Shown one piece after another: positions 1-64,000 of a stretch of 64,000 bases of DNA. Made by a program: the position numbers and the translations under genes. Numbering within the stretch: position 1 is the first letter of the stretch; every line of letters begins with the position of its first letter. The stretch spans positions 8,131 through 72,130 of the forward strand of contig JBPOHR010000011.1 in the NCBI GenBank assembly GCA_052035325.1, read 5' to 3'. The notes beneath the pieces are model-generated. The model was not told the DNA's origin. It did no database searches and worked only from the letters and a program-made list of their open reading frames with translations. The stretch is from Patescibacteria group bacterium (GTDB taxonomy: Bacteria; Patescibacteriota; Microgenomatia; UBA1400; PJMF01).

Positions 1-62
1 AAACGAAATAAAAACCTAATCTGGATACTGCTAAAATAGATTGATACATCGACTATTTTATC

Positions 63-71
63 TGTGGATAA
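63..71. promoter_or_regulatory. DnaA-box consensus 9-mer (TGTGGATAA = reverse complement of TTATCCACA)
   Basis: Perfect match to the E. coli-type DnaA box; a 1-mismatch box GTATCCACA lies at 2018-2026. Confidence 0.35.
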
Positions 72-74
72 CAT

Positions 75-101
75 TTAGCAGTCTACTCTATCGACTGCTA
101 A
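75..101. promoter_or_regulatory. 27-bp palindromic site TTAGCAGTC-N9-GACTGCTAA (copy 1), candidate recombinase/regulator site
   Basis: Exact 9-bp inverted arms with a 9-bp spacer; a second copy of identical architecture lies at 2053-2079. Confidence 0.5.
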
Positions 102-135
102 CAGCCGATAGAAATATAGGCAGTGATTTCTCCAG

Positions 136-1134
136 ATGTACCAGAGTAGGGGATCTGTGCCCTACTCTCGATCAATGATACTATACAAAAAGGCCACTAT
201 GCCAGTCTCAACTCAAGTCTCCCCTGCCCTGCTCACCTATCTCGAACATTTAGAAGTCGAACGCAATGTCAGTCGACTCACGATTCGTAATTATCAGCAT
301 TATTTGAAGCGTCTCATTGGTTGGTTGGAGACTCAAGAAATTCGTGATCTGCAACAGCTCTCACTCGAGGTACTCCGTAGCTATCGAGTGTATCTGGCTC
401 GATATATAGATGAACAAGGTAGAACCCTATCCAAGAAGACGCAGAGCTATCATATTATTGCTCTCAGGGCATGGCTAAAATGGCTGATAAAAAACGATGC
501 GCCGGTACTCAATCCGGAAAAAATTGATATTCCCAAGGCTGAATCACGCTCTATGAAGTTCCTTCATATAGAACAAATTGAGCGACTTTTGGCGCAGCCC
601 GCTATTTCGGCCAAAACAGGCTTGAGGGATAAGGCCTTACTAGAAGTACTCTTCTCTACTGGTTTGCGGGTAAGTGAGCTAGTCAGTCTCAACAGGGACC
701 AAGTTGACACGACACGGCGAGAGTTCGGAGTGATTGGAAAAGGCAGACGGCCGCGCGTGGTGTTTTTGAGTGAGCGCGCAGCCATGTGGTTGGACCGCTG
801 GTTGGCGTCTCGGGAGGATAACTGGAGACCGGTATTTATACGGATGAGTCGCACTAAACCTGACTTGCTCGCAGATGGTGAAGAGATGCGCTTGACGACT
901 CGAAGTGTGCAGCGTAGTGTTGATCATTACTGTCGTACTGCTAAGCTGCCGATAAAGCTCAGTCCACATGGAGTACGACACAGTTTTGCGACTGATTTGC
1001 TATCAAATGGGGCAGGACTGCGTGATGTACAAGAGATGCTGGGACATAAAAGCATCGCGACTACCCAGATTTATACGCATGTTACCAGGCCTGAACTGAA
1101 GAAAATGTACGATGAGTTCCATTCAAAACTCTAA
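136..1134 (+). CDS. Tyrosine site-specific recombinase, XerC/XerD family (the true start may be the internal Met near 199)
   Basis: C-terminal catalytic motifs HGVRHSFATDLL ... LGHKSIATTQIYTHV (R-H-R-Y tyrosine recombinase box); N-terminal SAM-like core-binding domain; length typical of Xer. Confidence 0.85.
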   Translation: MYQSRGSVPYSRSMILYKKATMPVSTQVSPALLTYLEHLEVERNVSRLTIRNYQHYLKRLIGWLETQEIRDLQQLSLEVLRSYRVYLARYIDEQGRTLSKKTQSYHIIALRAWLKWLIKNDAPVLNPEKIDIPKAESRSMKFLHIEQIERLLAQPAISAKTGLRDKALLEVLFSTGLRVSELVSLNRDQVDTTRREFGVIGKGRRPRVVFLSERAAMWLDRWLASREDNWRPVFIRMSRTKPDLLADGEEMRLTTRSVQRSVDHYCRTAKLPIKLSPHGVRHSFATDLLSNGAGLRDVQEMLGHKSIATTQIYTHVTRPELKKMYDEFHSKL

Positions 1135-1389
1135 AATGAGCCTTAACAAGTCAAAAATGCCCAGGGAAAAGTCAATTAGCAGTCGAGCATCGATAATGCC
1201 AATAGCTAAAATAGATTGAAAACATTGATTAATCAACAAAATAGTTATTTATGTTGGGTCGTAAGGGGGATATTTCAAACGCTGCAGCATCAATGACTCG
1301 ACTCTTATAACTCGAATCATGTATTAATATGTATTAATGTATCAATACATATCGACTTCAGAATCCGTATATGTTACAATTTCGGCCTT

Positions 1390-1737
1390 ATGAAAAAACC
1401 ACTACTCTCTGCGCTGCTTAATGGCGTCCTTCCTGGATTAGGCTACATTTACAATGGTCAACGTGTCACTGTTGGATTATTGTTGTTTGCCTATTCGTTA
1501 ATTACCCTGCTCTTGATGAAGATCGATGTTGCAGTGTTGTTCAGCAATGTTGTCACATTGCAGTTTAGCAATGACATGCTTAACATGCTTGTTGCTGTCT
1601 TGCTCATCATTGCCATGGCAATGGATAGTTATCGAGAAGCAGTTGAAGTAAATAGTCGCAGTCGCCGTCGTCGTTCGACTAAGAATGCCGCCGCTGTCGC
1701 CTCTTCACCAGCTGTGCGAAAACAGATCAAAAAGTAA
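1390..1737 (+). CDS. Small hypothetical membrane protein (2 predicted TM helices, basic C-terminal tail)
   Basis: ORF with hydrophobic segments GVLPGLGYIY...LLLFAYSLITLLLM and LVAVLLIIAMAM; no recognisable family. Confidence 0.4.
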   Translation: MKKPLLSALLNGVLPGLGYIYNGQRVTVGLLLFAYSLITLLLMKIDVAVLFSNVVTLQFSNDMLNMLVAVLLIIAMAMDSYREAVEVNSRSRRRRSTKNAAAVASSPAVRKQIKK

Positions 1738-1842
1738 TTTACTAATAATTAAGTAATCAATACATATAGAAGTAGTCGAAAGCGGGGCTAATCTCGGGCT
1801 GGCAACAAAATGCCCTCGTGATACAATATTTCCCTGCCGACA

Positions 1843-1915
1843 GGGCCGTTAGCTCACTTGGTAGAGCGCTACTATGGCATAGTAGAGGTAATCGGTTCGA
1901 TCCCGATACGGTCCA
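1843..1915 (+). tRNA. tRNA-Ala (anticodon GGC)
   Basis: GGGCCGTTAGCTCACTTGGTAGAGCGC... cloverleaf; acceptor GGGCCGT/ACGGTCC; anticodon loop ATGGCAT gives GGC; T-arm GGTTCGATCCC. Confidence 0.8.
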
Positions 1916-2052
1916 CACTAGTTTTGTCAGGATTTAAGAGCGTGTGATAGGTAAAGTTGGTTAATAGCGTGCAGAACCGCGTTTATACACGATTTACTAC
2001 TGCACTTTTGCAGAAAAGTATCCACAACATTGAGAATTAGTTAAAAAAGTCA

Positions 2053-2079
2053 TTAGCAGTCGATATACTTGACTGCTAA
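2053..2079. promoter_or_regulatory. 27-bp palindromic site TTAGCAGTC-N9-GACTGCTAA (copy 2)
   Basis: Same arms as 75-101 with a different 9-bp spacer (GATATACTT); an isolated left half-site TTAGCAGTC also occurs at 1176-1184. Confidence 0.5.
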
Positions 2080-2226
2080 CTAGGTATATAGGGTAAAAAC
2101 ATTGATATATCAAGCTATTTTTGAAGCATCTCGCAAAATACCGTTTTTTCGGCTTTTTTCAGTAAGAACGTAGATTTACTACTCCCAATTGCATGATCAG
2201 AATGATAGAAAAAACATAGTACTACA

Positions 2227-4968
2227 CTAAACAGTAGCAGTCGTTGCATTCGCTGCAACTGGTTCTTCTTTATAGGTCAACGCAACAGCAACAACACGAT
2301 CACTGCCATTCATGCGCATCAAAATCACACCTTGTGTCGGACGAGTGAGCACGGGAATGGTTTTAGCGTCGATTGGTAATTTGATGGTAATGCCGCCATT
2401 GGTACTCATCACAACCTCTTCATGTTCGTGTGTGACCATGCGAGCGGTGGCGACGTTGCCAGTGCGGGCGGTGATGTCAGAAACTTTGACACCGAGGCCA
2501 GCACGCTTCTGTAGCGGGTACTCTGATAATGCCGAGCGTTTGCCCAGACCTTTTTCGGTGACCACAAGCAGTTGATGGAATTGACCAGCTGTTGGCTTTT
2601 CGCTATCGAGTTGAGGTGAGAAAGCCTCCACACCAATGACGTAGTCGTCTTTTTGCAGTGTAATGCCGCGGACGCCTTTGGTGTCACGGTTGGAGTCTTT
2701 GATTTCAGCCTCGGAGAAGCGAATAGACTTGCCATGATAGGTAATCAGCATCACGTGGTCAGTTCCCGTAGTCAATTGTCCCCAGACAAGTTCGTCACCA
2801 TCGTTGAGGACGATGGCCACAATGCCGTTTTGGCGGATGTTTTGGTAGAGTTTGACAGCAGTTTTCTTGACTAAACCACATCGAGTGGCGAGGGTGATGA
2901 AGTTATTAGCGTCTTTGGTTTCATCGAGGGTGAGGATGGCTTGGACGGTTTCCTCTGCTTTGAGGTTGATTAGGTTGACTACCGCGGTGCCTTTTGCCTG
3001 GCGACTCGATTCTGGAATGTCATAGGCTTTAAGTTTGAAAACTCGACCCTGATTGGTGAACAGGAGCAGCGTCTCATGTGTGTCGGCTGTGAGGAGCGAT
3101 TTGACGGCATCTTCTTCTTTCATTTTGACACCGGTGGCACCTTTACCACCTCTGGCCTGACTGCGGAAAGCGGAGGGGCTGAGGCGCTTGATGTAGCCTG
3201 TTTCGGTCAGAGTGATGACGGTAGGTTCGTTGGCGACGAGATCTTCTTCAGAAAATTCACCGACTTTGCTCTTGACCACTTTGGTGCGGCGATCGTCGCC
3301 GTAGAGGGTCTTGAGCTCATTGGTTTCGTTGACAATTACCTCGAGAATGAGATCGGGATGACTCAGTAATTTGATTAAGGTATCGATGCGCGCTTTGAGT
3401 TCTTTATACTCGTCTTCGATCTTCTGACGTTCGAGAGCGGCTAGACGTTTGAGCTGCATTTCCAGAATGGCTGTAGCCTGTACTTCGGACAGACCAAACT
3501 TGGACATTAAGGCAGCTCGGGCAGTATCAGTGTCAGCTGAGCGACGGATGGTTTCGATGACGTCATCGAGGTTTTTGAGGGCAATGAGTAGGCCTTCAAG
3601 GATGTGAGCGCGGTCACGAGCCTCGCCGAGTTCGAATTGGGTGCGGCGGACGGCGACGAGCAAGCGATGTTGGATGTACTCACGCAAAATTTGCTTAATG
3701 TTCATCAATTGAGGTGTGCCCTCACTCGAGAGCGCCACCATATTGACCGGGAAACTGACTTGGAGTTCGGTGTGTTTGAAGAGTTGATTGAGGACCACTT
3801 TGGGTCGAGCGTCGCGCTTCAGATCAATGGTGATTTGCAGACCAACACGGTCAGAGTCGTCATTGAGGTCGCGGATGCCTTCCAGCTTCTTATCGCGGAC
3901 GAGGTCGGCGATTTTCATGAGGAGCCGAGCTTTGTTTACTTGGTACGGCAATTCAGTAACAATGATCTGGAAGCCACCTTTTTTGGTTTCTTCGATGCTG
4001 GCTTTGGCACGGATGACTACTTTGCCTTTGCCGGTGGCATAGGCTTCACGGATGGCTTTGACGTCGTAAATAATACCAGCTGTCGGGAAGTCTGGGCCCT
4101 GAATGTGATCCATGATTTGATCACTGGTAATTTCACTGGTGAATGTTCCAGCTAGTAACTTGGGATCGGTGGCAAGTACTTCATCGATTTTGTCGGAGGT
4201 TTTCTCGAGTGTGGTGGAAGATTTACCGGCTTTGATAGTGGCAATGATGGCATCACAGACCTCGTTGAGGTTGTGAGGTGGGATTTTGGTGGCCATACCT
4301 ACCGCAATACCTTCCGAACCCATCAGCAACAAATTTGGCAAGCGACCTGGAAGGACGGCCGGCTCTTGCATTGAGCCGTCAAAGTTATCGACAAACGGGA
4401 CGGTGTCTTTGTCGAGGTCAATTAAGAGTTCTTGAGAAATCTTGGCCAGTCTTGCTTCGGTGTACCGCATGGCGGCTGGACTGTCGCCATCAATCGAGCC
4501 AAAGTTTCCTTGACCATCGATTAAGGGATAGCGCATGCTGAAGTCTTGGGCTAGCCGGACCAGTGCACCGTAGACTGGCGCATCACCGTGTGGATGGTAA
4601 CGACCCAGTACGTCACCGACGATACGGGCACATTTCTTGTACGCACTGGTATGGTGGAAACCCGACTTGTACATCGAGTACAGGATGCGACGATGGACGG
4701 GCTTCATGCCGTCACGCACATCGGGTAGAGCTCTGGAAACGATGACACTCATGGCGTAGTCGAGGTAGGACTTCTCCATTTCACTGACGATGGAAATGTA
4801 CTTCAACTTACCAAAGCGACTTTCTTCGATAGTGCCGATGGGCGTAACTGACTCGGAGGTGGTATTTGTTTCCACGGGAGTTGCTATCTCGGAAGTGGTA
4901 GCCTCAGTAGAGGTGTCACTCTCGGTGGTATCGGTTAGTTCGTCGTCGCGGATTTGGTCATCAGTCAT
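2227..4968 (-). CDS. gyrA: DNA gyrase subunit A
   Basis: YLDYAMSVIVSRALPDVRDGMKPVHRRILY signature, QRD/breakage-reunion region and C-terminal beta-pinwheel repeats; about 60-aa acidic/Thr-rich N-terminal extension if the first ATG is used. Confidence 0.95.
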   Translation of the reverse strand: MTDDQIRDDELTDTTESDTSTEATTSEIATPVETNTTSESVTPIGTIEESRFGKLKYISIVSEMEKSYLDYAMSVIVSRALPDVRDGMKPVHRRILYSMYKSGFHHTSAYKKCARIVGDVLGRYHPHGDAPVYGALVRLAQDFSMRYPLIDGQGNFGSIDGDSPAAMRYTEARLAKISQELLIDLDKDTVPFVDNFDGSMQEPAVLPGRLPNLLLMGSEGIAVGMATKIPPHNLNEVCDAIIATIKAGKSSTTLEKTSDKIDEVLATDPKLLAGTFTSEITSDQIMDHIQGPDFPTAGIIYDVKAIREAYATGKGKVVIRAKASIEETKKGGFQIIVTELPYQVNKARLLMKIADLVRDKKLEGIRDLNDDSDRVGLQITIDLKRDARPKVVLNQLFKHTELQVSFPVNMVALSSEGTPQLMNIKQILREYIQHRLLVAVRRTQFELGEARDRAHILEGLLIALKNLDDVIETIRRSADTDTARAALMSKFGLSEVQATAILEMQLKRLAALERQKIEDEYKELKARIDTLIKLLSHPDLILEVIVNETNELKTLYGDDRRTKVVKSKVGEFSEEDLVANEPTVITLTETGYIKRLSPSAFRSQARGGKGATGVKMKEEDAVKSLLTADTHETLLLFTNQGRVFKLKAYDIPESSRQAKGTAVVNLINLKAEETVQAILTLDETKDANNFITLATRCGLVKKTAVKLYQNIRQNGIVAIVLNDGDELVWGQLTTGTDHVMLITYHGKSIRFSEAEIKDSNRDTKGVRGITLQKDDYVIGVEAFSPQLDSEKPTAGQFHQLLVVTEKGLGKRSALSEYPLQKRAGLGVKVSDITARTGNVATARMVTHEHEEVVMSTNGGITIKLPIDAKTIPVLTRPTQGVILMRMNGSDRVVAVALTYKEEPVAANATTATV

Positions 4969-4990
4969 GGGGTGTTTCTAGTGCGGTTTG

Positions 4991-5500
4991 TTACTTTTGT
5001 TCAGCAACAAACTTGGCTTGTGCCTCAGCTAGTTCCTTTTCGGCTTCTTCTCTACCAACAAATGTATTGATCTTGACCCATTTCTCTGGTTCGAGGTCTT
5101 TGTAGTGTTCGAAGAAGTGCTTGATTTTGTCGAGTCGATATTGAGGAACGTCTGCCAGATCTTCCCAGGCGCCGCATTGAATGTCGATTTTGGTTTTGGC
5201 CGGGACGCAGATCAGTTTGTGATCAATACCCTCTTCGTCTTCCATTTCCAACATGCCGATGACACGAGTTTTGATCCAGGTGCCAGGTAACATGGGTTGA
5301 CTGGTCAGGACCAGGGCGTCAAGCAGGTCGCCATCTTTGCCCGCTGCACCTTCGATCGAGCCGTAGTTCTCTGGGTAGAACATAGGTGTGGGCACGAAGC
5401 GGTCAACGTAAATGCGACCGTTGGACTCGTCTTGCTCGTACTTGGTGTTTGAGCCGGCGGGGATTTCAACGAGGATGTGAAGGGTTTGGGTGTCAGACAT
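4991..5500 (-). CDS. ppa: Inorganic pyrophosphatase, family I
   Basis: EIPAGSNTKYEQD...RFVPTPMFYPENYG motif and Asp-rich metal site ...DGD..D.LVL; 169 aa. Confidence 0.9.
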   Translation of the reverse strand: MSDTQTLHILVEIPAGSNTKYEQDESNGRIYVDRFVPTPMFYPENYGSIEGAAGKDGDLLDALVLTSQPMLPGTWIKTRVIGMLEMEDEEGIDHKLICVPAKTKIDIQCGAWEDLADVPQYRLDKIKHFFEHYKDLEPEKWVKINTFVGREEAEKELAEAQAKFVAEQK

Positions 5501-5514
5501 GAGGTTCCTTTTGG

Positions 5515-5856
5515 TTACATTGGAGGGTTTAATACGGCATTTATTTGATCAACAATGACATTGTTTCCTGGTACATGCGGAGCTTTGGAGAGCTCAGCAG
5601 CGTATTCTTGAAGAATTCTGCGAGCCTCTTTCTTTTCAGCTTCATTCTCAGCAGTTCGATACGCATGAATTGCTTCATTTGCAACTTGATAGTTTGGGTA
5701 TGCACTAATTGCGTCATTTACAAGTTGTTGGTACTCAGCATCAGCCGCGGGCGCAGTAGTGTCTACCACCGTCGTAACTAGCTCAGGTTCACCTCCAAGT
5801 GGCTTGTCACCAAATATTTGTTCATTTCTTTTGTCCATTGGTGTGTTTTCAGGCAT
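5515..5856 (-). CDS. Hypothetical protein
   Basis: 113-aa ORF between gyrB and ppa; acidic, no recognisable motif. Confidence 0.35.
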   Translation of the reverse strand: MPENTPMDKRNEQIFGDKPLGGEPELVTTVVDTTAPAADAEYQQLVNDAISAYPNYQVANEAIHAYRTAENEAEKKEARRILQEYAAELSKAPHVPGNNVIVDQINAVLNPPM

Positions 5857-5867
5857 ATATTTCTTTC

Positions 5868-7901
<2,034 letters not shown>

Positions 7902-8050
7902 CTACGACAAGCTCAGATGCATCGTTATACCATACTTCGCAGGACTTTCAAAGGTTGACGAAAGGGTGCGCGTGTCTAGCAGCCATTGAAAGTGCTTAAA
8001 ATCGGTTTTTTGCGTATAACGCCGGAAACATACTGATTGTAGGGCAACTC

Positions 8051-8746
8051 CTAGGCGGTTAGCCATCCTAACCATATATGCTCAAGTGCCAGGCGTGGAG
8101 CAGTGTTGTGCTGAAGCTGATCGTTGAGTAGCACTAGAGAGGCAAGATGCTGGGTAGTCTTGGCCAGTTCTGCCCCACCCAAGGTGGGTAGGCGCTGATG
8201 CAGTAAATCGAGTAATTGGCGGGTAACTTCGAGTGCGTCGGCTTTGGTGCTGTACTTGCCTGCTAATGCAATTGTGTTAGCCACGGTGCCTTGAGTGAGT
8301 TGCTGATAGAGCATGTCCAGTTCTTGGTGTTGCGTATCATGATTGTTGGTGGGTGGTATCTGGTCTAAATAGCTGACATTACATCGCGACTGGATGGTAG
8401 TTAACACCGTGCCTAAACCACTTGCGGTAAGGATAATTTGCGTAGCGGTCGGCGGTTCTTCCAACAGTTTCAGCAGTGCTTGTTGCGCGGGTAGCGATGC
8501 GCTGTCTATTCCAGGACAAATGACCAGTTGAAGTTCACCTACAGCGCGATAACTAAGTTGTTGTTGAAGTAGCCGAACTGCCTCGATGGTTAGTGACTCT
8601 GATTCGGTGTTTGCCCAGATTACGTAAGGTGATGTGTCGATAGTCAGTGACCACTCACGATGAACCCATGTTCGGAGTTGCTGGCTAGCGTGTTGATGAT
8701 TTGACGAGACAATCCTGAGTTGGCTAGTGTAGTGGTTATGAATCAT
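8051..8746 (-). CDS. holB: DNA polymerase III delta-prime (or delta) subunit-like clamp-loader protein
   Basis: AQQALLKLLEEPP..TQIILTAS...IQSRC matches the clamp-loader 'LLKTLEEPP ... SRC' box; degenerate Walker A as is typical for delta-prime; short (231 aa). Confidence 0.6.
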   Translation of the reverse strand: MIHNHYTSQLRIVSSNHQHASQQLRTWVHREWSLTIDTSPYVIWANTESESLTIEAVRLLQQQLSYRAVGELQLVICPGIDSASLPAQQALLKLLEEPPTATQIILTASGLGTVLTTIQSRCNVSYLDQIPPTNNHDTQHQELDMLYQQLTQGTVANTIALAGKYSTKADALEVTRQLLDLLHQRLPTLGGAELAKTTQHLASLVLLNDQLQHNTAPRLALEHIWLGWLTA

Positions 8747-8790
8747 GACTTTTTTTCAAGGCGAAAGTATGGCAGGATAGTAGTGATTAT

Positions 8791-10809
8791 ATGGTAGATT
8801 CGACTGCCCCGTTAGCTACTAATACTGATAGTGTCGTTGTCCCTGATGTGACAATGCCTACGATTGGTGGTGTTGCTCCTGTTGATGAAGCGCCAAAACT
8901 GGTGCTCACCAATGTCGATGGTGAGGCTTCGACACAGTCCGCTCAATCCGAAATCGCCGCTGCCGCTGCTGCAATCGGTGGTGCTGTGCTCGACACACCG
9001 GTAGTTTCCCCTACTCCAGTCCCTACCCCTGTGCAACCTCTCCCCTCCCCGCCAGCAGCGTTGCCTACACAATTTGGGACAGTATCAACGATTGTAGAGG
9101 TTCTTCAGCAACAGGGCGCGCTTACCCAAGGTCAAGTGGATCAGCTAAATGTTGAGCACATCCAGACAAATCGGACATTGGAAGAATTGCTCGAAGAAAA
9201 GAAGTGGCTCGACGAAGAGACCTTTTGCAAAGCCAAAGCTCAGGTGTACGGTGTTCCCTTTGTGCGACTAAGTGAGATTGGTGTCTCACCGGAAGCTTTG
9301 ACGGCCCTCTCAGAAACGGTGGCGCGGCGTTATGCAATGTTGCCGTTTAATCTAGATAAAAATGAGCGAACGTTGTATGTTGCCATGAAAAATCCACTGG
9401 ATTTGTCGGCAATTGATTTTGCTGAACAAAAGACAGGGTATCGGCTGGTCGTTCACTATGCTATGCCAAGTGAACTTGAGCGATTGGTTGCAGAGCGATA
9501 TGCACAGAGTTTATCAAGTGAAGTAACAGAAGCACTACAAGAAACGGCACAGGTCGCTGAAGCCAAAGCACAACAGCAAAACTTAGCAAATTTATCAGTT
9601 GAAGTAGTTAGAGAAGCGCCAATTAGTAAAATTGTTGAAACTATCCTTACTTTTGCCATCAAGTCCCGGGCGTCAGATGTGCATATTGAGCCGCTTGCCG
9701 ATAAGACACGAGTCAGATATCGCATTGACGGTATTTTGACAGAAAAACTCATTTTGCCTCGGTCGGTACATGAAGCAACAGTGTCGCGGGTAAAGATATT
9801 GTCAGATTTGAAGATTGATGAGAAGCGTATCCCCCAAGATGGGCGGTTCAATTTTGTAGCAGGTGCTGATGAAGTTGACTTGCGGGTCTCTACTCTACCA
9901 ACCATTAACGGTGAAAAAGTGGTGATGCGGCTCTTACGAAAAAATGCCCAGGTCCCCTCGATCGAAGATTTGGGATTAACGGGTATTGCCCTTCGCAATA
10001 TTCAAGAAGCTATCAAAGTGCCTCACGGCATTGTGTTGGTGACTGGACCCACTGGTTCAGGAAAAACCACTACGCTCTACTCCGTCCTTCACGCCATCAA
10101 CACGCCGAAAGTCAATGTGATGACGCTCGAAGATCCCGTGGAGTACCAGATGCCAGGTGTCAATCAGGTGCAAATTAATCCTCAGGCAGGACTTACCTTT
10201 GCTTCCGGTTTGAGGTCATTCTTGCGTCAAGATCCCAACGTCATTATGGTAGGTGAAATTCGTGACAGTGAGACGGCAGAGTTGGCAATCCAGGCTTCAC
10301 TCACTGGTCACTTGGTTTTTTCGACACTACATACTTCATCGGCAGCAGGAGCATTGCCTCGGTTGCTCGATATGGGTGCCGAACCATTTTTGTTGGCTTC
10401 CTCGATGACGTTGACAATGGGACAGCGGGTGGTGCGATTGATCAACCCTGATTACAAGGAAGAGTATCAACCAGATCCTGCTGTTCTACAGGATGTGCGG
10501 ACAGTGCTTGGTCCAATGTATGAACAGTGGTGCAGTGCCAATCAAAAAGATCCAGCTAAGTTGACCTTGTATCGTACGAGAAAAGATCGTCCCCAGACGG
10601 AGCCGGAGTACAAAGGTCGGATGGCAATCTTTGAGGTGATGAAGATAACCGATGAGATCGGTCACATGATTATGCAACGCAAAACAGCAAATGAAATTGA
10701 GGCTGTCGCCATGAAAAATGGTATGCTGTTAATGAAACAGGATGGATATATCAAAGCATTAGAGGGGAAAACCACTATCGAAGAAGTATTACGGGTGGCC
10801 CAGGTATAA
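8791..10809 (+). CDS. pilB: Type IV pilus assembly ATPase PilB (GspE family) with Pro/Ala-rich N-terminal extension
   Basis: GSPII_E N-domain, Walker A VTGPTGSGKTTTLYS, Asp/His boxes and tetracysteine-like region; 672 aa. Confidence 0.9.
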   Translation: MVDSTAPLATNTDSVVVPDVTMPTIGGVAPVDEAPKLVLTNVDGEASTQSAQSEIAAAAAAIGGAVLDTPVVSPTPVPTPVQPLPSPPAALPTQFGTVSTIVEVLQQQGALTQGQVDQLNVEHIQTNRTLEELLEEKKWLDEETFCKAKAQVYGVPFVRLSEIGVSPEALTALSETVARRYAMLPFNLDKNERTLYVAMKNPLDLSAIDFAEQKTGYRLVVHYAMPSELERLVAERYAQSLSSEVTEALQETAQVAEAKAQQQNLANLSVEVVREAPISKIVETILTFAIKSRASDVHIEPLADKTRVRYRIDGILTEKLILPRSVHEATVSRVKILSDLKIDEKRIPQDGRFNFVAGADEVDLRVSTLPTINGEKVVMRLLRKNAQVPSIEDLGLTGIALRNIQEAIKVPHGIVLVTGPTGSGKTTTLYSVLHAINTPKVNVMTLEDPVEYQMPGVNQVQINPQAGLTFASGLRSFLRQDPNVIMVGEIRDSETAELAIQASLTGHLVFSTLHTSSAAGALPRLLDMGAEPFLLASSMTLTMGQRVVRLINPDYKEEYQPDPAVLQDVRTVLGPMYEQWCSANQKDPAKLTLYRTRKDRPQTEPEYKGRMAIFEVMKITDEIGHMIMQRKTANEIEAVAMKNGMLLMKQDGYIKALEGKTTIEEVLRVAQV

Positions 10810-10822
10810 GGATACAGACAGT

Positions 10823-11941
10823 ATGACGATTCATGATATTTTACAGATGCTGGTGGACCAAGAAGGTTCAGATATCCACATTGTGACGGGAATGCCACCG
10901 ATGTTGCGGGTGCATGGCGAGTTACAGGCGATTCCTGGCGCACCAGCGTTGACCCAAGAACAAGCCGAAGCTCTCATCATTCCAATCCTCAAACCAGAGC
11001 AAAAAGACTTTGTTAATGTCAACAAAGAAATTGACTTTGGTTATCAATTCTTGGACAAGGGTCGATTTCGCGTCAATGTCTATCATCAGCAAAATAAAAT
11101 GGCCGCAGCCTTGCGGTTGATTCCGGCTCGGGTCAAAACGATTGACGAACTCCAACTACCTGCAGTGTTTCATCAATTGACCGAGTTCAAGCAGGGTTTG
11201 GTATTGGTGACTGGGCCAACAGGTGAAGGGAAATCTACCACGTTGGCCGCCCTAATTGAGGAAATCAATGCTACTCGAGCAGATCATGTATTGACGATTG
11301 AAGATCCGATCGAGTTTATCTACACACCAAAAAAAAGCTTGTTGTCACAACGTGAAATTGGTCAAGATACCAATGGTTGGGATATTGCACTGCGCTCGGC
11401 ATTGCGTGAGGATCCTGATGTGGTGTTAGTGGGTGAGATGCGTGATTTTGAGACGATTGCTTCGGCAATTACGGTAGCCGAGACGGGTCATTTAGTCTTT
11501 GCGACGCTCCATACTGCGACCGCCGCACAAACAATTGATCGTATCATTGATGTCTTCCCAGCTCATCAACAAGGCCAAATCCGACAACAACTCGCGGCAA
11601 CACTGCAAGCAGTGGTATCACAACGACTAATTCCCCTTGTCCAAGGTGGACGGACAGCAGCATTCGAAGTGATGCTGGCCAATTCAGCTGTTCGCAATCT
11701 GATTCGTGAAGGTAAAACATTCCAAATCGACAATGTGATGCAGACATCAGGTGAGCAAGGCATGATGCTCATTGAGACGTATTTGTTGGGTCTGGTACAG
11801 CAAGGAGCAATTTCTCGAGAAAAAGCTCTTGAACATGCCTTTAGACCTGATGAACTGGAGAGAATTCTTGGATCAAATGAGGTAGTAGCACCCACCTATG
11901 GTGTCGAGAGTACCACCCAGATGCCTGGGACAGGAATGTAA
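10823..11941 (+). CDS. pilT: Twitching motility ATPase PilT
   Basis: Walker A VLVTGPTGEGKSTTLAAL, ...HLVFATLHT, PilT-length 372 aa, immediately downstream of pilB. Confidence 0.9.
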   Translation: MTIHDILQMLVDQEGSDIHIVTGMPPMLRVHGELQAIPGAPALTQEQAEALIIPILKPEQKDFVNVNKEIDFGYQFLDKGRFRVNVYHQQNKMAAALRLIPARVKTIDELQLPAVFHQLTEFKQGLVLVTGPTGEGKSTTLAALIEEINATRADHVLTIEDPIEFIYTPKKSLLSQREIGQDTNGWDIALRSALREDPDVVLVGEMRDFETIASAITVAETGHLVFATLHTATAAQTIDRIIDVFPAHQQGQIRQQLAATLQAVVSQRLIPLVQGGRTAAFEVMLANSAVRNLIREGKTFQIDNVMQTSGEQGMMLIETYLLGLVQQGAISREKALEHAFRPDELERILGSNEVVAPTYGVESTTQMPGTGM

Positions 11942-11943
11942 CC

Positions 11944-13146
11944 ATGGATATTTTTAAGTACAAAGTCAAAAATCAGCATGGAGAAACGATTGCTGGCAAG
12001 GTAGAGGCGCAGAGTCTAGCTCAAGCCGCAGCAGTATTGCGGGGACGCGGTTTGTTGGTGATCTCTGTCAAACCACAAAGCTCGTTTACTAGTGCGAAAC
12101 TACAAGAGTTTTTCGGGGGCGTTAAGCAAGATGAAGTAGTGACCCTGACGAGACAACTATCGACCATGATCACTGCTGGCTTACCACTTATCCAGGCAAT
12201 GTCGATTTTGGCGCAACAAAGCAAGCCTTCCCTTTCGCACCTGGTAAGCGAGTTACAGCGAGAAATTGAAGGCGGCAGCACGTTTGCCAAAGCGTTGGAG
12301 CGATTCCCGAAACAATTTTCTCGGGTCTATATTCAGCTAGTCCGGGCTGGTGAAATTGGCGGTGTCTTGGATGAAGTGTTGCAACGTCTAGCAGACAATA
12401 TGGAAAAAGATAAAGAGTTTCGTGCGAAGACGCGTGGGGCACTCATTTATCCGGCAATCGTTGTCATGGCATTGGTAGTAGTCGCAGCGGTGATGATGAT
12501 CTTTGTGATTCCAAAATTGACGGAAATGTACAAAGATTTTGGTGCAGAACTTCCACTGCCGACGCAAATTTTAATCAGCATGTCCAACTTTTCAGTCAAC
12601 TACTGGTGGATTATCCTGGCGGGAGTGATTGGCGGGACAGTATTCTTTAAGCGGTGGGTTGCAACCAAAGCCGGTCGGCACACCTTTGACAATTTCAAAC
12701 TCAAGATTCCTGTTTTCGGTATCCTTGTCTCAAAGATTATCCTGACCGAGTTTGCACGGACGCTTTCGTTGCTACTGGGCGCGGGCATATCCCTTCTACA
12801 GGCTTTGCAGATCGTGTCAGGTGCTTCAAGCAATGTCATTTTTCGCGAGGCGATGGAAGAATCTGCTCGACAAGTTGAGAAAGGTGTGCCCTTGTCTCAA
12901 TCTTTGTCGAGTTACAAAGTATTTCCACCTATTTTGTCACAAATGATTGCAGTAGGAGAAGAAACGGGCAAACTTGATGACGTGTTGATGAAGCTGTCAA
13001 AATACTTTGAAGCAGAGAGTGAAAATGCCGTGAAAAATATGACAACAGCATTGGAACCGATGATCATGATTGTGTTAGGAATTGGTGTGGGCGTGATGGT
13101 TATCGCCGTGATTATGCCAATTTACAATTTGACGAGTCAGTTTTAG
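11944..13146 (+). CDS. pilC: Type IV pilus platform protein PilC (GspF family)
   Basis: Two T2SS-F repeats, 3 TM segments, 400 aa, start overlaps the pilT stop. Confidence 0.85.
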   Translation: MDIFKYKVKNQHGETIAGKVEAQSLAQAAAVLRGRGLLVISVKPQSSFTSAKLQEFFGGVKQDEVVTLTRQLSTMITAGLPLIQAMSILAQQSKPSLSHLVSELQREIEGGSTFAKALERFPKQFSRVYIQLVRAGEIGGVLDEVLQRLADNMEKDKEFRAKTRGALIYPAIVVMALVVVAAVMMIFVIPKLTEMYKDFGAELPLPTQILISMSNFSVNYWWIILAGVIGGTVFFKRWVATKAGRHTFDNFKLKIPVFGILVSKIILTEFARTLSLLLGAGISLLQALQIVSGASSNVIFREAMEESARQVEKGVPLSQSLSSYKVFPPILSQMIAVGEETGKLDDVLMKLSKYFEAESENAVKNMTTALEPMIMIVLGIGVGVMVIAVIMPIYNLTSQF

Positions 13147-13172
13147 TTGGCAAGCAAGCGTTTTGTAGTGAT

Positions 13173-13193
13173 TTTTCACGAAGTTTTCACGAA
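13173..13193 (+). promoter_or_regulatory. Direct repeat TTTTCACGAA-g-TTTTCACGAA in the pilA upstream region
   Basis: Two exact 10-bp copies separated by 1 nt, about 105 nt upstream of the pilA ATG. Confidence 0.4.
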
Positions 13194-13298
13194 ACATTGT
13201 CGCTCGAGTAAGCCTGATAGAGATTTACCCCTTGCATCGTACTTTCATATTAGTGTAGTGTTGAGTTAGTACTAGATTAATGTACGGAAAATCTGCCT

Positions 13299-13946
13299 AT
13301 GTATTCTCCAAAAATGCTTACTCGCAGGCTGTCAGCGCAGCTGCATTCTCGTCAGTTAGTTCAAGCTGGTTTCACCATGATTGAGCTCTTGGTGGTGATT
13401 GCCATTCTAGGTATTTTGGCTGTAGCCGTACTTTCAGCAATCAACCCTATTGAGCAAATCAATCGGGGTCGCGATACGGCTTCCCAATCTGATGCGGAAC
13501 AGCTGCTGTCCGCTATTGATCGCTACGTAGCTTTCCAAGGCTATTTGCCATGGCAAAGTTCTCCAGATTCAACCACGCGCGAACTTGCTTGGGGCGAGTT
13601 TACTGATACGTTGGTGGATGATGGCGCTCCTACTGCATGTGCGGTTTATGTCAAACTCGGCGAAGGTGACACAAATTGTGAGGGCGCAGGTGAGCTCAAG
13701 GCGACCTTCTTCAATCGGATCCTCCGGGCCACTACACCAAATGCTAATCCACTCTACGTCTATCGCGGTGCTGGCGTGAGTGATAGTACCTATGCTTGCT
13801 TTGTGCCACAGTCACAAGCCTTCATGAACTTGGCAGTCAAGCGATGTGGAACTGCCGGAGATGGTTTGCCAACTGATGTTGATGCAACAACTGCTGATCT
13901 CATCTGTCCGGCTGATCCCGCAGGCACGTTCTACTGTATTCCTTAA
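13299..13946 (+). CDS. pilA: Type IV (major) pilin, class III signal peptide
   Basis: Prepilin motif ...QAG/FTMIELLVVIAILGILAVAV with Glu at +5; C-terminal Cys pairs; follows a long 5' intergenic region. Confidence 0.85.
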   Translation: MYSPKMLTRRLSAQLHSRQLVQAGFTMIELLVVIAILGILAVAVLSAINPIEQINRGRDTASQSDAEQLLSAIDRYVAFQGYLPWQSSPDSTTRELAWGEFTDTLVDDGAPTACAVYVKLGEGDTNCEGAGELKATFFNRILRATTPNANPLYVYRGAGVSDSTYACFVPQSQAFMNLAVKRCGTAGDGLPTDVDATTADLICPADPAGTFYCIP

Positions 13947-14031
13947 CCCTGTACACTACTGTAACAATGAAAACCGCCTCGCAAGGGGCGGTTTTTGCCA
14001 AATTGGACATGATAGCGTACGCTACTACTAG

Positions 14032-14865
14032 ATGCTTATCGCTTTTTTGTTGACCTCTACTCTACTTTTTGTCATCGGTGCTATTTTGGGAAGTTTTCTC
14101 AATGTGGTGATTTATCGCACACTCGATGATGATCCCGTCAAGCGACATGAGTCTTGGATGTCAGGATGGTCGCGGTGTGACTCATGCCACCACCGAATTG
14201 CCTGGTACGACAATATTCCACTCGTGTCGTACGTGGTATTGCAGGCCAAGTGTCGTAACTGTCATAAGCCAATCGGGGCAGCCCACCCCATGGTGGAGCT
14301 ACTGACAGGATCACTGCTGGTGTGGTGGTATTGGGGTGGTTCATTGTTTTTCCAGATTACCAAAGCACCGTTCCATACATTACAGCCGCTATTTTGGTTG
14401 AGTGTGGGTGTGTTGTTATTGGTGATTGCTTTGGCCGATCTTCGTTACTGGATTATTCCTGACTGGGCTGTGGTGATGTTGACTGGCTTGACTGTTCTGT
14501 ATCGAGTAGTCTTGGTAGGTGCTGGAGTGATGCAGTATCCCGATCTGGTGGCAACGCTGATTGCCAGTGTGCTAGCGACCGCCGGCTTGGGCGTATTATG
14601 GCTTGCCACCAAACGACAAGGTATTGGTTTGGGTGATGTTAAGTTGATGTTTCCACTGGGGTTGCTGGTGGGTTGGCCAAATGTGTTGGTGACGTTATTC
14701 TTGGGTTTTGTGTTGGGAGCGGTGGTTGGTATTGCCTTAGTCTTGCGCAAAACAAAAAACATTCATCAGGCAATCCCCTTTGGACCTTTTTTGGTACTCG
14801 CAAGTTGTGTAAGCTTAGTATGGGGAGACCGCATTGTGTCGTGGTATCTCCAGTTGCTTCGATGA
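14032..14865 (+). CDS. pilD: Prepilin peptidase PilD (A24 family)
   Basis: Zn-binding CDSCHHRI...CRNCHKPI tetracysteine, multi-TM, two catalytic Asp regions. Confidence 0.85.
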   Translation: MLIAFLLTSTLLFVIGAILGSFLNVVIYRTLDDDPVKRHESWMSGWSRCDSCHHRIAWYDNIPLVSYVVLQAKCRNCHKPIGAAHPMVELLTGSLLVWWYWGGSLFFQITKAPFHTLQPLFWLSVGVLLLVIALADLRYWIIPDWAVVMLTGLTVLYRVVLVGAGVMQYPDLVATLIASVLATAGLGVLWLATKRQGIGLGDVKLMFPLGLLVGWPNVLVTLFLGFVLGAVVGIALVLRKTKNIHQAIPFGPFLVLASCVSLVWGDRIVSWYLQLLR

Positions 14866-15785
14866 GAATCTTACGTTTTTTTATCACATCTCTTCTTATT
14901 ACTGCTTTGTTGGCAGGCACAGTATTTGTAATAGCTCGAGAAGCACTGCTTTTTTTGGCTACTAATCAAGTTAAATCGAGCATCACAACTATAGCTAGGA
15001 CCAATTATCTTCCTGGGGTGCCCCATATTGATTGTCAAACTCAGGGAAAAATTACCAGTGACATGACATTGATTAACGTGTATGCAGTCCAGCTAGGTTT
15101 TAGTGACGATCAGCATTTCACCTGGGAAGTTATTTGCGATTCCCCTCTCCGCGAGCCAAAAGTGTTGGCAGACTATGTATTACCACCTTTTGTCTACAAA
15201 ATAGCAGGCTCAGGTGGCCTTGTTTGGCGACAGCCGTACTCTGCTTTCACTTTGGAGGTATGGGGACGTCGTCGATCGTTTATATTAGAAAATCAATCTC
15301 TCCGTGTTACAGAAGGTAGCTTGACGCAGCCTCCTGATCAGCAACCAGTGGTGATGTGTGCGGGGATGGGTTACCAGTGTTGTCAACTTGATTCCGAGCA
15401 AGGTCTGGGGGCGGTGGCATCTGAAGTGCGAGACTGTCCACTGTCTTGTTTTGCACGCTGTCAAAGTCGACCAGTTATTTTGTCATTTAATACTGAACCA
15501 TATACTGATGCTCAAACTCGAGTGCTTGAAGTTGCTTCTGGGGATTTGATTTCATTTAATTATGTCATCGACGCAGGTGCGGGTGGTGATGTGACAACAG
15601 AGCTGTCTTTTGGGGATGGTGAAGTGAGTAAAGGTACAGAAGCAACAGCAACGGTTGAGCATACCTATCGGTGCCTGGCGCAGGTATGCGAATATCGGGC
15701 TACATTGGAGGCGACAGATGCTAGAGGGGCGACATCGCCGAGCAGTACAGTCAACACACTTACCATCAGGGTGACAGGCCGCTAA
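14862..15785 (+). CDS. Membrane-anchored Cys-rich protein with C-terminal PKD-like domain
   Basis: N-terminal TM helix, many Cys, LSFGDGEVSKG...VEHTY....YRATLEATDARG resembles the PKD signature (WDFGDG...HTY); ATGA start/stop overlap with pilD. Confidence 0.5.
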   Translation: MRILRFFITSLLITALLAGTVFVIAREALLFLATNQVKSSITTIARTNYLPGVPHIDCQTQGKITSDMTLINVYAVQLGFSDDQHFTWEVICDSPLREPKVLADYVLPPFVYKIAGSGGLVWRQPYSAFTLEVWGRRRSFILENQSLRVTEGSLTQPPDQQPVVMCAGMGYQCCQLDSEQGLGAVASEVRDCPLSCFARCQSRPVILSFNTEPYTDAQTRVLEVASGDLISFNYVIDAGAGGDVTTELSFGDGEVSKGTEATATVEHTYRCLAQVCEYRATLEATDARGATSPSSTVNTLTIRVTGR

Positions 15786-15799
15786 AAAATCGGTATAGT

Positions 15800-16261
15800 G
15801 TGATCATGAGCTTTCTTTTTTCTCAGCAAAAAACTCGACGTGCCAATGGGTTTACTCTGATTGAAATGTTGATTGTGATGGTAATTATTGGGATTTTGAC
15901 AACCTTGGTGGCGACCAACTTAGTGACGGCGCAGAGCCGTGGACGCGACGCGAAACGCAGGGCTGACATAAAAGCACTCCAGACAGCCTTCGAACTGTAC
16001 TACTCTGAAAATGGCTCATATGCCGCAACGTGTGATGCAATGGCCACAACGGCCTATCTTCCTCAGGGAGTTACTGCTGACCCTTCGACAAGTATCCCCT
16101 ACACGCACCAGAGCACTTGCCAAGTTGATACCACTGATTATTGTATTTGTGCGGAACTAGAGCGCGGCGGCGGCAATGCCACTGAGGGTCCTAGTTCGGC
16201 GCAATGTACGTATGCCAGTTCTGGTGAACGTCTCTGGTACTGCCAGAGTAATGTGCAGTAA
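15800..16261 (+). CDS. Type IV pilin/pseudopilin
   Basis: N-terminal ...ANG/FTLIEMLIVMVIIGIL prepilin motif; Cys pairs in C-terminal half. Confidence 0.75.
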   Translation: MIMSFLFSQQKTRRANGFTLIEMLIVMVIIGILTTLVATNLVTAQSRGRDAKRRADIKALQTAFELYYSENGSYAATCDAMATTAYLPQGVTADPSTSIPYTHQSTCQVDTTDYCICAELERGGGNATEGPSSAQCTYASSGERLWYCQSNVQ

Positions 16262-16270
16262 AGGTATGGT

Positions 16271-16756
16271 ATGACACAACACACTCACTCTACCCTCCCC
16301 CCGCGAGCGACCGGTTTTACCCTGATTGAAATTCTGATTGCAGTAGCGATTATGGTGATTTTAACCACGATTGGTTTGGTAAGTTACCGACAGGTGGGGA
16401 TTGGTGCTCGGGATGGCAAACGCAAAGCAGATTTAGAATCTGTACGCCAGGCATTGGTGTTTTATCGCACTGATGAGGGGATGTATCCGGATATAGCGAA
16501 TGCTGATATTAGTGGTGATTGTAGTGGCGGCTCTGATGCTCGCAGTGGTTTTGAGGAAATGCTTGGTGAATTGTCGAGCGAAGGGTATGTGACGGTGACC
16601 GGGAATGGTCTGAAAGATCCAAAGGATGGTATAGAGTGCTATGGGTATCGATATCGCAGTCCTGACAACGGAGCAACGTTTGAACTATGTGCCAAATTAG
16701 AGAGTGATGCAACTCCCACCACTCATAGTGATGACTATTGTGCCAACAGTCCATAA
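16271..16756 (+). CDS. Type IV pilin/pseudopilin
   Basis: ...ATG/FTLIEILIAVAIMVIL prepilin motif. Confidence 0.75.
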   Translation: MTQHTHSTLPPRATGFTLIEILIAVAIMVILTTIGLVSYRQVGIGARDGKRKADLESVRQALVFYRTDEGMYPDIANADISGDCSGGSDARSGFEEMLGELSSEGYVTVTGNGLKDPKDGIECYGYRYRSPDNGATFELCAKLESDATPTTHSDDYCANSP

Positions 16757-17252
16757 CACACTCATATCTGGACGCCAAGCTGGTTTCTCGGCTGGGTTTA
16801 CTATGATCGAATTGTTGGTCACGGTGACGGTTTTGTTGTTGATAACTGGATCAGGTATAGCAGCTATGATGCGGTTCAACGACCGCCAGTCTTTGCGAGA
16901 TAGTGCGCGAACATTGCAATCAACGCTGAAAAGTGCTGCTACGAGGGCAAAAATTGGTGATGTTCCTTCCGCATGTTTTGACGCTGCCGCAAAGTTGACA
17001 GGATACCGAGTCACTTTGATTCAAGGTACAGGAATAGTGACGGTTGAAGCAATGTGTGGGGCCCAAATCGTTTTGGTTGATCAGTTTTCCCTACCCAATT
17101 TTGTGGTGAGTGATACCACCGCCACTTTGGTGTTTTGGCCACTGTATGGAGGTGTGCAGGGAGCAACAGTCATTACGTTGGAGAAGGCACCGTTGCAGTA
17201 TCAGTTTGAAGTGACAACCGAGGGTGAGATTACTGACGGGGATTTTGAATGA
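16704..17252 (+). CDS. Type IV minor pilin-like protein (long leader; overlaps previous gene by 53 nt)
   Basis: ...SAG/FTMIELLVTVTVLLL prepilin motif; only in-frame ATG upstream is 16704. Confidence 0.6.
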   Translation: MMQLPPLIVMTIVPTVHNTLISGRQAGFSAGFTMIELLVTVTVLLLITGSGIAAMMRFNDRQSLRDSARTLQSTLKSAATRAKIGDVPSACFDAAAKLTGYRVTLIQGTGIVTVEAMCGAQIVLVDQFSLPNFVVSDTTATLVFWPLYGGVQGATVITLEKAPLQYQFEVTTEGEITDGDFE

Positions 17253-17761
17253 AAAAATCTTCTTTGTTGCAAACAGCTCTTAATCGGCGTCAACGACAGA
17301 ATCAACAAGGATCGGGGATTATTGAGGTCTTGATTGCCACCTTGGTGGTGGGAATGACACTGACTTCGGTAGCGGCAGTACTGACACTGTCGCTGAAAGC
17401 TAATGGCCAAAACCGACTGCGTGCCATAGCTCAGACACGTGCCCAAGAAGGTGTGGAAACATTCAGTCGCTATCGTGATGAGCTGGGGTGGCGGGCGTTC
17501 AGCACGCAGTTTCCGGCCGATACGCCTACAATCTACTGTCTAGACCCTTTACCAACATCGATGGCAGAATTCAGTACTATGGCGCCAGGTGCATGTACAC
17601 AAGGTGTGCAGCTTGTGGGTACCAGTTTCACCCGCCAGGTTGAAGTCACGCCACTCGGCGTCAGTCCGACGACAGCTGTGGGGATTCGTGTGACTGTTAG
17701 TTGGGAGGATGGCAATCAGACCAAGGACGTGACCTTGTATCAGGTGTTGAAGGATATTTGA
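17249..17761 (+). CDS. Type IV minor pilin-like protein (PilV/PilW-like)
   Basis: QQGSG/IIEVLIATLVVGMTL hydrophobic N-terminus with Glu at +5. Confidence 0.55.
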   Translation: MKKSSLLQTALNRRQRQNQQGSGIIEVLIATLVVGMTLTSVAAVLTLSLKANGQNRLRAIAQTRAQEGVETFSRYRDELGWRAFSTQFPADTPTIYCLDPLPTSMAEFSTMAPGACTQGVQLVGTSFTRQVEVTPLGVSPTTAVGIRVTVSWEDGNQTKDVTLYQVLKDI

Positions 17762-17820
17762 TAAAAACTTAGTGCTGTAATAGCTGGTTTTTAATCGATA
17801 AATTACGCTAAAAATAAAAA

Positions 17821-18792
17821 ATGTCAAAAGAATCACTTCACACAAAACTGAGTAGAGCAGCTGAAATGCTAGGCAGGCTGTTGGAAGGTTTAAAGCGAAA
17901 AAGACGGTTCAACAATCAAACTAAGGAGACAGTACGTGCTGAGGAATCGACTCTTGAAACCGGAGAAAAAATATTTGATGAGATAGTACGTGCTGAGGAA
18001 TCGACTCTTGAAACCGGAGAAAAAATATTTGATGAGACAGTACGTGCTGAGGAATCGACTCCTGAAAGCAGAGAAAAAAAACTTGATGAGGGAGCAATTC
18101 GAGATGTTGTAAGAAAGTGCAGAATACCAACATTTGCCTCAGGGATCGATGTCGAGACCCTCTCAGAGGGGGTTCAGTTGACTGAAGAACAGCAGCAAGT
18201 AGTTATAGATAATGTCAGAATTTTTTTTGAAGCATTTATCAATGATAAGTACAGAAATAGTGGCATAGCTACAGAAACACGGTTGCCAGTAAATGACTCG
18301 ACGCCACAAGATCAGGCAGAACGCCAGCCTGTGGTGATCCGCTACCAGACCGATTCTGGGAAAATTGGTGGAAGTCTGAATGCAGGTGGGCAGACGTATG
18401 ACAATGATTGGAGTAAGTATCTTACATCAGTTATCACTAGGAGAGTTGGTTTTTCTATTGACTGGAGTAAAAACCCAAGTTTTTCGATATTGTTAACGAC
18501 GCCTGATGGAGAGTTAACACTGTCTGACTTCGAAGGAAATGGTGGTGATCACGCTTTAGATCAGGTGCTCGCTAGTCCTGACGATCTGCCAGAGCAGCCA
18601 TTTAGTGATGACAAACCTGTTGAGCCGAAGGCTATCCTGCCGCGCATCATTTTGCCGCAACGAATTTCGGTTGATGATTTACCGAATCAAACAGGTGACG
18701 TAGTTGTGTTATCCGAATTCTCGCCTGAAGATTGGTTGGTGCTCATTTCCATGCACGTATTCAATCTATTCTTTGCGGAACAAAAATCCTAG
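17821..18792 (+). CDS. Hypothetical protein with three tandem 18-aa repeats (VRAEESTLETGEKIFDE.)
   Basis: 3 x 54-bp near-perfect DNA tandem repeat at 17931-18092 encodes the repeats; acidic; no TM. Confidence 0.5.
   Translation: MSKESLHTKLSRAAEMLGRLLEGLKRKRRFNNQTKETVRAEESTLETGEKIFDEIVRAEESTLETGEKIFDETVRAEESTPESREKKLDEGAIRDVVRKCRIPTFASGIDVETLSEGVQLTEEQQQVVIDNVRIFFEAFINDKYRNSGIATETRLPVNDSTPQDQAERQPVVIRYQTDSGKIGGSLNAGGQTYDNDWSKYLTSVITRRVGFSIDWSKNPSFSILLTTPDGELTLSDFEGNGGDHALDQVLASPDDLPEQPFSDDKPVEPKAILPRIILPQRISVDDLPNQTGDVVVLSEFSPEDWLVLISMHVFNLFFAEQKS
17931..18092 (+). repeat. Tandem direct repeat, 3 x 54 bp (units 1 and 2 differ at one base; unit 3 diverged)
   Basis: agtacgtgctgaggaatcgactcttgaaaccggagaaaaaatatttgatgaga[t/c] repeated head-to-tail. 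Confidence 0.9.
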
Positions 18793-18796
18793 TTCA

Positions 18797-19378
18797 CTAT
18801 CTATTTCTCAACCGTGTTGTGGTAGTAAATGTCTGTTCGACAATATCTTTTGCCTGATCTATTCCCGGTATACCCTTGCGCAAAGTGAACGAAACGTCCA
18901 CAGCAGTCCCCCCTGCTCCACTCTGGCTGCAGTTAAACATCACCCGATCATCAGGATTTGGACCATTTTGAATTAATTCGACAGCAGCCGTCGTCAAGTA
19001 TGTGGTAGCTGTGGCTGAGGTGGAGGCAACTTTATACGTGCCAGAACCAGGCGGATCTTCGAGCGCTGTCAGTGTGTACAATCCACCATCAAAGCCTTTG
19101 ACAACCACCGATGTCATACTTGGTTGACAGGTTTGGCCATCGGCGTTTTGTTGGAGTTCTAGAGCATTACGGAGTAGAAACTCCATTTGTGCAATCGCCG
19201 CCGTGCCTTCCGTTTTTATCAGACTTAAACTATTGGTTTTAGTGTTGCCTATCAGTAGAGTGATGAACAATGTCGACGCAGTTAGCAGCAACATTACTGA
19301 CAACGTCACCACAATCAACAACTCAATTAAAGTAAAACCCCGTTGTGATTGTCGCATTTGATGGGAGTGGGCGTACAT
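18797..19378 (-). CDS. Type IV pilin-like protein (minus strand)
   Basis: QRG/FTLIELLIVVTLSVMLLL prepilin motif. Confidence 0.7.
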   Translation of the reverse strand: MYAHSHQMRQSQRGFTLIELLIVVTLSVMLLLTASTLFITLLIGNTKTNSLSLIKTEGTAAIAQMEFLLRNALELQQNADGQTCQPSMTSVVVKGFDGGLYTLTALEDPPGSGTYKVASTSATATTYLTTAAVELIQNGPNPDDRVMFNCSQSGAGGTAVDVSFTLRKGIPGIDQAKDIVEQTFTTTTRLRNR

Positions 19379-19379
19379 G

Positions 19380-21884
19380 CTAGTTGGTTTCCTGCCAGGT
19401 GTAGCTGGGGCGAGTCATTGGCTCAGGGAGTGTATTCACCAGATCAGGACGGAAGATAAATAGGTCAGCAGGAATGGTGTTGTTATCAGGGTCTGGCAAG
19501 ACACGCTGGAGCGATACACCAGTCCATCCTACAAAACTGCCTGCTCCAACAAATCGTTGATCTGCACTACCCCCTATGGTTCCGGTGCTGATGGTGCCAT
19601 CAGCTACGTAGATGCCCTCCAGATTCGGAGTGGCGTCGGTGCTGACAGGGTTGCCCACACTTGGGTCGATAGTAATATTCCCTTTGACGATAAATGCTAG
19701 ATACCCACCATTTGCGACGGTGATCAGTTGCGGTGTCGCTGGGGTTTCATCAGTAATGGTCAAGTTGCCATCCACAAAGATGGTTAGCGATTCACCACTC
19801 GCTACCTGCCAAGCATTTTTAATAATCAAATCACCCTGGTAATAGTACGCTTCACCACCGTTTGTTGGGGCGATGATGGGTTTTTGGGCATTGAGCGGAT
19901 CAAAGCCATCACTTGCAGGCGCATTTCCTAAACCAAACCGCGCTTTGAAGAAGGCAAAATCCTGGCGACCACTCGCTGTCCCCAAAATACGAGTTGCGGT
20001 ATTGAACACACTCGAGCCACGATCGGTCAACCGCGAGGTGTTGTACCCGTCACTTTCTTGAGTTGTATCAAGTGATGAGCCATTAGTAACGGCAATTCCC
20101 GCCGAATCAGTATCACCTGCCGTGTTGGTAGCCAACAAAAAGGGTGAGCAGCCGGGCGCACTGCAGACAGCACTTGGCGGCACGTTTGAGCCGATTCCCA
20201 GACTCGATGAAGCAGCCGCGTAGACATTGCCACCTTGGACTTGCCACCAGGCAGTGTTTAACACATCAGCAAAGAAAAAGTTATTACCACTTGAGGGCGA
20301 AGAGATGCCACTCAGGACACAGTTACCTCCTACATCCGTGCCACAGTTGCAACGATATGGGATGCCTGTCCCGGACAGTCCGGGGGTGAAGGTGATGACG
20401 TTGTTGGGATTGGTACTCCAGTAGGGCGTGTTGGGGAACGTATAGCTTGACGCACTGAGTGATGGTCCAGTGGTGCTGCTGTAGCCGCCTAAGCCGGCAA
20501 TGCTAATCATGCTACCGGTGCCAGGAGTGACGAGCGAAGCTGTTGCAGGATTGCAAGTGTTGCTGGGGTCGTAGTAGAAGTTACCCGAGACATCGCCAAT
20601 GAGTGAGACGACATGGGTGGCTGTCCAGGTGCCGTTGTCTGCGCCGCCGTAGGCGGCGCAAGTGGTGTTGATTGGTCGGACGCGGACTTCCCAAATAGTG
20701 ATACCTGCTGGGATGCCACTCCAGGTGTATGAGGTACCTGATACCGCTTGGCAAAGGGTATTTCCGCCAGTGCACTCGACTTGACCTTGCGGCGTGATGC
20801 GGATTTCGTAGGCATCAGCCAAGGTGGGTGGTGCGGTCCAAGTGAAGGCGACTTGATCGGTTGTAGGAGTCACTGTGAAAACAGTACCACTGGGTAGTGC
20901 GCCATTTGCCCGTAGGTTAGTGACTGCGACTGGTCCACCATCGTCGGTAGTGGGACAGGTGCCGGTACAGCCATCCCATTGTCCACAAGCACCTCCCGAA
21001 CAGTTAGCCGTACAATTCAAAACCGTGACTTGACGAGAGCCTTCACACTTCAAATCGCTATAGTTACCATCTTCATGAACACGAATTTTCAGAATAGAAG
21101 AGCCAGCAGTGTTGGAAGTCAGATTGGATACAAACGTTGGCCCTGTGCCAATTGAGCTGGGGTTGACAACACCCAGGTTGGCACCGTTCCAAGTGAACGT
21201 ACCGTCCCACCAATTGATTGCCCCATTTGCATAGGCTTGAACTTCTACAGTTTGTCCCAGCGGCATTGTGATTGGTCCGGTGCCAGTCGTGCTAGTAGGC
21301 TGCCACTGCACAGTACAAGCCGCTCCCCCACCTCCACACGTGCCAGGGTCCCAAAGACAGCTTCCATTAGGAGCTAAGACACATTGACTGGGAGGTCCAG
21401 GTGGACAGTTGCTACAAGAAGTGCCACAAGCACCCCAAGTTGGTGGCGGGGGTGGGCCTCCACTGCCACAACTATCAGTTACCCAGTCTGCACATGACTT
21501 AGTATTTGGCATGCAGGAGCTACAGCCAGGACAGTAGAATGTCCCAGAGGGGCAGGATGTAGTAGCACAGGTGATAGTGCTATTCTCATCAATCGTCATA
21601 CAGTGACTAACCCCATCTGGGACATCGCAAGAATCAGTGCAGTTTCTGTGAATTAATGGTAGCGGGCCAGTACAAGCTCCACCGGATAATGAACAACTTC
21701 CGCCGACAATAGTGTCAACTGGTGAGCAACACAATTCATGTGTTAATGGGCTAACAAGCTGTGATTGGCAATACTGTGCAGTATAGGGATACAAATATGT
21801 GCCACACACTTGAGCTGTTGCAGGCATGACATGAACCAATGTGAGAAAAATACAGACAACAGCAATGAGTAGTGCTTTTTTCAT
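19380..21884 (-). CDS. Large secreted Cys-rich protein (candidate pilus-associated adhesin)
   Basis: Signal peptide MKKALLIAVVCIFLTLVHVMPATAQ; about 60 Cys in CxxC/CxC arrays; PPPP tract; Gly/Thr/Ser-rich; stop overlaps start of the upstream pilin-like gene. Confidence 0.5.
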   Translation of the reverse strand: MKKALLIAVVCIFLTLVHVMPATAQVCGTYLYPYTAQYCQSQLVSPLTHELCCSPVDTIVGGSCSLSGGACTGPLPLIHRNCTDSCDVPDGVSHCMTIDENSTITCATTSCPSGTFYCPGCSSCMPNTKSCADWVTDSCGSGGPPPPPTWGACGTSCSNCPPGPPSQCVLAPNGSCLWDPGTCGGGGAACTVQWQPTSTTGTGPITMPLGQTVEVQAYANGAINWWDGTFTWNGANLGVVNPSSIGTGPTFVSNLTSNTAGSSILKIRVHEDGNYSDLKCEGSRQVTVLNCTANCSGGACGQWDGCTGTCPTTDDGGPVAVTNLRANGALPSGTVFTVTPTTDQVAFTWTAPPTLADAYEIRITPQGQVECTGGNTLCQAVSGTSYTWSGIPAGITIWEVRVRPINTTCAAYGGADNGTWTATHVVSLIGDVSGNFYYDPSNTCNPATASLVTPGTGSMISIAGLGGYSSTTGPSLSASSYTFPNTPYWSTNPNNVITFTPGLSGTGIPYRCNCGTDVGGNCVLSGISSPSSGNNFFFADVLNTAWWQVQGGNVYAAASSSLGIGSNVPPSAVCSAPGCSPFLLATNTAGDTDSAGIAVTNGSSLDTTQESDGYNTSRLTDRGSSVFNTATRILGTASGRQDFAFFKARFGLGNAPASDGFDPLNAQKPIIAPTNGGEAYYYQGDLIIKNAWQVASGESLTIFVDGNLTITDETPATPQLITVANGGYLAFIVKGNITIDPSVGNPVSTDATPNLEGIYVADGTISTGTIGGSADQRFVGAGSFVGWTGVSLQRVLPDPDNNTIPADLFIFRPDLVNTLPEPMTRPSYTWQETN

Positions 21885-22399
21885 TTTTGGTATAAAAGTT
21901 GAAGTTCGTTTATCGAGCGACTTATTGTAACCACTTCACTGCTGCCGGTAAGATCCTTTAAATCCGATTCGTTTGGAACAAACATAATCACCACCCAGTC
22001 CTTGTTTAGGTTAGTGATATCCAACAAGGGTGTCAGTTGAAAGTTAATAGTTGAAGGAATTTTGAAATCACTGATCTGCGATGTTGCCATGTATGGATTA
22101 TTGAAGTCGATTTGTCGTACTGTGATTGTTTTTTGTTTTCCTTGATACGATGAGTGAAGTCGCCAACTATTTGCCGATGTATCTTTTCTCAGTGTGCCGA
22201 CAATGTATACAAATGGATTACTTTGAAGACGATTTATTCCATAATGTATTTGAGTTTTAGTAGATGATAAAGATAGATCGATTTCAGGTGGTGTGCTTGG
22301 AATACTGAGCGGCGTATATCGTTGTCGCAACAGAAACAACCCTCCGACAAGTAAACATACTAGCGCTACAACAACTAACCAACGACGTAAATGATTCAC
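21881..22399 (-). CDS. Hypothetical membrane-anchored protein
   Basis: N-terminal TM LVVVALVCLLVGGLFLL; 4-nt overlap with downstream gene. Confidence 0.4.
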   Translation of the reverse strand: MNHLRRWLVVVALVCLLVGGLFLLRQRYTPLSIPSTPPEIDLSLSSTKTQIHYGINRLQSNPFVYIVGTLRKDTSANSWRLHSSYQGKQKTITVRQIDFNNPYMATSQISDFKIPSTINFQLTPLLDITNLNKDWVVIMFVPNESDLKDLTGSSEVVTISRSINELQLLYQK

Positions 22400-22451
22400 G
22401 ATACCAGTTTGACTGAAAAACTACTTGAAGTCAATTTTCGTCTACTTTGAG

Positions 22452-24458
22452 TTATTCGGTGTCCCCGTACCAGAGATCATTGCGAAAGTCATCTACTATT
22501 TCAGTTGGCACGAGCATTGTACTTGCTGAAACAATAAGAGTTTTTCTACTATTAGGAGCATTAGAATTTCCTACCAGAAAATCCATTGTTGTTTGGTCGT
22601 CTCCTCCAGCTGAGTACAGCGCTGAGGCAAGAGCGGCACAGTTTACACCACAATCGAAATGATCAGCTAATCCCTGGGTTAAACTATCTAAAGAAAATAT
22701 TTCTGGATATTCGTTAGACAAACCAAGTCCAAACAAAGTTCCAGGAGGCATATCTGTTTGAAGTGATTCGAATGGACGTCCTTGCATGTCAGCATGCGAT
22801 CCACCGCCATGAATGACAACAGCACTCCCTTCTTGCATTGGGAGTGAGAGTAATACCCACCCTGTCCCATCGCCGGTTGGTACTAACATGTCCAAAAAGC
22901 GTAGAGTTCCTCGAATATCTCCATTTACATATGGACGTGTGCGTATGCCCATAAACCAGCCGACTACTACTAGTCCATCTTGACCTAATATCCTCTCAGG
23001 ATTTGGAGCAATACCCGGTCGCAATCCTGTGAGCTCATTATTAAATGGTACGACAAAGTCATGACCATCAATTCTGAGCACATACCCATTTTCTGTTGAT
23101 GAGTAGCTGATATTAGAGCGAGCCAAGACTTGCTCAATTTGATCAAATGTAGAAGTCGGGTTTTCAAGGACGTTTAGTAAGCTCATTGAGCTCATCGCCT
23201 CAATATCCACAAGCGTTTCCAATACAACAGGGCTGTCTCCAGGATTCAATCCTGGCAGAACTAGCTCAGTCACATTAAGGCTTACCACTCCAAGATTAAT
23301 CCATCCCACCTGACCATTGACACTAACTCGTATCCAGTGACTTTCTGGATCATTTTCACCACCAGAAATCGTCTTCATCGTGGGGAGTCCCATGTATGTT
23401 GATGGCTCAACATTTTCAGTCCAACCCTCTGGTTCATCCGTCGGTGTTTGTGTAGGGACTGGTGTTTCTTCAGTACCAACCGAGCCTATCTCATTGTCCC
23501 CAAACCTTGGCTCAGAGCGCAGGTTAATAGTAGTATTTGGTGTAATTGTTACAGCTGGCAATAATGCTATCGGGATACCTTTTGCAATTATGGTTTTAAT
23601 ATGTACATTTGACCCATCGGTGTTGAAAGATAAAAGAATAAAATTGCCAACCGGTGGGAACTCAAAGTCTTCCAAGCTGGGGTAGGTGGTACGCAAGGTA
23701 GCTATTGTTTCATCTGTTACTTGTATAAATGTTGCTCGCTCATTCTCATTGGCAAACAAATATGAGACAATTTGTTCTCCATTTTGTCCTGTAACTGTCG
23801 TGATCAGTGAACCGGTACCGACAACAGGGCCGTCAGGTACGGTAAATGATTCCGTGCAATGCAATGCAGCTAGCACTCTGAAACCAGTGCGATCTGCGTT
23901 TGGCGTTACAAACAATCTTAACGAAAAGTTGTCCTCGGAAATATCTTCCCGGCCTTCAATGAACCTCCCCATCACTTGCAGCAAAGACTGGATTTCCCTT
24001 CCCAACTCGGAGTTTTCGTCAATTCCATACTCCCCGAAGGGATTTGTCACGGGAAGTTCAAAAGGTTCCGTACCTGGTTGTGTGGCTGAATAGGACAAAA
24101 CTTCAAAAATACCGCCAGACTCTGCAGTGATGCTGACAGGGGTATAGCCTTGAATTTCGTTAGATTCGATCTGTTTTTCAGGCGAGCGATGCTCCAAAAG
24201 CGAGTCAATCTCAGTGTTAGGAGGTGCAATGTGTGGATCTCCGGCAGGAGGATCTTCGTTATTTATTACGTCTCGCTCAGCATTGGCGGGTATTACCCGT
24301 CCAAGCAGTGCAGATAGCGCAACTGCTAAAACCACCAGACGTCTATTAAGTCCACGTCTCTCACCTGAGCGCGGAACCATATTCGGCAATTTACCACGAT
24401 CACGTACAATTGTTGTGCCTGCTGTTTCTTTTAAATTGTTCATTGTTTCGTCTACCAT
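22452..24458 (-). CDS. Large hypothetical secreted/membrane-anchored protein
   Basis: N-terminal anchor LVVLAVALSALLG; PT-rich linker; no confidently recognisable catalytic motif. Confidence 0.4.
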   Translation of the reverse strand: MVDETMNNLKETAGTTIVRDRGKLPNMVPRSGERRGLNRRLVVLAVALSALLGRVIPANAERDVINNEDPPAGDPHIAPPNTEIDSLLEHRSPEKQIESNEIQGYTPVSITAESGGIFEVLSYSATQPGTEPFELPVTNPFGEYGIDENSELGREIQSLLQVMGRFIEGREDISEDNFSLRLFVTPNADRTGFRVLAALHCTESFTVPDGPVVGTGSLITTVTGQNGEQIVSYLFANENERATFIQVTDETIATLRTTYPSLEDFEFPPVGNFILLSFNTDGSNVHIKTIIAKGIPIALLPAVTITPNTTINLRSEPRFGDNEIGSVGTEETPVPTQTPTDEPEGWTENVEPSTYMGLPTMKTISGGENDPESHWIRVSVNGQVGWINLGVVSLNVTELVLPGLNPGDSPVVLETLVDIEAMSSMSLLNVLENPTSTFDQIEQVLARSNISYSSTENGYVLRIDGHDFVVPFNNELTGLRPGIAPNPERILGQDGLVVVGWFMGIRTRPYVNGDIRGTLRFLDMLVPTGDGTGWVLLSLPMQEGSAVVIHGGGSHADMQGRPFESLQTDMPPGTLFGLGLSNEYPEIFSLDSLTQGLADHFDCGVNCAALASALYSAGGDDQTTMDFLVGNSNAPNSRKTLIVSASTMLVPTEIVDDFRNDLWYGDTE

Positions 24459-24766
24459 GACTCTTTTCTAGCACACTCTATGTGTAAAAGAAAGGTAGGT
24501 AGTCTGTTGCATTTTTTTACTACATTTTGGTGTTATAGTTATTTATTATAAGCCTAATTAAGTTTATAAAAAAAATACCCTATAGCACCTGGTAGGCGCA
24601 TTATACAAAAGGCCTAGAGAAATATAAATGTGTATTTAATGAGTATGTAAAAATTGACATGTATGTTAATTATACCTATTTCATCTAGTGGTAAAATATA
24701 CAGGCGTTGAGCTGGGATATAACCTGGGACACAACAACATGAGATAATTTATAAATAAGTGAAAAT

Positions 24767-25741
24767 ATGTTAGATGAACAGAAATCTAAAAGAATTTTTA
24801 TTGAATCTCCACTCTTAGATGTAAATCAAGTAGCTGCCTTTTTGTTTTCACTTCGACCAGAAAGGCCCCAAAGAGTGGTTGCATCACGATATGTTGCACG
24901 GGCTAAACTGACAAGTAGAGACAGACAAAACACAAAAAAAGCATATGAAAATGGTTCGGCTACGGAATTTGCTTCACTATATGAATGGGATCCTTCTGTT
25001 GTTAGGTCATCATTGATTGATAGCATAGGTCCTTTTGTCGAGGCTTTTGATGATACTAATAAAGATAAAAAAAAGTCTTGGATTTTGTTGGTTGGTTGTG
25101 GAACGGGCAGGGATTTCATGGAACTTTGGAAAAGAGGATTTAATGCTCTAGCTTTTGATATCTCTATGGCAATGATAGAAAATCTTAAAAGAATTTTGAC
25201 AAATTCATTAGTGCCACCTCATAATGTAGCGTTAATGTTGAACGAAGTTGCTCGTGACCTCAATCAGGTGGTCTTTGTTGCGGATGTAATGGACCCCTCT
25301 TGGAGGCGAAACAGCAGCGTTGCATCAGGTGAAGTTGATTTATTTGATGCTGTATTTGCTGAAACTGTTTTAGGGCATCTAGACAAGGAAGAAGTATTTG
25401 AATTTTTTGAAAGATATTCTAACAATCTGTCACAGGGTGGAATAATACGAGCAGGTTTGAGAATTTCCAAGAGTGGAAAAGTGTTTATTCTTGAAGACAG
25501 TCTTGGATCAAGAAGTTTTACAACGTGGAAATTCGAAGATCTATGGTTGACTACTCTAACGAGAAAAGGTACACAAATTACAGATTATGATCACATGGGC
25601 GAGCTGGGTGAATTACTCAAATATCTAGCAGAAATAGGTTTGAGAATTATAAAAATCTACACGAATAAACATCCATGCTCCACAGAAGAAAACCCCCGAC
25701 CAGATACATTAAATCTGATTTTACAAAAAGTAACTAGATAG
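24767..25741 (+). CDS. Class I SAM-dependent methyltransferase (AT-rich island)
   Basis: Motif I LLVGCGTGRDFMEL and post-I acidic residue ..AFDIS; the ORF is about 30-38% GC vs about 48% in flanking DNA. Confidence 0.6.
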   Translation: MLDEQKSKRIFIESPLLDVNQVAAFLFSLRPERPQRVVASRYVARAKLTSRDRQNTKKAYENGSATEFASLYEWDPSVVRSSLIDSIGPFVEAFDDTNKDKKKSWILLVGCGTGRDFMELWKRGFNALAFDISMAMIENLKRILTNSLVPPHNVALMLNEVARDLNQVVFVADVMDPSWRRNSSVASGEVDLFDAVFAETVLGHLDKEEVFEFFERYSNNLSQGGIIRAGLRISKSGKVFILEDSLGSRSFTTWKFEDLWLTTLTRKGTQITDYDHMGELGELLKYLAEIGLRIIKIYTNKHPCSTEENPRPDTLNLILQKVTR

Positions 25742-25780
25742 AATACGTCACGATTATTTTTTCTCTGATATAATATAGCA

Positions 25781-26365
25781 ATGAATATTTATTTTACTGC
25801 AGCTATTTTTCAAATGCCGACACATGGTGGCTATTACGCAAAGATAATTGAGACATTAAAAAAACAAGGCCATAACGTCGTTCACGATCATATTACCGAT
25901 TATACTCCCGATGATTTTGGATCTCTTGTAAGTCAGACAGACGAGAACAAGAAGCAATACTACTCCAAGGTATTGAAATGGATTTCCAAGGCAGACTTAG
26001 TAGTTGCAGAATTGTCATTTCCCTCAACTTTGAATGTAGGACATGAGGTAACGATGGCTCTGAGTAAGGGTAAGCCTGTAGTTGGTCTATACTTTAAAGA
26101 TCAAGAATCTTTTTTCTTTGAAGGGATTCAATCAGACAAATTTGTTTACGAATCATATACAGCTGAGACCTTAGCTGAAACACTTGAGCAAGCACTAGAA
26201 TATGCTCAGGAAATTTCAGATACCCGTTTCAATTTCTTCATCTCCCCTTCTCTCTCGCACTACCTAGACTGGGTGTCACAAACAAAAAAAATCCCCAGGT
26301 CTGTCTACCTTCGTCAACTGATTGAAGAGGACCGTGAGCAGAATAAAGCATACTTTGATGCGTAG
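25781..26365 (+). CDS. Nucleoside 2-deoxyribosyltransferase-like (NDT/DNPH1-like) protein
   Basis: MNIYFTAAIF start and ...LNVGHEVTMALSKGKPVVGLY resemble the NDT 'MKIYLAGPFF ... GTAFEIGYA.A.GKPV' core; paralog of 33398..33835. Confidence 0.5.
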   Translation: MNIYFTAAIFQMPTHGGYYAKIIETLKKQGHNVVHDHITDYTPDDFGSLVSQTDENKKQYYSKVLKWISKADLVVAELSFPSTLNVGHEVTMALSKGKPVVGLYFKDQESFFFEGIQSDKFVYESYTAETLAETLEQALEYAQEISDTRFNFFISPSLSHYLDWVSQTKKIPRSVYLRQLIEEDREQNKAYFDA

Positions 26366-26454
26366 CTAGAGCTGGTGAGCTGTCTCCCCGACACAAGAGA
26401 CCATTTTTTCCTCAAGCATTGCAGAATGTCGCCAAACCCATTACGATGGTGTAG

Positions 26455-27267
26455 ATGGCACGATCTATTGTCGCACGCGGCTGCGATCCCCAACCACTTC
26501 GTCACTCCTCAGAATCTGGCCAGATTGGTGTGGTTATTTTGTTGATTATGGTGGTTATTTTGACCATAGGTTTGTCAGTTGCCACTCGGACGACCCAAGA
26601 AACCTTTTTGACGACCCAAACAGCAGAGTCGGCGCGCGTCTTCAACGCCGCTGAAGCCGGCGCAGAAGCCGCGCTTAGCATGGATTTTGCATCACTTACC
26701 GACCAGATCACGAACGGTTCGGTCACGACTATCCCCGACACCACCGTCAATTATCAAGTACAACAACACCAGACACTCGAGACAAAAATCTTTGAAGGCG
26801 TGCCGGTGGCAGTTGATGTCACCAATGTCTCGGGAGGTCAAGGCATTGTGATCCAGTGGAGTAAGCAAGACTGCGCCAACAATCCTGCGGCCTTTTTGGC
26901 GACTATTTACTCTGAGCAAGCTGGTGTGACGAAGACTCGTTATCGGGCAATTGGCAACTGCAATCGAGGTGACAACTTCGAGCAAGCCACTTCGCTAGCT
27001 GCCACCGAACCGTACCGATTTGAGTTTACGTTGACGCTGCAGGTTGATGATCTGTATGTGCGTCTGTTACCTCTCTACAATGACACTGATTTGCGAGTGA
27101 GTGCGACAGGAGGTTGGTCACTTCCCACCCAGTTTTACACAATCCGATCTGAAGCCAGAAATGACTTAGGCAATGAGACGCGCATCATTGAAGTCAATCG
27201 CACATTGCCCACTGCGCCGGCGATTCTTGATTTTGCGCTATTTAGTGGGGGTGCAGTTGTCAAATAA
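26455..27267 (+). CDS. PilX-like type IV pilus minor component (PilX_N-like N-terminus)
   Basis: ...GQIGVVILLIMVVILTIGLSVATRTTQETF....ARVFNAAEAGAEAAL matches the PilX N-domain pattern; directly upstream of pilM. Confidence 0.5.
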   Translation: MARSIVARGCDPQPLRHSSESGQIGVVILLIMVVILTIGLSVATRTTQETFLTTQTAESARVFNAAEAGAEAALSMDFASLTDQITNGSVTTIPDTTVNYQVQQHQTLETKIFEGVPVAVDVTNVSGGQGIVIQWSKQDCANNPAAFLATIYSEQAGVTKTRYRAIGNCNRGDNFEQATSLAATEPYRFEFTLTLQVDDLYVRLLPLYNDTDLRVSATGGWSLPTQFYTIRSEARNDLGNETRIIEVNRTLPTAPAILDFALFSGGAVVK

Positions 27268-27317
27268 TTTTCTCGTAGTCTTGATGGCGTAATTCTGGTA
27301 AAGTGGATATATAGCCT

Positions 27318-28331
27318 ATGCCCATAGCTCTTGCCCTCGATATCGGTTCCTACACTATCAAAGCCATTAGTGCCAAACCAGGCGCGCGTCCCAACGTGCA
27401 GCGTGTGGTGGAGGTATTTAATCCCCTAGGCATTAGTGTGCCTGGAGACGAGGCTCAGATCGAGAAGTTGGCAGCACAGGTTCAAGCAGTCATCACCGAT
27501 AACAAGTTACCGACGATCGATGTTCGGTTGGCCCTCCCAGAAAGCGTGGTTTCAACCAAGGTTATTTCTTTACCGAGTTTGACTGATGCTGAATTAGCTT
27601 CGGCAATTGGTTGGCAAGCAGAACAACACATTCCCATCCCCCCCGAAGAGCTTTCTCTCGAGTATGAAGTGTTGTTTCGACCACCGCGCAAGGACAAAAA
27701 TACACTCATGCGAGTGTTGTTGGTTGGTGTGCGTAAATCGGTGATTGAGAAATACATGGCTGTGTTTGGTCTACTCGGTATCGAGCCGACAATTCTCGAG
27801 ACCCAGATGATGTCAATTATTCGCTCGGCGCAGTTTGCAGCGACCGATCCAGCTACTTTGATAGTTCACTTGGGAGCCGCTACCATGGATATGGCTTTGG
27901 TCAATCAGGGTCAACTTGATTTTGTCATTTCGCACTTGAGTGGTGGTCAATCTTTGACCAAACTTCTGTCACAGCAGATTGGTTTGGATGCTGCCCAGGC
28001 AGAAAGTTACAAACGGACGTATGGTCTAGAGCCTGAACAGTTCCAAGGTAAGGTGCGTGGGGTGCTTTTGCCTGCAACAACAATATTACTTAGCGAGATG
28101 CAAAAATCGGTTCGTTTTTTCTTATCGCAACATCCCGCTGAACAAGTCAAACGAATAGTACTCTCGGGTGGGACTGCTCAGTTGCCAGGCTTTGTACAGT
28201 ATATTACTCAAGAACTGGGCACGGAAGTGCTCGTGGCAGCTCCCTTTACCCCCGCAACTGGTCAATTACCGTCAGTCAATCACGCAGCTCTGACCGTGTG
28301 TATGGGTCTGTTGATGCGGGAAGGCAACTAG
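27318..28331 (+). CDS. pilM: Type IV pilus assembly protein PilM (actin-like ATPase fold)
   Basis: ALDIGSYTIKAI start, actin/FtsA-like fold length (337 aa), followed by pilN/pilO. Confidence 0.8.
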   Translation: MPIALALDIGSYTIKAISAKPGARPNVQRVVEVFNPLGISVPGDEAQIEKLAAQVQAVITDNKLPTIDVRLALPESVVSTKVISLPSLTDAELASAIGWQAEQHIPIPPEELSLEYEVLFRPPRKDKNTLMRVLLVGVRKSVIEKYMAVFGLLGIEPTILETQMMSIIRSAQFAATDPATLIVHLGAATMDMALVNQGQLDFVISHLSGGQSLTKLLSQQIGLDAAQAESYKRTYGLEPEQFQGKVRGVLLPATTILLSEMQKSVRFFLSQHPAEQVKRIVLSGGTAQLPGFVQYITQELGTEVLVAAPFTPATGQLPSVNHAALTVCMGLLMREGN

Positions 28332-28337
28332 CCGACC

Positions 28338-28892
28338 ATGCCAAGTATTAACTTTTTGCGCGAGCGTCGCCGAAAACTGACCAAACAGCAAAAGTTCGAT
28401 TTCCAGGCTTTTCGCGTAACCAGTGTGGTCTGTGTGGTGGCGGTGGTGTTGTTGGTTGCAACTGTATCGGCTCGACTCGCTTTGGCTATGATGGTAAGTC
28501 GCTCGACTCAAGAACAAAATCGGTTGATGACGAGCATCAAACAGCAGGAAACAAACGAACGTACGTATCTAGTTTTTGCGGCAAAATTGAAGGCTCTCAG
28601 TGAGCTCTTGGCTCAGCGTCAGGATAAACAGTTAGCTATTACCTACTTTTCAACAATTTTTGGTGAAGGTGTGTTGGTAAGTGACATATCCTACGATGGT
28701 GATGCAGAGACATTGACCTTTGGATTGAAAGCTGCAGACGTTTTTACCCTCGAAAAAGTACTACAAGTTCTCAAGAGCGAAGATGTAAAGCAACAATTTG
28801 AAGGAGTGAAAACTGACGCTATTTCTCGCTCAACAACTGCTGAATATCAGACTACTGTCACGATTGTTCTAAAAAAGGATTCTGACCAATAA
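28338..28892 (+). CDS. pilN: Type IV pilus assembly protein PilN
   Basis: Basic N-terminus, single TM, coiled coil; positional homolog. Confidence 0.65.
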   Translation: MPSINFLRERRRKLTKQQKFDFQAFRVTSVVCVVAVVLLVATVSARLALAMMVSRSTQEQNRLMTSIKQQETNERTYLVFAAKLKALSELLAQRQDKQLAITYFSTIFGEGVLVSDISYDGDAETLTFGLKAADVFTLEKVLQVLKSEDVKQQFEGVKTDAISRSTTAEYQTTVTIVLKKDSDQ

Positions 28893-28895
28893 ACT

Positions 28896-29729
28896 ATGCC
28901 CTCTGCCAAGCCTGTCGCTACCACTCAAGAATTTTCGATCAGATATCTGATGGATGTCAGGCGATACATGGCGTTGACGATTTTGCTGATAACTACCTCC
29001 CTTGCGGTATCTTTCTTTGGTACTTGGCCACAAGTGCAGGCTAGCATCGAGATGTGGCGCACGTATGAAGCGAGTGAGGCAAAGGTCAAGTCATTGGCAG
29101 CCAAAAATCGCCAGCTTCAAGATGTGCTTGACCCTACCCTACTTGATCAGATAAATACCGTGGACAGTTTGTTACCTTCACGCAAACCGCTGATTGAACT
29201 ATTGACCGCAGTCAACGTGCTCAGTAAGCAAACTCAAGTAGTAATTACCTCGGTCGAACTGCGGCCTGGGGCAATTGCGACTGACGGTGCTAAGGTGTCA
29301 AATCGTGGCCAACTGAAAAAGGGTGACAGCGACACACTCGAGATCAATATGATTGTGAGCGGGACATTATCTCAAGTGAATCAATTTTTCAATACTATTG
29401 AGCGGACTACCCCACTGACGACTATAACGTCACTTTCCTTGACACCCAAAGACAGAAACACTGCTCTAGTATCGACAGATACCATTGCCTCGTTACAAAA
29501 TCGTGCATACCAGGCAGAATTGACACTTGCTGCTTCATACTTCACTCGTCCGGTGAGTGCCAATCTAGATGCCTCATTGCCGCAACTTAGTAGTGATCAA
29601 ACCAAGTTGATTAGTGATTTGAAGACATTTACGGTCAACAAAATTGACCCCCAAACCCAGATTTTGGGTGGTGGCCTTGAGGATCTGTTTAAAACAGTCA
29701 AACCAGAGATTGTGACGATTGGTGAGTAG
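28896..29729 (+). CDS. pilO: Type IV pilus assembly protein PilO
   Basis: Single N-terminal TM plus coiled coil, position after pilN. Confidence 0.6.
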   Translation: MPSAKPVATTQEFSIRYLMDVRRYMALTILLITTSLAVSFFGTWPQVQASIEMWRTYEASEAKVKSLAAKNRQLQDVLDPTLLDQINTVDSLLPSRKPLIELLTAVNVLSKQTQVVITSVELRPGAIATDGAKVSNRGQLKKGDSDTLEINMIVSGTLSQVNQFFNTIERTTPLTTITSLSLTPKDRNTALVSTDTIASLQNRAYQAELTLAASYFTRPVSANLDASLPQLSSDQTKLISDLKTFTVNKIDPQTQILGGGLEDLFKTVKPEIVTIGE

Positions 29730-29743
29730 TAGCGATATGCCTT

Positions 29744-30046
29744 TTAGGCTACTTCAGCAACTTCAACTTCAGCTGTTTCACTTGGAGTGACTTCAGCCAC
29801 TTGAGCGTCTTGTGTCTCGTCAGCCAGGCGAATATTCACCCGAATGCCCTCTTTGACGGCACGAACTTTGGCGATATTGCGAATGGATTGAATGATCGAG
29901 CCATGTTTGCCGATGACGCGACCCATATCTTCCGCATGTACGTACAGGGTGTAGAGACTTTCGCGGTCGGTGATCTCTTCCTCAACACGAACATCCTCGG
30001 GATGGTTGCAGAGGTGGATTAGGAGGAATTCTAGGAGATTTTTCAT
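29744..30046 (-). CDS. KH-domain RNA-binding protein (YlqC/UPF0109 family)
   Basis: VIGKHGSIIQSIRNI KH GxxG motif; directly downstream of rpsP as in many bacteria. Confidence 0.8.
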   Translation of the reverse strand: MKNLLEFLLIHLCNHPEDVRVEEEITDRESLYTLYVHAEDMGRVIGKHGSIIQSIRNIAKVRAVKEGIRVNIRLADETQDAQVAEVTPSETAEVEVAEVA

Positions 30047-30070
30047 ACCTGGGGACTCCTGAGGTAGGTG

Positions 30071-30502
30071 TTAAGGGGTAACAGGAGTTTCGGTAGCAGG
30101 TGCAGCCTCAACGGGTGCAGCTTCTGGTGTGGCGACGACCTCTGGGGCTGGTGCAGCTTTGGCAACTTCATCAGCTGCTTTTGCTTCCGAAGCGGCTTTT
30201 GCGTCAGCTTCTGCTTTGGCACGTACCTTTTTGGAAGGTTTAGCGGCTTTGGGAGGGAAAGGATTACCGGATTCGTAACGGCGTACTAGACTAGCAACCG
30301 TATCAGTGGGTTGAGCACCTTTGGCAAGCCAGGATTTATAGGCATCAAGATCGATGACTAGGATTTTCGGATTTTGGGTCGGGGCATACTGGCCGATAGC
30401 AACAACGTATTGCCCATCGCGTTTGTCTCGAGCTTCGTTGATCACGATCCGATAGTGTGGTTGGTGGCGTTTGCCGAAGCGAGCAAGTTTGATTTTCAAC
30501 AT
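30071..30502 (-). CDS. rpsP: 30S ribosomal protein S16 with Lys/Ala-rich C-terminal extension
   Basis: MLKIKLARFGKRHQPHYRIVI... canonical S16 N-terminus; about 60-aa KA/PE-rich tail. Confidence 0.9.
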   Translation of the reverse strand: MLKIKLARFGKRHQPHYRIVINEARDKRDGQYVVAIGQYAPTQNPKILVIDLDAYKSWLAKGAQPTDTVASLVRRYESGNPFPPKAAKPSKKVRAKAEADAKAASEAKAADEVAKAAPAPEVVATPEAAPVEAAPATETPVTP

Positions 30503-30520
30503 ATCAAGAGTCGAATAGTA

Positions 30521-31183
30521 TCATGGAGCTGACATTTTCTCAAGAGCCTGAGCTGCAGCAGCTTGTTGCGCTGATTGTTTACTTTTGCCCTGGCCAGTTC
30601 CTCGAGGTTTGCCAGCAACTTCCACGGTAACGGTAAATTGCTTGTCGTGATCTGGGCCTTCTTCTGCAAGCACTCGATAATCAGGGGTAGGATGACCCGC
30701 TGCTTGGACCAGTTCTTGCAGCGCACTTTTGGCATCTTTATAGAGTTTTTGCTGTTTGATTTCTGCGAACTTAGGGAATAATGCTTCTTCAAGAAACGCT
30801 TTTACTCTCTCAAATCCTTGATCAAGATACAGAGCGCCAACCACTGCCTCAAAGGTGTCTGCTAGTAAACCAGGGTTGAGTCGACCGCCTGTGGCCTCTT
30901 CACCTTTGCTCATGTAGAGTCGCTCGCCAAGTTTCAAAGTGGTTGCTACTTCAGCTAGAGTTGTGGTTTTAACGAGTGCACTACGATATGCGGTGAGTGC
31001 TCCTTCAGGTTCAGTGGGGAAATGGTGGTAGAGGAATTCGGTGGTAGCAATTTCAAGTACAGCATCGCCTAAAAACTCGAGGCGCTCATTTGATTCTACG
31101 GCATTGGAAATATGCTCATTGAGTGCACTGCGGTGGGTGAGGGCGGTTTCGAGTAGGAGTGCGTCTTGAAAATCAGGTAGCAT
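30521..31183 (-). CDS. rnc: Ribonuclease III
   Basis: ERLEFLGDAVLE signature, catalytic domain plus C-terminal dsRBD. Confidence 0.9.
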   Translation of the reverse strand: MLPDFQDALLLETALTHRSALNEHISNAVESNERLEFLGDAVLEIATTEFLYHHFPTEPEGALTAYRSALVKTTTLAEVATTLKLGERLYMSKGEEATGGRLNPGLLADTFEAVVGALYLDQGFERVKAFLEEALFPKFAEIKQQKLYKDAKSALQELVQAAGHPTPDYRVLAEEGPDHDKQFTVTVEVAGKPRGTGQGKSKQSAQQAAAAQALEKMSAP

Positions 31184-31185
31184 GG

Positions 31186-31482
31186 TTAGGCAAACTCGAT
31201 CTCGCTCGATACGAGGTCAATTAATTCATCGATGGACACGTCGTGATCGATCAAATCATGCACTTTGAGTCTAATGCTAAAGCGCTCATTGATCTTGAAT
31301 ACCAATTTGGGAATATCTTGCTCAGGGTCGAGTTGAAGGTAGCCCATTAACGTCATTGAAGGCTTCATTTGCTCTGCTTCGTAGGTAGTGGCGCCAGCTA
31401 GTGTGTCAAGCACACCTTCTACGATTTCGGTATCACCTCTAAATGTAGTGAGATTGGTTGAAGGAGAAATACTAGTTATCAT
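31186..31482 (-). CDS. Acyl-carrier-protein-like small acidic protein (canonical DSL Ser not evident)
   Basis: 98 aa, acidic, ...DLIDHDVSIDELIDLV resembles the ACP helix II (LGADSLDTVELV) but with Asp/His at the Ser position; located between nusB and rnc as acpP often is. Confidence 0.3.
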   Translation of the reverse strand: MITSISPSTNLTTFRGDTEIVEGVLDTLAGATTYEAEQMKPSMTLMGYLQLDPEQDIPKLVFKINERFSIRLKVHDLIDHDVSIDELIDLVSSEIEFA

Positions 31483-31951
31483 GATTCGGTGCTTCTGTAG
31501 TTAATACAACTTTCCCTAAGACTGCGTTCACAAAAGCTGACGAGCTATCGGTGCCATACGCTTTCGCAAGCTCTACTGCCTCGTCGAGTAACACTTTCTT
31601 GGGAGTCTTTTTATATCTTGATTCAAACACAATTAACCGCAGGATTGCAAGGTCAACTTTGTTTATTTCAGTTAATGGTCGTTCAGGAGCAACCTCGTGG
31701 ATCTGAGCATCAATTGTTTCTAACTCTGGGATGACTGATTCAACAAAGGCTTGATTATCAGGTTCTACCGCAGTTATGCCGCCAAAACTATAGGCAAAAA
31801 GCGCCTGCATATGATCAATGCGCTTCTGGTGGCGAGGATCGGTTTGAGTCGCGACACTGTCGTCTTCCACTGTTTGCTCGTCATCCAGCTCAACGGGTTG
31901 AGCAGAGGCCACAGCAAGATCATCGGCAGGACTAATATAGGGATCAGACAT
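31472..31951 (-). CDS. nusB: Transcription antitermination factor NusB
   Basis: RHQKRIDHMQALFAY ... AILRLIVFE ... AFVNAVLGKV NusB motifs. Confidence 0.85.
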   Translation of the reverse strand: MSDPYISPADDLAVASAQPVELDDEQTVEDDSVATQTDPRHQKRIDHMQALFAYSFGGITAVEPDNQAFVESVIPELETIDAQIHEVAPERPLTEINKVDLAILRLIVFESRYKKTPKKVLLDEAVELAKAYGTDSSSAFVNAVLGKVVLTTEAPNHDN

Positions 31952-32042
31952 CTTGTGCCACCTTACTACACCAGCACCATAAACACAAGGCCTAAGTACA
32001 TACTAAATGTGTATAAAACTAAGTTGAGGTAGTTGATGCTAG

Positions 32043-32387
32043 TTACTTACCACTTTTTGCCACCGTTTTGCGCACTTTTGGCGCTGCCACTTTGGCAGCA
32101 GTGTTCACTTTAGTGCTGGCTTGGTTGGCTTTGGTGCCAGCTTGTGACTTAGCTTTGGCAGATTTGGCTGCGGCTGTTACTTCAGTTGTTGCTTCAACCT
32201 TTGTCTCGGCAGAAGTTGCTTTGACCGCAGTTTTATCAAGACCAATGAAACGCATGAGTTCAGCCACAAAACCTTGTTTATGGTTGGGGACAGCTGCGTG
32301 AGCGTCTTTCTTCAGTTTGGGCGAGTTGCCACGGCGACGTTTGCCTTGTTCAACACGTGTGATTTTGTTCTTTGGTAGTGCACCCAT
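32043..32387 (-). CDS. Lys/Ala-rich basic protein (histone H1-like/nucleoid-associated?)
   Basis: C-terminal AAKSAKAKSQAGTKANQASTKVNTAAKVAAPKVRKTVAKSGK low-complexity basic tail. Confidence 0.35.
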   Translation of the reverse strand: MGALPKNKITRVEQGKRRRGNSPKLKKDAHAAVPNHKQGFVAELMRFIGLDKTAVKATSAETKVEATTEVTAAAKSAKAKSQAGTKANQASTKVNTAAKVAAPKVRKTVAKSGK

Positions 32388-32482
32388 GGGATCCTTAGAG
32401 TTTGCTTATTTCCAGAACCTGAATTATACACCATCTGGGAAATGGTGCTGCGGATGATGGTTTAGAATAGCGGCAACAAACG

Positions 32483-33388
32483 ATGGATAACAAAGAAGAA
32501 TCACCAAAACACCTTAAAGTAGCGGTGGTCGGGGCACCATGCTCAGGGAAGACTTCGACTTTACAGTCGTTGCGAGCATTATTGTATAGATTTCCGAATG
32601 AAGCGGAGTATGAGTGTGCTGGGCTAAATCCAGAATATTGGCAAAAGGTTGATAAAGCATTTCTTAGAGAAGAAGATGGGTGTGGTTTGTTGGAAGAGGA
32701 TCCTGACTTTTTCCCATTTTGGGTAATTGATGAAGCATGGCGAGATTACCAGTTTATTGCTCCACTGCTCTTTCAGTTGCTTTCTGGTCAGATTAGCCTT
32801 GAAGAAGCTCAACTAAGATTACCGTCTATTAACTTGAATCATGACGATTACTATTCACCCCGCTACACTGTGCGTGACCTTGCAGCTGATGCGCAGTTGG
32901 TTGGACTGGCAAGTAGACCTCAACATATGATTGAAGCTCGAAGAACATTACAACAGGAACTATTTCGTGTGCAGGTACATAGGGAATACTCTCCAAGACC
33001 CAGCTGGATGCAAAACAGGCTCTCGGTGACAGCAGTAGACGGTGGATTACTTAATATTGTGGCATACAACCCTGATATGCAACTATCCGACTATCCAGCA
33101 GCTTTGAGAAAGGCAAAAGGAATTGTCGACAATCAACAATTACTTGGCTCGTATTACGCGATTATTTTACTTGAGACTTTGGTAAATCTTGCACCTCCTG
33201 CATATGAAAAATATTATTTTGGCAGAGATCGGCTAGACACACCAGATGAGGCAAAAAAGATGCATGTGAGACTAGAAGCGTTAACAGCTGATCATCCTCG
33301 AGTTCTGAGATTGCCCGCAAGGATGGAGTATCAAGATAAATGCTATGCCATGTTGGACTATATGAAAGGTTTGCTTGTGGGAAAGTGA
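32483..33388 (+). CDS. P-loop NTPase of unknown function (nucleoside/nucleotide kinase-like?)
   Basis: Walker A AVVGAPCSGKTSTL at the N-terminus; no helicase/ABC motifs; about 42% GC. Confidence 0.45.
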   Translation: MDNKEESPKHLKVAVVGAPCSGKTSTLQSLRALLYRFPNEAEYECAGLNPEYWQKVDKAFLREEDGCGLLEEDPDFFPFWVIDEAWRDYQFIAPLLFQLLSGQISLEEAQLRLPSINLNHDDYYSPRYTVRDLAADAQLVGLASRPQHMIEARRTLQQELFRVQVHREYSPRPSWMQNRLSVTAVDGGLLNIVAYNPDMQLSDYPAALRKAKGIVDNQQLLGSYYAIILLETLVNLAPPAYEKYYFGRDRLDTPDEAKKMHVRLEALTADHPRVLRLPARMEYQDKCYAMLDYMKGLLVGK

Positions 33389-33397
33389 GCCTGTCGA

Positions 33398-33835
33398 TTA
33401 CTTTTCGGAATGTTGATCAGAGAAAAATTTTTCTAAAATTACCTGAACATTTTCGTCCGTATACATCTGCAGATTAATTTCATCTTTTCTGCCTTGCAAC
33501 ATCAGACTAGCATTCTGGTATGTTTCTCCCCAATGAATACTAAGCAATGGCTTATGTAGCGCAAGTGCCTTATCGATAAAAAAACCTGCGCCAAAACTAG
33601 GAGTGGTACATTCTGTAATTAATACATCAGCTTTCTCCAATTTTTGGACTGCTTCCGAGTAGACTGTTTCTGCATCAAGATTTGTTTGCCAGTGAGGGTC
33701 AGATGCATACGTGGGGTCGACAAGTTCTTTAGTAAGTACTTCATGTCCCATTTTTTCGATAAGTGATACGATGCTTTGAGTTACTGGTAGCGTATGTCGT
33801 TCTCTAGTAACGGATGTGCTAAAAAAGACTTTCAT
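33398..33835 (-). CDS. Nucleoside 2-deoxyribosyltransferase-like protein (paralog of 25781..26365)
   Basis: MKVFFSTSVT ... IVSLIEKMGHEVLTKELVD ... LEKADVLITECTTPSFGAGFFIDKALALHKPLL aligns colinearly with 25781..26365 (IIETLKKQGHNVVHDHITD ... ISKADLVVAELSFPSTLNVGHEVTMALSKGKPVV); AT-rich. Confidence 0.5.
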   Translation of the reverse strand: MKVFFSTSVTRERHTLPVTQSIVSLIEKMGHEVLTKELVDPTYASDPHWQTNLDAETVYSEAVQKLEKADVLITECTTPSFGAGFFIDKALALHKPLLSIHWGETYQNASLMLQGRKDEINLQMYTDENVQVILEKFFSDQHSEK

Positions 33836-33873
33836 AGGCAGAGTATATCGATTTTTTAACGAGAGTACTACAG

Positions 33874-35871
33874 TTAATTGGCGGCAATTTTCTCGTTGTT
33901 CGATTGTGCAAATTTCCAGATAGTTTCAAGTTTATTTTTTTGCTTCAATTTTTCAAATAGTGTACGTGTTTGGAAGATTAGATCTGCATTTGTCCAGGTA
34001 GCAAACTTCAAATCATCAAACCCATGTTGCTGCGTCCCAAACAGGTCCCCTGCCCCGCGGTGCTCGAGGTCAAGTTCAGCTAGCTGTTGGCCGTTGGAAA
34101 TATTGGCAAACTTCTCGAGACGGTTGTCATGTGTCTCCTGATCAGTGGTTGTGCGAAACAGCAAACAGTACCCTTGTTGACCAGCGCGCCCTACTCTACC
34201 CCGGAGTTGGTGAAGACTTGCCAGACCAAAGCGCTCGGCTCCTTCGATCACAATAATGCTCGCCGCGGGTAGATCAACGCCGACTTCGACGATTGGTGTC
34301 GTGACGAGTACATCAAGTTGCTGACTGTAGAGTTGCTCGGTAATAGATTGCTGCTCTTTTTTGGTTTGACGTCCGTGAAGTGCTCCTACTCGAGCTACTT
34401 TGCCCAGTGCGGCCTTAACTTCAGCCACTTTGTCGTTGACAGCGGCCACGTTGGCGAGCGCTTCGGTTTGGGCAGGGTCGATAAAGGGACAAACGATCAG
34501 TACCTGGAGTGGTTGGTGAGCAGTTTTTGCTGTAGTAAGTTGAGTGGCGATCCATGAATACGCATCAGCCCGCTTCGTTTCGGCAGTCACCCAGGTTTTG
34601 ACAGGAATCCTACCTGCCGGCAGTTCGTCAATCACACTTAGGCTCAAGTGACTGAAGATGGTAAGCATCAGACTCCTGGGGATGGGTGTGGCTGTCATGG
34701 TAAGGACGTGTGGCCGGTAGTCTTGCGTGCTTTCCCAACTGCGCTGTTTGACGCCAAACCGATGCTGCTCGTCGTAGATTACTAAAGCAGGTTTGATTGT
34801 TTCCAGTTTATTCAAGAGCGCATGCGTGCCCACGAAAAAAGTGGGTTGTGCGGGTAGTTTGAACACTTGTTTTTTGCCGGGTTGGGTGGTGACAAGTTGC
34901 ACTGGGATATCGGGGAAAAGTGTGGAGAGTGTCTCGAGATGCTGCTCGGCAAGGATTCTCGTAGGTGCGATGAGCGTGGTGTGGTGTCCGGCCTGAATTG
35001 TCTGCCAAGCAGCTGTGCCCGCGACAACCGTTTTCCCCGAGCCCACATCACCAACAAGCAGTCGATTCATGGGGGTTTTTTCCTCGAGATCGGTCAGAAT
35101 TTCGTCGATGGATCGTACTTGAGTTTTGGTTAGGGCAAAAGGAATCTGTGGAGGAGGGTTCGTTTTTGGAATGGGGTTGGCTGGTTTTCCTTTGCTCCAG
35201 GCGGCTTTTTGTTCTTGAGAATGTTTCATTAGGCTTAATAGCTCCTCAAGAGCCAACCGCTCGCGGGCTTGAGTAACCAGCTCTTCGCTATCAGGAAAAT
35301 GTAGCTGATGGAGTGCTGGAGTCAGTGCCAAACCCTCGAAGCCAGCTTGGATAGCTTCATCATTGATGTCGTCTAGCCCATCGAGCAATTGTTTGAGAAT
35401 TCGTCGGACACTACCGCCTTTGAGACCTGGTAACTGAGAGTAGATCGGGACCAGCCGGTCAGTGTGGATTGTCTCACCTCCTTCAGCTTCAACGACGGGT
35501 TGCATCATGGTGCCTCGATCGTTTACTTCGCCGCAAAATAGGAATCGCTGGCCGACTTTCAACTTATCGACAATGAACCGATTGTTGAACCACATCACTT
35601 TCAGCCGACCTGTGTCATCGGCAATCACTGCCGACTGGATGGATCGAGGACCTTTGTAGTAGTTACTGGCGCGGATCACACTGGCGGCAATAGTGATCGT
35701 TTGATTAAGTGGTGCAGTGGCAATCGTTGCGCGCTGTGAGCGATCTTCGTAGCGGAGCGGAACCCAGAGGAGCAAATCTTGCACCGTGCGGAGACCTTTT
35801 TTATCGAGTTGAAGCTGCGTAGCTGGACCGATGCCTTTGACGGTGGCAAGAGAGTCGGTGAGCGCGTACAT
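33874..35871 (-). CDS. recG: ATP-dependent DNA helicase RecG
   Basis: N-terminal wedge/OB domain, Walker A LLVGDVGSGKTVVA, DEQH box VIYDEQHRFG, helicase C motifs QLRGRVGR. Confidence 0.9.
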   Translation of the reverse strand: MYALTDSLATVKGIGPATQLQLDKKGLRTVQDLLLWVPLRYEDRSQRATIATAPLNQTITIAASVIRASNYYKGPRSIQSAVIADDTGRLKVMWFNNRFIVDKLKVGQRFLFCGEVNDRGTMMQPVVEAEGGETIHTDRLVPIYSQLPGLKGGSVRRILKQLLDGLDDINDEAIQAGFEGLALTPALHQLHFPDSEELVTQARERLALEELLSLMKHSQEQKAAWSKGKPANPIPKTNPPPQIPFALTKTQVRSIDEILTDLEEKTPMNRLLVGDVGSGKTVVAGTAAWQTIQAGHHTTLIAPTRILAEQHLETLSTLFPDIPVQLVTTQPGKKQVFKLPAQPTFFVGTHALLNKLETIKPALVIYDEQHRFGVKQRSWESTQDYRPHVLTMTATPIPRSLMLTIFSHLSLSVIDELPAGRIPVKTWVTAETKRADAYSWIATQLTTAKTAHQPLQVLIVCPFIDPAQTEALANVAAVNDKVAEVKAALGKVARVGALHGRQTKKEQQSITEQLYSQQLDVLVTTPIVEVGVDLPAASIIVIEGAERFGLASLHQLRGRVGRAGQQGYCLLFRTTTDQETHDNRLEKFANISNGQQLAELDLEHRGAGDLFGTQQHGFDDLKFATWTNADLIFQTRTLFEKLKQKNKLETIWKFAQSNNEKIAAN

Positions 35872-36242
35872 GGAGGTAGTGTACTATGGAATGTGTAATG
35901 AAAGGATACTTTGATCATTTTTGAATTTGAGATGATGTTGGAAGAACATAGTGTCCCGAGCGTTATGACTACTGATGTGGAGTTACTGGGTGATAATTTT
36001 CCGATAGATGACGTATATACAGCTTTGCAATTGTTAGAAGAGTTAGTACCATCTGGCTTTTGTGACCGTACAGCTTTGTGTTTATTACTCGAAGGAATTA
36101 AGAGACAAGTTAATGATATTAGCTGCATCACTGTTAGAGAGGAGACATACCACAGACACGCAGATCTCGACGCAACTCCCTTCGTAATCGGGATGCTGAC
36201 TGTATTGGTAGCGAAAGATCAAGACGTCACCGTCTAAGTTTT

Positions 36243-37427
36243 TTACTGACCTATTTGAAAGTATTGACGTTTGCCAGCACGTACAACAACAGCACTTGTT
36301 AAGTCGACGATGTGCTGAGGATCAGTTTGTTTGCCCTGGCTAATAATCTCGACTCCACCCTGCTCAATCAATCTTCTGACATTACTACGACTTTGATCTG
36401 GTAGACAACGTGTGACTACGTCAAGAAGACTGAGTTTTTTTTCCGTAATTGTGATCACTTTGACGTTCTCAGGCGTTTCTTTTTCTTGCACCACCTGTTC
36501 AAAATGTTTTTCTGCAGCAGCCGCAGCATCGGCATTGTGGTACATCTCAGTAATGGTCCGGGCAAGCAACTTTTTAAACTGCATGGGGTTTTCACCTCTT
36601 GCCATGCCAGTGCTCATCTCGGCAATTTCTTCATCGCTCACATCAGTGAGGACCGTAAAGTACTCAATAATCATGTCATCAGTAATCCGCATCAACTTGC
36701 CGTACATGTCATTTGGTTCTTCCGTGAGGGCAACAAAGTTGCCGTAACTCTTGCTCATTTTACGGCCATCGGTCCCATTGATAATGGGAGTACTCAGCAC
36801 CCACTTTTCGTGTTGGTTGTAGACCTGTTGGAGTTGGCGCCCCATCATCATGTTGAAGGTTTGGTCAGTGCCACCAATTTCCAGATCAACATTCATGGCT
36901 ACACTGTCGTATCCCTGCAAGAGCGGATACATAATTTCATGCCCATAGATAGGCAGACCTTTGGCTAGGCGATCTTGAAACATATCGCGCTCGATAAGTT
37001 GCTGCACTGTAGTTTGGGCCATTAATTTGACGATGTCGGTATAGGTGAGTTTATCGAGCCAATCACCGTTGTAGACGATTTTTATCTTGTCGAAATCGAG
37101 GATCTTGCTGGCTTGCTGCTTCCAGTTTTGGAAGTTGGCGGTGATCACTTCGTCGGTGAGAACGGGTCGAGTGCTGTCGCGTCCTGTAGGATCGCCGATT
37201 CGCACGGTACCATTCCCAATTAACATAATCACTTCATGCCCAAGATCAGCAAACTGCTTCAATTTGCGCAAACCCACTGAATGGCCGAGGGTAAGGAGAC
37301 TGCCCGTGGGGTCAATTCCCATGAACACTCGGATTTTTTTCTCTCCCATCAACTTGGCTAATGTGGTTCGGTTGGGTAACACCTCGGCAACACCTCGAGA
37401 AAGAACTTGGTTGGTAGTCATAGACAT
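36243..37427 (-). CDS. tyrS: Tyrosine--tRNA ligase
   Basis: Class I motifs (GIDPTGSLLTLGH, KMSKSYGN) and C-terminal S4 domain. Confidence 0.9.
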   Translation of the reverse strand: MSMTTNQVLSRGVAEVLPNRTTLAKLMGEKKIRVFMGIDPTGSLLTLGHSVGLRKLKQFADLGHEVIMLIGNGTVRIGDPTGRDSTRPVLTDEVITANFQNWKQQASKILDFDKIKIVYNGDWLDKLTYTDIVKLMAQTTVQQLIERDMFQDRLAKGLPIYGHEIMYPLLQGYDSVAMNVDLEIGGTDQTFNMMMGRQLQQVYNQHEKWVLSTPIINGTDGRKMSKSYGNFVALTEEPNDMYGKLMRITDDMIIEYFTVLTDVSDEEIAEMSTGMARGENPMQFKKLLARTITEMYHNADAAAAAEKHFEQVVQEKETPENVKVITITEKKLSLLDVVTRCLPDQSRSNVRRLIEQGGVEIISQGKQTDPQHIVDLTSAVVVRAGKRQYFQIGQ

Positions 37428-37481
37428 AGTGCCAATTGTAATCTAGATCAGACGTATTGAAAACTGATACAATGGGAGTTC

Positions 37482-40202
37482 ATGGTGGAAATACTAGACC
37501 GCGCCCGCGGTAAGATTAAATACTACTGGTGGAAAGTCCGAACCGAGATGGCTAGAAGACGGTTAGCGTATCAACGTTTGTCAGTGATGGAAAAACGCCT
37601 GATGTGGATCAAGTGGCTCAGAATTGCCGGAATTGGTCTGTTGGCCTTGGTAGTACTGGGAATTGTGACCTTTTTCATGATGTGGTTGTATTTCTCCCGA
37701 GAACTGCCAAAACCTGGAGAAATTGTTCGACGAGATGGGTTTAGTACTCGGCTTTATGATCGCAATGGGCAGTTTCTCTATGATTTATTTGACGAACAAC
37801 GTCGTGTCCAGGTTCGCATTGATCAAGTTCCAGATGATTTGAAAAAAGCCACGGTGGCTGTAGAGGACAAAGATTTCTACAAACATGGTGGCTTTGACAT
37901 GATGACTATCATCAGAATCCCGTATAACGCAATCGTTCGGCAACGGGTAGTGGGCGGTTCGACACTAACCCAACAATTAGTTAAAACTGTCTTTTTGACC
38001 AACGAGCGAAGTGTTATCCGCAAGGCAAAAGAGCTTATATTGTCGCTCCAGATAGAGCGAACCTTTACCAAGGATCAGATTCTGGAAATGTATCTCAATG
38101 AGGTGCCGTACGGAGGCACTGCTGCTGGTGTAGGTGCAGCAGCTGAAGTGTATTTCAATAAGCCCGTGTCGCAACTGAGTTTGGTAGAGTCAGCAATCCT
38201 AGCTGGTTTGCCTCAACGGCCATCGGCGTACTCTCCGTATGCGGGCAAGACCGATGAAAATGGTGATCCTCTCTGGAAAGTTCGGGCTCGTGGAGTGTTG
38301 CGTCGGATGCAGGAAGATGGCTATGTCACTGATTTGGCGTACGAAGATGCACTTGCCCAACTTGACACTGTTCAGTTTCAGCGAGGTGCAGGAAATATCA
38401 ATGCCCCTCACTTTGTCTTTTATGTCCAGCAGAAGTTGGCAGAAATTGTCGGTGAGGAAGCAGTCCAGCGTGGTGGTCTAAAAGTCACTACGACGCTAGA
38501 TCTCGAACTGCAAAATCAAGCTCAAGAAATCGTTAAAGAAGAAATTGAAAAAGTGAAAACATTTAATATCACCAATGGCGCGGCAATGGTGACAGATCCA
38601 AGGACGGGTGAAATCATCAGCATGATCGGCAGTAAGGACTATTTTGCCGAGGATATTGATGGCCAGTACAATGTGGCGGTCGATGCACTCCGTCAACCTG
38701 GTTCATCGATCAAGCCTGTTACCTACTTGGCCATGTTCCAGCGAGGCTACACGCCCGCTAGCATTTTGATGGATGTGGAAACGACGTTCCAAGGGACAAC
38801 TGCGGAGAAACCATACAATCCTAAAAACTACGATGGTAAGTTCCATGGGCCAGTGACGTTGCGCAACAGTCTAGGTAGTTCACTCAACATTCCTGCTGTT
38901 AAGTCGATGGGCATTGTTGGCTTGCCAAACTTCTTGACGTTGGCGTATGATCTTGGTTTCCCCACGTTTGAGCCAAATGAAACAAATCTGAAACGGTTTG
39001 GGTTAGCACTGACTTTAGGTGGTGGTGAAGTGCACATGATCGATACGGTGACGGCCTACAGTGCCTTTGCCAATGGTGGATATAAAGTTGAGCCAACGTC
39101 AATTTTGAAAATTGAAGATAAAGACAGCAATGTGATTTTTGAGCATCATGCCGTTCAAGGTCGACAGGTGATTAAACCAGAAGAAGCTTTTTTGATTAAC
39201 TCTATCTTGTCAGATAATACCGCTCGGTTGATGGCATTTGGAGCGAATTCACTCCTAAATACCAAAAAACCAATTGCGGTAAAGACGGGAACTACCAACG
39301 AGCAAAAAGATAACTGGGCTGTCGGTTGGAGTCGCGAAGTGATGGTGGCTGCTTGGGTAGGAAATAATGATAATTCCTCGATGACCAAAGTGGCATCAGG
39401 TATCACAGGGGCTTCTCCGATTTGGCGCCGCATTATTGATGCAGCACTAGCCAAAGGATACAAAGCTCCTGAATGGGAAGTTCCGGCCGGTGTAGAAAAA
39501 GTAAAATTGGATACGGCTTCGGGGTATCCCGAACATGACGGCTTTCCGAGTGCTGAAGAATGGGTGATTAAGGAACTTGCCCCCACTCTTCCAGACCCAA
39601 TTCACACTAAATTAAAGCTCTGTCGAGGTGAAAATAAATTAGCTAATGAGTCGCGAATTGGTGCAGGTGATTACGATGAAAAAGAGTTTGTGGTATATCG
39701 TGAAGATGATCCTGTCAGCAAAGATGGGGTTAATCGCTGGCAACAAGCAATTGATGCTTGGATTAATGCCCAGACTGATGGTAAATATAAGCCACCGACG
39801 GAATATTGTGGCAGTGATAGTGATGTGGCAGTGACGTTGCGTCAACCAGAAAATGAAAAGAGATACGACGGTGAAAGTATCAACGTGGAAATTGAGGCTG
39901 CATCAGGCGACGGAATTGAAAAAATTGAACTGTGGGTCGACGGTAGTCTGCGCGAGACAATCAACGATCGTCAGTATCGTGGTACGTTGAATCTAGGTGC
40001 AGGTCAACACGAAGTATATGCTCGTGCAAGATCACGAGGTGGCAAAGAGGCACAAAGCAATGTGGCACGAATCGGTACTGGTGGCCAAGACTGGAAAAAG
40101 CCGGATCCATCGCCTATCCCTACTCCTTCACCAACTCCTCAGCCTACCCCAAGTCCAACTCCGGTGGCATCTCCGAGTTTTACTCCGTCACCGAGTCCTT
40201 GA
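37482..40202 (+). CDS. mrcA: Class A penicillin-binding protein (bifunctional transglycosylase/transpeptidase) with PT-rich C-terminal tail
   Basis: N-terminal TM, GT51 motifs (EDKDFYKHGG, GGSTLTQQLVK), transpeptidase SxxK/KTG (KTGTTNE); tail PSPIPTPSPTPQPTPSPTP. Confidence 0.85.
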   Translation: MVEILDRARGKIKYYWWKVRTEMARRRLAYQRLSVMEKRLMWIKWLRIAGIGLLALVVLGIVTFFMMWLYFSRELPKPGEIVRRDGFSTRLYDRNGQFLYDLFDEQRRVQVRIDQVPDDLKKATVAVEDKDFYKHGGFDMMTIIRIPYNAIVRQRVVGGSTLTQQLVKTVFLTNERSVIRKAKELILSLQIERTFTKDQILEMYLNEVPYGGTAAGVGAAAEVYFNKPVSQLSLVESAILAGLPQRPSAYSPYAGKTDENGDPLWKVRARGVLRRMQEDGYVTDLAYEDALAQLDTVQFQRGAGNINAPHFVFYVQQKLAEIVGEEAVQRGGLKVTTTLDLELQNQAQEIVKEEIEKVKTFNITNGAAMVTDPRTGEIISMIGSKDYFAEDIDGQYNVAVDALRQPGSSIKPVTYLAMFQRGYTPASILMDVETTFQGTTAEKPYNPKNYDGKFHGPVTLRNSLGSSLNIPAVKSMGIVGLPNFLTLAYDLGFPTFEPNETNLKRFGLALTLGGGEVHMIDTVTAYSAFANGGYKVEPTSILKIEDKDSNVIFEHHAVQGRQVIKPEEAFLINSILSDNTARLMAFGANSLLNTKKPIAVKTGTTNEQKDNWAVGWSREVMVAAWVGNNDNSSMTKVASGITGASPIWRRIIDAALAKGYKAPEWEVPAGVEKVKLDTASGYPEHDGFPSAEEWVIKELAPTLPDPIHTKLKLCRGENKLANESRIGAGDYDEKEFVVYREDDPVSKDGVNRWQQAIDAWINAQTDGKYKPPTEYCGSDSDVAVTLRQPENEKRYDGESINVEIEAASGDGIEKIELWVDGSLRETINDRQYRGTLNLGAGQHEVYARARSRGGKEAQSNVARIGTGGQDWKKPDPSPIPTPSPTPQPTPSPTPVASPSFTPSPSP

Positions 40203-41499
40203 TATTTGCCTCCTGTTCCAATGTTAAGAAGCACATCACATAGGCAGCGATAAAAACAACTCCTTGGTTGAGGGTTATTGCGTAGTGATCCCAGGACAGA
40301 ATGGGAGAAATGAGTGCAACGGGTGTTAGTACTTGGAGCAGCGTGCCCTCTTTTTTTAATACATATAGTCCAGCAGCACCAATTGCTATTCCTACCCATC
40401 CAGTCTCTACCAGCCACACAAGAACAACATGGTGTGGCGGCTGTGCAAAACGACTCAATTCCGGTGATGATGTTTGAGCGGCAGCCAGACGAGCACTCTG
40501 ACCTAGACCGGTCATTGAGAAGGGATTTGAGATGAAGTATTGGAGGCTTACCCTTTGGAGCTCTTGTCGCCGAAAGACTGATATATGTTGAGATGGGGGT
40601 GGTACTAGTGCTAGTAGCAGTGGTGTGAGCACTAACGTGCATAATGCTGTAGCCACTAACCAGTTTGTATATTTTTTGGGAATCAAAAAGTACAGCACGA
40701 GCACTGCCAAGCTTGCTGCTGCGCTTGCAGAGACAGTGATAAGTACGGTTATGGCTGTGACACTTAGGCCTACGCCCCACCACCAACGAGTGAGTTTGTT
40801 TTTCTTTAGGCTGGTCACGATGGATGCACCAATTCCCCAGTATCCAACAATTAGGCCAGCTAGAACATTGGGATGCGGGGTCGTCCCGTATGCAAGAAGC
40901 AGTGATCTGCCATTCCAGACAGTTGTAGCTAAACCAAATGGTTGTGGTAACAATGGTTCGCCAAACAGTTGGTAGCCCGCCAATGAGTGCTGAGTCACGA
41001 ATTGGTACACACCAAGAGCTGTTTGTGTCACCATGGTGGTGGCAAGTGCTGCCAATATCCAGTGCCATTTGATAGTAGCTCTTTTTTGGAAAACCCACCA
41101 GAAAAAAGTTCCCAACACCCCAAATCTGATTAACCAAGACAAAGCAATCCATGGGAATGGTGTCAATAGCTGTGTGCAGATCCCAATCAGTACCAATGTG
41201 CCGATGAGAAAATACTGCCAAGGCAATCTAAGATGAACCACTTTCTTTAAGTGAAGTGTTGCCCATACGATCAGTACAATGTCACTGGTATACAGTTTTA
41301 TAACTAAATAATCCAAGAATAAACCACTGGCATACGCATGCTCAACACCAAACTTCACAAACCAATTCCAAGGAGCGACAAGGAATAGCAGAGTCAACCA
41401 AAGTGTTGGTGACGATATGTTATTTTTGCAATTCACCAACCAGTGCGACGCCTTCGTTAACCAAGCGTTCCACCAGCTGTCGGCGGATAGGTGTGACAT
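40180..41499 (-). CDS. Polytopic membrane protein, O-antigen ligase/Wzy-like (start uncertain)
   Basis: About 10 hydrophobic segments, Trp/Phe-rich; the ATG at 41568 would overlap the pheT 3' end by 148 nt, so an internal start is more likely. Confidence 0.35.
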   Translation of the reverse strand: MSHLSADSWWNAWLTKASHWLVNCKNNISSPTLWLTLLFLVAPWNWFVKFGVEHAYASGLFLDYLVIKLYTSDIVLIVWATLHLKKVVHLRLPWQYFLIGTLVLIGICTQLLTPFPWIALSWLIRFGVLGTFFWWVFQKRATIKWHWILAALATTMVTQTALGVYQFVTQHSLAGYQLFGEPLLPQPFGLATTVWNGRSLLLAYGTTPHPNVLAGLIVGYWGIGASIVTSLKKNKLTRWWWGVGLSVTAITVLITVSASAAASLAVLVLYFLIPKKYTNWLVATALCTLVLTPLLLALVPPPSQHISVFRRQELQRVSLQYFISNPFSMTGLGQSARLAAAQTSSPELSRFAQPPHHVVLVWLVETGWVGIAIGAAGLYVLKKEGTLLQVLTPVALISPILSWDHYAITLNQGVVFIAAYVMCFLTLEQEANIKDSVTE

Positions 41500-43426
41500 C
41501 TTCTCCAGTGATATTTTCGTGCATGTTCTGGTAGTAGACAGTAAAGGTGAAGTTGCGTCCGTAGACATCCTTTAATTCAACATGTGTGATTAAAGGTGAG
41601 AAGGTTTTCATCTTCTCTAAAATCTCACCCACTGGCATGTCAACAGGAATGGCTAACGTTAAATCTTCGATAATCGGCATTGTTGTCGGAATTGGTTGAT
41701 AGTGTGGATGGCGTTGAGTTAGCGCAAGGACAGCTGACCATTCCAAATCAATGACGTTTTGGTTATTGCGTGTCCCAATCTTTCCAAGACGTACAGGTTG
41801 GCCGTCATTTGCACATGCGGAGATTGTAGCAACCTGATCCCAGCCGGTTGCACTGTCAATAGGATTGATTAAAACGTTATCAATAAACAGCTTTTCCAAC
41901 AAAAGTTCAAGCACACCACGCACATCACGATATGCTTGCTGTGAGACCAGCGTGAGGTGGAGTTCATGGTGTGGTACGTCGTGTTCTTGAGGATGATAGA
42001 CGTTGGCGATCTCGAAGACACTGGCTGGTTTTGGGGTACTTGTCATGCTGACAACCTCGATCAGTGATGGCACTAAGGATCTTCGTAAATAGATGTGGTC
42101 ATCGGTGAGCGGATTTTGTAGTTTAAGGTGATCAACTGCTTGCCAACCACTTTCGAGCGCTACAGCTTCTGAAACAAGTGAGTACGTATACAACTCTTGC
42201 CAGCCGAGATGTGCGAGAAATTGCTTCACTTTATTTTCTAAAGAAAAATCAACATCGCTTGGATAGTCGAGTGGAATACGGGTTGGCATCACTTCACTGG
42301 GAAGCCGATGGTAGCCATAGATACGAGCAATTTCTTCAATGACATCAGCAGAAATCTCCAGGTCAGGTCTGAAACTGGGTGGTGTTATAAGTAACGTGTC
42401 CCCTTTATCTTCCACAGTGCACTCTAGAGCTGACAGTATTTCGATTATTTCTGAGGTAGGTAGTGTCAAACCGAGGTAGCGTTCGACATCACTGAGCGGG
42501 AAGGTAATAGCCTGGGGTGGAAGACTATTGGGGAAGTCATCATGTACAGCACTGGCCAGCTGCGCTCCACACAGTTCGTGATACAGATTCGTCGCCGCTG
42601 CGAAGACAGGCTCTGCTGCATGAGGATCAACTTTTTTCTCATTGAGTTGAGCGGCAACCGTACGAATAGCATGGCTCATTGATGCCTGACGTACTTTTTT
42701 TGCGTCAATTGTTTCAATCCAAAACAATACGTTTTTCGTACTTTCATTAACAGAAGTGTTCAGAGTGCCTTTGATGGCAGGCAAATCAATGATTTCACCG
42801 CTGGGGTTTTTGAAAACAACTTCTCCACCTTTTGTTTCATACTGAACTCCATCAAGTGTGGTGAATTTTTCACCGACGCCTGCTTCGGTTATATTTATTT
42901 CACCACCAAGCGACATAATTTTGTCATAATCAAAGGCGTGGCACGGATGACCGAGGTCATGTGTGACGTAATTGGTAATGTCAATGACACTATCATGGAC
43001 ATTTAACTCAACTTGCCGCAGTCTTTTGGCCATCCAGTCTGGGGTGGCAGTGCGCTCGATATTTGAAAGAATACTACACAATGTGCGTGAGCACAGTGAC
43101 GGGTTGCTATGAACAATGGGCAGAGGTAGTTCACTATGAGCAGCTGCTGATGAGACTAGTTCTTGGAAACTGTGTTTCAAGGGTTTGAGTCGAGAAGGAA
43201 AGCCAGCTTTGGTGAGAATAATTGCTGCTTCTCGGGCAACACCACGCACTGACATTGAATCAACACGATTAGTAGTGATTTCAATGTCATACACGCTGTC
43301 ACCTTCACGATCATAGATTCGTTCTATGGAAGGTCCGCAGAGCGATACTTCGCGTTGCAGCTCTTCAGGCGTTGCAGTGGTTTCAAGATGTTCTAGAAGC
43401 CAGGAATGTGGGATAAGAATGTTCAT
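41420..43426 (-). CDS. pheT: Phenylalanine--tRNA ligase beta subunit
   Basis: Canonical start MNILIPHSWLLEHL (the ORF-track start at 43567 is an N-terminal over-extension), B3/B4 and B5 domains. Confidence 0.9.
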   Translation of the reverse strand: MNILIPHSWLLEHLETTATPEELQREVSLCGPSIERIYDREGDSVYDIEITTNRVDSMSVRGVAREAAIILTKAGFPSRLKPLKHSFQELVSSAAAHSELPLPIVHSNPSLCSRTLCSILSNIERTATPDWMAKRLRQVELNVHDSVIDITNYVTHDLGHPCHAFDYDKIMSLGGEINITEAGVGEKFTTLDGVQYETKGGEVVFKNPSGEIIDLPAIKGTLNTSVNESTKNVLFWIETIDAKKVRQASMSHAIRTVAAQLNEKKVDPHAAEPVFAAATNLYHELCGAQLASAVHDDFPNSLPPQAITFPLSDVERYLGLTLPTSEIIEILSALECTVEDKGDTLLITPPSFRPDLEISADVIEEIARIYGYHRLPSEVMPTRIPLDYPSDVDFSLENKVKQFLAHLGWQELYTYSLVSEAVALESGWQAVDHLKLQNPLTDDHIYLRRSLVPSLIEVVSMTSTPKPASVFEIANVYHPQEHDVPHHELHLTLVSQQAYRDVRGVLELLLEKLFIDNVLINPIDSATGWDQVATISACANDGQPVRLGKIGTRNNQNVIDLEWSAVLALTQRHPHYQPIPTTMPIIEDLTLAIPVDMPVGEILEKMKTFSPLITHVELKDVYGRNFTFTVYYQNMHENITGEDVTPIRRQLVERLVNEGVALVGELQK

Positions 43427-43433
43427 ATATGCC

Positions 43434-44597
43434 TTAGAATTGTTCCAAGAAACGATAATCGCCGCTGTATAGCAAGCGAATATCGTCGATATTGAGACCT
43501 GGTTTGAGGGTATAAGTGCGCTCCACTCCCCAACCGAAAGCAAAGCCGGTGTACTCCGATGGGTCAATGCCGCCCGCTGTTAGTACGTTTGGATGTACCA
43601 TTCCGGCACCACCGACTTCGTGCCAGCCAGACTTACAAAACTTGCATTTTTCGTTATTTTCTAGTGTGCCAGTTCCATGGCAGAGATGGCAACTAAAATC
43701 TACTTCAAATGAAGGTTCAGTGAATTGAAAGTGAAAAGGCCTGATGCGACTTTTTGTTCCTTCACCGTAAAACTCTCGAGCGAAATAATCGAGCGTCCCT
43801 TTCAAGTGTTGAATGGTGATGCCTTTATCGACTACCAGACCTTCAAATTGATGGAACATCTGGGTATGAGTGGCATCTTGCTGACGGCGATAACAACGAG
43901 CAATATTGATCATGCGAATCGGAGGTTTGCTTTGATGTCGCTCCATTTCGCGAACTTGTCCATTTGACGTATGGGGTGTGAGTACCATCTTGCCACCACC
44001 AACTAGACTTGGGTGCCGGGCGCGTGGATTGGCTGGATCATATTCAACGAAACGACTTTCATCAGGTACATCAACAAAAAAAGTTTCCCACTCATCTCGT
44101 GCTGGATGATCTGGCGGCATATTCAGTGATTCGAATGGGTACCAGTCCCAATCAACTTCTGGGTAGCGCACTCTGGTGAAGCCGATTCGCTCAAAAATAT
44201 GGGTAATTTCCTCCATAGCTTGTGAAACGGGATGTACATGGCCGATGCGTGGTTTCCGACCAGGTAGGGTGAGATCAATTTGAGTTGAGCTTTGGATTTT
44301 GGTTGAAGCAAGCTGCTGTTCGAGTTCGATTTTCAGATCGTTGAGGAGCTGACCTGCTTCTTTTCGGTTTTCTGGAGCGATATCTTTGATGTTTTTTGCT
44401 AGTTCATTGAACAGGCCTTTTTTTCCAAGATATTTGGTGTAGAGATCTGCAGCTCCGATTTGCAGATCTGTATTGAGTTGAGTGCGTATAGTTTGAATAG
44501 CGGTGTCTAAACTGTTCATGTTTTCCTCTTGATGTATGTAGTGTACTGTATTTGCCTGGTTTTGGCAGTAATTAGTCCGGTTGGTTTGTTGCTGCAC
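43434..44597 (-). CDS. pheS: Phenylalanine--tRNA ligase alpha subunit
   Basis: Class II motifs ...FHQFEGLVVDKGI..., GWAFGWGVER-like motif 3 (GFAFGWGVERT). Confidence 0.9.
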   Translation of the reverse strand: MQQQTNRTNYCQNQANTVHYIHQEENMNSLDTAIQTIRTQLNTDLQIGAADLYTKYLGKKGLFNELAKNIKDIAPENRKEAGQLLNDLKIELEQQLASTKIQSSTQIDLTLPGRKPRIGHVHPVSQAMEEITHIFERIGFTRVRYPEVDWDWYPFESLNMPPDHPARDEWETFFVDVPDESRFVEYDPANPRARHPSLVGGGKMVLTPHTSNGQVREMERHQSKPPIRMINIARCYRRQQDATHTQMFHQFEGLVVDKGITIQHLKGTLDYFAREFYGEGTKSRIRPFHFQFTEPSFEVDFSCHLCHGTGTLENNEKCKFCKSGWHEVGGAGMVHPNVLTAGGIDPSEYTGFAFGWGVERTYTLKPGLNIDDIRLLYSGDYRFLEQF

Positions 44598-44616
44598 ATT
44601 GCCGGTGTTATGTGCA

Positions 44617-44648
44617 ATAAAAAACCCCGCGGGTGCGGGGTTTTCGAG
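44617..44648 (-). terminator. Rho-independent terminator (bidirectional hairpin) downstream of rplT
   Basis: aaaaaaaCCCCGCgggtGCGGGGtttt: 6-bp GC stem, 4-nt loop, flanked by A-run and T-run. Confidence 0.75.
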
Positions 44649-44664
44649 TTTCTAAGGAACGTCC

Positions 44665-45018
44665 TTAGCCCTGCACCTTTTCGATGATGGCCTTAAACGT
44701 GCTAAAGTCTGTCACAGCAAGATCAGCGAGCACTTTGCGGTTGAGGGTAACTTGAGCCTTCTTCATGGCATTGATGACGCGTGAGTACTGTAACTTTTCG
44801 TCAATTTGACTCAAAGCAGCACTGATACGGACAATCCAGAGTGAGCGGAAGTCGCGTTTGCGTAAACGGCGGCCTTCATAAGCATATTGACCAGCGTGAA
44901 GGAGAGCTTCATGGGCGCGTTTGTAGAGACGATTATTTGCGCCACGGAAACCTTTGGTGAGACTAAGGACTTTTTTGTGGCGGCGGCGGCGGACAATGCC
45001 GGTTTTAGCACGTGACAT
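44665..45018 (-). CDS. rplT: 50S ribosomal protein L20
   Basis: MSRAKTGIVRRRRHKKVL...KGFRGA canonical L20. Confidence 0.95.
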   Translation of the reverse strand: MSRAKTGIVRRRRHKKVLSLTKGFRGANNRLYKRAHEALLHAGQYAYEGRRLRKRDFRSLWIVRISAALSQIDEKLQYSRVINAMKKAQVTLNRKVLADLAVTDFSTFKAIIEKVQG

Positions 45019-45032
45019 AGGTATCTTTCAAA

Positions 45033-45236
45033 TTACGCTAGACCAAGCATGCGCTTGATACGGCGAGCAAATTTTCCTGTTACTAAGTGTGGTACGCGAG
45101 AAGCGCGGATTGCTTTTTTACTCTTGTGACGGCGCAAGTGACGCATGTTTTGGGTGCGACGCAAGACTTTGCCGGTAGCGGTAACTTTAAAACGCTTTGC
45201 AGCGCCTTTACGAGTTTTTTGTTTGTAGCTTTTCAC
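45033..45236 (-). CDS. rpmI: 50S ribosomal protein L35
   Basis: MKSYKQKTRKGAAKRFKVTATGKV canonical L35. Confidence 0.9.
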   Translation of the reverse strand: MKSYKQKTRKGAAKRFKVTATGKVLRRTQNMRHLRRHKSKKAIRASRVPHLVTGKFARRIKRMLGLA

Positions 45237-45255
45237 AAGTATCCTCTACTCAGTA

Positions 45256-45828
45256 TTACGTTGTTGATGCTGCGGTTGCAGCAGGTCGTTTCTTGGTTGG
45301 CATGAGCTGGGCCATGACCTTTTTGCCTAGCATTTGCGGCTGGATCTCGATTGTAGCGATCTCAGCTGTTTCTGCAAACACACGTTTAAACACTTCATCA
45401 CCAAATTCTTTTTTGGTAATTAAGCGACCGCGGAACTCCATCGAGATGCGAACTTTGTCACCGTCTTCGAGAAAGTCAGTGATTTTGCGCAAGCGAGTTT
45501 GGAAATCTCCTTCGGCCATAAATGGCGTCAGACGAACTTCTTTTGTCTCTTGGCTGCGAGCTTTTTTACGGCTCTCCGCTTCTTTTTGTTGGAGTTGGTA
45601 CTTAAACTTGGCCAACTCAATGATTTTAACGATAGGAGGAGTCGATTTCTCAGTGACTAAAACAAGATCCTTACCTTCTGCTTGTGCATGCGTCATCGCC
45701 TCTGGCACAGACATGATGCCAATCATATCTCCGCGTTCGGCAAGCACTCTGACTTGCGGGAAGCGAATCTGATGATTCGACTTCACGAAGATTTTTGGTT
45801 GTCGCTTGGTAGGTCGCTTTCTAATCAC
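45256..45828 (-). CDS. infC: Translation initiation factor IF-3 (true start probably a non-ATG codon internal to the ORF)
   Basis: ...IRFPQVRVLAERGDMIGIMSVPEAMTHAQAEGKDLV... IF3 N and C domains; upstream of rpmI-rplT. Confidence 0.9.
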   Translation of the reverse strand: MIRKRPTKRQPKIFVKSNHQIRFPQVRVLAERGDMIGIMSVPEAMTHAQAEGKDLVLVTEKSTPPIVKIIELAKFKYQLQQKEAESRKKARSQETKEVRLTPFMAEGDFQTRLRKITDFLEDGDKVRISMEFRGRLITKKEFGDEVFKRVFAETAEIATIEIQPQMLGKKVMAQLMPTKKRPAATAASTT

Positions 45829-45894
45829 GTAAGTATGTCGTTCCTCGACAGGTGGCTATTATAGCATGAGGTCTTGTTGTATACTATCAGTTCT

Positions 45895-45968
45895 GAACTC
45901 GTAGCTCAGTTGGTTAGAGCGCTTCATTGACATTGAAGAGGTCAGAGGTTCGAATCCTCTCGAGTTCA
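45895..45968 (+). tRNA. tRNA-Val (anticodon GAC)
   Basis: GAACTCGTAGCTCAGTTGGTTAGAGCG...; anticodon loop TTGACAT; T-arm GGTTCGAATCC; acceptor GAACTCG/CGAGTTC. Confidence 0.8.
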
Positions 45969-45988
45969 CAAGATAGTGAAAACAGTAC

Positions 45989-47392
45989 TTAATTAGCCTG
46001 CTTAGTAATTTTGGCTAGCAATTCTTTTGCCACCTGTGCAGCTCCCTTGATGACTTCTCGTCGAGAAGGGTAGGTATCTGTGCTGGGGTCTTGTAGTACT
46101 GCACCCAGCAACGCAACCACCGCTGTTATGCGTGCCAACGTACGCATCAACAAGGTATACTGCTGATCTTGTCTGCGGTATTCATTTATCCACAAAGTGA
46201 ACAGCCTCTCAAAAGCCTCGACAGTCCTGTCATCTTCATATCCTCCGCAAGAGCTAACCAAATGATATATGCTTTCGCCAAGTTCAAAATCGTGTTGTTG
46301 TTTGTACGTATCGTTAGTGTTAGCGGTAGGTTTACTATCTGATGCAAATAGACTATCTGTTATCGGTGACAGACGTTCGAACACTTCTTGAACATATGTT
46401 TCACTACCATCATCGGGAGCCTGGAGTAACATCAGTTTCATAACCTGCAAGGCTACATCACGAACTCTCATGTTAAACACAGCAGTTTCTCCCTCTCTGT
46501 ATTTCTGGCAGATAGGAATAGCCATACGTAGTTGCCCAATAACGTAGTCGATTCTACTGGGTTGACTTTGATAATCTAGTTCTTTGCTAAGTCTGCGCAA
46601 AAACCTTTCGCCACTAGACAGTAATTCCGGATTGTTTTCTATTGCCTGCCAAAACGGCAGTGATCCTTCATATTCTCTTCTAATGTGGGAGTCAGCATCA
46701 GCAGATGTTAATCTTATAGCGGTGGCTTCTTTTTCACGATCCCATCGCTTACCGCCTGTATGAGGCCTTGCTTGTTTGACTGGCTGATGAGAAATTGGTT
46801 CTGGAGTGGATGGAAAATCTTGTCCTTTGTGTGCGATTGGTTGGTGCACATACCCAGGATGTGGTTCAAAAGCAACAAACCGCAGTTTGCCGATACATCG
46901 CTCTTTTGGTTCTACGAGTTGAAAAGTGAAGACCCAAGCACCAGAGGGCGAGTCTACATCTATCTCTACAGTTGGTTCCGTTGGGCTCATGTAGATTGTT
47001 TCACCCAATACGCCAGCACTTAGTGCTGGAAAATGTCGTGTCACCTCAAAGCCATACAATACATAGCCCGATTGCTGCTCCCTCTTGTAGCCCTTACCGA
47101 GGTCTTCAGGGTCAATGGGTACTGGGAACCGCACTATTCGCATCTTTGGAAGCAGTTGGGCTTCTAATATACGCGGAGATAAAAGTTCTTCAAATTTTTC
47201 TAAACTGATTGGTTGAGGTGTTGCAGTTTCTACGACCATTATTTGGTCGGGTGCTTGTATCGCAGCCCTGGTATTACTCTGAGTTTCTACTTTTGTTCTT
47301 ATACCAAATAGGGCGGAAAAAAGTCTTCCAAGATCGCTATTTGGAATGAGCTGTTCTCTTCTTTGTTTGGCAGGGGTATCTTCAATCGACAT
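45989..47392 (-). CDS. Hypothetical protein (467 aa), no recognisable domain
   Basis: Long ORF with coding-like composition immediately downstream of tRNA-Val. Confidence 0.4.
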   Translation of the reverse strand: MSIEDTPAKQRREQLIPNSDLGRLFSALFGIRTKVETQSNTRAAIQAPDQIMVVETATPQPISLEKFEELLSPRILEAQLLPKMRIVRFPVPIDPEDLGKGYKREQQSGYVLYGFEVTRHFPALSAGVLGETIYMSPTEPTVEIDVDSPSGAWVFTFQLVEPKERCIGKLRFVAFEPHPGYVHQPIAHKGQDFPSTPEPISHQPVKQARPHTGGKRWDREKEATAIRLTSADADSHIRREYEGSLPFWQAIENNPELLSSGERFLRRLSKELDYQSQPSRIDYVIGQLRMAIPICQKYREGETAVFNMRVRDVALQVMKLMLLQAPDDGSETYVQEVFERLSPITDSLFASDSKPTANTNDTYKQQHDFELGESIYHLVSSCGGYEDDRTVEAFERLFTLWINEYRRQDQQYTLLMRTLARITAVVALLGAVLQDPSTDTYPSRREVIKGAAQVAKELLAKITKQAN

Positions 47393-47455
47393 GCCCGCAA
47401 TAATACACCAAAACCAAGCAATAGTACATCAAAAAGTAACGTAGACTGTCAATCG

Positions 47456-48181
47456 TTATCCACCACTATACTGGCTGCTTCTCTCGTGGTGCATCATATC
47501 CTGTATAGTCGATGTCTTCTCATAGCCAGTGCCACCAATCATCATCCCCATCCGTTGTTTTTTCTTGCTCTTGCCGTGCATTTGGGTTGCCCAAGTAGAA
47601 GCGCTTTTAATTTTCTGACGCAGCAACATGATAAAAGATCGCAGTTGTTGGAAGAAACTAATGTAGTACTTGCCATCTTGACCAGGATTGACCACTTGCG
47701 TCATCAAGGTGATGTCGACTTCTTTTTCAAATTTGATCACATCGGTAGCAAGCAACTTCAGTTCTTGACGGAGTTGGTCAATTTCTTTTTTGACTTGATT
47801 TTCGCGGGCATTGAACACATCGATAGTATCGACTGGATTGATTTGATCGTGGCGGCGCTTATGTGCTGCTTCGAGTTGCTGTTTTTCAAGTTGGCGTTGT
47901 TGCTCCGCTTGCCAATCAACGTTGTTAGCAGGATTCTGAGCATTGTCTGTTGATTGATCGGGCTGACCGTAATTGAAATCGCCGAATTGGCCACCTGTGC
48001 GAGCGAGCGCATCACTGAAGAGTTTGCTGCTGGCATCTTGGGGATTAACACCAGAGTTATCTCCGGTAGCCGGCTTTTCACGCTCCATGTCAGCCATTGC
48101 CTTGGCGAACGGATTAACGGTTGGTGGCTTTCGAGCAGGAGAGGCTAGTGGTGATGAACTCAGTGAGCTCATATGTAACAA
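47456..48181 (-). CDS. Hypothetical coiled-coil protein (241 aa)
   Basis: Q/E/K-rich heptad-like central segment (QAEQQRQLEKQQLEAAHKRR...KKEIDQLRQELKLL). Confidence 0.35.
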   Translation of the reverse strand: MLHMSSLSSSPLASPARKPPTVNPFAKAMADMEREKPATGDNSGVNPQDASSKLFSDALARTGGQFGDFNYGQPDQSTDNAQNPANNVDWQAEQQRQLEKQQLEAAHKRRHDQINPVDTIDVFNARENQVKKEIDQLRQELKLLATDVIKFEKEVDITLMTQVVNPGQDGKYYISFFQQLRSFIMLLRQKIKSASTWATQMHGKSKKKQRMGMMIGGTGYEKTSTIQDMMHHERSSQYSGG

Positions 48182-48276
48182 TTACACCTGTTTTCGTAGG
48201 ATAATCTGCCGATTATAGGCCTATTTACTCGAGGTGTCAATACAAGTGTATACAGCGCAAGTATAGCGCATTTTTG

Positions 48277-49230
48277 TTAGATTTTAAGCAAGAGTTCGTT
48301 TAGCTTTTCGCGGACAACGATTGACGACACATATGCCTTGTATTCTGGGTTGGCTTTTTGTGCTTCGCGAGCCTTAGGATCAGCGATGCGAGCAAAGTAC
48401 TTCTCGAGATCATCGTCTGTTGTGGTAGTGCCGGTTTCTTCGCGAATTGCATCAAGTACGAGTTCGAGTTGGACTCTACCCAGGACTTGCATAGCTAGAT
48501 CAGTCGACAGTTGTTCGAAGGTCAATTTGCGATGTTTTAAGTAATCATCCAGAGTCATCTTCATGCCTTGAAGCTGGCGAACGATATAATCTAGCTCGGC
48601 TTGAGTTTCCTCTTTGAGGAGAAGTTCAGGAATAGTTGGCTTGAAAGTAACCACCAATTGTTTGTAGATTTCTTGCAAGGTGAACTCACGCTGCTCATTC
48701 TCGAGTTGCTCTTTCGTTGTTTCAGGCTTTGCAGTTTCTGATTTGTCTGCTTTTTTCTCTGTTTGGTGTTCTTTGAGATGCTCTGTCCAAGATTTGTCGG
48801 CAGTTTTTTTGGCTTCTTTGACCGTTTTTTCAAAACCCTTGACCGCAATAATTGGTTTTTCTGCTATTGCAACCTCAACTACCCAGTCCTCATTCAGTGG
48901 TGCAGAAGTAATGGTGATGCTAGGTCGAGTTAGTGGCTTTTTCTTATTTTCTTCTAGAGACTGCTGATATTTCACTGGCATAATCTCTTGCAGTGTCCGC
49001 TCCGCGAGTTCTTCATGGCCAACCATGCCAGCAGCAATTGCTGGTGGTACTTTGCCAGGACGGAAACCAGCAGATTTGAGACGCTTAGCTACTTTCGCCA
49101 GGGTTTTATTGTAAATGGGCTCAATTTCACTCCATTTAAAGGTGATATTCCAAGTGGTGTTGGGACCGATTAAGGACTGTTCATTGGAAGTAGTAGGTGT
49201 TGAAGTGGTAGAAGATGTTTTTTTTGGCAC
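48277..49230 (-). CDS. tig: Trigger factor-like chaperone, short form apparently lacking the PPIase domain
   Basis: N-terminal ribosome-binding domain with GFRPGKVP signature (GFRKGKVP in canonical Tig); only 317 aa. Confidence 0.6.
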   Translation of the reverse strand: MPKKTSSTTSTPTTSNEQSLIGPNTTWNITFKWSEIEPIYNKTLAKVAKRLKSAGFRPGKVPPAIAAGMVGHEELAERTLQEIMPVKYQQSLEENKKKPLTRPSITITSAPLNEDWVVEVAIAEKPIIAVKGFEKTVKEAKKTADKSWTEHLKEHQTEKKADKSETAKPETTKEQLENEQREFTLQEIYKQLVVTFKPTIPELLLKEETQAELDYIVRQLQGMKMTLDDYLKHRKLTFEQLSTDLAMQVLGRVQLELVLDAIREETGTTTTDDDLEKYFARIADPKAREAQKANPEYKAYVSSIVVREKLNELLLKI

Positions 49231-49317
49231 AGGTGGTGATTATACCTCATCATTGCTTCGAGAGGATGATATACTTTGGACGTTATTATTAGCTACGTAC
49301 AAGAGACACAAGGACAC

Positions 49318-50142
49318 ATGGCAGACAACAACTCGATTTTATTGCACGTTATCTGTGATTACGCTATTGGCGGCATGGAGTTTGGGGAGATAAACACCCG
49401 TCTTCAGTATCACTTGGAGAAGCCTCACGCCGTCCGCATTCATCCCACCTCTGTCCCCTCTTTGGACACCATGGCAATTGGCTTTGTGACGGCACAGTAT
49501 GCCTTTGCACCCAATCATGGCAAAATGTTCATTTACGGTAATGCTGCTCCTCGACGTGGCTCGACCAAAGCCACCAAGACTAATAGTGATAATGGTATCC
49601 AGTATGCTCGCCTCGATAATGGTGTGGAGATTGTCAATGTCTATTCAGAGTTTGCTTTTGGCTTCGTGAAGTCACATATCGTCGAGTACCGCAATATTGA
49701 CTGTCCCAACGAAGGTTCACAGTTTCGATCTCGTGACTTTTTCCCTGAGAGAGTGGCACGTTTGATTAATGGTGATCGCTCGATTTTGACTGATGAACTA
49801 GATGTGAACGACATCCCTGAGATTCCCCACAACATGGTGGCCTGGACGGATGGTTTTGGCAATATCAAGACGACTATGCGTAAGTCTGATCTTGAGAAAA
49901 TGGGCTTGAAGATGGGGCAAAATGTCCAAGTGATCTGCAACGGTGTGAGTATGACCGGGGTAATTGCTCTGGGTGGCTTTAGTGTCGATCGAGGCGTCCT
50001 GGCGGTGAACGCTGGTTCGTCAGGTTATGAGGACCCCTTTGTGGAGCTCTTCCTGCGGGTCCATCATATGACTGAGAAAACAGCCGCGGTGCGGTTTGAT
50101 TACCCAGCAGGTGGCACAGAGTTTGAGATTAAGCCGCTGTAG
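49318..50142 (+). CDS. SAM hydroxide adenosyltransferase family protein (DUF62; chlorinase/fluorinase-like fold)
   Basis: SQFRSRDFFPE (compare family FHGRDIFAP) and WTDGFGNIKT (compare IDRFGNLIT) motifs; start taken at the second Met. Confidence 0.55.
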   Translation: MADNNSILLHVICDYAIGGMEFGEINTRLQYHLEKPHAVRIHPTSVPSLDTMAIGFVTAQYAFAPNHGKMFIYGNAAPRRGSTKATKTNSDNGIQYARLDNGVEIVNVYSEFAFGFVKSHIVEYRNIDCPNEGSQFRSRDFFPERVARLINGDRSILTDELDVNDIPEIPHNMVAWTDGFGNIKTTMRKSDLEKMGLKMGQNVQVICNGVSMTGVIALGGFSVDRGVLAVNAGSSGYEDPFVELFLRVHHMTEKTAAVRFDYPAGGTEFEIKPL

Positions 50143-50166
50143 TGTTTTCTGAATAGTCACTGTGTA

Positions 50167-50254
50167 GGTGATCTTAACCCAAAAGCAGTTGTCTACTGTG
50201 TGAGTAAGATTGTTTACCTATTTGTAGACTCTCTGTTTTTGGGTTAAGATCACC
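50167..50254. repeat. Perfect 18-bp inverted repeat (GGTGATCTTAACCCAAAA / TTTTGGGTTAAGATCACC) with 52-nt spacer
   Basis: Arms at 50167-50184 and 50237-50254 are exact reverse complements; lies between the DUF62 gene and tRNA-Cys. Confidence 0.85.
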
Positions 50255-50260
50255 ACTATT

Positions 50261-50334
50261 GGCACGGTACCAGAGTGGTCCAATGGCTAGGTCTGCAAAA
50301 CCTCAGTTCAGGGGTTCAAATCCCCTCCGTGCCT
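50261..50334 (+). tRNA. tRNA-Cys (anticodon GCA)
   Basis: GGCACGG...anticodon arm AGGT-CTGCAAA-ACCT gives GCA; T-arm GGGGTTCAAATCCCC; acceptor GGCACGG/CCGTGCC. Confidence 0.7.
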
Positions 50335-50385
50335 CAATTTGTTAACTTCTTTACTCCAAGTAAGAAACACGCTAACCTAGTACGC

Positions 50386-51060
50386 ATGGATCTACGCCCC
50401 TATCTTATTTTCATTCAAAAAAAACTGATTCTGTATCAACCGCTGATTAAGACTTTTTTTGTCATCGCCGAGATTGGGGTGATCTCACTGTGGATAGTTG
50501 GGCTGTTGATGTTTGTGATGTTTCCCTATCAGGATCTTGCCAATTTTCGCCTGCATTTAATGATCTACGATATTGGTACAAAGATGGGAGTAATAGGGCT
50601 ACTGACCTACTTTGCTACTTTGACGCCTGGTATTTTGCAGCGATTTCGTTTTCAACCATTGGTGGCGGCAATGATCATGCCGTTTCGTCGACACATGGGC
50701 ATTTTGATGTTCTTGTGTGTTGTTGTGCATATGAACTTTACGACAACACTACCCTTTGTTCTGGGAGGTGCTGGTCTAGTACTTACCTCTCCAAAGGTGT
50801 TTGGGGTGGTTGCATGGCTGCTCCTACTACCTTTGTGGCTGACCTCCAATGACCCTTCGCAAAAGTATCTTGGCAAAAAATGGAAGTTGTTGCATCGTTT
50901 GACCTATCTTGTACTGTTGTTAGTTTTTTTCCACGTTGCATTGTTCTTGAAGAACTGGGCAATACCTACCTTTGGCATGTTGATTTTAGAAGCCTCGTCA
51001 TGGTTGATAGTTCTATTGCGATCGCGTCAAAGCACTGCCGCGGTGACGTCAATCCAATGA
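50386..51060 (+). CDS. Ferric-reductase-like transmembrane heme-binding protein (MsrQ/YedZ-like)
   Basis: 6 TM; ...PFRRHMGILMFLCVVVHM... resembles the MsrQ 'RRxLG...H' heme-ligand region; the ORF-track start at 50275 overlaps the tRNA, so the Met at 50386 was used. Confidence 0.45.
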   Translation: MDLRPYLIFIQKKLILYQPLIKTFFVIAEIGVISLWIVGLLMFVMFPYQDLANFRLHLMIYDIGTKMGVIGLLTYFATLTPGILQRFRFQPLVAAMIMPFRRHMGILMFLCVVVHMNFTTTLPFVLGGAGLVLTSPKVFGVVAWLLLLPLWLTSNDPSQKYLGKKWKLLHRLTYLVLLLVFFHVALFLKNWAIPTFGMLILEASSWLIVLLRSRQSTAAVTSIQ

Positions 51061-51072
51061 TAAAATAGCCTG

Positions 51073-52245
51073 GTGACAAAGAGTTCTTCCCACTCCTACT
51101 ACGTACATACTTTTGGTTGCCAATCGAATAAAAGTGATTCTGAACGAATTGCCGGTGACTATGAAGCTCGTGGATATGTCGAAGCTGCTGACTGGAAGTC
51201 TGCAGATGAAATTGTGGTCAATACCTGCGCAATTCGTCAAAGCGCTGAGCATCGAGCTCGAGGTTTTTTGCATAACGTGGTTACTTTCTTTGATGAAAGT
51301 GGTCGACAACGACCAAAAATTATTTTGACAGGCTGCATGACCCATCATGGACACGCCAAGCTGCTCGAAATGTTGCCGATGGTGGATGAGATTTTGCCGA
51401 TTAATGAGGTGGGCTTTAACCAAGCGGCGGTAAGAAAAGACCAAAAGCATGCATGGATTCCGATTTCGACCGGCTGTAATTCGTTTTGTACCTACTGCAT
51501 TGTCCCCTACTCTCGAGGGCGAGAAGCATCGCGTAGTTTTGAATCAATCATGCAGGAAGTTGAAGAGTTGGTAGGAAAAGGTTTTGAAGAAATAACGTTA
51601 CTTGGCATGAATGTTAATTCTTGGGGACTTGAGAAAGTCGGAATTGGTTTTCGCAAAATGATGATGGAAAATCCGACCTACACTCGAGAAGATTTGCCCG
51701 ATAATCAGAGTCAATACTTGCAGACAGGCGAAACTCCGCCGTTTGTGAAGTTATTACGGGCAATTTCAGCGTTCGTACAGATTAAGAAAATCCGTTTTCT
51801 GACCAGTAATCCATGGGATTTTCATGATGAATTAATTGATGAAGTTGCTACAAATCAAAAAATCGATCGGTACATTCATTTACCTATCCAATCTGGTAGC
51901 AATGCAGTGTTGTATCGAATGAATCGTGGATATACCCGGGAACGATACGTTGAAGTTTTCAACAAACTAAAAGCAGCTGATCCGCAGATCACGATTGGGA
52001 CAGATATCATTGTGGGTTTTCCTGGAGAAACTGAGGAAGAGTTTCAAGAAACAGTAGATTTAGCGCAACAATTGCGTTGGCCAGTGGGTTTTGTGGCCAT
52101 GTACTCACCCCGACCTGGTACGGCAAGCTGGCGAATATACCTCGATGATGTGCCGCATGTTGAGAAGAAACGTCGTTGGGAAGTATTGGATGAAATCATT
52201 AACAAGCAACCGCTACGTGATGGGCAGCGGCCAGTTATTGTCTAG
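51073..52245 (+). CDS. miaB: tRNA methylthiotransferase (MiaB family radical SAM)
   Basis: MTTase N-domain YVHTFGCQSN, radical SAM CNSFCTYCIVP, TRAM C-terminus; adjacent to miaA. Confidence 0.8.
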   Translation: MTKSSSHSYYVHTFGCQSNKSDSERIAGDYEARGYVEAADWKSADEIVVNTCAIRQSAEHRARGFLHNVVTFFDESGRQRPKIILTGCMTHHGHAKLLEMLPMVDEILPINEVGFNQAAVRKDQKHAWIPISTGCNSFCTYCIVPYSRGREASRSFESIMQEVEELVGKGFEEITLLGMNVNSWGLEKVGIGFRKMMMENPTYTREDLPDNQSQYLQTGETPPFVKLLRAISAFVQIKKIRFLTSNPWDFHDELIDEVATNQKIDRYIHLPIQSGSNAVLYRMNRGYTRERYVEVFNKLKAADPQITIGTDIIVGFPGETEEEFQETVDLAQQLRWPVGFVAMYSPRPGTASWRIYLDDVPHVEKKRRWEVLDEIINKQPLRDGQRPVIV

Positions 52246-52250
52246 ACACT

Positions 52251-53246
52251 ATGACAAACAAAATCCTGTCAATTGTGGGACCAACAGCTGTTGGAAAAAC
52301 TGCGTTCGCATGGCGGGTAGCTGAGTATTTCTGGGACGTGCATCAGATAAAATGCGATATTATTTCCGCTGATTCACGACAGGTCTACAAAGGTCTTGAG
52401 ATTTTAAGTGGTGCTGATATTCCGCCCGATGCCGAGTGGTGTGATGAATACTGGCAAGTAGGGCAGCATAGATTGTGGGGAGTATCGTTTTTGAAGCCGA
52501 CAGACGAGTGGTCTGTTGCTCATTTCCGTCGTTTTGTGAAACACATCTGCGAGCAATCTTGGCAGGCAGGACGATTACCGATATTAGTAGGTGGAACTGG
52601 TTTGTATGCAGAGTGGGCATTGTCTGATGATCCACAAATGGATTCGAAGCCTGACATGGAAATCCGAGCTAAAGCTGAAGTGCTTGATCTTGAAGAACTA
52701 CAACGTTGGGTGCAGAGTGAGGCAGCTGTCCGGTGGTCGGTGATGAATGACTCTGACCGTGCCAATCCTCGAAGACTGGTGCGAGTTTTGGAACAGACAA
52801 CAACACCTGCCGCTACCAAGCAAGTAAATGCGACTTCTAGTCTTGTGAAAAAGCGTGAAAATATTGATCAACTCGTGATTGGGATCACGGATGACATGAC
52901 AGAAATTGAGAAAAGGATTGTGATTCGCGTCGAACAACGGTGGAATCATGGTGCGATGGCTGAAGTTGACCAGTTGCTAGAGATAGTTTTAGACCAAGGG
53001 AGATTGATACCAGCTATCAGTGCTACCGGAGTAAAACAAATTGCTTCGTATATTCAAGGTGACTGTGATGAACAAGCAGCTAAAACCGCTTGGGTGGTTG
53101 CAGAAAGACAGTATGCAAAGCGTCAATTTACCTGGTGGAAAAAGCGTGAAAATGTTGAATGGACAGCAATAACAGAAATGCATTGGCAGAAGTTGGCACT
53201 AGATAAAATTACCGCTTGGTACGGCTCAAAAGAGCGGGTATACTGA
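52251..53246 (+). CDS. miaA: tRNA dimethylallyltransferase
   Basis: P-loop IVGPTAVGKT, IPT family length and motifs. Confidence 0.85.
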   Translation: MTNKILSIVGPTAVGKTAFAWRVAEYFWDVHQIKCDIISADSRQVYKGLEILSGADIPPDAEWCDEYWQVGQHRLWGVSFLKPTDEWSVAHFRRFVKHICEQSWQAGRLPILVGGTGLYAEWALSDDPQMDSKPDMEIRAKAEVLDLEELQRWVQSEAAVRWSVMNDSDRANPRRLVRVLEQTTTPAATKQVNATSSLVKKRENIDQLVIGITDDMTEIEKRIVIRVEQRWNHGAMAEVDQLLEIVLDQGRLIPAISATGVKQIASYIQGDCDEQAAKTAWVVAERQYAKRQFTWWKKRENVEWTAITEMHWQKLALDKITAWYGSKERVY

Positions 53247-53256
53247 CCGTATATCT

Positions 53257-54291
53257 ATGTCTGAAAACATTGACACATCGGATTCAAAAGTAGCGGTACG
53301 TATCTCGCCATCTATTTTGTTCTATGCATTGGCTGTGATGGGTGGTCTGTACTTCACCTACATGGTGCGAGGTATTTTGGTTCAAGTATTTTTAGCTTTA
53401 ATCATTATGGTTGGTCTTAATCCAGCAGTGAATGTATTACACAAAAGGTTGCGATTGCCTCGAGCGCTTAGTGCATTTGTTGTCTATATCATAATGTTGG
53501 TGTCACTCATTGGCACATTTGCATTGATCATGCCGCCACTGGTTCGTGAGCTCTATCAGCTGCTGAAAATTGTAAACATTCCAATTCCTGTGTTGCAGGA
53601 TCAAATTAATAACTTGAATTTTACGGTCAGTGAATTGAGTGATTTAGCACAGCGAGTTGGCACCTCGTTTAACTTCATCTTGTCGGTGGTGACAGCGACT
53701 TTTTCTAGTGTTTTCACCTTTTTCACGGTACTGGTTATTTCCTTTTATTTACTGTTGGATCGACCACGACTGTACAAAAAACTTAGCTGGTTTACACACA
53801 AGGAAGAACACTTAGCGCTAGCGAGGGAGTTTATTGATGAGCTTGAAACACAACTGGGCGGTTGGGTGCGCGGCCAATTGGTGTTGATGATTCTAATCGG
53901 TTTGGTGACCTATGCTGGTTTGCTCGCAATTCGTGTTCCGTATGCATTACCCTTGGCTATTTTAGCCGGCATGCTAGAAGTGTTGCCAAATCTTGGACCA
54001 ACACTGGCATCCGTACCGGCTATCGCGCTAGCATTCTTTACTCTTGGACCAGTTGGTGGCGCAATTACGTTGGCCTTTTATGTCGTTGTGCAGCAACTAG
54101 AAAATAATTTGATTGTGCCGAAAATCATGAAGGATAATGCCGACGTTAATCCATTAATCGCAATTCTGGTGATCTTAGTTGGATTAAAGTTGTATGGTGT
54201 GATGGGTGCGTTGTTAGCTGTGCCTACCTATATCCTTATCAGGCTTGTGTATAGTTTGTACTATCGACATTTTTTAGCACATAGATCCTAA
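53257..54291 (+). CDS. AI-2E family transporter (PerM-like)
   Basis: 8 TM, conserved C-terminal ...NNLIVPKIM....NPL... region typical of AI-2E/UPF0118. Confidence 0.7.
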   Translation: MSENIDTSDSKVAVRISPSILFYALAVMGGLYFTYMVRGILVQVFLALIIMVGLNPAVNVLHKRLRLPRALSAFVVYIIMLVSLIGTFALIMPPLVRELYQLLKIVNIPIPVLQDQINNLNFTVSELSDLAQRVGTSFNFILSVVTATFSSVFTFFTVLVISFYLLLDRPRLYKKLSWFTHKEEHLALAREFIDELETQLGGWVRGQLVLMILIGLVTYAGLLAIRVPYALPLAILAGMLEVLPNLGPTLASVPAIALAFFTLGPVGGAITLAFYVVVQQLENNLIVPKIMKDNADVNPLIAILVILVGLKLYGVMGALLAVPTYILIRLVYSLYYRHFLAHRS

Positions 54292-54311
54292 AGTAGCGTA
54301 TAATCATCTCA

Positions 54312-54655
54312 AGCGTAACCGGGTAATGGCTTTTGTTTTCTTCGGAAAACAAAAGAGGAAAGTCCGGACAGCTGGACATAGGGTGCCTGGTGAAAGCCAG
54401 GGCGTGGTTCGCTTCAGTGAACTGCGACAGTTAGAGCTGTAGAGACGAGCCGGGTGGCGCCGGGTGAAACGACCAAGCTTCTGGGTCAGTGCGTACGGCT
54501 TCGGCCAGGGCGTACTGAGCAATCCTCCCCGCTGCAACTGCCGATCTTCACCTAAATGGAGATGTCCCCCATTGCTCCTTCGTGGAGCGAGGTGATAAAG
54601 CCGCAGGCATAGATAGATCATTGCCCTCGACAGAATCCGGCTTACAGGTTACGCT
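54312..54655 (+). ncRNA. rnpB: RNase P RNA (bacterial type A)
   Basis: P4 strand GAGGAAAGTCCGGAC, 3' P4 strand ACAGAATCCGGCTTA, P1 pairing AGCGTAACC/GGTTACGCT, GNRA/T-loop-like GTGAAA elements; about 344 nt. Confidence 0.8.
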
Positions 54656-54664
54656 TATAGTGAT

Positions 54665-55384
54665 TTGAGGAGATGCGTTATGAATAACATCATGATTCCG
54701 GCTAGTTGGTACAGTTCTTGGGGCGGATTTGCGAATCAGACATTCAATCAAGTCTCGTTTTTCTTGCCACGGCTGGCTGGTGCATTACTCGTGCTAGTGC
54801 TGGGGGCATTTATCGCCAAAGCGATTAAGCGTATTGTCGTCAAGATTCTCGAGACATTTCGCATGTCAAGCGCCTTGAAGAATACTCCCATTGAGCATTT
54901 TGTGGAAAATGCAGAAGTTGGCCAACGCGTTGAAGATGTGGTGGGGTCTATTGTGTATTGGTTAGCAATGTTGATTGTGGTTCACACCAGCGTGACGTTG
55001 CTTGGGCTAGAGCCACTCTCGATAGTATTGGCAAAAGTGATTGATTATTTGCCCAATATCATTTCTGCTGTCCTTGTGCTCTTCTTTGGCACATTGTTAG
55101 CTGGCGTGGTGGAAAGTGTGGTGAAGGGCGCGATCAAAACTATCGATGGTCACAGTTCGCGAGTGTTGGGAAAGATCAGTAGCTACTTGGTTGTCAGTCT
55201 GGCGGTGATGGCTGCAGTATCTGAGCTAGGTATCGCCAGTGAGTTTATTTTGATTTTGTTTGTGGGAATGGTCACGATGTTGAGTCTTGGTGGCGGTCTC
55301 GCACTCGGTCTTGGCGGACAGGATTTAGTGAAAAAAACACTCAATCGTTGGTATGATCGCCTTGAGAAAGAAGTGCGCGAATGA
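54665..55384 (+). CDS. Membrane protein with repeated conserved TM-helix units (MscS-N-terminal-like)
   Basis: Four similar hydrophobic helices each followed by a charged stretch; start may be the internal Met (MNNIM/MIPASW). Confidence 0.35.
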   Translation: MRRCVMNNIMIPASWYSSWGGFANQTFNQVSFFLPRLAGALLVLVLGAFIAKAIKRIVVKILETFRMSSALKNTPIEHFVENAEVGQRVEDVVGSIVYWLAMLIVVHTSVTLLGLEPLSIVLAKVIDYLPNIISAVLVLFFGTLLAGVVESVVKGAIKTIDGHSSRVLGKISSYLVVSLAVMAAVSELGIASEFILILFVGMVTMLSLGGGLALGLGGQDLVKKTLNRWYDRLEKEVRE

Positions 55385-56157
55385 CGAGTGTTCAGGCGCT
55401 TATTTTAGGTGTGGTGCAGGGCCTCACTGAGTTCCTGCCAATTTCGAGTGATGGTCACTTGGCACTTATGCACCATGCATTGGGATTTGCTCATGCAGAT
55501 TTAGTTTTTGACGTATTTTTACATGGTGCCACATTGTTGGCAGTTATTTTATTTTTTTGGAAAGATATCTGGAAAATGTCCCTGAAAGAGGCGGCAGTGA
55601 TTGTGATTTCCACGATTCCAGCAGTGGCTTTTGGTGCAATTATCAAAGACAGACTTGAGATGTTGTCTGCATCGCTGGTGATTATTGGTGTGTTTGAAAT
55701 AGTAACTGGCTTGATGAATCTACAAGCCGCGCGTTGCATGGCAAAGCCTGGAGAAAAGTCACAAGCAGTGACATTCAAACAGGGTTTGATTATTGGCATT
55801 TTCCAAGCATTAGCAATTTTACCCGGCTGGTCACGGTCAAGTGGGACAGTGGCAGCTGCGGTGACCCAAGATATCGATCGAGAAAAAGCGTTTCGTTTTT
55901 CTTTTTTATTGGGTATTCCGGCAATTGCTGGAGCGGCAACCCTTACCTTGGTGGATGTCTGGAAGGCAGGATTTCCGGGTATTCAACCCTTTCCCTATCT
56001 AGTTGGTGGCTTCGCAGCATTTTGCGTAGGTTTGGGGGCGCTCAAATTGTTACAGTGGGTGATCTCGCACGCGAAGTTTCAATGGTTTGGATGGTATTGT
56101 TTAGCCTTGGGGTCCGTGACCATTGTGGCACCTTTGGTGGTAGCAACGCTTCGTTAG
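55381..56157 (+). CDS. uppP: Undecaprenyl-diphosphatase
   Basis: LILGVVQGLTEFLPISSDGHL signature of BacA/UppP; 8 TM. Confidence 0.9.
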   Translation: MTSVQALILGVVQGLTEFLPISSDGHLALMHHALGFAHADLVFDVFLHGATLLAVILFFWKDIWKMSLKEAAVIVISTIPAVAFGAIIKDRLEMLSASLVIIGVFEIVTGLMNLQAARCMAKPGEKSQAVTFKQGLIIGIFQALAILPGWSRSSGTVAAAVTQDIDREKAFRFSFLLGIPAIAGAATLTLVDVWKAGFPGIQPFPYLVGGFAAFCVGLGALKLLQWVISHAKFQWFGWYCLALGSVTIVAPLVVATLR

Positions 56158-57577
56158 GTTGATACGAAAGTGCCTCCAATACATGTTGTTTTTCGATGAT
56201 TGGGCTGTTTTCTAAGTCCGCGATGCTTTGACTGATGCTCACAAGATGGTTGAGTCGACGGATAGAGTGTCCTTCAACTGAGATATTGTGGAGTGTCTCG
56301 AGGGCTGCCACATCCCAGCGGGAAAAGTGCTCAAAATTGTGTAGCTGTAGATCTGAGTTCCACTGCATACCGCTTTTTTCAAAGCGTACATGTTGGATTT
56401 TTTGAATGTGCAGTAGTCTATCAAGTAGCTGCAGTGAAGTTGTAGTACCAGGTAGTGGAGATATTTCCTCTTCCACTTGGATATGGAGCCCAATTCGATC
56501 GTTAAACGCGCCTGAAACTCGACGCGTGTACTGTTGAATTTGCAAAGGTGTGCAATGGCAGTCGTGTTGCTGACTCCCTCGCCAGCCGCACGGACATTGA
56601 TTCATGGTACCAAGCAGTAAGAACCGACAAGGAAATGTCCGATGAGCTTCACCACGAGCAAGGGCGAGATGGCCGGATGACAAAGGCTCTCGTAGTGCCT
56701 CGAGGGCAGCACGAGGAAATTCTGCAAGTTCATCCAACAAGAGCACTCCTTGATCGGCAAGTGTCACTTCTCCAGCTTGTAGGTTGGTACCACCACCAAT
56801 CATGCCTTGGGTGCTGATACTATGGTGAGGCTGACGAATTGGTGCGTGTGGATGTGAAGCGCGCCAGAGTTCTGCCGCGGCGGTAGCCAGCATGGTCTTC
56901 CCTACTCCTGGTGGACCAGATAGCAGACAGTGATGATGCCCGATGAGAGAGATTAGGAGTGCACGTTTAGCAGTAAGTTGGCCATGGATACCGGCAAAAT
57001 CGATTGAAAAATGAGGTGGCGTTGGTGTTGTAGCTTGCAGCCGTACCTGAGGCAACTGTTCGACATGCCCTTTCATCGTTACTAGGTCAATCAATTTTTT
57101 CAACACGTACGTATCGGAAATTTCACTACTGCATGGGACAACAATTCTGGAAAAACCTTGTTGGCGGGCAAATGTTACCAAGTGCTCAAGGTGTGCAACA
57201 GGTTTGATACCTCCGTCGAGGGCCAGTTCGCCCAGCCACAACACTTTCTGCGAAATAGGTGGAATTGCTTGCGCTATCTGAAGCAGGCCGACTGCCATTG
57301 CTAAGTCGAGACCTGCACTCGTTTTCTTGAGCTCGGCAGGCGAAAGATTAATAATGGTACGCTTACTTTTTAGCCGAATATTGCAGCTAGCCAGTGCAGA
57401 TAAGAGGCGTTCGCGCGCTTCGTGAAGGGCCTGAGTAGCTAATCCAATGACAATTAATTGCGGAATGCCTTGGCGACTATTGACTTCGATCTCTACAAGA
57501 TGAGGTTGATGGTTTACGAGCAGGACGGAGTACGTTTTTGCTATCACAGTCACTAGTATGTGGCACCAACCTGACAA
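56042..57577 (-). CDS. comM: Mg-chelatase-like AAA+ ATPase YifB/ComM family
   Basis: N-terminal Lon-protease-like domain, Walker A LLSGPPGVGKTMLA, sensor motifs; 3' end overlaps uppP convergently. Confidence 0.85.
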   Translation of the reverse strand: MSGWCHILVTVIAKTYSVLLVNHQPHLVEIEVNSRQGIPQLIVIGLATQALHEARERLLSALASCNIRLKSKRTIINLSPAELKKTSAGLDLAMAVGLLQIAQAIPPISQKVLWLGELALDGGIKPVAHLEHLVTFARQQGFSRIVVPCSSEISDTYVLKKLIDLVTMKGHVEQLPQVRLQATTPTPPHFSIDFAGIHGQLTAKRALLISLIGHHHCLLSGPPGVGKTMLATAAAELWRASHPHAPIRQPHHSISTQGMIGGGTNLQAGEVTLADQGVLLLDELAEFPRAALEALREPLSSGHLALARGEAHRTFPCRFLLLGTMNQCPCGWRGSQQHDCHCTPLQIQQYTRRVSGAFNDRIGLHIQVEEEISPLPGTTTSLQLLDRLLHIQKIQHVRFEKSGMQWNSDLQLHNFEHFSRWDVAALETLHNISVEGHSIRRLNHLVSISQSIADLENSPIIEKQHVLEALSYQPNEALLPPKVPQWSRTPRLNNTIQTIETSRARSPTVTI

Positions 57578-57612
57578 GAAGCGTGACGCGAGTATATTGA
57601 GGAACTCTTGAG

Positions 57613-58659
57613 CTAGATTCGAGCAATTTGCTCAATCAAGCGGTTGCAGTAGCCGTACTCATTGTCGTACCAACTCACCACTTTGACCAGATCACCATCC
57701 ACTACATTGGTTAGCGAAAGATCGACAATCGACGACTCGGGGCGACCAACGATGTCGTGCGAGACGATGGCTTCATCGGTGACAGCGAGGATGCCTTGCC
57801 ACTCGGGTTGCTGCGAAGCAGCGATGAGTAGCTGATTGACCTCTTCTTTGGTGGTAGGTCGGTTGGTGACAAACACCATGTCGGAAATGGAACCCACAGG
57901 TGTGGGCACACGGATAGATAAACCGTCAAACAGACCTTTGAGCTCGGGTATTACTTGGGTGACGGCGATTGCCGCGCCCGTACTGGTCGGGACGATATTT
58001 TGTGCGGCCGCGCGGGCGCGGCGCATATCTTTATGTGAATTGTCGTGGAGATTCTGGTCGTCAGTGTAGGAATGAACGGTGGTCATCATCGCTTTCTTAA
58101 TGCCGATGCCATGGTGGATGACGGCTGCCACCGGTCCGACACAGTTGGTAGTGCAGGAGGCGTTGGAGACAATTTTGGCAGCAGGGTCAAATTGATTGAT
58201 GCCGATAATGCCAGTGGGAATATCTTCTCCCTTAGTGGGAGCAGAAATAATCACTTTTTGTGCACCAGCTGTCAGGTGAGCACCAGCTTTTTCGGTATCG
58301 GTAAAGGCGCCCGTAGACTCGATGACTACCTCTACTCCACTGGCGCCCCAAGGTATTTTGGCTGGATCACGTTGGGCGGTGACAGTAATGTCGGGCACTC
58401 CTTGGCCCAGATGGATGACACCCAGAACTGGTTGTTCATCGGTAACTTCTTTGCGAGTGCGATGTTGAGTGTAGCTAATTTGGGCATTAAATACCCCATA
58501 ATTCGAGTCATATTTAAGCAAATGAACCCAGTCAGCAATATCCATGGAGCCAGAGGTATTGATGAGTTTTAGTTCGAGCGTGTCGCGGTGTTTCTCGTAC
58601 CAGACGCGAAATGTAGTTCTACCGATGCGGCCGAAGCCGTTAATGCCGAAAGTTTTCAT
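57613..58659 (-). CDS. gap: Glyceraldehyde-3-phosphate dehydrogenase
   Basis: MKTFGINGFGRIGR NAD-binding start; active site SNASCTTNC. Confidence 0.95.
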   Translation of the reverse strand: MKTFGINGFGRIGRTTFRVWYEKHRDTLELKLINTSGSMDIADWVHLLKYDSNYGVFNAQISYTQHRTRKEVTDEQPVLGVIHLGQGVPDITVTAQRDPAKIPWGASGVEVVIESTGAFTDTEKAGAHLTAGAQKVIISAPTKGEDIPTGIIGINQFDPAAKIVSNASCTTNCVGPVAAVIHHGIGIKKAMMTTVHSYTDDQNLHDNSHKDMRRARAAAQNIVPTSTGAAIAVTQVIPELKGLFDGLSIRVPTPVGSISDMVFVTNRPTTKEEVNQLLIAASQQPEWQGILAVTDEAIVSHDIVGRPESSIVDLSLTNVVDGDLVKVVSWYDNEYGYCNRLIEQIARI

Positions 58660-58737
58660 AGATCACACTATATACTATTAGGGTTATTTCCGCTAACATT
58701 TGCTTATTGAGGGAGCACTTGTTTAATCAAGCTTTTA

Positions 58738-59985
58738 TTAGCTAACAGCCTTTAATTCATATAAATGTGGTGAACCATATGGCTGGTTGATAGCTAGTGC
58801 GGCAACCTTTCGACTACTTTTTTTTCTTTGTTCCTCAATTCTTTTCTTAATTTCAACTTCCGCAGCTCGTAAACCATCCGAATTAGCGTTTTCCCTATAG
58901 GAAAACACATGTTCAGCAATCCACTCCTGACTATATCCTGCTAAGAGCAAGGCTTGTACTATTTTACGATAATCCTGTTTTTTTACGGCAACGACTGCGG
59001 TATCAAAAGCAACTTGTAACTGGCTACTACCATTCTCAGCTAGTTTAATATGATCTTTGTCAACAACATCTGACATGACGCGCTCTTGATCATGCTGCCA
59101 GCCTTTGGGATATGCAAATATACCCGATTCTGGGATTATATTCTCAGGAGCAAATCCTAAGATAACTGTTCCATACTGTTCAACGCGATCGTTTCTAAAA
59201 TAGATTTTATCAGCGTCGGTGGGATTAAAGGGACTGCTTAGTTCGATATCTTTTGTTGTTCCCAAAGCTACTGAATGATCTTTTAATGTTTCATAATACT
59301 CGGGGTGCTTATTTCTAAGCCAAGACTGTGTTGCTAAACCACCGACTACAATCATGTTTAAAAAATGATTTGGTTTAGTTGAGTGGAACCAAACCTCAAG
59401 TGGAATTTTACTTGAAATCTCTTGCGCGTCGTCCAGAAGATCAGCTTGAACTAGTTCTGTTGATGGTAAGTCATCCCTTTTCGCTTGCGAAATGACACCT
59501 CGGTTTGAATCTGCTCTTATTTGTATTTCTGGTAATAGTTGAGCAACATTTAACTCTTGGTACACTTCACGCAGATCTAAGGAATCGGGTCGAGCCCATT
59601 CTTGTGTTTGAACCTCCTTTTGGCTTGTGTCGATTTCAGATTTTAAAGAAAAATATTCGTCATCACCAAGACCCCAATTAAGTTCGCGAAGTCGCTTTTC
59701 TTTAGCAAAAGCTTCTTGGGGCGTCATTCCGGTTGATGTCGCTTTTCCCCTAGACAACCTAGTTACGTTGAGTTCTGCTTCAAGTTGCAACTTCTCATCG
59801 CGCAGCCTCTGTTGGTAATCTGCGAAGGCTTTTGTTGCATCCTTAAAACGAGTGAGTGAAGCCTGATATTGACTCTGATCAAAACCAAGATCAGTTGTAC
59901 CCAAAAATGTATCAGTACTAGAGTCGGTCTTAGATAATAAAGTGATACCAACCGCAGATTGATCAGGACTATAGCCTTCTACCAT
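58738..59985 (-). CDS. Hypothetical protein (415 aa) in an AT-rich patch
   Basis: Long ORF, lower GC than neighbours, no recognisable motif. Confidence 0.4.
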   Translation of the reverse strand: MVEGYSPDQSAVGITLLSKTDSSTDTFLGTTDLGFDQSQYQASLTRFKDATKAFADYQQRLRDEKLQLEAELNVTRLSRGKATSTGMTPQEAFAKEKRLRELNWGLGDDEYFSLKSEIDTSQKEVQTQEWARPDSLDLREVYQELNVAQLLPEIQIRADSNRGVISQAKRDDLPSTELVQADLLDDAQEISSKIPLEVWFHSTKPNHFLNMIVVGGLATQSWLRNKHPEYYETLKDHSVALGTTKDIELSSPFNPTDADKIYFRNDRVEQYGTVILGFAPENIIPESGIFAYPKGWQHDQERVMSDVVDKDHIKLAENGSSQLQVAFDTAVVAVKKQDYRKIVQALLLAGYSQEWIAEHVFSYRENANSDGLRAAEVEIKKRIEEQRKKSSRKVAALAINQPYGSPHLYELKAVS

Positions 59986-60009
59986 GTACAGTTCCTAAAT
60001 TATTTCTTT

Positions 60010-60753
60010 CTACTCCATCACCGTTTCCACTTCATTACTGCAATACGTGCCGATATCTTCGCCCATCACGGCTTTGATCAAATTCTCATGCTCAAACAAC
60101 TCGAACACCATCAATGGCATGTTGTTATCCTTGCTCATGGCCAGCGCTGCTGTATCCATGACTTGTAGACCTTGCTTGACGGCGTCTTCAAAACTGAGCG
60201 TTTTGTAGCGGCGGGCATCTTCATGTTTCATTGGATCTTTGTCATAGATACCGTTTACTTTTGTAGCTTTCATCAATACATCGCAGCCTAGCTCCAGTGC
60301 GTGCAGAGAAGCCCCTGTATCAGTAGTGACATAGGGTACGCCGGTGCCGGCAGCGAGAATAACCACTCTCCCCTTCTCCATGTGTCGGATAGCTCTGCGA
60401 CGAATAAAGCTCTCGGCTACAGCCGGCATTTCCAGTGCAGATTGAACGCGAGTGGGCACGCCCACTTTTTCCAGTGCATCTTGCAGAGCCAACGCGTTCA
60501 TCACCGTGGCAAGCATGCCCATGTAGTCAGCAGTAGCGCGCTCGATACCATTTTTGGAACCAGCGATGCCGCGGAAAATATTGCCGCCGCCAATCACCAC
60601 TGCCACTTGCACACCTTGCTCGTATACTTCTTTGACTTGTTCGGCAACTTGCAGGGCGGCAGCTGGATCGATACCATATTCGCGATTACCAATCAGCGAC
60701 TCGCCGCCGACTTTGAGCATGATGCGTTTGAAACGAGGTTGTGAGTTGGACAT
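60010..60753 (-). CDS. pyrH: UMP kinase
   Basis: KRIMLKVGGE amino-acid-kinase start, UMPK-length, GGGNIFRG motif. Confidence 0.9.
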   Translation of the reverse strand: MSNSQPRFKRIMLKVGGESLIGNREYGIDPAAALQVAEQVKEVYEQGVQVAVVIGGGNIFRGIAGSKNGIERATADYMGMLATVMNALALQDALEKVGVPTRVQSALEMPAVAESFIRRRAIRHMEKGRVVILAAGTGVPYVTTDTGASLHALELGCDVLMKATKVNGIYDKDPMKHEDARRYKTLSFEDAVKQGLQVMDTAALAMSKDNNMPLMVFELFEHENLIKAVMGEDIGTYCSNEVETVME

Positions 60754-60762
60754 GGGACCTTT

Positions 60763-61167
60763 CTAAGGGTTGTTATGCTGTTTGGCGCGTCGTTTGGCAA
60801 GTGCCGACGAGTAACGCTCATGGATTTGACGAAACTCTTGTTGGAGGACCTCAAGCTCTTCATCTTCCAATTCTTCAATATCGACGAGTGAGGTGCGAGC
60901 ACCTTTAACAGCTCGAAGCAGTTCATCGACTTTGATATGGAGGGCTTTTGAGTCACGATTTTGTGTATTTTGAATTAAGAACACCATTAAGAAAGTGATA
61001 ATGGTGGTGCTGGTGTTGATTACTAACTGCCATGTATCGGAAAAGTGGAAGACGGGGCCGGTGGTGCCCCAGATTAGTATGACTGAAGCAGCGATAAGAA
61101 AGGCAGCGGGAGTACCTACTGCGTAGGACGTTTTTGTAGCAAGGTGGCGAAAGAAGTTTGAGTTCAT
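60763..61167 (-). CDS. Small membrane protein, low-affinity iron permease (PF04120)-like
   Basis: ...FSDTWQLVINTSTTIITFLMVFLIQNTQNRD... plus C-terminal coiled acidic segment, as remembered for this family. Confidence 0.4.
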   Translation of the reverse strand: MNSNFFRHLATKTSYAVGTPAAFLIAASVILIWGTTGPVFHFSDTWQLVINTSTTIITFLMVFLIQNTQNRDSKALHIKVDELLRAVKGARTSLVDIEELEDEELEVLQQEFRQIHERYSSALAKRRAKQHNNP

Positions 61168-61173
61168 AGCGTG

Positions 61174-62214
61174 TTAGCGACGTAGTTGATTGAGTCGAGC
61201 TTTGAAGCGCAGCGCTTTCCATCGCAGCGAGTCGGCGAAGGTAAATAACTGGTAAAAGCGGCTATCAAGTACCAGATCATAGGTGCCGACAAACTCAATT
61301 AAAGCACCCCCATAGCCTTTTTTGAACCGGTGAAACCCAAACCAGGGATCTTTTTCATCTGGCTCTGGGCCTAGTGAACCCCACATATCAAACATCGTAC
61401 AACCTTGATTTTTGCCAAAGCGGATCATTTCCCACATCATCAGGTTGCTCGCCATCACTTCGCGGTGAGCTGAACTTGAGGCGCCATACGGATAGTACAG
61501 GACACCATTGAAGACAAACATGATCCAGGCTACGAGCACTTGCCCTTCGTACATTGCATGAAAAATGCGCATCATGCCACTTTCGCCCAGTGCTTTCCAC
61601 ATGGTGCGGAAGTATTCAGGTGAATGGGCATAGAATCCTTGACGATTGGTGGTTTCTGCCAGGACGGTCAGGTACGCTTCTAAGCCTTCAGTTGATGTAT
61701 TTTCGACGATTTCTACACCTTTTTTGTGCGCGACATTGACGTTGTAGCGAGTTTTGCTGTTTAGGTTGGCAAAGAGTTCTTCTTCACTTGGGGTGAGATC
61801 AAGCTGAAACGTATATTTAGTGAAGAGCGGTTTACCTGCCTGCGCGCCGTGTTTGAGCAAAAATGTACTAATGTCATAGTGACCTGAAGGTGTCCCGGCT
61901 GGTTGTCCCACATTTGGTTCTAATTTGATGAATAAAGCGTTGTGTTGTTTACCTATTTGCTCCAGGGCCGCGAGTTGCTCTTCATCAGGCATAAAACCCT
62001 TGGGGAAGTACCCAGCCTTTTTGCCCAAGACGGGAATAGGATGAAATGTGACTTGGAGGGCTTTTTGAAGTCTACCATCATCAAAAAAACCAATCCGCTC
62101 AACTTCTAGTCCGGTAGCTCGTCTGAACTCACCCCATTCCCAACTTTGCAGAGGATGTTGAACCGCTGAGTTGTAGAGGGCTCGTTCTTCGGGGCGGAGG
62201 GGTCTGAGGAGCAT
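61174..62214 (-). CDS. FemAB-family peptidyltransferase (peptidoglycan interpeptide bridge formation)
   Basis: GNAT-like duplicated fold; length and central coiled region typical of FemX/FemAB. Confidence 0.55.
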   Translation of the reverse strand: MLLRPLRPEERALYNSAVQHPLQSWEWGEFRRATGLEVERIGFFDDGRLQKALQVTFHPIPVLGKKAGYFPKGFMPDEEQLAALEQIGKQHNALFIKLEPNVGQPAGTPSGHYDISTFLLKHGAQAGKPLFTKYTFQLDLTPSEEELFANLNSKTRYNVNVAHKKGVEIVENTSTEGLEAYLTVLAETTNRQGFYAHSPEYFRTMWKALGESGMMRIFHAMYEGQVLVAWIMFVFNGVLYYPYGASSSAHREVMASNLMMWEMIRFGKNQGCTMFDMWGSLGPEPDEKDPWFGFHRFKKGYGGALIEFVGTYDLVLDSRFYQLFTFADSLRWKALRFKARLNQLRR

Positions 62215-62237
62215 AGGTCTATTGTACTGGTATTCTT

Positions 62238-64000
62238 CTATTCTTCCAAAAATTTCTTGATATCCATTTCACCGGTTAAGACTGCATCTAGCATATCATC
62301 GTCTATAACTAAGTGGCGACCTTTTGGTGTAGCTGGTTTGCGCCAGGCTGAGCGTTGACCAGTATAGGCTTGAGAAGTTGCAAAACTATTTTGGACGTAT
62401 GCATCTCCCCCACTACTGCGTTGTTCGACGAGGCTTTCGGGGATATCGCGAAGGAAACGACTGCGTAAACCATAGGTTGGTGTACCAAAAATCCAGCGGA
62501 CACGGGCATAGCTTAGGTACAGTTTTTCTTTGGCTCTGGTGATGCCGACGTAAGTGAGGCGACGCTCTTCTTCCATTTGTGCTTTGTCGAGTAGTGAGCG
62601 GGAGTGGGGCAAAATGCCATCTTCCATACCCACTACAAAGACAACCGGAAACTCCAAACCTTTGGCAGAATGCAGGCTCATGAGTGTCAAGGTGTCGCGC
62701 TGATCGGCTTTTTCGACATCAGCTAGGTAGTCATCTTGGACGAGGGCAACATTTTCCAGAAACACCCGCGAATCGGTAAACTGACTGGCAACGTTTTGAA
62801 GTTCTTGGATGTTTTCAATTCGGGCAAAATCTTCGGGGTCCTCTTTATCAAATTGATCCAAATAATTGGTTGCTTTGAGGATGTGCTGTAGTAGCTCGAG
62901 AGGTGCGGTTGCGGTGGTTGCATCTTCGCCAAGTGTGTCTCGCCAGAGCAAAAAGGCCTCTAGGCGGCGTTTGCCAAGCTTGAGAACTCGTTCATGGCTA
63001 ACGGTATCTTGTGGATTGACGACGAGGCGCAAGTACGCCAGGAGATCTTTGATTTCTTTTCGTTCGTAAAACTTAAAGCCGCCTACTAGGCGATACGGTA
63101 TACCTGCACGCACTAGTGCTTCTTCAAAAGGTCGAGATTGTGCGTTGGTGCGGTACAGTACCGCCATGTCTGAGTACGAATATGTTTTGTGGAGCTGGCG
63201 GACTTCATCGACGACGGTGCGCGCTTCGTCATCGCCGGTTTCACTTTCGAGTAAGACAATCGGTTCGCGATTGGTATTTTCAGTCCAGAGCTGCAGAATC
63301 GGAAAGTCATTTCCTTTCGAAATTACTGCTGTAGCTGCATCGAGAATGGTCTGCGTTGATCGATAGTTCTGCTCGAGACGATACTCGGCAATGTCATTAA
63401 AATCCTGTTTCAAATTGAGCAAATTACGATAGTCAGCTCCCCGCCAAGCATAAATGCTTTGGGCAAAATCACCTACTATGTAGACATTGTTTTGTGGCCG
63501 AGCAAATAATTTGGTGAGCTGATACTGGACCTTATTAGTATCTTGATATTCATCAACGAGGACGTGTGTCAATTGGGTCTGATACCGGTCAAGCACCGTT
63601 TTTTGACTCTGGAGTAGTTCGACTACCTTGAGTAATAAGTCATCGAAATCAACAGCCTGCTGTTCTTTGAGTGCCAGTTGGTACAGTTTGTAGATGCGAG
63701 CGGTGAACTCTTGGAATTGACCACTCGCCAATTGTTCATATTCTTGCCAAGTGAGCATCTCATTTTTGGCTTTTGAGATTGTGGCTTTGACGGCGTTTGG
63801 GTTGTGTTCTTTGGTGCTGTAGCCTTGGCTTTTATAAATCTGTTTAATCAGAGAAAGTTGGTCATCAGCATCATAAATGCTGAAACCTGGTTTGAGTCCC
63901 ACGTGATAGCCATCTCGACGCAGAATATTGGCAGAAATTCGATGAAAAGTCCCCGAGAATGGCAACTTGGCTCCAGTTAGACTCTGAACGCGTTGTCCCA
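62238..64000 (-). CDS. uvrD: ATP-dependent DNA helicase UvrD/PcrA family, 5'-truncated by the window edge
   Basis: Motifs TFHRISANILRR (Ia), VLVDEYQDTN (II), QNYRST (IV), VGITRAKEKLYL (VI); the reading frame is open upstream of 63965 to the window end, so the Walker A lies outside the window. Confidence 0.85.
   Translation of the reverse strand, partial: GQRVQSLTGAKLPFSGTFHRISANILRRDGYHVGLKPGFSIYDADDQLSLIKQIYKSQGYSTKEHNPNAVKATISKAKNEMLTWQEYEQLASGQFQEFTARIYKLYQLALKEQQAVDFDDLLLKVVELLQSQKTVLDRYQTQLTHVLVDEYQDTNKVQYQLTKLFARPQNNVYIVGDFAQSIYAWRGADYRNLLNLKQDFNDIAEYRLEQNYRSTQTILDAATAVISKGNDFPILQLWTENTNREPIVLLESETGDDEARTVVDEVRQLHKTYSYSDMAVLYRTNAQSRPFEEALVRAGIPYRLVGGFKFYERKEIKDLLAYLRLVVNPQDTVSHERVLKLGKRRLEAFLLWRDTLGEDATTATAPLELLQHILKATNYLDQFDKEDPEDFARIENIQELQNVASQFTDSRVFLENVALVQDDYLADVEKADQRDTLTLMSLHSAKGLEFPVVFVVGMEDGILPHSRSLLDKAQMEEERRLTYVGITRAKEKLYLSYARVRWIFGTPTYGLRSRFLRDIPESLVEQRSSGGDAYVQNSFATSQAYTGQRSAWRKPATPKGRHLVIDDDMLDAVLTGEMDIKKFLEE

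Follow-up and report, generated by a model that had tools for sequence, protein, structure and literature searches.

The core site of Xer recombination, dif, is about 28-31 bp long and consists of two ~11-bp arms around a centre of 6-11 bp, with the inner arm bases being the most conserved, and it is present as a single copy at the terminus. In the single-recombinase systems XerS/difSL of streptococci and XerH/difH of Helicobacter, the site lies beside the recombinase gene. The mechanism of tyrosine recombinases requires matching spacers for strand exchange. The fim switch is an invertible promoter segment, and gal OE/OI, lac O1/O2, and deo are systems in which auxiliary operators act through looping. 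To our knowledge, transcription factors are very scarce in the genomes of Saccharibacteria and other CPR bacteria, and the regulation of their genes is almost unexplored. These bacteria have become genetically tractable only recently.

The locus described here lies at one end of a 64-kb stretch of DNA, the whole of which was analysed and is termed the window. Its palindromic motif matches CIRCE, the DNA site to which the heat-shock repressor HrcA binds. Together with a partner palindrome, which we denoted as B, it forms a conserved and probably regulatory module around the housekeeping recombinase gene xer in Saccharibacteria-like bacteria.

Genes and paired palindromes of the xer locus

The palindrome TTAGCAGTC-N9-GACTGCTAA was found exactly at positions 75-101 and 2053-2079 and nowhere else in the 64 kb, and none of 100 shuffles contained two matches. 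An earlier note, made from the letters alone, had described 27-bp palindromes at these positions flanking a tyrosine recombinase and a tRNA, and both genes do lie between them (Table 1). The arms of the two copies are identical, but their 9-nt spacers differ, agreeing at 6/9 positions when the copies are paired in inverted orientation and at about 2/9 in direct orientation. An additional half-site reported at 1176-1184 is indeed present but belongs to a decayed full copy (1176-1202), giving three palindrome copies in 2.1 kb. The exact half-site TTAGCAGTC has five occurrences in the 64 kb, this one included, every one of them between 75 and 2079.

Table 1 Features of the xer locus in the window
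Feature	Position	Strand	Basis and remarks
E1, outer part: A-tract (33-40) and B core TTGATACATCGA (41-52)	33-52	+	One mismatch to TTGATNNATCAA; 34 bp before the palindrome at 75
E1, CIRCE-type palindrome TTAGCAGTC-tactctatc-GACTGCTAA	75-101	.	Exact match; 98 bp 5' of the xer start codon; same upstream position filled in relatives
Candidate xer -10 hexamers GATAGA (107-112) and TATAGG (115-120)	107-120	+	Read from sequence
xer leader hairpin AGAGTAGGG-N8-CCCTACTCT	143-168	+	Fold -8.8 kcal/mol, z = -3.95
xer, XerC/XerD-type tyrosine recombinase, 311 aa	199-1134	+	Pfam Phage_integrase and SAM_1; NCBIfam
E2, decayed palindrome TTAGCAGTC-gagcatcga-TAATGCCAA (1176-1202) and exact B core TTGATTAATCAA (1225-1236)	1176-1236	-	Mirror to E1
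Predicted membrane ORF, 115 aa	1390-1737	+	No family match (Pfam, NCBIfam)
tRNA-Ala (GGC)	1843-1916	+	ARAGORN and Rfam
E3, palindrome TTAGCAGTC-gatatactt-GACTGCTAA (2053-2079), exact B core TTGATATATCAA (2102-2113), and T-tract	2053-2122	-	
gyrA, convergent neighbour, right border of the conserved locus	2227-4968	-	Pfam

Each CIRCE-type copy is accompanied by one copy of B (TTGATNNATCAA, TTGAT-NN-ATCAA), at 41-52, 1225-1236, and 2102-2113, respectively, and the distance from the start of B to the start of the CIRCE-type palindrome is exactly 34 bp in all three elements. From its outer to its inner end, the composite element comprises an A-tract, B, a 22-nt unconserved gap, and the CIRCE palindrome. 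The centres of the two palindromes are ~41.5 bp apart, which is about four helical turns and thus places both sites on the same face of the DNA. B-palindrome pairs bracket xer in mirror orientation, with the upstream pair on the xer promoter. E3 is a mirror image of E1, runs in the same direction as E2, and sits between the 3' ends of tRNA-Ala and gyrA. The identity between E1 and E3 is 17/20 in the A-tract and B and 18/18 in the arms, and it falls to the random level outside both motifs (7/22 in the gap and 6/20 beyond the palindrome). That only the two motifs are kept, with gap and flanks at the random level, indicates that E1 and E3 were shaped by selection for binding sites rather than by a recent duplication. 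A second protein presumably recognises B. Two other roles considered for B did not fit: if B were a -35 box, the stretch from B to the palindrome would have to contain a suitably spaced -10, and none is there, and symmetry outside the 12-bp core is just 40-60%, which speaks against a 28-bp dif-like palindrome.

The first candidate -10 hexamer of xer, GATAGA, begins 5 nt past the E1 palindrome. No xer promoter was called by the consensus promoter scan of the window, and no standard -35 hexamer is recognisable for xer, which counts against an HrcA operator at this position. Promoter-like sequences also precede the 115-aa ORF (TCGACT-17-TACAAT, ending at 1380) and tRNA-Ala (1799-1827). An Rfam search of positions 1-2400 and of the two related loci L121 and L122 returned tRNA only and no other known RNA.

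The recombinase is a conserved housekeeping Xer. Its NCBIfam scores for XerC (246.6 bits) and XerD (243.1 bits) are both under the equivalog cut-offs, the solved structure nearest to it is that of E. coli XerD (1a0p, E = 3.5e-39), and all catalytic residues can be read from its sequence. There were 7988 homologs at E <= 1e-30, the best 120 of these 7988 having 72-100% identity, and its conservation is seen in homologs with 70-87% identity. The 64-kb window contains no Xer paralog, no hrcA, and no chaperone gene; hrcA was also not found in 78 related loci.

Conservation of the elements in related bacteria

Relatives were compared as assembled consensus sequences. Out of 59 core matches in 659 kb from these relatives, 56 were within 1.5 kb of xer, a zone that makes up 39.7% of the bases (P about 2e-19); these loci were retrieved with xer as the query, and hence each of them contains it. 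The copies lie upstream on the promoter and/or just 3' of xer, down to 55% Xer identity, and several of the downstream copies begin 7-60 nt from the xer stop codon. Where the upstream palindrome is present, TATAAT, TATAGT, or GATAAT follows it by 5-6 nt. The position of the decayed E2 palindrome is occupied by an intact palindrome in L121, which is also the only other locus, among those compared, with the 115-aa ORF. The consensus of B across relatives is AAATTagaTTGATnnATCAAtc, and CU-rich CCCTACTCT-like boxes are repeated near the elements. In one relative (L196), the ORF of a J-domain (DnaJ-type) protein starts 16 bp after an additional B-plus-palindrome element. In the clade with 55-57% Xer identity there is a single palindrome copy, located between convergent genes, and its partner palindrome is a different one, CCCTAAATTAGGG. 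The composite element is thus conserved and near-exclusively tied to xer in relatives, and with this architecture it is lineage-specific.

Gene order around xer is invariant. A gene for a DUF5656 protein is on the left on the + strand in 45/45 loci, and gyrA is on the right on the - strand in 40/40 loci, counting the loci that show each gene. The earlier note had proposed a search for inversion of the segment in related strains, and none was seen; the locus is fixed and non-mobile. GC skew keeps a positive sign throughout the 64-kb window, and in L122 it is +0.093 on each side of xer. A change from negative on the left of xer to positive on the right was observed in 0/33 relatives, and the left and right values fit an unswitched replication skew plus an effect of gene orientation.

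Relationship of the palindromes to CIRCE

Compared with the CIRCE consensus TTAGCACTC-N9-GAGTGCTAA, the window palindrome has two mismatches, which are symmetric with one in each arm, and the 9-9-9 layout is shared. An exact-pattern scan of a genome collection, in which ORFs starting within 250 bp were clustered, returned at least 120 loci from many phyla. Among the matches listed, the ORFs 3' of the exact motif encoded GroES (47 loci), HrcA (24), an RpoH-like sigma factor (10), ClpB (6), and HtpG (6), and one of these genes lay just downstream of the motif in 94/118 loci; the cluster representatives were confirmed with Pfam. Neither an Xer homolog nor the B motif was found near the exact motif among the 120 matches listed. 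As a fallback, the earlier note had considered an operator for a regulator, a suggestion supported by the CIRCE match and by the chaperone-gene promoters at which the motif occurs elsewhere, with HrcA as the candidate regulator.

Records that bear the name Candidatus Saccharibacteria or that of another CPR group also have the exact motif, which precedes hrcA-grpE-dnaK (L090), dnaK at a distance of 27 bp (L111), or groES-groEL (L005, L035, L051, and L075). Over all 18 bases, the window arms are identical to these CPR operators at hrcA, dnaK, and groES. Three further CPR hrcA-grpE-dnaK loci (L207, L209, and L210) share a CIRCE core of TTAGCA(C/G)-N13-(C/G)TGCTAA in which the inner arm positions are free, and the xer-side copies have the same degeneracy. 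In L207, the palindrome at hrcA is followed after 6 nt by TTATAAAT, a layout that is the same at xer. None of the chaperone-gene CIRCEs examined is accompanied by B, which sets the xer-side sites apart as a class of their own.

A short HrcA, ~240 aa in CPR, is encoded in L090, L111, L207, L209, and L210. In the cultivated Saccharibacterium Southlakia epibionticum, supplementary files 1 and 2 of PMC10633639 list an essential 242-aa HrcA (K03705; PF01628 and PF03444) with an hrcA-grpE-dnaK operon, as well as a single Xer-type gene. Searches for HrcA homologs gave CPR proteins, and no contig was found to carry both hrcA and an xer locus. L005, L090, and L111 have no genes in common with the window or the xer loci. 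We found no report of such an arrangement in the literature linking HrcA or CIRCE to Saccharibacteria, Patescibacteria, or TM7.

Possible functions of the elements

We consider it probable, though with moderate confidence, that the palindromes are HrcA-type operators controlling xer. An HrcA dimer would bind the CIRCE-type palindromes. As the candidate -10 region starts 5 nt past the E1 palindrome, a repressor bound at E1 (33-101) on the xer promoter would mask the -35/spacer region and so prevent xer expression. HrcA activity would be lost under protein-folding stress, and xer would then be turned on. The decayed E2 and E3, located downstream in mirror orientation, most likely serve as auxiliary operators, for example as partners in a putative repression loop around xer; alternatively, they may be operators left over from a local duplication around the tRNA-Ala gene. 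Several observations count against this reading. No hrcA was found in the window, the neighbours of the sites (xer, the 115-aa ORF, tRNA-Ala, and the 3' end of gyrA) include no classical HrcA target such as the class I heat-shock genes groESL and hrcA-grpE-dnaK, and E3, between two 3' ends, has no gene start on either side; the single copy of the 55-57% clade is likewise placed between convergent genes. Furthermore, a near-exclusive tie to a recombinase gene would also be expected of a recombinase site.

That tie (56/59 core matches, P about 2e-19) and the mirror-image arrangement of the sites around a recombinase gene are what recommend the palindromes, with or without B, as sites at which the adjacent Xer binds or catalyses crossover, whether as a dif-like site, as the ends of an inverted or excised segment, or for Xer self-regulation. 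The protein itself, with its full catalytic residues, equal XerC and XerD scores, and no paralog in the window, and with one such gene in S. epibionticum, fits a single-recombinase system, and the strand of tRNA-Ala has switched in four relatives, so local inversions have occurred. We nevertheless regard this explanation as doubtful. The layout is 9-9-9 with a conserved core of 7-13-7 instead of 11-6/8-11 (that it is unlike the 11-6-11 of dif had already been remarked); the variable centre is 13 nt, and it is the outer seven bases of each arm that are best conserved, the opposite of dif. There are up to three palindrome copies per locus, and the differing E1 and E3 spacers (6/9 match) should not permit a tyrosine recombinase to exchange strands. 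In addition, xer is never flipped relative to DUF5656 (45/45) or gyrA (40/40), the GC skew has the same sign on both sides, which is not that of a terminus, and chaperone genes elsewhere have this 27-mer pattern as their operator, with no Xer homolog nearby among the matches listed. A terminus or dif site was rejected on skew, copy number, and site layout. A mobile or viral origin was likewise rejected: a scan of viral contigs for the composite pattern gave five chance matches, none with the right arm, and the locus has a conserved XerC/D-type gene and no cargo or mobility genes. The minimal integrative element or invertible/excisable segment put forward in the earlier note is not supported, given a conserved housekeeping Xer, a fixed order and orientation, differing spacers, random flanks, and no skew switch.

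Another regulator, neither HrcA nor Xer, could recognise a half-site that resembles CIRCE by chance and, with a B-binding protein, control xer and its neighbours. B accompanies xer-side sites only, the genes adjoining the palindromes are not chaperone genes, and the different partner palindrome in the 55-57% clade (CCCTAAATTAGGG) points to a modular two-protein site. This is unlikely, since the arms are identical over 18 bases to the CPR operators at hrcA, dnaK, and groES, the degeneracy in relatives is that of real CPR CIRCEs, and HrcA, if present in the cell, would be expected to bind these sites regardless. It is also improbable that the mirror pairs of B and CIRCE-like palindrome build a nucleoprotein complex through which the sole Xer recombinase of these reduced genomes is coupled to HrcA, the sensor of proteotoxic stress, giving stress-gated expression through a repression loop enclosing the gene, or, more radically, that Xer itself acts on a site derived from CIRCE, in a domesticated recombinase cassette with ends that stem from a repressor operator or gave rise to one. 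That the copies act as nucleic-acid hairpins, in transcription termination or in mRNA stability, or belong to a replication origin is very unlikely. Although single strands of both copies fold at -7.2 and -8.2 kcal/mol (z about -5) and several downstream copies start 7-60 nt from the xer stop codon, neither copy is followed by a T-run and the terminator scan was negative at both sites, which led us to reject terminators. Where -10 boxes follow them, the upstream copies precede the box and would not be transcribed, and the inner stem erodes with no compensatory substitutions beside a fixed outer sequence, a signature of protein recognition. A perfect DnaA box at 63-71 and the neighbouring gyrB and gyrA could suggest an origin, but DnaA-box matches are at chance level (17 observed vs 16.1 expected) and GC skew is positive on either side, and an origin was rejected on these grounds.

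Comparison with known systems

If HrcA controls not just chaperones but also the chromosome-dimer-resolving recombinase, the reach of the heat-shock repressor in these reduced genomes would be broader, and protein-folding stress would be tied to chromosome maintenance. The composite element, with its 34-bp phasing and mirror layout kept down to 55% Xer identity, is a concrete and testable cis-regulatory module, and it illustrates that palindromes bracketing a recombinase gene are not necessarily recombination sites.

The locus resembles the single-recombinase Xer modules XerS/difSL and XerH/difH in having a palindromic site next to the Xer gene lineage-wide and apparently one Xer. However, its sites are 9-9-9, compared with 11-bp arms and a 6-11 bp centre, they occur in several copies with no skew switch, and they have the sequence of a repressor operator. 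Like the fim switch (FimB/FimE) and the invertons of gut bacteria, it combines a short segment between inverted repeats with a tyrosine recombinase gene, whereas here the recombinase lies inside the repeats, the spacers are non-identical, and no flipped relative was seen; with E1 and E3 as equivalent ends, xer would be unaffected by inversion. Like gal OE/OI, lac O1/O2, and deo, the locus has two to three operator copies that are hundreds to ~2000 bp apart, one of them on the promoter, and a second protein-binding site alongside that could bend DNA. This likeness is by analogy only; at this locus, both HrcA oligomerisation across distant sites and looping are putative. The CIRCE/HrcA operator has the same 9-bp inverted arms and 9-bp spacer, and agrees at 8/9 arm positions, and the upstream copy in the window overlaps a promoter, as is usual for operators. 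The window sites differ from it in having G instead of C at arm position 7, in adjoining no chaperone promoter, and in the presence of B at a fixed 34 bp, with mirror copies around the gene.

CIRCE-type palindromes at xer and elsewhere

A pattern search of the window recovered TTAGCAGTC-N9-GACTGCTAA at 75-101 and 2053-2079, confirming the two exact palindromes of the earlier note, and none of 100 dinucleotide-preserving shuffles contained two matches. Five exact half-sites are present in the 64 kb, all of them within 75-2079, and the looser core TTAGCA-N15-TGCTAA gave no additional sites in the window. The arms of both copies are the same, whereas the spacers are unlike, with 6 of 9 positions matching as an inverted pair. 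Judged by its sequence, the palindrome is CIRCE, the operator of the heat-shock repressor HrcA (TTAGCACTC-N9-GAGTGCTAA), sharing its 9-9-9 layout but differing by one symmetric change per arm.

An exact-pattern scan of one genome per species returned at least 120 loci from many phyla. ORFs whose start lies no more than 250 bp from the palindrome were clustered, and cluster representatives were confirmed by Pfam. Among the matches listed, the clusters were GroES (47 loci), HrcA (24), an RpoH-like sigma factor of Xanthomonadales (10), ClpB (6), and HtpG (6), with an additional small GroEL cluster (2); the six largest, including an overlapping-ORF cluster at the sigma-factor loci, covered 94 of 118 loci. 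The ten sigma-factor genomes among these matches belong to Stenotrophomonas, Pseudoxanthomonas, and the Lysobacter-group, and in L012, L020, L030, L055, L057, L068, and others no more than 5 bp separate the exact palindrome from the longest-ORF start.

By its gene content and the names of its homologs, the window appears to come from a member of the candidate phyla radiation (CPR) resembling Saccharibacteria. In records labelled Candidatus Saccharibacteria or other CPR, the exact palindrome stands directly 5' of hrcA-grpE-dnaK (L090), 27 bp 5' of dnaK (L111), and 5' of groES-groEL (L005, L035, L051, L075). Operators in three further CPR hrcA-grpE-dnaK loci (L207, L209, L210) include TTAGCAGAA-N9-TTCTGCTAA and TTAGCACCT-N9-GACTGCTAA, which leaves TTAGCA(C/G)-N13-(C/G)TGCTAA as the conserved CPR core and the inner arm positions free. 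The supplementary files of PMC10633639 list an essential 242-aa HrcA (K03705) in an hrcA-grpE-dnaK operon of the cultivated Saccharibacterium Southlakia epibionticum. CPR HrcA proteins (L090 3819-4535; L111 3538-4260; L207, L209, L210) have ~240 aa vs 338 positions in the TIGR00331 model; they match this model in two non-contiguous stretches and therefore lack some of the usual protein.

Conservation in related loci

The palindrome was followed through 78 related metagenome loci, which are assembled consensus sequences. With TTAGCAG-N13-CTGCTAA and at most one mismatch, 56 of 59 matches in 659 kb lay within 1.5 kb of xer, a zone holding 39.7% of the bases, and hence P ~ 2e-19. The sites are found 5' of xer, directly 3' of it, or ahead of the gyrA 3' end, in relatives whose Xer identity is as low as 55%. 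Inner arm positions 8-9 read TC/GA, AG/CT, AA, and others, without strict compensation, and vary in the same way in CPR CIRCEs.

The recombinase is a Xer of the housekeeping kind: the XerC (246.6 bits) and XerD (243.1 bits) models score it almost alike, its closest solved structure is E. coli XerD, and many homologs have 70-87% identity. No hrcA or chaperone gene was found in the 64-kb window, and HrcA homolog searches brought no hrcA together with this xer locus in a single genome. The 115-aa ORF is present only in the window and one relative (L121). In L136, L142, L150, and L154 tRNA-Ala(GGC), between xer and gyrA, lies on the other strand, with xer and gyrA oriented as usual, and therefore a small local inversion occurred beside the element. 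Between DUF5656 and xer, to the left of where the window begins, relatives carry a stretch of 0.6-1.9 kb in which no genes are called (L121 8071-10000; L122 8478-10000). It is AT-rich with several DnaA-box-like words, and only the last 200 bp fall inside the window; Rfam gave no matches on this stretch in L121 and L122.

A second palindrome at a fixed distance

The xer-side palindromes are accompanied by a second one, B (consensus AAATTagaTTGAT-NN-ATCAAtc), whose start is 34 bp from the palindrome start in 27 of 29 elements; the centres are ~41.5 bp apart, or about four helical turns. In the window, exact B cores (TTGAT-NN-ATCAA) are confined to 1225-1236 and 2102-2113, against 0.08 expected, and a copy with one mismatch stands at 41-52; with the palindromes they make up three elements, E1-E3.

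Features of the xer region in the window
Feature	Position	Size	Remarks
E1	33-101		B then palindrome, facing xer
xer (tyrosine recombinase)	199-1134	311 aa	between palindrome copies
E2	1176-1236		palindrome decayed; mirror orientation to E1
ORF	1390-1737	115 aa	between palindrome copies; without family match
tRNA-Ala(GGC)	1843-1916		between palindrome copies
E3	2053-2122		mirror orientation to E1; between two 3' ends
gyrA, inorganic pyrophosphatase gene, gyrB	right of palindromes		minus strand; then type IV pilus genes

In relatives, all five upstream copies with B read B to palindrome on the plus strand, and 22 of the 24 downstream copies with B are mirrored, so that the B sites are outermost. 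A further 22 palindromes, roughly half of them 5' of xer, have no recognisable B. E1 and E3 agree at 17/20 positions of the A-tract plus B and 18/18 of the arms; identity is at random level within the 22-nt gap (7/22) and in the flanking sequence past the palindrome (6/20). Conservation of only the two motifs argues for selection on two protein-binding sites, not recent duplication. B was found at no chaperone-gene CIRCE examined and in no viral contigs searched.

More distant loci (L167-L190, Xer 55-57% identity) have a single palindrome in the xer-gyrA intergenic region. Instead of B it is paired with another palindrome, CCCTAAATTAGGG, which begins ~36 bp 5' of it, and CCTATAGT occurs twice, once following the xer stop and once ~26 nt past the palindrome. 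L196 (9780-9870) has an extra B-plus-palindrome element (TTAGCAGTC-tatttatgt-GTCTGCTAA) between xer and gyrA, 16 bp 5' of the start of an ORF encoding a J-domain protein (452 aa), which lends slight support to an HrcA operator. L141 carries a further copy of the element, located between the start of gyrA and the pyrophosphatase gene that precedes it.

Promoters and the xer leader

TATAAT, TATAGT, or GATAAT follows the upstream palindrome after 5-6 nt in most relatives, and therefore a bound protein would cover about -45 to -19. The hrcA gene of L207 has the same layout. The window has GATAGA (107-112) and TATAGG (115-120) at the corresponding place, where a consensus promoter scan made no call. 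Downstream copies often adjoin the xer stop codon, lack a conserved -10 on both sides, and are not promoter-like.

The xer leader contains a 9-bp hairpin at 143-168 (AGAGTAGGG-N8-CCCTACTCT; -8.8 kcal/mol, z = -3.95). CU-rich boxes, CCCCT(A/G)C(T/A)C, recur 3' of the elements in many relatives and could pair with a ribosome-binding site or be part of a small RNA. Within 1352-1392, a promoter-like TCGACT-17-TACAAT ends at 1380, leaving 9 nt to the ATG at 1390 of the 115-aa ORF, whose mRNA would then be nearly leaderless. A 32-nt direct repeat (1324-1355 and 1739-1770; 75% identity), containing GTA(T)ATCAATACATAT and a B-like half (ATCAAT), lies directly 5' of the promoter-like sites of this ORF and tRNA-Ala.

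Operator or recombination site

The earlier note offered the palindromes as ends of an integrative, invertible, or excisable segment, or as a regulator's operator. A recombinase site, dif-like or bounding such a segment, would account for the mirror pair and for so striking a linkage to xer. However, the layout is 9-9-9 with a variable centre of 13 nt, three copies lie within 2.1 kb, the spacers are not identical, and a GC-skew switch is absent. Gene order and orientation around xer are invariant in the assembled consensus sequences of the relatives (DUF5656 on the plus strand left of xer in 45/45 loci; gyrA and gyrB on the minus strand right of it in 40/40 and 16/16), none of which has the segment flipped. 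Among the matches listed, the same sequence is a chaperone operator elsewhere, with no Xer nearby. A mobile or invertible segment thus finds no support, and we regard a recombinase site as unlikely. The operator alternative is supported, with HrcA as the candidate regulator. Another regulator recognising a CIRCE-like half-site is conceivable but doubtful, and keeps this weight because B sets the xer-side sites apart as a distinct class. Readings as a hairpin, a terminator, or an origin are very improbable.

We lean towards an HrcA-type operator mechanism. The sequences show what the motif is and how the element is built and conserved; we infer HrcA to be the binder, and likewise the logic of repression and looping. 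E1 would repress the xer promoter until protein-folding stress inactivates HrcA. E2 and E3 would serve as auxiliary operators that might form loops, or be remnants of local duplication around tRNA-Ala, and B would be bound by a second protein on the same helix face as the palindrome. We found no earlier report of this palindrome/B arrangement at xer in the literature. CIRCE itself is already known; what is new is its pairing with a second palindrome, the mirror arrangement around a recombinase gene, and the non-chaperone target.

Follow-up and report, generated by a model that had tools for sequence, protein, structure and literature searches.

The question raised by this locus is which protein could occupy the tip of a type IV pilus (T4P) that is encoded without a secretin. 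Core and accessory genes (PilB, PilT, PilC, PilD, PilM, PilN/O-like, prepilins and PilX-like) span positions 8791–29729 of the window, the 64-kb stretch of DNA that was analysed. On balance, the locus appears to come from a Patescibacteria (CPR) bacterium whose envelope has one membrane and contains peptidoglycan, and to hold the type IVa-like pilus genes typical of the lineage, with an 834-aa protein (cys834) at the tip. Orthologous loci, 55–83% identical for PilB/T/C/M, all occur in Patescibacteria-type MAGs. The order pilB-T-C-pilin-pilD-PKD-pilins, convergent with X-Y-solenoid-pilin193, is found in more than 30 species-level genomes; the layout is canonical for the lineage, and the term "non-canonical" in the preliminary description was overstated.

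Every canonical gene named in that description (pilB-pilT-pilC-pilA-pilD, pilX-like and pilM-N-O) was located, by Pfam or, for PilN/PilO, by position and weak matches. The extension ATPase PilB (672 aa; 8791–10809, plus strand; T2SSE 2.7e-122, MshEN N-domain 3.6e-16) bears an Ala/Pro-rich N-terminal extension and has orthologues of 61–76% identity at the same position of related loci. Also on the plus strand are the retraction ATPase PilT (372 aa; 10823–11941; T2SSE 7.6e-41; orthologues 62–80% identical in related loci), the platform protein PilC (400 aa; 11944–13146; T2SSF 9.5e-67 in two stretches), the prepilin peptidase PilD (277 aa; 14032–14865; A24_N_bact 1.2e-27, Peptidase_A24 1e-14) and PilM (337 aa; 27318–28331; PilM_2 5.7e-43). 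The PilN-like protein (184 aa; 28338–28892, plus strand) has the motif SINFLRERR at its N-terminus and then a TM segment, matches the GspL C-terminal region at 2.2e-4, which is under the cutoff, and has 16 orthologues after pilM. The PilO-like protein (277 aa; 28896–29729, plus strand) is assigned by its position after PilN and a GspM match of 0.064; in L001, its orthologue of 52% identity is recorded with a weak Pfam match to PilO.

No Secretin, PilP or PilF family match was found by Pfam in any ORF of at least 300 aa across the 64 kb, in agreement with the earlier statement that PilQ, PilP and PilF are missing from the window. Our search covered the window, and genome-wide absence of a secretin rests on published CPR surveys (bioRxiv 10.1101/335083; PMC7143001), in which the absence of PilQ is stated explicitly for the Microgenomates Ch65 T4P locus and CPR T4P. 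Since secretin-less T4P in CPR are already published, that headline is not new. The monoderm/CPR-type assignment itself is supported: the system is of T4aP type without outer-membrane parts, all its named relatives are Patescibacteria/Microgenomates-like, and PBP1A and FemAB are also encoded in the window.

The number of prepilin genes that carry the motif G|(F/I)xxxE is six instead of four to five (13299, 15800, 16271, 16704 and 17249 on the plus strand; 18797–19378 on the minus strand), plus a PilX-like protein without Glu5. The 215-aa prepilin (QAG|FTMIE; 13299–13946, plus strand; N_methyl 6.1e-7, TIGR02532 4e-8), whose family between pilC and pilD comprises 27 ORFs of related loci, is a candidate major pilin. 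An alternative candidate is the GspG/PilA/ComGC-like 153-aa prepilin (ANG|FTLIE; 15800–16261, plus strand; N_methyl 5.5e-9; GspG 1e-14 over residues 17–102, under the curated cutoff), the gene of which is doubled in loci without the 215-aa pilin. The 161-aa prepilin (ATG|FTLIE; 16271–16756, plus strand; N_methyl 4.2e-6) is matched by 39 orthologous ORFs in related loci. Class calls for the minor pilins, which are sub-threshold HMM matches driven by the N-terminal helix, point to a GspH/FimU-like protein of at most 182 aa (SAG|FTMIE, read from the sequence; 16704–17252, plus strand; PRK10506 7.4e-7 and GspH 2.6e-5, both under cutoffs), a PilV/GspI-like protein of 170 aa (GSG|IIEV; 17249–17761, plus strand; TIGR02523 PilV 8.8e-7, under cutoff) and a weakly PilW/GspJ-like protein of 193 aa (QRG|FTLIE; 18797–19378, minus strand; N_methyl 1.9e-7, PRK10557 2.8e-4, GspJ 0.04). 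The first two have 37 and 38 orthologues in related loci, respectively, and the 182-aa protein probably starts further downstream than the GTG at 16704. The PilX/GspK-like minor pilin x270 (270 aa; SGQ|IGVVI; 26455–27267, plus strand) is identified by alignment and by PilX_N matches to 13 of the 17 proteins in its family, the best at 6.5e-6 and that of the window copy (residues 26–70) at 0.01. Its gene lies directly upstream of pilM wherever the fetched locus includes pilM (the loci of L039 and L032 stop at x270 or a little beyond it), and because it lacks Glu5 it is proposed to act as the cap.

Weak HMM similarity and gene order suggest that the 182-aa, 170-aa, 193-aa and 270-aa proteins would form the priming/tip complex. 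As GspG/H/I/J models give the best scores for several pilins, the genes might instead encode a type II secretion-like pseudopilus or a Com-type machine, but this is very improbable for a locus that encodes the PilT retraction ATPase, PilM and PilN/O-like proteins, and in which no GspC, GspD or GspL/M equivalog scores over cutoff. Pili are visible on CPR cells in cryo-EM. Two pilus types are reported on TM7x (PMC11623550), and Thermus minor pilins are also pseudopilin-like, yet belong to no T2SS (PMC6561018).

The candidate for the tip plug/adhesin is cys834 (19380–21884, minus strand), which is, as first described, a Cys-rich secreted protein, with 39 Cys and an AxA-type Sec signal peptide. 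A variable Cys-rich N-region is followed by an FN3/Ig-like middle and a conserved C-terminal beta-solenoid domain of ~300 aa, ending ...FRPDLVNTLPEPMTRPSYTWQETN. The solenoid family comprises 1274 clusters with a common C-terminal domain and varying N-termini; its extreme C-terminus is strongly conserved and predicted to be disordered. Between cys834 and its L002 relative, conservation is confined to residues 342–834. The fold predicted for the solenoid is the one seen in the tip pilin ComZ, which among solved relatives aligns best by length. Searches of the sequence with Pfam and HMM profiles revealed no pilin domain, and there is no Pfam match to Neisseria_PilC or DUF3494; the sole sequence-family signal is a DUF7305 match of 18–20 bits, under the Pfam cutoff of 27. 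That the domain is a genuine ice-binding/antifreeze (DUF3494-type) domain with a role in cold adaptation is barely credible given this profile of matches, and the family, which is operonic with pilins, is distributed across MAGs of CPR and Chloroflexota from groundwater, wastewater and marine sources (no Saccharibacteria genome is among the 80 solenoid-family loci examined). Resemblance to ice-binding proteins (IBPs) is uninformative for function according to the ComZ authors (PMC6561018).

The link between cys834 and the pilus is provided by gene order. In 35 related loci, the gene directly after the solenoid-family gene encodes a homologue of pilin193 that carries the canonical G|FTLIE, and the gap is −35 to +76 nt; in the window, the spacer between cys834 and the 193-aa pilin is 1 nt. 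Genomes retain this order even where their proteins share only 30–45% identity. The family is not obligatorily pilus-linked, since 41 of 79 loci, including all Chloroflexota copies, have no pil gene in the fetched flanks. Such copies, the unrelated neighbours of those in Chloroflexota, the X-Y-solenoid triads away from pilus loci (L010, L023, L028, L034, L054, L058, L063, L065 and L082) and the combination of a Sec signal with no pilin domain would all fit cys834 and its hypervariable partners being ordinary surface or secreted adhesins, or S-layer-like proteins, that are co-located or co-regulated with pilus genes but remain outside the filament. We regard this as unlikely, if worth serious consideration: operonic coupling to one minor pilin family by overlap or a short gap, its persistence at such sequence divergence and the alignment to ComZ argue against it, and the conserved, predicted-disordered extreme C-terminus resembles a docking element, not a free end. 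The coupling in 35 loci and the predicted ComZ-type C-domain thus support the tip/attachment idea first put forward for this protein, and make cys834 a good candidate for an apparently undescribed pilus-tip adhesin.

Three further accessory proteins show differing degrees of conservation. PKD306 (14862–15785, plus strand) is a bitopic membrane protein in which a long N-terminal helix precedes two beta-sandwich domains, the second being PKD (28.5 bits against a cutoff of 23.5); 10 of its Cys are invariant. Its ATG overlaps the pilD stop (ATGA), which agrees with the translational coupling noted earlier, and it co-varies with the pilus core, a PKD gene being found after pilD in 30 of 33 loci. 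PKD306 is a conserved, membrane-anchored partner of PilD and probably belongs to the envelope-side assembly. The stop of tm172 (21881–22399, minus strand), which encodes an N-terminal TM anchor and an outside domain of ~150 aa, overlaps the cys834 start (ATGA). TM-anchored ORFs of 170–250 aa precede the solenoid gene in 43 cases, none with sequence homology to tm172, and in L002 the N-terminus of an 1184-aa solenoid protein carries an equivalent TM segment as a fusion. The product of sec668 (22452–24458), the first gene of the minus-strand operon, is large and has a hydrophobic segment close to residue 41. Its positional equivalents in 34 pilus loci range from 266 to 963 aa; 29 of the 34 align, at 11% mean column identity and with no common Pfam family, and three of the 29 have a weak SH3_3 match. 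Both proteins have N-terminal hydrophobic segments, but a role in the tip machinery is weakly supported, by position in most loci and not by detectable homology. Judged from sequence, they are hypervariable companions of the solenoid gene, conserved only in position.

The remaining genes probably lie outside the pilus structure. The tandem-repeat protein (323 aa; 17821–18792, plus strand) exists as described, with 3.1 copies of a 54-nt repeat at 17926–18090, but has no Pfam match, N-terminal hydrophobic segment or signal peptide, and neither L001 and L002 nor any of the 80 genome loci encodes a homologue. Its insertion spot is variable; it is a strain-specific insert at the convergent junction and probably does not belong to the pilus. 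The GC dip at 22–26 kb (0.36–0.44 against ~0.47 elsewhere) is real, but is not the foreign interruption that "island" implied: it holds a class I SAM methyltransferase (324 aa; 24767–25741, plus strand; Methyltransf_25 2.8e-8) and an NDT-like protein whose C-terminal tail is conserved (194 aa; 25781–26365, plus strand; Nuc_deoxyrib_tr 6.8e-9), and at least six relatives have a methyltransferase/NDT-like pair in this place. The methyltransferases found there in L001, L009, L016, L019 and L039 are unrelated or weakly related to that of the window; the NDT-like gene has 23 homologous ORFs in related loci and adjoins x270 in L001, L007, L009, L016, L019, L032, L039, L056, L057 and L066.

This recurrent nucleoside-deoxyribosyltransferase-like neighbour could also be taken as a sign of a competence (DNA-uptake) pilus, in which the solenoid protein would be a ComZ-like DNA receptor and not a host adhesin. 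DNA uptake has been proposed for CPR T4P (10.1101/335083; PMC7143001), and ComZ, with the type of solenoid predicted here, binds DNA and is proposed to be at the tip (PMC6561018). This is nevertheless a distinctly unlikely explanation, as no similarity of cys834 to the ComZ sequence or its DNA-binding lysines could be established, and a hypervariable Cys-rich FN3/Ig N-half with hypervariable partners better fits diverse cell surfaces than uniform DNA. PilT, PilM and the PilN/O-like proteins point to a T4aP that can retract; in the one CPR tested, such a pilus is responsible for host binding and twitching, and T4P-2 mutants retain normal competence (PMC11623550).

By homology, the six prepilins are cleaved by PilD and assembled by PilC, PilB, PilM and the PilN/O-like proteins, with PilT retracting the fibre. 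In the preferred reading, with cys834 as tip adhesin, this protein would be exported by Sec and oxidised to a disulfide-rich form; its 39 Cys are consistent with the enrichment of CPR in MdbA-like extracytoplasmic disulfide oxidoreductases (10.1101/335083). It would join the minor-pilin complex via its conserved C-terminal ice-binding-protein/ComZ-type beta-solenoid and serve at the tip as adhesin and plug, its N-terminal half, which is variable and rich in Cys, facing outward. The job of PilY1 in Proteobacteria would therefore, we propose, be done by a separate subunit; in Thermus ComZ and cyanobacterial PilX, the pilin itself has an inserted solenoid that would do it.

We know of no comparable pilin coupling for the tapirins of Caldicellulosiruptor. 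These proteins (PDB 6N2C, 4WA0) are a much weaker structural match and differ from cys834 in domain organisation. Microgenomates Ch65 has a similar single locus with PilA, minor pilins, PilD, PilB, PilT, PilC and PilM (PMC7143001; bioRxiv 10.1101/335083), but PilD's PKD partner, the solenoid family and the hypervariable companions are not described in either paper. The T4P-1 and T4P-2 systems of Saccharibacteria TM7x (PMC11623550 / PMC12206443) are likewise CPR T4P with several pil loci and large accessory-domain tip candidates, of which PilX2 is needed for host binding; unlike in cys834, the jelly-roll domain of PilX1 and the beta-propeller domain of PilX2 are fused to pilin-like proteins. 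PilY1/PilC of Pseudomonas, Myxococcus and Neisseria share with cys834 the form of a large non-pilin Sec-signal protein in a minor-pilin operon, and with its family a conserved C-terminal domain, a variable N-terminal part and, in some species, several paralogues per genome; the C-domain of PilY1 is, however, a beta-propeller (Pfam Neisseria_PilC), and that of cys834 a predicted solenoid. Precedent for solenoids at T4P tips comes from two systems (PMC6561018; bioRxiv 10.64898/2026.02.12.705559). Cyanobacterial PilX homologues carry a bulky IBP-like solenoid with the core minor-pilin set, as with cys834, and this is proposed as a tip plug replacing PilY1 where PilY1 is absent (bioRxiv 10.64898/2026.02.12.705559); there, the solenoid is inside the pilin, whereas cys834 is a separate secreted subunit, and cyanobacteria are diderm with a secretin, unlike the host lineage of this locus. 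The competence-associated tip pilin ComZ of Thermus thermophilus (PDB 6QVI; PMC6561018), also from a non-proteobacterial lineage, is encoded beside minor pilins and binds PilA2, the adjacent pilin; the tip is its proposed location. ComZ has a GspK-like pilin fold, with a hydrophobic helix at the N-terminus, into which the solenoid is inserted. In cys834, by contrast, a Cys-rich non-pilin protein with a Sec signal, the predicted solenoid forms the C-terminal domain, and the PilX/GspK-like protein has a gene of its own (270 aa) 7 kb away.

The window encodes what appears to be a complete T4aP-type machine whose accessory proteins bear Sec-type export signals, and the gene list of the preliminary description was borne out by the ORF map, the translations and Pfam scans. 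On the plus strand, PilB (8791–10809, 672 aa; T2SSE 2.7e-122 and MshEN), PilT (10823–11941, 372 aa; T2SSE 7.6e-41) and PilC (11944–13146; T2SSF 9.5e-67, two stretches) are followed by a 215-aa prepilin gene and by PilD (14032–14865; A24_N_bact 1.2e-27 and Peptidase_A24 1e-14). Next come the gene for a protein with a PKD domain above the gathering threshold (14862–15785), four more pilin-like genes (15800–17761) and a gene for a tandem-repeat protein (17821–18792; 3.1 x 54 nt repeat). Convergent with this block is a four-gene minus-strand operon, running from 24458 down to 18797, for proteins of 668, 172 and 834 aa and a 193-aa prepilin. Genes for a methyltransferase, a nucleoside-deoxyribosyltransferase-like (NDT-like) protein and a 270-aa protein lie upstream of pilM on the plus strand, and PilM itself (27318–28331; PilM_2 5.7e-43) precedes two bitopic proteins, also on the plus strand, in the PilN and PilO positions. 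These two candidates gave GspL-C 2e-4 and GspM 0.06, with a weak PilO match on an orthologue in the closest related locus (L001), and are otherwise assigned by gene order and TM topology. An assembly of this gene set into a T2SS-like pseudopilus instead of a T4aP-type machine is unlikely. Several junctions are tight: the pilD stop and PKD start overlap as ATGA, as had been thought, the 172-aa stop overlaps the 834-aa start in the same way, and 1 nt separates the 834-aa stop from the ATG of the 193-aa pilin. Promoter and terminator scans remained at background level.

Pfam scans of the window ORFs of at least 300 aa (64 kb) returned zero matches to the Secretin, PilP and PilF families. The remaining ORFs in this size class yielded housekeeping genes, among them gyrA/B, RecG, PBP1A, PheST, a TyrS/TrpS-type synthetase, trigger factor, MiaA/B, GAPDH, FemAB and UvrD; since PBP1A and FemAB are encoded, the cell makes peptidoglycan. 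Both the lack of PilQ in CPR pilus loci and the conclusion that the envelope is not of the Gram-negative type have been stated explicitly before (bioRxiv 10.1101/335083; Microgenomates Ch65 genome paper, PMC7143001). The claim of a secretin-less system is therefore correct for the window but known, and this aspect in itself adds nothing new. Two further ORFs, 45989–47392 (−, 467 aa) and 58738–59985 (−, 415 aa), lack a Pfam match at E ≤1e-4, and a tyrosine recombinase, probably of XerC/D type, lies at the window edge (136–1134, +; Phage_integrase 4.6e-40 and a SAM-like N-domain). Across window positions 1–64000 almost all 1-kb bins have a positive GC skew, irrespective of gene orientation, and the cumulative skew climbs steadily from 0 to 4.85; a strand-wide G/C disparity has been reported in some Microgenomates, where it is far stronger than in the window (PMC7143001).

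Prepilin genes are present as described, although six ORFs carry the G|(F/I)xxxE motif and not four to five, and N_methyl/TIGR02532 scored above cutoff in five of the six. All NCBIfam pilin matches are sub-threshold and driven by the N-terminal helix. On this scale the 153-aa pilin is GspG/PilA/ComGC-like (1e-14), the 182-aa protein GspH-like (2.6e-5, below the curated cutoff), the 170-aa protein PilV-like (8.8e-7, likewise below) and the 193-aa protein weakly GspJ/PRK10557-like (GspJ 0.04, also below). The family of the 270-aa protein (26455–27267, +) matches PilX_N in 13 of 17 members (best 6.5e-6) and shares the motif SGQ|IGxII without Glu5, a signature of PilX/GspK caps. From these sequence matches, the 182-, 170-, 193- and 270-aa proteins are likely to make up the core minor-pilin set of FimU/GspH, PilV/GspI, PilW/GspJ and PilX/GspK. 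Either the 215-aa or the 153-aa protein would be the major pilin, and in genomes without the 215-aa pilin the 153-aa pilin is duplicated. A 462-aa multi-pass protein (40180–41568, −), with a sub-threshold Wzy_C/O-antigen-ligase match (8.3e-6), could be a TfpO/PglL-type O-oligosaccharyltransferase glycosylating pilins.

Eighty loci were fetched from species-representative genomes with a profile of the C-terminal 300 residues of the 834-aa protein (alignment A2), and their ORFs were labelled by the window proteins. Among all related loci, those outside this set of eighty included, the closest is L001, from a Logan assembly (PilB/T/C/M 74–83% identical), followed by the JGI contigs L002 and L003 and then by GTDB representatives titled Patescibacteria, Microgenomates, Pacebacteria, Woesebacteria or Paceibacterota. 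The same CPR-type locus also occurs in many species-representative MAGs whose records are labelled "uncultured Pseudomonadales", "Vitreimonas sp.", "Methylococcaceae" or "Gammaproteobacteria" (L007, L011, L012, L015, L018, L056, L081 and others); these labels are probably wrong, and one such isolate is HK-STAS-PATE-15. More than 30 loci share one gene order, with a first block of holB, pilB-pilT-pilC-(215-aa pilin)-pilD-PKD-pilin(s)-182-170 and a convergent block of gene X (266–963 aa), gene Y (170–250 aa, with an N-terminal TM segment), one or two solenoid copies (the 834-aa protein in the window) and the 193-aa pilin. The gene of the 270-aa family stands directly upstream of pilM in every fetched locus that reaches pilM. 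The second block (270-PilM-N-O) either adjoins the minus-strand operon, as in the window, or lies beyond KH-rpsP-rnc, and since it takes either position among relatives, the split noted in the preliminary description is a lineage-level rearrangement, not a disruption. In 30 of 33 loci the gene after pilD, at gaps of −43 to +77 nt, is that of the PKD protein, whose association with the pilus core had been proposed. It is a widely conserved PilD-coupled membrane protein from what was formerly a "hypothetical" ORF; its family is named "hypothetical protein" or "PKD domain-containing protein" in databases.

Two suggested features of the locus did not survive this comparison. The tandem-repeat protein, proposed as part of the tip machinery, was rejected as a pilus component: it lacks an export signal and has no counterpart in any related locus. 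The convergent junction that holds this 323-aa protein (17762–18796, between the 170-aa and 193-aa pilin genes) is a recurrent insertion spot with unrelated genes in different genomes, the equivalent junction being occupied in L012, L014, L019, L039 and L075. The second feature was a low-GC island said to interrupt the two blocks. GC is 0.36–0.44 in the 22–26 kb stretch, and an NDT-like gene lies between the 270-aa family gene and X in ten loci (L001, L007, L009, L016, L019, L032, L039, L056, L057 and L066), at least six of which also carry a class-I methyltransferase. Because relatives carry the same gene pair at this position, a foreign origin was rejected and the stretch is a recurrent resident. 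In the window the methyltransferase gene spans 24767–25741 (+) and the NDT-like gene 25781–26365 (+; Nuc_deoxyrib_tr 6.8e-9), the latter with a conserved C-terminal tail that by eye is ribbon-helix-helix-like. The related loci hold 23 homologous NDT-like ORFs, usually paired with a class-I methyltransferase beside the PilX-like gene, and seven copies are clustered within ~5 kb in L024 (1568–6414).

The 834-aa protein (19380–21884, −) has a cleavable AxA signal peptide and gave no N_methyl, PilX_N or pilin match in Pfam and NCBIfam scans. A word-indexed search with the full-length query, its candidate list saturated, returned only itself and one relative; an exhaustive profile search returned 1274 clusters at E ≤0.001 (301 at ≤1e-30), nearly all aligning to the C-terminal end of the profile. 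Common to the members are a Sec signal peptide, a variable stretch containing 30–50 cysteines, FN3/Ig-like modules and a C-terminal domain of ~300 aa with the motifs WWQ..GG, ENYxYF, IVIFVxGNLTI, GGFLAFIVSGNI, EGVYIADG and FVGxGxFVGW, and the extreme C-terminus is almost invariant, (F/Y)RPDFxxNxPExMxxPxYxWQETN. Divergence is uneven along the protein: identity to the L001 orthologue is 46–51% over the first 290 residues, where the alignment has many gaps, and 60–66% thereafter, and only residues 342–834 align with L002. AlphaFold2 models the C-terminal 300 residues with confidence (pLDDT 84.9, pTM 0.86) as an IBP-type beta-solenoid in which disorder is limited to one internal loop and the final eight residues. 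DUF7305 (PF23981) reached E ≤0.01 in 14 of 30 relatives (best 4.3e-7), and the window copy scored 18.2 bits over the whole protein and 20.2 bits over the C-domain against a gathering threshold of 27; by sequence, the 834-aa protein is a related, more divergent branch. The C-domain profile found nothing relevant among PDB sequences. Ice binding by the solenoid is unlikely; the likeness to IBP-1 is in fold only, DUF3494 being unmatched in Pfam scans of the 834-aa protein and 30 relatives.

Downstream of the solenoid gene, on the same strand and at −35 to +76 nt, 35 related loci encode a counterpart of the 193-aa pilin (18797–19378, −) that is homologous to it and has a canonical G|FTLIE motif, and this coupling is kept across genomes whose orthologues share only 28–49% identity. 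It is the strongest evidence that both proteins work together. It also argues against the rather improbable alternative that the family consists of surface adhesins of a general kind that only share a location with pil genes. This account draws support from the copies away from pilus loci: no pil gene lies in the fetched flanks of 41 of 79 family loci, every Chloroflexota copy included, and one PJMF01 genome has both a pilus-linked and an off-locus copy. Eleven pilus loci contain more than one solenoid copy, adjacent or separated by other genes. Where the genes are in tandem (L033, L038, L047, L048, L050, L051, L055 and L062), the pilin-adjacent copy is short (~440 aa) and ends otherwise (e.g. 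...FYLRELQPK...), not in ...WQETN, which may point to two subfamilies that dock by different ends. In Chloroflexota, L004–L006 (Aggregatilineales) and L017 and L025 (Anaerolineales) have two to three copies with no pil genes nearby; in L005 and L006 a 296-aa protein bearing a twin-arginine-like signal (RRDFLKLSGFSLG) is encoded ahead of the copy.

The companions X (668 aa, 22452–24458, −) and Y (172 aa, 21881–22399, −) are conserved in position and topology, not in sequence. Neither showed homology to its positional equivalents by blastp, all-vs-all phmmer, hhalign of cluster profiles or Pfam scans of 29 members; the only link was that of the 169-aa protein of L001 to one cluster (hhalign 92%). 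In L002 the solenoid protein itself incorporates, as a fusion, a TM segment like that of Y, and X-Y-solenoid triads also stand alone. X and Y may be co-adhesins or assembly helpers.

In the favoured mechanism, judged moderately probable, the solenoid protein would be oxidised once outside the membrane (MdbA-like oxidoreductases are enriched in CPR; bioRxiv 10.1101/335083). It would then dock on a PilW/PilX-like priming complex via its conserved C-domain or tail and be carried out as the plug and adhesin of the pilus tip, with its variable Cys-rich half exposed. The PilY1 role would be filled by a ComZ-type solenoid as a separate subunit. A more far-reaching reading, improbable as a whole, is that the solenoid protein and the PilW-like 193-aa pilin form a "split ComZ", after the Thermus thermophilus tip pilin, in which the predicted-disordered RPDFxxNxPExMxxPxYxWQETN-COOH docks onto the priming complex, and that X-Y-solenoid triads are interchangeable host-recognition cassettes for one pilus machine. 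This repertoire would take in paralogues both in tandem and away from the locus, their X, Y and Cys-rich N-terminal regions being hypervariable, and might be likened to alternative phage receptor-binding proteins or to Neisseria PilC1/PilC2. The competence alternative, a DNA-uptake pilus with a receptor like ComZ, to which the solenoid fold and the NDT-like neighbour could point, is distinctly unlikely given the hypervariable N-terminus and partners and the finding that the T4P of TM7x, a Saccharibacteria strain with two pilus types, serve host binding and motility (PMC11623550). If the cassette reading is true, the cassettes would set host range in Microgenomates-type CPR, with a pilus-independent form in Chloroflexota.

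T4P are leading candidates for the means by which CPR/Patescibacteria recognise and hold host cells, and to our knowledge no CPR tip adhesin has been named outside Saccharibacteria. A very large Cys-rich family, whose members carry a ComZ-type solenoid and are tied to a single minor pilin, is here drawn from "hypothetical" ORFs; turnover of its hypervariable companion genes is expected of host-specificity determinants, and together they are concrete, testable candidates for CPR host recognition. Full-text literature searches turned up no publication that treats Patescibacteria, a pilus and a solenoid together, nor any that names DUF7305; CPR pilus papers cover core genes and divergent pilins only (including PMC11623550; PMC7143001; bioRxiv 10.1101/335083). 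Rated against this literature, the free-standing secreted solenoid, a candidate T4P tip-associated protein, and the conserved PKD partner of PilD are new, and the secretin-less CPR pilus is known.

ComZ is a GspK-like pilin with an inserted solenoid that binds a neighbouring pilin and has been argued to occupy the tip (PMC6561018), and cyanobacterial PilX bears the same solenoid insertion and has been proposed to replace PilY1 as tip plug (bioRxiv 10.64898/2026.02.12.705559). The present family extends the emerging idea that beta-solenoids, not PilY1 propellers, cap T4P outside Proteobacteria, here as what would be a free-standing secreted subunit. Like ComZ and the solenoid-bearing PilX, the 834-aa protein has a predicted IBP-type beta-solenoid; unlike them, it does not carry this solenoid inside a pilin fold with an N-terminal hydrophobic alpha-1 helix. 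With PilY1/PilC it shares Sec export by a signal peptide, a non-pilin nature, a place in a minor-pilin operon and a variable N-terminal and conserved C-terminal part, but in place of their C-terminal beta-propeller domain (Neisseria_PilC was absent at E ≤0.01 in Pfam scans) it has the predicted solenoid.

Follow-up and report, generated by a model that had tools for sequence, protein, structure and literature searches.

A probably lineage-specific, in-frame triplication of a 54-bp unit in the linker of a rare orphan protein encoded beside type IV pilus operons

The 54-bp repeat of ORF323 is most likely a lineage-specific triplication that lies in frame in the linker of a rare protein of unknown function, soluble and probably cytoplasmic, whose gene is a mere neighbour of pilus operons. 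Tandem Repeats Finder placed the array at 17926..18090 of the window (the whole 64-kb stretch of DNA analysed here), with a period of 54, 3.1 copies, 93% matches, no indels and a score of 288, and it is the sole strong tandem array in the window. The other array reported by the program, at 30166..30217, is a weak 18-bp repeat of 2.9 copies with 70% matches and a score of 55. In the codon register the 54-bp array occupies 17926..18087, with about three units:

17926..17979, plus strand: repeat unit 1, ETVRAEESTLETGEKIFD
17980..18033, plus strand: repeat unit 2, EIVRAEESTLETGEKIFD, one base off unit 1
18034..18087, plus strand: repeat unit 3, ETVRAEESTPESREKKLD, five bases off unit 1
17921..18133, minus strand: antisense ORF of 70 aa, a stop-free reverse frame of the repeat

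The earlier note had described a perfect threefold repeat of 54 bp, a description that does not hold, as two near-identical units are followed by one at 91% identity to unit 1. The single base by which it had separated units 1 and 2 was found, as a C->T change at unit position 5 that replaces Thr with Ile. The five bases changed in unit 3 with respect to unit 1 are all non-synonymous (L->P, T->S, G->R, I->K and F->L). Thus, the peptide that had been given for the unit, VRAEESTLETGEKIFDE, is right for units 1 and 2 but not for unit 3, which reads VRAEESTPESREKKLDE. All six inter-unit differences are non-synonymous; with 77% of the sites non-synonymous this outcome has a chance probability of P = 0.21, which is not significant and gives no ground for invoking selection. 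In the window, a 51-nt core of the unit has exactly two occurrences (0 expected in 100 shuffles), and no further copies of the unit were seen within the window or in the fetched loci. The antisense ORF exists and is, as had been proposed, a by-product of the repeat: its translation is merely the repeat read backwards, with QESIPQHVLSHQIFFLRF twice in full together with partial and variant copies.

The array begins 105 bp after the start codon and lies wholly inside an intact ORF, in frame at 18 codons per unit. It has the structure of an in-frame coding tandem repeat of the minisatellite/VNTR type, in which a unit of at least 10 bp and divisible by three is repeated head to tail within an intact ORF.

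An exact-pattern scan of metagenomes with the repeat core returned one match of 27 nt, GATAGTACGTGCTGAGGAATCGACTCT, from repeat unit 2 (window 17982..18008, equal to 90..116 of locus L008 and to 3109..3135 of locus L009). Both contigs that carry it (CAJHYB010000415 and CAJHYB010000545) are metagenomic and GC-rich (58-60%). There the match falls in a non-coding stretch, with a 'gctataat' box ~25 nt before it and, ~45 nt after it, an ORF that starts MFLAQTVLHSVI. The rough chance expectation for such a 27-mer is ~1e-3, assuming ~1e12 bases in the collection. It was discarded as a second allele of the repeat, since the two contigs share no other similarity with the window.

The gene that carries the array is present at the place and with the length that the earlier note had given, and comparison with its two homologues divides the product as follows:

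17821..18792, plus strand: protein-coding gene of 323 aa (ORF323), with two homologues; uncharacterised three-member family
17821..17925, plus strand: conserved N-terminal segment, residues 1-35 (SLHTKLSRAAEMLGRLLEGLKRKRR), predicted helical, matching the P0002 and P0003 N-termini in the alignment made after deletion of the repeat block
18088..18789, plus strand: short linker and conserved C-terminal domain common to P0002 and P0003, from the homologue alignment

The only real relatives of ORF323 found by an exhaustive phmmer search of 1.84 billion representative proteins are P0002 (275 aa, E 4.6e-15; 3e-28 in a pairwise BLASTP against ORF323) and P0003 (269 aa, E 1e-7), both of them 27-35% identical to ORF323 over the full alignment. 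A word-indexed search of 5.8 billion protein clusters gave a single match, P0001, which is the gene's own database copy at NCBI (308 aa) and forms a one-member cluster on one 83,001-nt contig. Word-indexed searches of the same 5.8 billion clusters with three-member profiles, with and without the repeat block, added nothing beyond P0003 and P0001, and the family alignment retrieved no relatives from metagenome or viral contigs. Two further candidates, P0004 (E 1e-6) and P0005 (E 5e-6), are long, internally repetitive, eukaryotic-looking proteins, each of whose repeats matches one and the same query stretch of 55-65 residues at ~20-33 bits; they were rejected because their significance is a summation over repeats. 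Neither ORF323 nor its two homologues had a meaningful match in Pfam, PHROGs, NCBIfam, PADLOC or PDB sequences, the best sub-threshold hits (E 0.03-0.3) lying in the helical N-terminus or being confined to single members of the family.

These comparisons show that ORF323 is a real gene of a very rare orphan family. The C-terminal domain carries the conserved motifs EQQQVVIxNV, TDSGR, DWxxNPxFxI, RxIxPxR, NQxGxxV and PEDxLVLxSxxxFN, and on this basis the three-member family could be entered as a domain of unknown function. The product is acidic and hydrophilic (pI 4.7, GRAVY -0.55), and the G+C content of the gene (43%) is slightly lower than the mean of the window (46.5%). The database copy starts at 17866 (Met16). 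Counting from the ATG at 17821, the first 15 residues can be aligned with the N-terminus of each homologue, which supports the upstream start; the true start is thus probably ATG 17821 and the database start is probably 15 codons too short.

Removal of residues 36-89 (3 x 18 aa) leaves a protein of 269 aa, and its alignment with P0002 (275 aa) and P0003 (269 aa) runs from end to end, including the N-terminal helix (SLHTKLSRAAEMLGRLLEGLKRKRR versus SIFERLTQSQSLTKLKEGLYLLLRG). After this helix there is a poorly conserved spacer that ends in P-[TP]-F and is followed by the conserved domain. The homologues contain no repeat units, against three in ORF323, a difference which at 27-35% identity speaks of expansion over a long time-scale. 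Because the repeat-deleted protein aligns end to end with these repeat-free homologues, the whole 54-residue block is, as judged from the alignment, a lineage-specific insertion between the conserved N-terminal helix and the conserved C-terminal domain. A single ancestral unit may instead have been present and then lost by both homologues; only two homologues are available for the comparison, both are distant, and the alignment of the linker is poor. Read as an insertion, the block is a clean small example of linker growth by tandem duplication, since the homologues give the exact state before it (269 aa versus 323 aa).

The block forms a glutamate-rich segment of 54 residues that is probably helical. 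AlphaFold2 reached a mean pLDDT of 36 from the single sequence and of 35 from the three-sequence alignment, a model too poor for a fold search. In it a single helix spans residues 3-78 at low confidence, with the N-terminal segment at pLDDT 55-65, and the remainder is of no use. With the model having failed, the terms linker and helix are used here as descriptions suggested by the conservation pattern and the composition. The period of 18 residues equals five α-helical turns. The helical hydrophobic moment (muH) of unit 1 is 0.47, a value reached by 1.5% of shuffles (p ~0.015), and that of units 1 and 2 taken together is 0.51, reached by 0 of 2000 shuffles; these two units would form an amphipathic helix with its repeat in step with the turns. 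Unit 3, with a muH of 0.21, is average: the amphipathic pattern is lost and a proline is gained.

The recent expansion that had been proposed is supported, as units 1 and 2 differ at 1 of 54 bases, the longest exact period-54 run measures 53 bp, and the array is absent in both homologues. The near-identity of units 1 and 2 therefore indicates a recent duplication or homogenisation, and with both homologues free of the repeat the array is therefore a lineage-specific expansion. It would have originated by replication slippage (slipped-strand mispairing) or by unequal recombination between short direct repeats. At least two events would have taken place, in an order that we infer from the divergence: an older one that gave rise to the present unit 3, 9% diverged, and a recent one, or a gene conversion, that gave rise to units 1 and 2, one base apart. 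Its position in a spacer of low conservation would explain why the insertion was tolerated. As to mechanism, units could still be gained or lost, the 53-bp exact direct repeat being a competent substrate; this would only lengthen or shorten the spacer, and the gene could not be turned off in this way. As 54 bp make 18 codons, whole-unit changes stay in frame and phase variation by frame shifting is impossible, so that this route to the phase variation considered in the earlier note is closed.

The gene lies in a region rich in type IV pilus functions, which reads as follows:

8791-10809, plus strand: T2SSE ATPase, type IV pilus locus
10823-11941, plus strand: PilT-like T2SSE, type IV pilus locus
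11944-13146, plus strand: T2SSF platform protein, type IV pilus locus
13299-13946, plus strand: pilin-like gene, type IV pilus locus
14032-14865, plus strand: prepilin peptidase, type IV pilus locus
14673..15785, plus strand: PKD-domain protein, placed after the prepilin peptidase gene and before the minor pilins
15800-17761, plus strand: four pilin-like genes, the last one at 17249..17761
18797..19378, minus strand: pilin-like gene at the end of a convergent operon

The mechanical ORF of the PKD-domain protein uses a TTG start and overlaps the peptidase gene by ~190 bp; its true start is probably further downstream, for example at the Met of MRILRFFITSLL.

ORF323 is located between the last pilin-like gene (17249..17761) and the convergent one (18797..19378). 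The spacer that separates it from the former is 59 bp long and holds no terminator-like site. No promoter-like sites were detected in 17200..19500, and the single terminator-like site of this interval is on the minus strand at 18955..18943, outside ORF323. The predicted RNA folding of the 59-bp upstream intergenic stretch is no better than that of shuffles (z = 0.1). Co-transcription of ORF323 with the pilin genes is possible.

A closer inspection of the protein revealed no features of an exported or pilus-bound product. Class III pilin signals consist of a short basic leader, a G/F-T-L-I-E motif and a hydrophobic N-terminal helix of ~20 residues (PF07963). Sequence analysis of ORF323 found no signal peptide, transmembrane segment, pilin motif or hydrophobic N-terminus. 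Its maximum 19-residue Kyte-Doolittle mean is 1.03, versus 2.35-2.69 in the four neighbouring pilin-like proteins tested, and this most hydrophobic stretch corresponds to the conserved C-terminal PEDxLVL helix. Five neighbouring genes match the Pfam family N_methyl (E 5.5e-9 to 0.067), and ORF323 gives no match to it at E<=0.1. By these characters ORF323 is neither a type IV pilin nor a minor pilin, and nothing in it points to the environment-exposed product of a contingency locus; the protein is probably soluble and cytoplasmic.

The homologues are found in other surroundings. P0002 (loci L004-L007, on four ENA contigs) has hypothetical genes on one side and a PolX-type polymerase, LemA and an M48 peptidase on the other, and P0003 adjoins HisG. 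No pilus genes were seen near P0002 in L004-L007 or on the contig of P0003, and the P0002 locus and the window have no genes in common. The nearest genome found, locus L002 of Patescibacteria group bacterium BroJett032 (PilC 66% identical), keeps the order gyrB, holB, pilB, pilT, pilC, pilin, pilD, PKD protein and minor pilins. The slot that matches ORF323 (15851..20701 of L002) is occupied there by an AAT-family gene, an aldo-keto reductase and a carboxylate-reductase-like protein of 950 aa with AMP-binding and NAD_binding_4 domains, and tblastn gave no match to ORF323 in L002 at E < 1. Because this slot holds unrelated metabolic genes, the junction of the two convergent pilin operons is a variable region that holds unrelated genes. 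ORF323 thus does not show the conserved linkage of a type IV pilus accessory gene; on the gene order compared here, it adjoins the type IV pilus operons and is not a conserved part of them. The designation "pilus-locus ORF" in the earlier note is correct only as a position, between pilin-like genes. Its reading of the gene as surface- or pilus-associated finds no backing: the export and pilin signals are missing, the homologues are outside pilus loci, and the slot of the relative differs.

Other parts of the convergent operon and its surroundings showed features of their own. The operon that converges on the pilin genes encodes two large proteins of unknown function, one of 834 aa, cysteine-rich and with only a weak DUF7305 match (19380..21884, minus strand), and another of 668 aa with a weak SH3_3 match (22452..24458, minus strand). 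No counterpart of either was detected in L002, and both may be lineage-specific candidates for pilus-tip proteins or adhesins. Between pilus-associated genes there is also a low-GC island at 24400..26400 (0.30-0.39, compared with 0.465 for the window) with a gene for a SAM-methyltransferase-domain protein (24767..25741) and another for a nucleoside 2-deoxyribosyltransferase-like protein (25781..26365). The island may be an acquired insert.

Three other explanations of the array were weighed against a lineage-specific triplication in a linker. In one of them the locus is variable in the manner of contingency genes, so that frequent gain and loss of 54-bp units alters a pilus- or surface-associated protein and produces phase or antigenic variation. 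The near-identical units 1 and 2, with their 53-bp exact direct repeat, are a suitable substrate for slippage, and the gene follows the last pilin-like gene at 59 bp with no terminator-like site between them. In addition, tandem repeats of minisatellite size, in that case promoter repeats, vary at 1e-2 to 1e-3 per chromosome in isogenic populations of M. tuberculosis (PMC12817950). However, classical phase variation proceeds mainly by frame shifting (PMC5320596), and an 18-codon unit cannot act as a frameshift switch. Contingency loci change the reading frame or the spacing of a promoter, and here the unit sits inside the ORF and in frame. The array has only three copies, one of them diverged, and the protein lacks a signal peptide, a transmembrane segment and a pilin motif. 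The members of the family are not linked to pili, and the slot is filled by unrelated genes in L002. No variant alleles were found, the protein cluster having one member and the metagenome scans returning none. With neither a sign of surface location nor a frame-shifting unit, the contingency or antigenic-variation reading of the earlier note is not supported, and we regard it as very unlikely.

An error of assembly would leave a true locus of one, two or more than three units, with a short repeat loop or strain variants mis-resolved. The source contig is probably a metagenome assembly, judging from its relatives, which are MAGs. Tandem repeats are well known to introduce errors into assemblies and databases, and in a contig of that kind the count of near-identical units may be off (PMC6868369). 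The 162-bp array is about as long as a short read, and the one base that separates units 1 and 2 could be a SNP between strains. Against this, the private substitutions (five in unit 3 and one in unit 2) define at least two, and probably three, distinct unit sequences in a unique order, assemblers usually collapse repeats and seldom expand them, and the reading frame is kept throughout. An artefact is thus unlikely. It is highly improbable, in turn, that an acidic amphipathic helix of 18 residues was multiplied under selection as a structural module, for instance a stalk for dimerisation or partner binding, possibly with a pilus-related role in this lineage. The unit does correspond to exactly five α-helical turns, units 1 and 2 are significantly amphipathic, every inter-unit difference is non-synonymous and the gene adjoins a pilin operon. 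Unit 3, however, has lost the amphipathic pattern and gained a proline, six non-synonymous changes out of six are compatible with chance, the homologues function without the block, and no confident structure is at hand. More speculative still, and rather far-fetched, would be that the type IV pilus locus of Patescibacteria has recruited ORF323 as an accessory factor restricted to this lineage, with an actively expanding acidic amphipathic helix module whose repeat number tunes the length of a stalk or spacer joining an N-terminal interaction helix to a novel C-terminal domain. If true, the protein would be a variable-length adaptor in the attachment machinery of an episymbiont.

The preferred reading, a triplication within a linker, can be set beside systems already described. 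Adjacency to pilin genes likens ORF323 to the accessory or minor pilin genes of Patescibacteria type IV pili, as it lies directly downstream of four pilin-like genes and is convergent with another, in a locus that has T2SSE (two genes), T2SSF and a prepilin peptidase as those systems do. Unlike minor pilins, it has no N-terminal methylation motif or hydrophobic helix, and unlike pilus accessory genes its homologues are not pilus-linked and it is missing from the slot in L002, a relative with the same gene order. The contingency loci of Neisseria and Haemophilus resemble it in having a repeat tract that could in principle slip, placed for ORF323 in the 5' part of the coding region. These loci typically have units of 1-7 bp in long tracts that shift the frame or the promoter spacing (PMC5320596), whereas the 54-bp unit of ORF323 keeps the frame, has three copies and is in coding and not promoter DNA. 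The lesson is that repeat content together with adjacency to pilin genes does not make a contingency locus.

The closest likeness is with in-frame coding minisatellites, such as those of staphylococcal SD-repeat proteins and mycobacterial PE/PPE variants. In both cases the unit measures tens of bases and its length is divisible by three, near-identical copies stand head to tail inside the ORF, slippage or unequal recombination is the expected origin, and copy number alters the length of the protein and not its expression (PMC3324548). A bias toward in-frame structural variants is reported for pe/ppe genes (PMC12817950). ORF323 differs from the staphylococcal and mycobacterial cases in its three copies only, in having no secretion or anchoring signal, in belonging to a three-member orphan family and to no known adhesin or surface family, and in that no polymorphism was observed. 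In itself the array is of little consequence, being a coding duplication of the ordinary minisatellite type within an orphan family that is still uncharacterised.

Follow-up and report, generated by a model that had tools for sequence, protein, structure and literature searches.

Type IV pili (T4P) are essential in cultivated Saccharibacteria, and the components of the pilus tip are undefined outside this group (PMC11623550, PMC11665869). Among the Saccharibacteria (TM7x), PilX1 and PilX2 are candidate tip proteins; they carry large accessory domains without a canonical PilD signal and have been proposed to serve as tip adhesins (PMC11623550). ComZ of Thermus thermophilus is a DNA-binding protein that pairs with a neighbouring pilin (PMC6561018). 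Both ComZ and cyanobacterial PilX are themselves pilins; they have a hydrophobic helix at the N-terminus, and their pilin fold, which is GspK-like, accommodates a solenoid between its final two strands. In Pseudomonas, Neisseria and Myxococcus, PilY1/PilC is instead a large protein that is exported by the Sec route and is not a pilin, and its gene accompanies those of minor pilins. It is still to be explained how ultrasmall epibionts find their hosts and hold on to them.

Here, we analyse a 64,000-nucleotide stretch of DNA from a Patescibacteria group bacterium (GCA_052035325.1 JBPOHR010000011.1:8131-72130; hereafter the window), in which the gene for an 834-aa secreted protein adjoins a pilin gene. 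An initial annotation likened the two to a PilY1/PilC-type adhesin and its priming pilin. We give a probability of roughly one half to the reading that this secreted protein is a non-pilin adhesin or plug of the T4P, rich in disulfides and exported through Sec, which is associated with the pilus tip and docks through its solenoid on the co-encoded pilin.

The gene pair and its type IV pilus locus

Both genes exist as initially described. An ORF call places the gene for the Cys-rich, modular 834-aa protein (P0001) at 19380..21884 on the minus strand, and the 193-aa prepilin gene lies at 18797..19378 on the same strand. The two abut, the TAG stop codon of the former being separated from the pilin ATG by a 1-nt gap, and both are opposite in strand to the main pil operon (8791..17761, plus strand), as had been claimed. 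This complete T4P operon converges on the pair and, by Pfam and NCBIfam matches, encodes PilB (8791-10809), PilT (10823-11941), PilC (11944-13146), a pilin (13299-13946), PilD (14032-14865), a PKD-domain protein ending at 15785 and four more pilins (15800-16261, 16271-16756, 16704-17252 and 17249-17761, the last two GspH/FimU-like and PilV-like, respectively). Genes for the assembly-platform proteins PilM, a PilN-like protein and PilO are found at 27318..29729 on the plus strand (PilM_2 E = 5.7e-43; weak PilO match). Glu5 is retained by all six pilins of the locus, which leaves no obvious capping pilin of the GspK/PilX type, and none of the 40 window proteins scanned matches PilY1 or Neisseria_PilC. 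The window thus offers no alternative cap, an observation in favour of a tip adhesin or plug.

The 193-aa protein is a type IV pilin of the minor type and a putative priming pilin. It has the prepilin motif QRG|FTLIE, Glu5 and a hydrophobic helix, PilD is encoded in the locus, and the protein matches Pfam N_methyl (PF07963; 30.8 bits against a cut-off of 21.2, E = 1.9e-7) and TIGR02532 (26.3 bits, cut-off 16.3). The GspJ, ComGF, PpdC-type and HpsC models gave weak N-terminal matches far below their cut-offs, and a PDB profile search matched the N-terminal helix alone. In an alignment of 25 orthologues, F, L, E5 and two Cys are invariant. That the partner pilin keeps Glu5, and that these searches place it in no particular minor-pilin class, counts against a tip adhesin or plug.

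The same gene pair is found in a syntenic locus (L001), where the orthologue P0002 shares 58% identity with the 834-aa protein and the PilM, PilN-like and PilO genes are also present. Across 78 species-level loci of the family, pilin orthologues occur in 46; in 40 of these, the pilin gene directly follows the family gene on the same strand, the two being a median of about 4 nt apart. The same T4P array converges on the pair in most linked loci. Where the order is rearranged (L021, L048 and L077), orientations differ but the family gene is still found at the minor-pilin array; that the association outlasts rearrangement speaks for a tip adhesin or plug. Tandem duplicated copies of the family gene precede the pilin gene in some loci. 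A reverse search of metagenome contigs from the pilin gave six weak matches among those listed, all on short contigs, the GFTLIELL pattern being generic.

Altogether, 50 of the 78 loci lie in T4P clusters, while the remaining 28 hold solitary paralogues that adjoin housekeeping genes and include all Chloroflexota loci. The initial comparison with an adhesin and pilin pair therefore holds in part; the pairing (40/78), the T4P clusters (50/78) and the lack of any enzyme-family match agree with it, whereas the 28 solitary loci do not, and these also weigh against a tip adhesin or plug. They further indicate that the module is not obligatorily linked to pili, unless the solitary paralogues dock in trans. 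Homologues are, however, not consistently located away from pilus genes, and the linkage of the family to the pilus is well supported. The existence of more than 1,000 homologue clusters, together with a gene pair kept across species-level genomes, places the 834-aa gene far beyond chance.

Upstream of the 834-aa gene, and assigned with uncertainty on spacing, are two same-strand ORFs (21881..24458, minus strand). One encodes a membrane-anchored 172-aa protein and overlaps the start of the 834-aa gene by 4 nt; the other encodes a secreted 668-aa protein with a weak SH3_3 match. Both are possibly co-transcribed with the 834-aa gene. Neither protein has significant similarity to its positional counterpart in L001 (E = 0.27 and 0.36) or any match in the 78 loci, and we therefore rejected a conserved four-gene cluster of 668-aa, 172-aa, 834-aa and pilin genes. 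A "169-aa gene" in BOKX01000001 is a gene call overlapping the N-terminus of a family gene. The conservation of the pilin pairing, though not of the upstream neighbours, is an observation on the side of a tip adhesin or plug. A scan for promoters and terminators gave site counts no higher than in shuffled sequence, the best promoter-like site being at 24628..24600, upstream of the 668-aa gene. Operon signals are thus indistinguishable from those of shuffled sequence, which counts against a tip adhesin or plug.

Domain architecture and protein family

The 834-aa protein begins with a Sec signal peptide, followed by a Cys-rich region of 165 aa, three Ig/FN3-like domains and, at the C-terminus, a beta-solenoid module of 294 aa. 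The signal peptide (residues 1-25, MKKALLIAVVCIFLTLVHVMPATA|QV; 21810..21884, minus strand), which had been noticed initially, is recognisable from hydrophobicity and a modelled helix; the best 19-aa Kyte-Doolittle window (2.53) begins at residue 4, and residues 2-19 are helical in the structure model. Cleavage probably occurs after residue 25. Neither a further hydrophobic segment nor LPXTG was found in a scan of the whole protein, ruling out a C-terminal sorting signal of the sortase or transmembrane type, and nothing in the mature protein anchors it to the membrane or cell wall. Nor is there a prepilin motif or GFxxxE in this protein or in the family (about 90 family ORFs examined). The missing anchor and the missing prepilin N-terminus both favour a tip adhesin or plug. 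The mature protein is also strongly acidic, with a pI of 4.2 overall and 4.17 for the C-terminal module (13 K+R against 26 D+E).

The cysteines had been overestimated; there are 39 rather than about 60, and the supposed CxxC/CxC arrays come down to two CxxC, one CxC and one CC. At 4.7% (median 0.58%), the Cys content is the highest of 51 window proteins. So is the combined Gly, Thr and Ser content (34%, median 19.5%), and in this the initial annotation was correct, as it was about a proline tract. The tract (PPPPP, residues 144-148) lies in the Cys-rich, Gly/Pro-rich N-terminal region, delimited by composition (residues 26-190; 21315..21809, minus strand), which holds 23 of the 39 Cys. This region is modelled with low confidence at residues 20-108 and 142-190 and shares 45% identity with P0002 across 19 gaps, compared with 58-70% for the C-terminal parts. 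We propose that it forms the ligand-binding end.

Ig or FN3 repeats had been suggested as targets for a fold search, and three such domains are present at about residues 191-540. The first (residues 191-290; 21015..21314, minus strand) is an all-beta, Ig-like sandwich modelled with a pLDDT of about 64-86, whose PDB matches in Foldseek are tandem FN3/Ig proteins. It is joined by a nearly invariant Cys-knot linker (residues 291-315, C..NC....CGQ..GC.G.C; 20940..21014, minus strand), with C295, C300 and C306 at least 90% conserved in alignment A2 and a family consensus of CxPxCGQxxGCGGxC, to an FN3-like domain (residues 316-428; 20601..20939, minus strand; pLDDT about 90 or higher). The latter matches FN3 arrays of titin, contactin and fibronectin in Foldseek, and Pfam fn3 is matched in 5/37 relatives. 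Domain 3 (residues 429-540; 20265..20600, minus strand) is again an all-beta, Ig-like sandwich (pLDDT 76-94); tandem FN3/Ig matches belong to the part of the model that holds it, these matches coming without individual query coordinates.

Because such FN3/Ig arrays dominated the Foldseek search of the full-length model, which was silent on the C-terminus, the C-terminal module was modelled separately. The model shows a right-handed triangular beta-solenoid of the ice-binding-protein-1/ComZ type at residues 541-804 (19473..20264, minus strand), and this is the family-defining part of the protein. A beta-propeller had been suggested as a further target; the conserved module is modelled as a solenoid instead. 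Neither the full-length nor the C-terminal model contains a pilin domain, and the solenoid sits C-terminally. Sequence searches of the PDB with full-length and C-terminal profiles found nothing significant (kinesin, E = 0.85; tail fibre, E = 0.11), NCBIfam gave no match, and no enzyme family was matched in Pfam, NCBIfam or the PDB sequence searches.

Beyond the solenoid lies a tail conserved across relatives (residues 805-834, LFIFRPDLVNTLPEPMTRPSYTWQETN; 19383..19472, minus strand). Its F809, R812, P813, P820 and W830 are invariant in 37 relatives and E832 is at least 90% conserved, giving a family end motif of FRPD..P..M..P.Y.WQETN. With 70% identity to P0002, the tail is the best conserved of all segments, and the motif is kept in linked and solitary paralogues alike. 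We propose that it is a docking element. In the monomer model, the greater part of the tail is packed against the solenoid with confidence, so its conservation may merely reflect capping of the beta-helix, a point against a tip adhesin or plug. The last eight or so residues are unpacked, however, with pLDDT down to 60, and that an invariant tail should end unpacked is a point in favour.

An exhaustive HMMER search found 1,271 cluster representatives (50% identity clusters, E<=1e-3), and all members that are named are called "hypothetical protein". A word-indexed search had returned only two proteins with the full protein and five with the full-length alignment, its candidate list having probably been taken up by low-complexity words from the N-terminus; the exhaustive search and a separate one with the C-terminal module alone overcame this. 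Homology across the family is limited to the C-terminal 290-550 aa. The N-terminal parts vary widely in length and contain 5-66 Cys, and relatives carry discoidin, TSP1 and FN3 modules. A conserved C-terminal anchoring end with a variable distal N-terminus is what a tip adhesin or plug might be expected to show.

The only sequence-family signal is to Pfam DUF7305 (PF23981), which is itself uncharacterised and of which we found no mention in the literature. It matches residues 679-780 at 18.2 bits (E = 0.0025), below the gathering threshold of 27 bits. Twelve of the 37 relatives match at E<=0.01 (best E = 1.2e-6), and two relatives have precomputed PF23981 matches. This points to a distant relationship rather than formal membership.

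Proposed role and alternative explanations

We infer that the 834-aa protein binds the pilin, is physically associated with the pilus, sits at its tip and acts in adhesion. Cleavage of the signal peptide would leave the mature protein without an anchor, and the solenoid, with its invariant FRPD...W.E tail, would dock on the co-translated 193-aa minor pilin and probably also on the minor-pilin complex encoded opposite. The complex would be placed at the pilus tip, capping or plugging the fibre, since a mature protein of about 809 aa is presumably too bulky for the filament body. There, the three Ig/FN3-like domains would act as a stalk, holding the Cys-rich, variable N-terminal region away from the fibre, where it would bind a surface or the host. 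The protein would stand in for PilY1/PilC, absent from this locus, and would represent the tip-pilin solenoid of ComZ and cyanobacterial PilX as a separate polypeptide (a "ComZ/PilX solenoid in trans").

The 834-aa protein could instead have a structural role alone, as a plug or as a primer of pilus assembly, priming as PilY1 does but without adhesion, the N-terminus being antigenic decoration or a spacer. All evidence of pilus linkage applies equally here, the locus has neither PilY1 nor a Glu5-less pilin, and the cyanobacterial PilX solenoid has been proposed as a plug (bioRxiv 10.64898/2026.02.12.705559). However, a plug alone would explain neither the roughly 500 aa of stalk and variable Cys-rich head nor the tandem copies ahead of the pilin and the carbohydrate-binding modules of relatives. 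A solely structural role thus seems unlikely, although it is compatible with a tip adhesin and the two are not exclusive.

We also doubt that the protein is a free-standing surface or secreted protein of the DUF3494/ice-binding type, in which a solenoid head would bind ice, polysaccharide or a repetitive surface, the Ig domains would be spacers and the adjacent pilin would reflect co-regulation of envelope genes. The modelled solenoid does share its fold with DUF3494/IBP-1 proteins (ColAFP, 3wp9; SfIBP_1, 6bg8; FfIBP), but the PF11999/DUF3494 signature is absent from the 834-aa protein (E<=0.1) and from 37 relatives (E<=0.01), and nothing would hold the mature protein on the cell. Same-strand coupling to one pilin orthologue in 40/78 loci is hard to credit to co-regulation alone, as other neighbours are not conserved. 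Record titles, a weak argument, suggest activated sludge, groundwater and marine sources rather than cold niches, and ice binding by the family is not suggested by these environments.

Less probable still is a DNA receptor for natural transformation at the pilus tip, the role proposed for ComZ, in place of an adhesin for hosts or surfaces. Such a role would fit the modelled solenoid shared with ComZ, itself a DNA binder partnered by an adjacent pilin (PMC6561018), and DNA uptake has been raised as a possible extra role of Saccharibacteria T4P-1 (PMC11623550). Yet the mature protein and its module are strongly acidic, the long variable Cys-rich N-terminus and the discoidin and TSP1 modules of relatives look protein- or glycan-binding, and no sequence similarity to ComZ was detected in PDB profile searches, which also counts against a tip adhesin or plug. 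Finally, an enzymatic beta-helix (a polysaccharide lyase or depolymerase) directed against host envelopes and exported beside the pilus genes is very improbable. Many of the module's beta-helix fold matches are lyases, tailspikes and glycosidases, which speaks for it; no enzyme family is matched by sequence.

Returning to the tip adhesin or plug, we note that the family combines a fold modelled with confidence, a C-terminal motif that is diagnostic and a conserved partner in one specific pilin. This makes the protein a concrete candidate for the end of the pilus that touches the host in Microgenomates/Pacebacteria-type CPR, and a strong one, though unproven. The newly defined family is large (1,271 clusters at 50% identity) and unannotated wherever the source names its members. 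More speculatively, the CPR/Patescibacteria and some Chloroflexota may have a two-piece pilus tip, in which a soluble, Sec-exported solenoid protein completes or caps the minor-pilin complex in trans through its invariant tail (a "split" ComZ/PilX). Hypervariable disulfide-rich N-termini, and solitary paralogues sharing the docking module, would then form an exchangeable host-specificity repertoire for epibiotic attachment. We regard this wider scheme as tentative and rather doubtful. For the prediction of host range from metagenomes, the variable N-termini would offer natural markers.

Comparison with known systems

Several described proteins resemble the 834-aa protein in part. The tapirins of Caldicellulosiruptor were considered and rejected; their beta-helix is of a different type, the likeness is much weaker than that to the ice-binding-protein/ComZ cluster, and we know of no conserved pairing of tapirins with a pilin. 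From the DUF3494/IBP-1 proteins, the family is set apart by its pilus gene context, conserved tail motif and Cys-rich N-terminus. With PilX1 and PilX2 of Saccharibacteria, it shares a CPR T4P locus, large accessory domains, the lack of a canonical PilD signal and a proposed role as tip adhesin. Saccharibacteria are named in 0/78 record titles, which is weak evidence of absence as the loci were gathered with a single peptide pattern.

Like the 834-aa protein, PilY1/PilC is large, exported by Sec, not a pilin and encoded alongside minor pilins; in both, the C-terminal domain is conserved and the N-terminal part varies, and the presumed role as tip adhesin, plug or primer is the same. They differ in fold, PilY1 having a beta-propeller and the 834-aa protein a modelled beta-solenoid, with no vWA domain and no PF05567. 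The initial annotation was therefore right to suspect that the PilY1 propeller was missing, and the likeness is one of functional analogy rather than homology.

With ComZ (PDB 6qvi) and cyanobacterial PilX, in turn, it is the modelled triangular, ice-binding-protein-like beta-solenoid that is shared. Unlike these pilins, the 834-aa protein is led by a cleavable Sec signal and lacks a pilin domain, and its solenoid stands at the extreme C-terminus, behind some 515 aa that comprise the Cys-rich region and the Ig/FN3 domains; the protein is also acidic, whereas ComZ binds DNA. This suggests that the solenoid "plug" fused into the tip pilins of Thermus and cyanobacteria can occur as a separate polypeptide. 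If so, a separate solenoid would link the PilY1-type and PilX/ComZ-type ways of capping a pilus.

Gene pair and its surroundings

The 834-aa protein is encoded on the minus strand (19380..21884), a single base separating its TAG stop from the ATG of a 193-aa ORF on the same strand (18797..19378), much as the initial annotation had described. The 193-aa product is a pilin, with a canonical prepilin motif (QRG|FTLIELLIVV) and matches above cut-off to Pfam N_methyl (30.8 bits vs 21.2) and TIGR02532 (26.3 bits vs 16.3). The claimed signal peptide, proline tract and Gly/Thr/Ser richness of the 834-aa protein were all found: a Sec-type signal peptide, PPPPP at residues 144-148, and a G+T+S content of 34%, the highest among 51 window proteins (median 19.5%). 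The cysteines had been overestimated, at about 60; we counted 39, 23 of them within residues 26-190. The protein is nevertheless the most Cys-rich in the window (4.7%; median 0.58%), but the claimed CxxC/CxC arrays come down to two CxxC, one CxC and one CC. Beyond the signal peptide there is neither a further hydrophobic segment nor an LPXTG motif, and the protein therefore lacks its own anchor.

On the plus strand, and convergent with the pair, lies a complete type IV pilus (T4P) operon, identified by Pfam and NCBIfam matches, which begins with PilB (8791-10809), PilT, PilC, a pilin and PilD, and ends with a PKD-domain protein and four pilins (one GspH/FimU-like, one PilV-like). Further along, at 27318-29729, are PilM, a PilN-like protein and PilO. 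The locus contains neither PilY1 nor a Glu5-less pilin; no PilY1/Neisseria_PilC domain was found among the 40 window proteins scanned, and all six pilins in the window keep Glu5. Ranked by cysteine content, the top five proteins of the window are all extracellular products of the pilus locus (13299-16756 and 19380-21884), the 834-aa protein being joined by three pilins (2.5-3.9%) and the PKD protein (3.3%). This implies that the pilus apparatus of this organism leans heavily on disulfide bonds.

Upstream on the minus strand, a membrane-anchored 172-aa ORF (21881-22399), overlapping the start of the 834-aa gene by 4 nt, and a 668-aa ORF may be co-transcribed with it; a promoter and terminator scan performed no better than on shuffled sequence. 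Neither ORF is conserved: compared with the ORFs in the equivalent places of L001, the syntenic locus of the closest relative, similarity is not significant (E = 0.27 and 0.36), and 78 other loci gave no matches. The 172-aa ORF, perhaps a fast-evolving gene and perhaps not a gene, has an unusually low GC content (38% vs 46.5% for the window). No exact match to its predicted sequence occurs in the public protein collection, and similarity to its 169-aa positional counterpart in L001 is not detectable.

Between the two convergent operons lies an acidic 323-aa ORF (17821-18792, plus strand) in which a 54-nt tandem repeat (17926-18090; 3.1 copies at 93% matches) specifies an 18-aa unit (consensus ETVRAEESTLETGEKIFD). 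The ORF matches nothing in Pfam or NCBIfam, is missing from L001 and is without a homologue in any of the 78 related loci; it has the look of an insertion specific to this lineage. The Cys-rich PKD protein (~14865-15785, longest ORF from 14673, plus strand), between PilD and the pilin array, carries an N-terminal hydrophobic segment that is probably membrane-spanning. With homologues in 36 of the 78 loci, and at the same position in those inspected, it is apparently a conserved part of CPR-type T4P loci that awaits characterisation. A 270-aa ORF just upstream of PilM (26455-27267, plus strand; weak ASRT match) may be another conserved accessory gene of the same pilus system, as its homologues lie beside PilM in L020, L073 and L077 and elsewhere within T4P locus L048. 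Ordinary housekeeping genes on the plus strand include a bacterial class A RNase P RNA (54311-54660; 117.9 bits) and three tRNA genes (1843-1915, 45895-45968 and 50261-50334).

A C-terminally defined family and its neighbourhoods

Word-indexed searches recovered a single relative of the 834-aa protein, P0002 (58% identity), whose locus is syntenic with the window and likewise has a pilin gene downstream (196 aa) and a convergent pil operon. Identity between the two is 45% in the Cys-rich region, 43% in Ig1, 66% in FN3, 62% in Ig3, 58% in the solenoid and 70% in the tail. An exhaustive HMMER search gave 1,271 cluster representatives at E<=1e-3, 301 of them at E<=1e-30. Homology is always C-terminal, comprising the final ~290 aa of every protein and extending over the final ~520 aa of many, and reaches the end of the protein with the motif FRPDf..N.PE.M..P.Y.WQETN. 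Lengths range from 559 to 1,603 aa through N-terminal parts of varying length, which hold 5-66 cysteines; the last 300 aa hold a median of 2.

Every relative that is given a name at source is a 'hypothetical protein', and we found no paper describing this family. NCBIfam and PDB sequence searches with the protein and family profiles returned nothing. The sole sequence-family signal was a sub-threshold match to Pfam DUF7305 (18.2 bits), a family matched by 12 of 37 aligned relatives (best E = 1.2e-6), making the protein at best a distant relative. Membership of DUF3494 by sequence was rejected, there being no PF11999 signature. Some relatives carry fn3 modules, and some (P0178, P0207, P0015 and one member of the 37-relative alignment A2) carry recognisable binding modules: thrombospondin type 1 repeats (E = 3.9e-11), discoidin/F5-F8 type C (PF00754; within the C-terminal module in one relative) and a LamG-like segment read by eye. 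The discoidin, TSP1 and LamG-like modules fit an adhesive role for the variable parts.

We then compared neighbourhoods in one genome per species (GTDB representatives), searching the ORFs of 78 loci with the window's own proteins. The loci come mostly from Patescibacteria (Microgenomates, Pacebacteria/Paceibacterota, Woesebacteria), with a few from Chloroflexota and one from TM6, and no family member in them has an N-terminal prepilin motif. The initial annotation would have been refuted by homologues lying consistently away from pilus genes; they do not, one or more T4P genes being present within 6 kb in 50 of 78 loci. The 193-aa pilin has an orthologue in 46 loci, immediately downstream on the same strand in 40/78 (median gap ~4 nt), although the loci are phylogenetically related and these are not independent events. 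Beyond it usually follow, convergently, a PilV-like protein, a GspH-like protein, two pilins, the PKD protein, PilD, a pilin and PilC; in L021, L048 and L077 the orientation is altered, with the family gene still beside the minor-pilin array. The remaining 28 loci (36%), including all those from Chloroflexota, are solitary paralogues adjoining housekeeping genes, and retain the C-terminal motif. We conclude that the pairing is genuine and kept by selection, though not every family member has it. Since other neighbours are not conserved, this argues for selection on the gene pair itself.

Two tandem family genes directly precede the conserved pilin in L032, L040-L043, L046, L050 and L054 (several titled Pacebacteria/Paceibacterota), the first copy ~565-680 aa and the second ~440-470 aa with few cysteines, which suggests that the pilus-linked copy has duplicated and specialised. 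In BOKX01000001.1 (L007/L086, ~1127272-1140918), where the gene pair lies apart from the remaining T4P genes, the deposited call shortens the family gene to 509 aa and places a 169-aa ORF in another frame over its Cys-rich N-terminal region; a 793-aa ORF with a signal peptide is more plausible. Many family-bearing contigs (L002, L009, L012, L014, L016-L018, L065 and others), of which several bear CPR-type T4P loci, have the titles 'uncultured Pseudomonadales', 'Vitreimonas sp.', 'Gammaproteobacteria' or 'Methylococcaceae', and the taxonomy labels of these MAG records are probably wrong.

Predicted structure and possible role

Built on a 37-sequence alignment, the model of the whole protein (pLDDT 76) is confident from residue ~190 to 825, with low confidence across most of the Cys-rich region. 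A Foldseek search against the PDB, bearing on the Ig/FN3 repeats suggested for a fold search, matched tandem FN3/Ig arrays, consistent with three predicted beta-sandwich domains at ~191-290, 316-428 and 429-540. Modelled separately from 33 sequences, the C-terminal module (residues 540-834) reached pLDDT 90.3 and pTM 0.89, although confidence in the monomer is low over the final ~8 residues of the tail, which is invariant in the family. The layout is a Cys-rich head, a three-domain stalk, a C-terminal solenoid and the tail.

Given the conserved, tight operonic pairing with one minor-type pilin, solenoid and tail may dock on that pilin or on the minor-pilin complex. If docked, the mature protein (~809 aa) would sit at the pilus tip, being too bulky for other sites in the fibre, and its variable N-terminal end could touch a host or other surface. 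We consider a functional tie to the pilus likely, a tip location slightly favoured, and an adhesin function tentative, a little short of even odds; for the combined statement we put the probability at roughly 0.5. As a large, clearly bounded family that lacks annotation, it matters directly for how CPR bacteria attach to their hosts; the key steps of the proposed mechanism are inferred.

A free-standing DUF3494-like surface protein would agree with the best fold matches and with the solitary loci, but seems unlikely for a protein that has neither that family's signature nor an anchor, and it leaves the specific pilin pairing unexplained. It is similarly improbable that the protein serves solely as a structural plug or primer; this is compatible with a tip adhesin, but gives no reason for the long, variable head. 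A DNA receptor, as the fold shared with ComZ might suggest, is less likely still, given the strong acidity of the protein (pI 4.2 overall; 13 K+R vs 26 D+E in the solenoid module).

Comparison with known pilus tip proteins

In ComZ, a GspK-like pilin, a triangular solenoid resembling that of ice-binding proteins is inserted in the pilin fold; ComZ binds PilA2, the adjacent pilin, and its tip position was argued on steric grounds (PMC6561018). An inserted solenoid of this kind is reported by a 2026 preprint in all cyanobacterial PilX homologues (bioRxiv 10.64898/2026.02.12.705559), while the proposed tip proteins of Saccharibacteria, PilX1 and PilX2, bear other domains, jelly-roll and propeller (PMC11623550). 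The 834-aa protein has no pilin helix or pilin domain and so is not a ComZ/PilX-type pilin. Nor is it a PilY1/PilC homologue, as it lacks the propeller, whose presence the initial annotation had already doubted. As in PilY1, its family combines a C-terminus that is conserved with an N-terminus that varies. The protein probably acts in the manner of PilY1 and of the ComZ/PilX solenoid, in its case supplied as a polypeptide in its own right.
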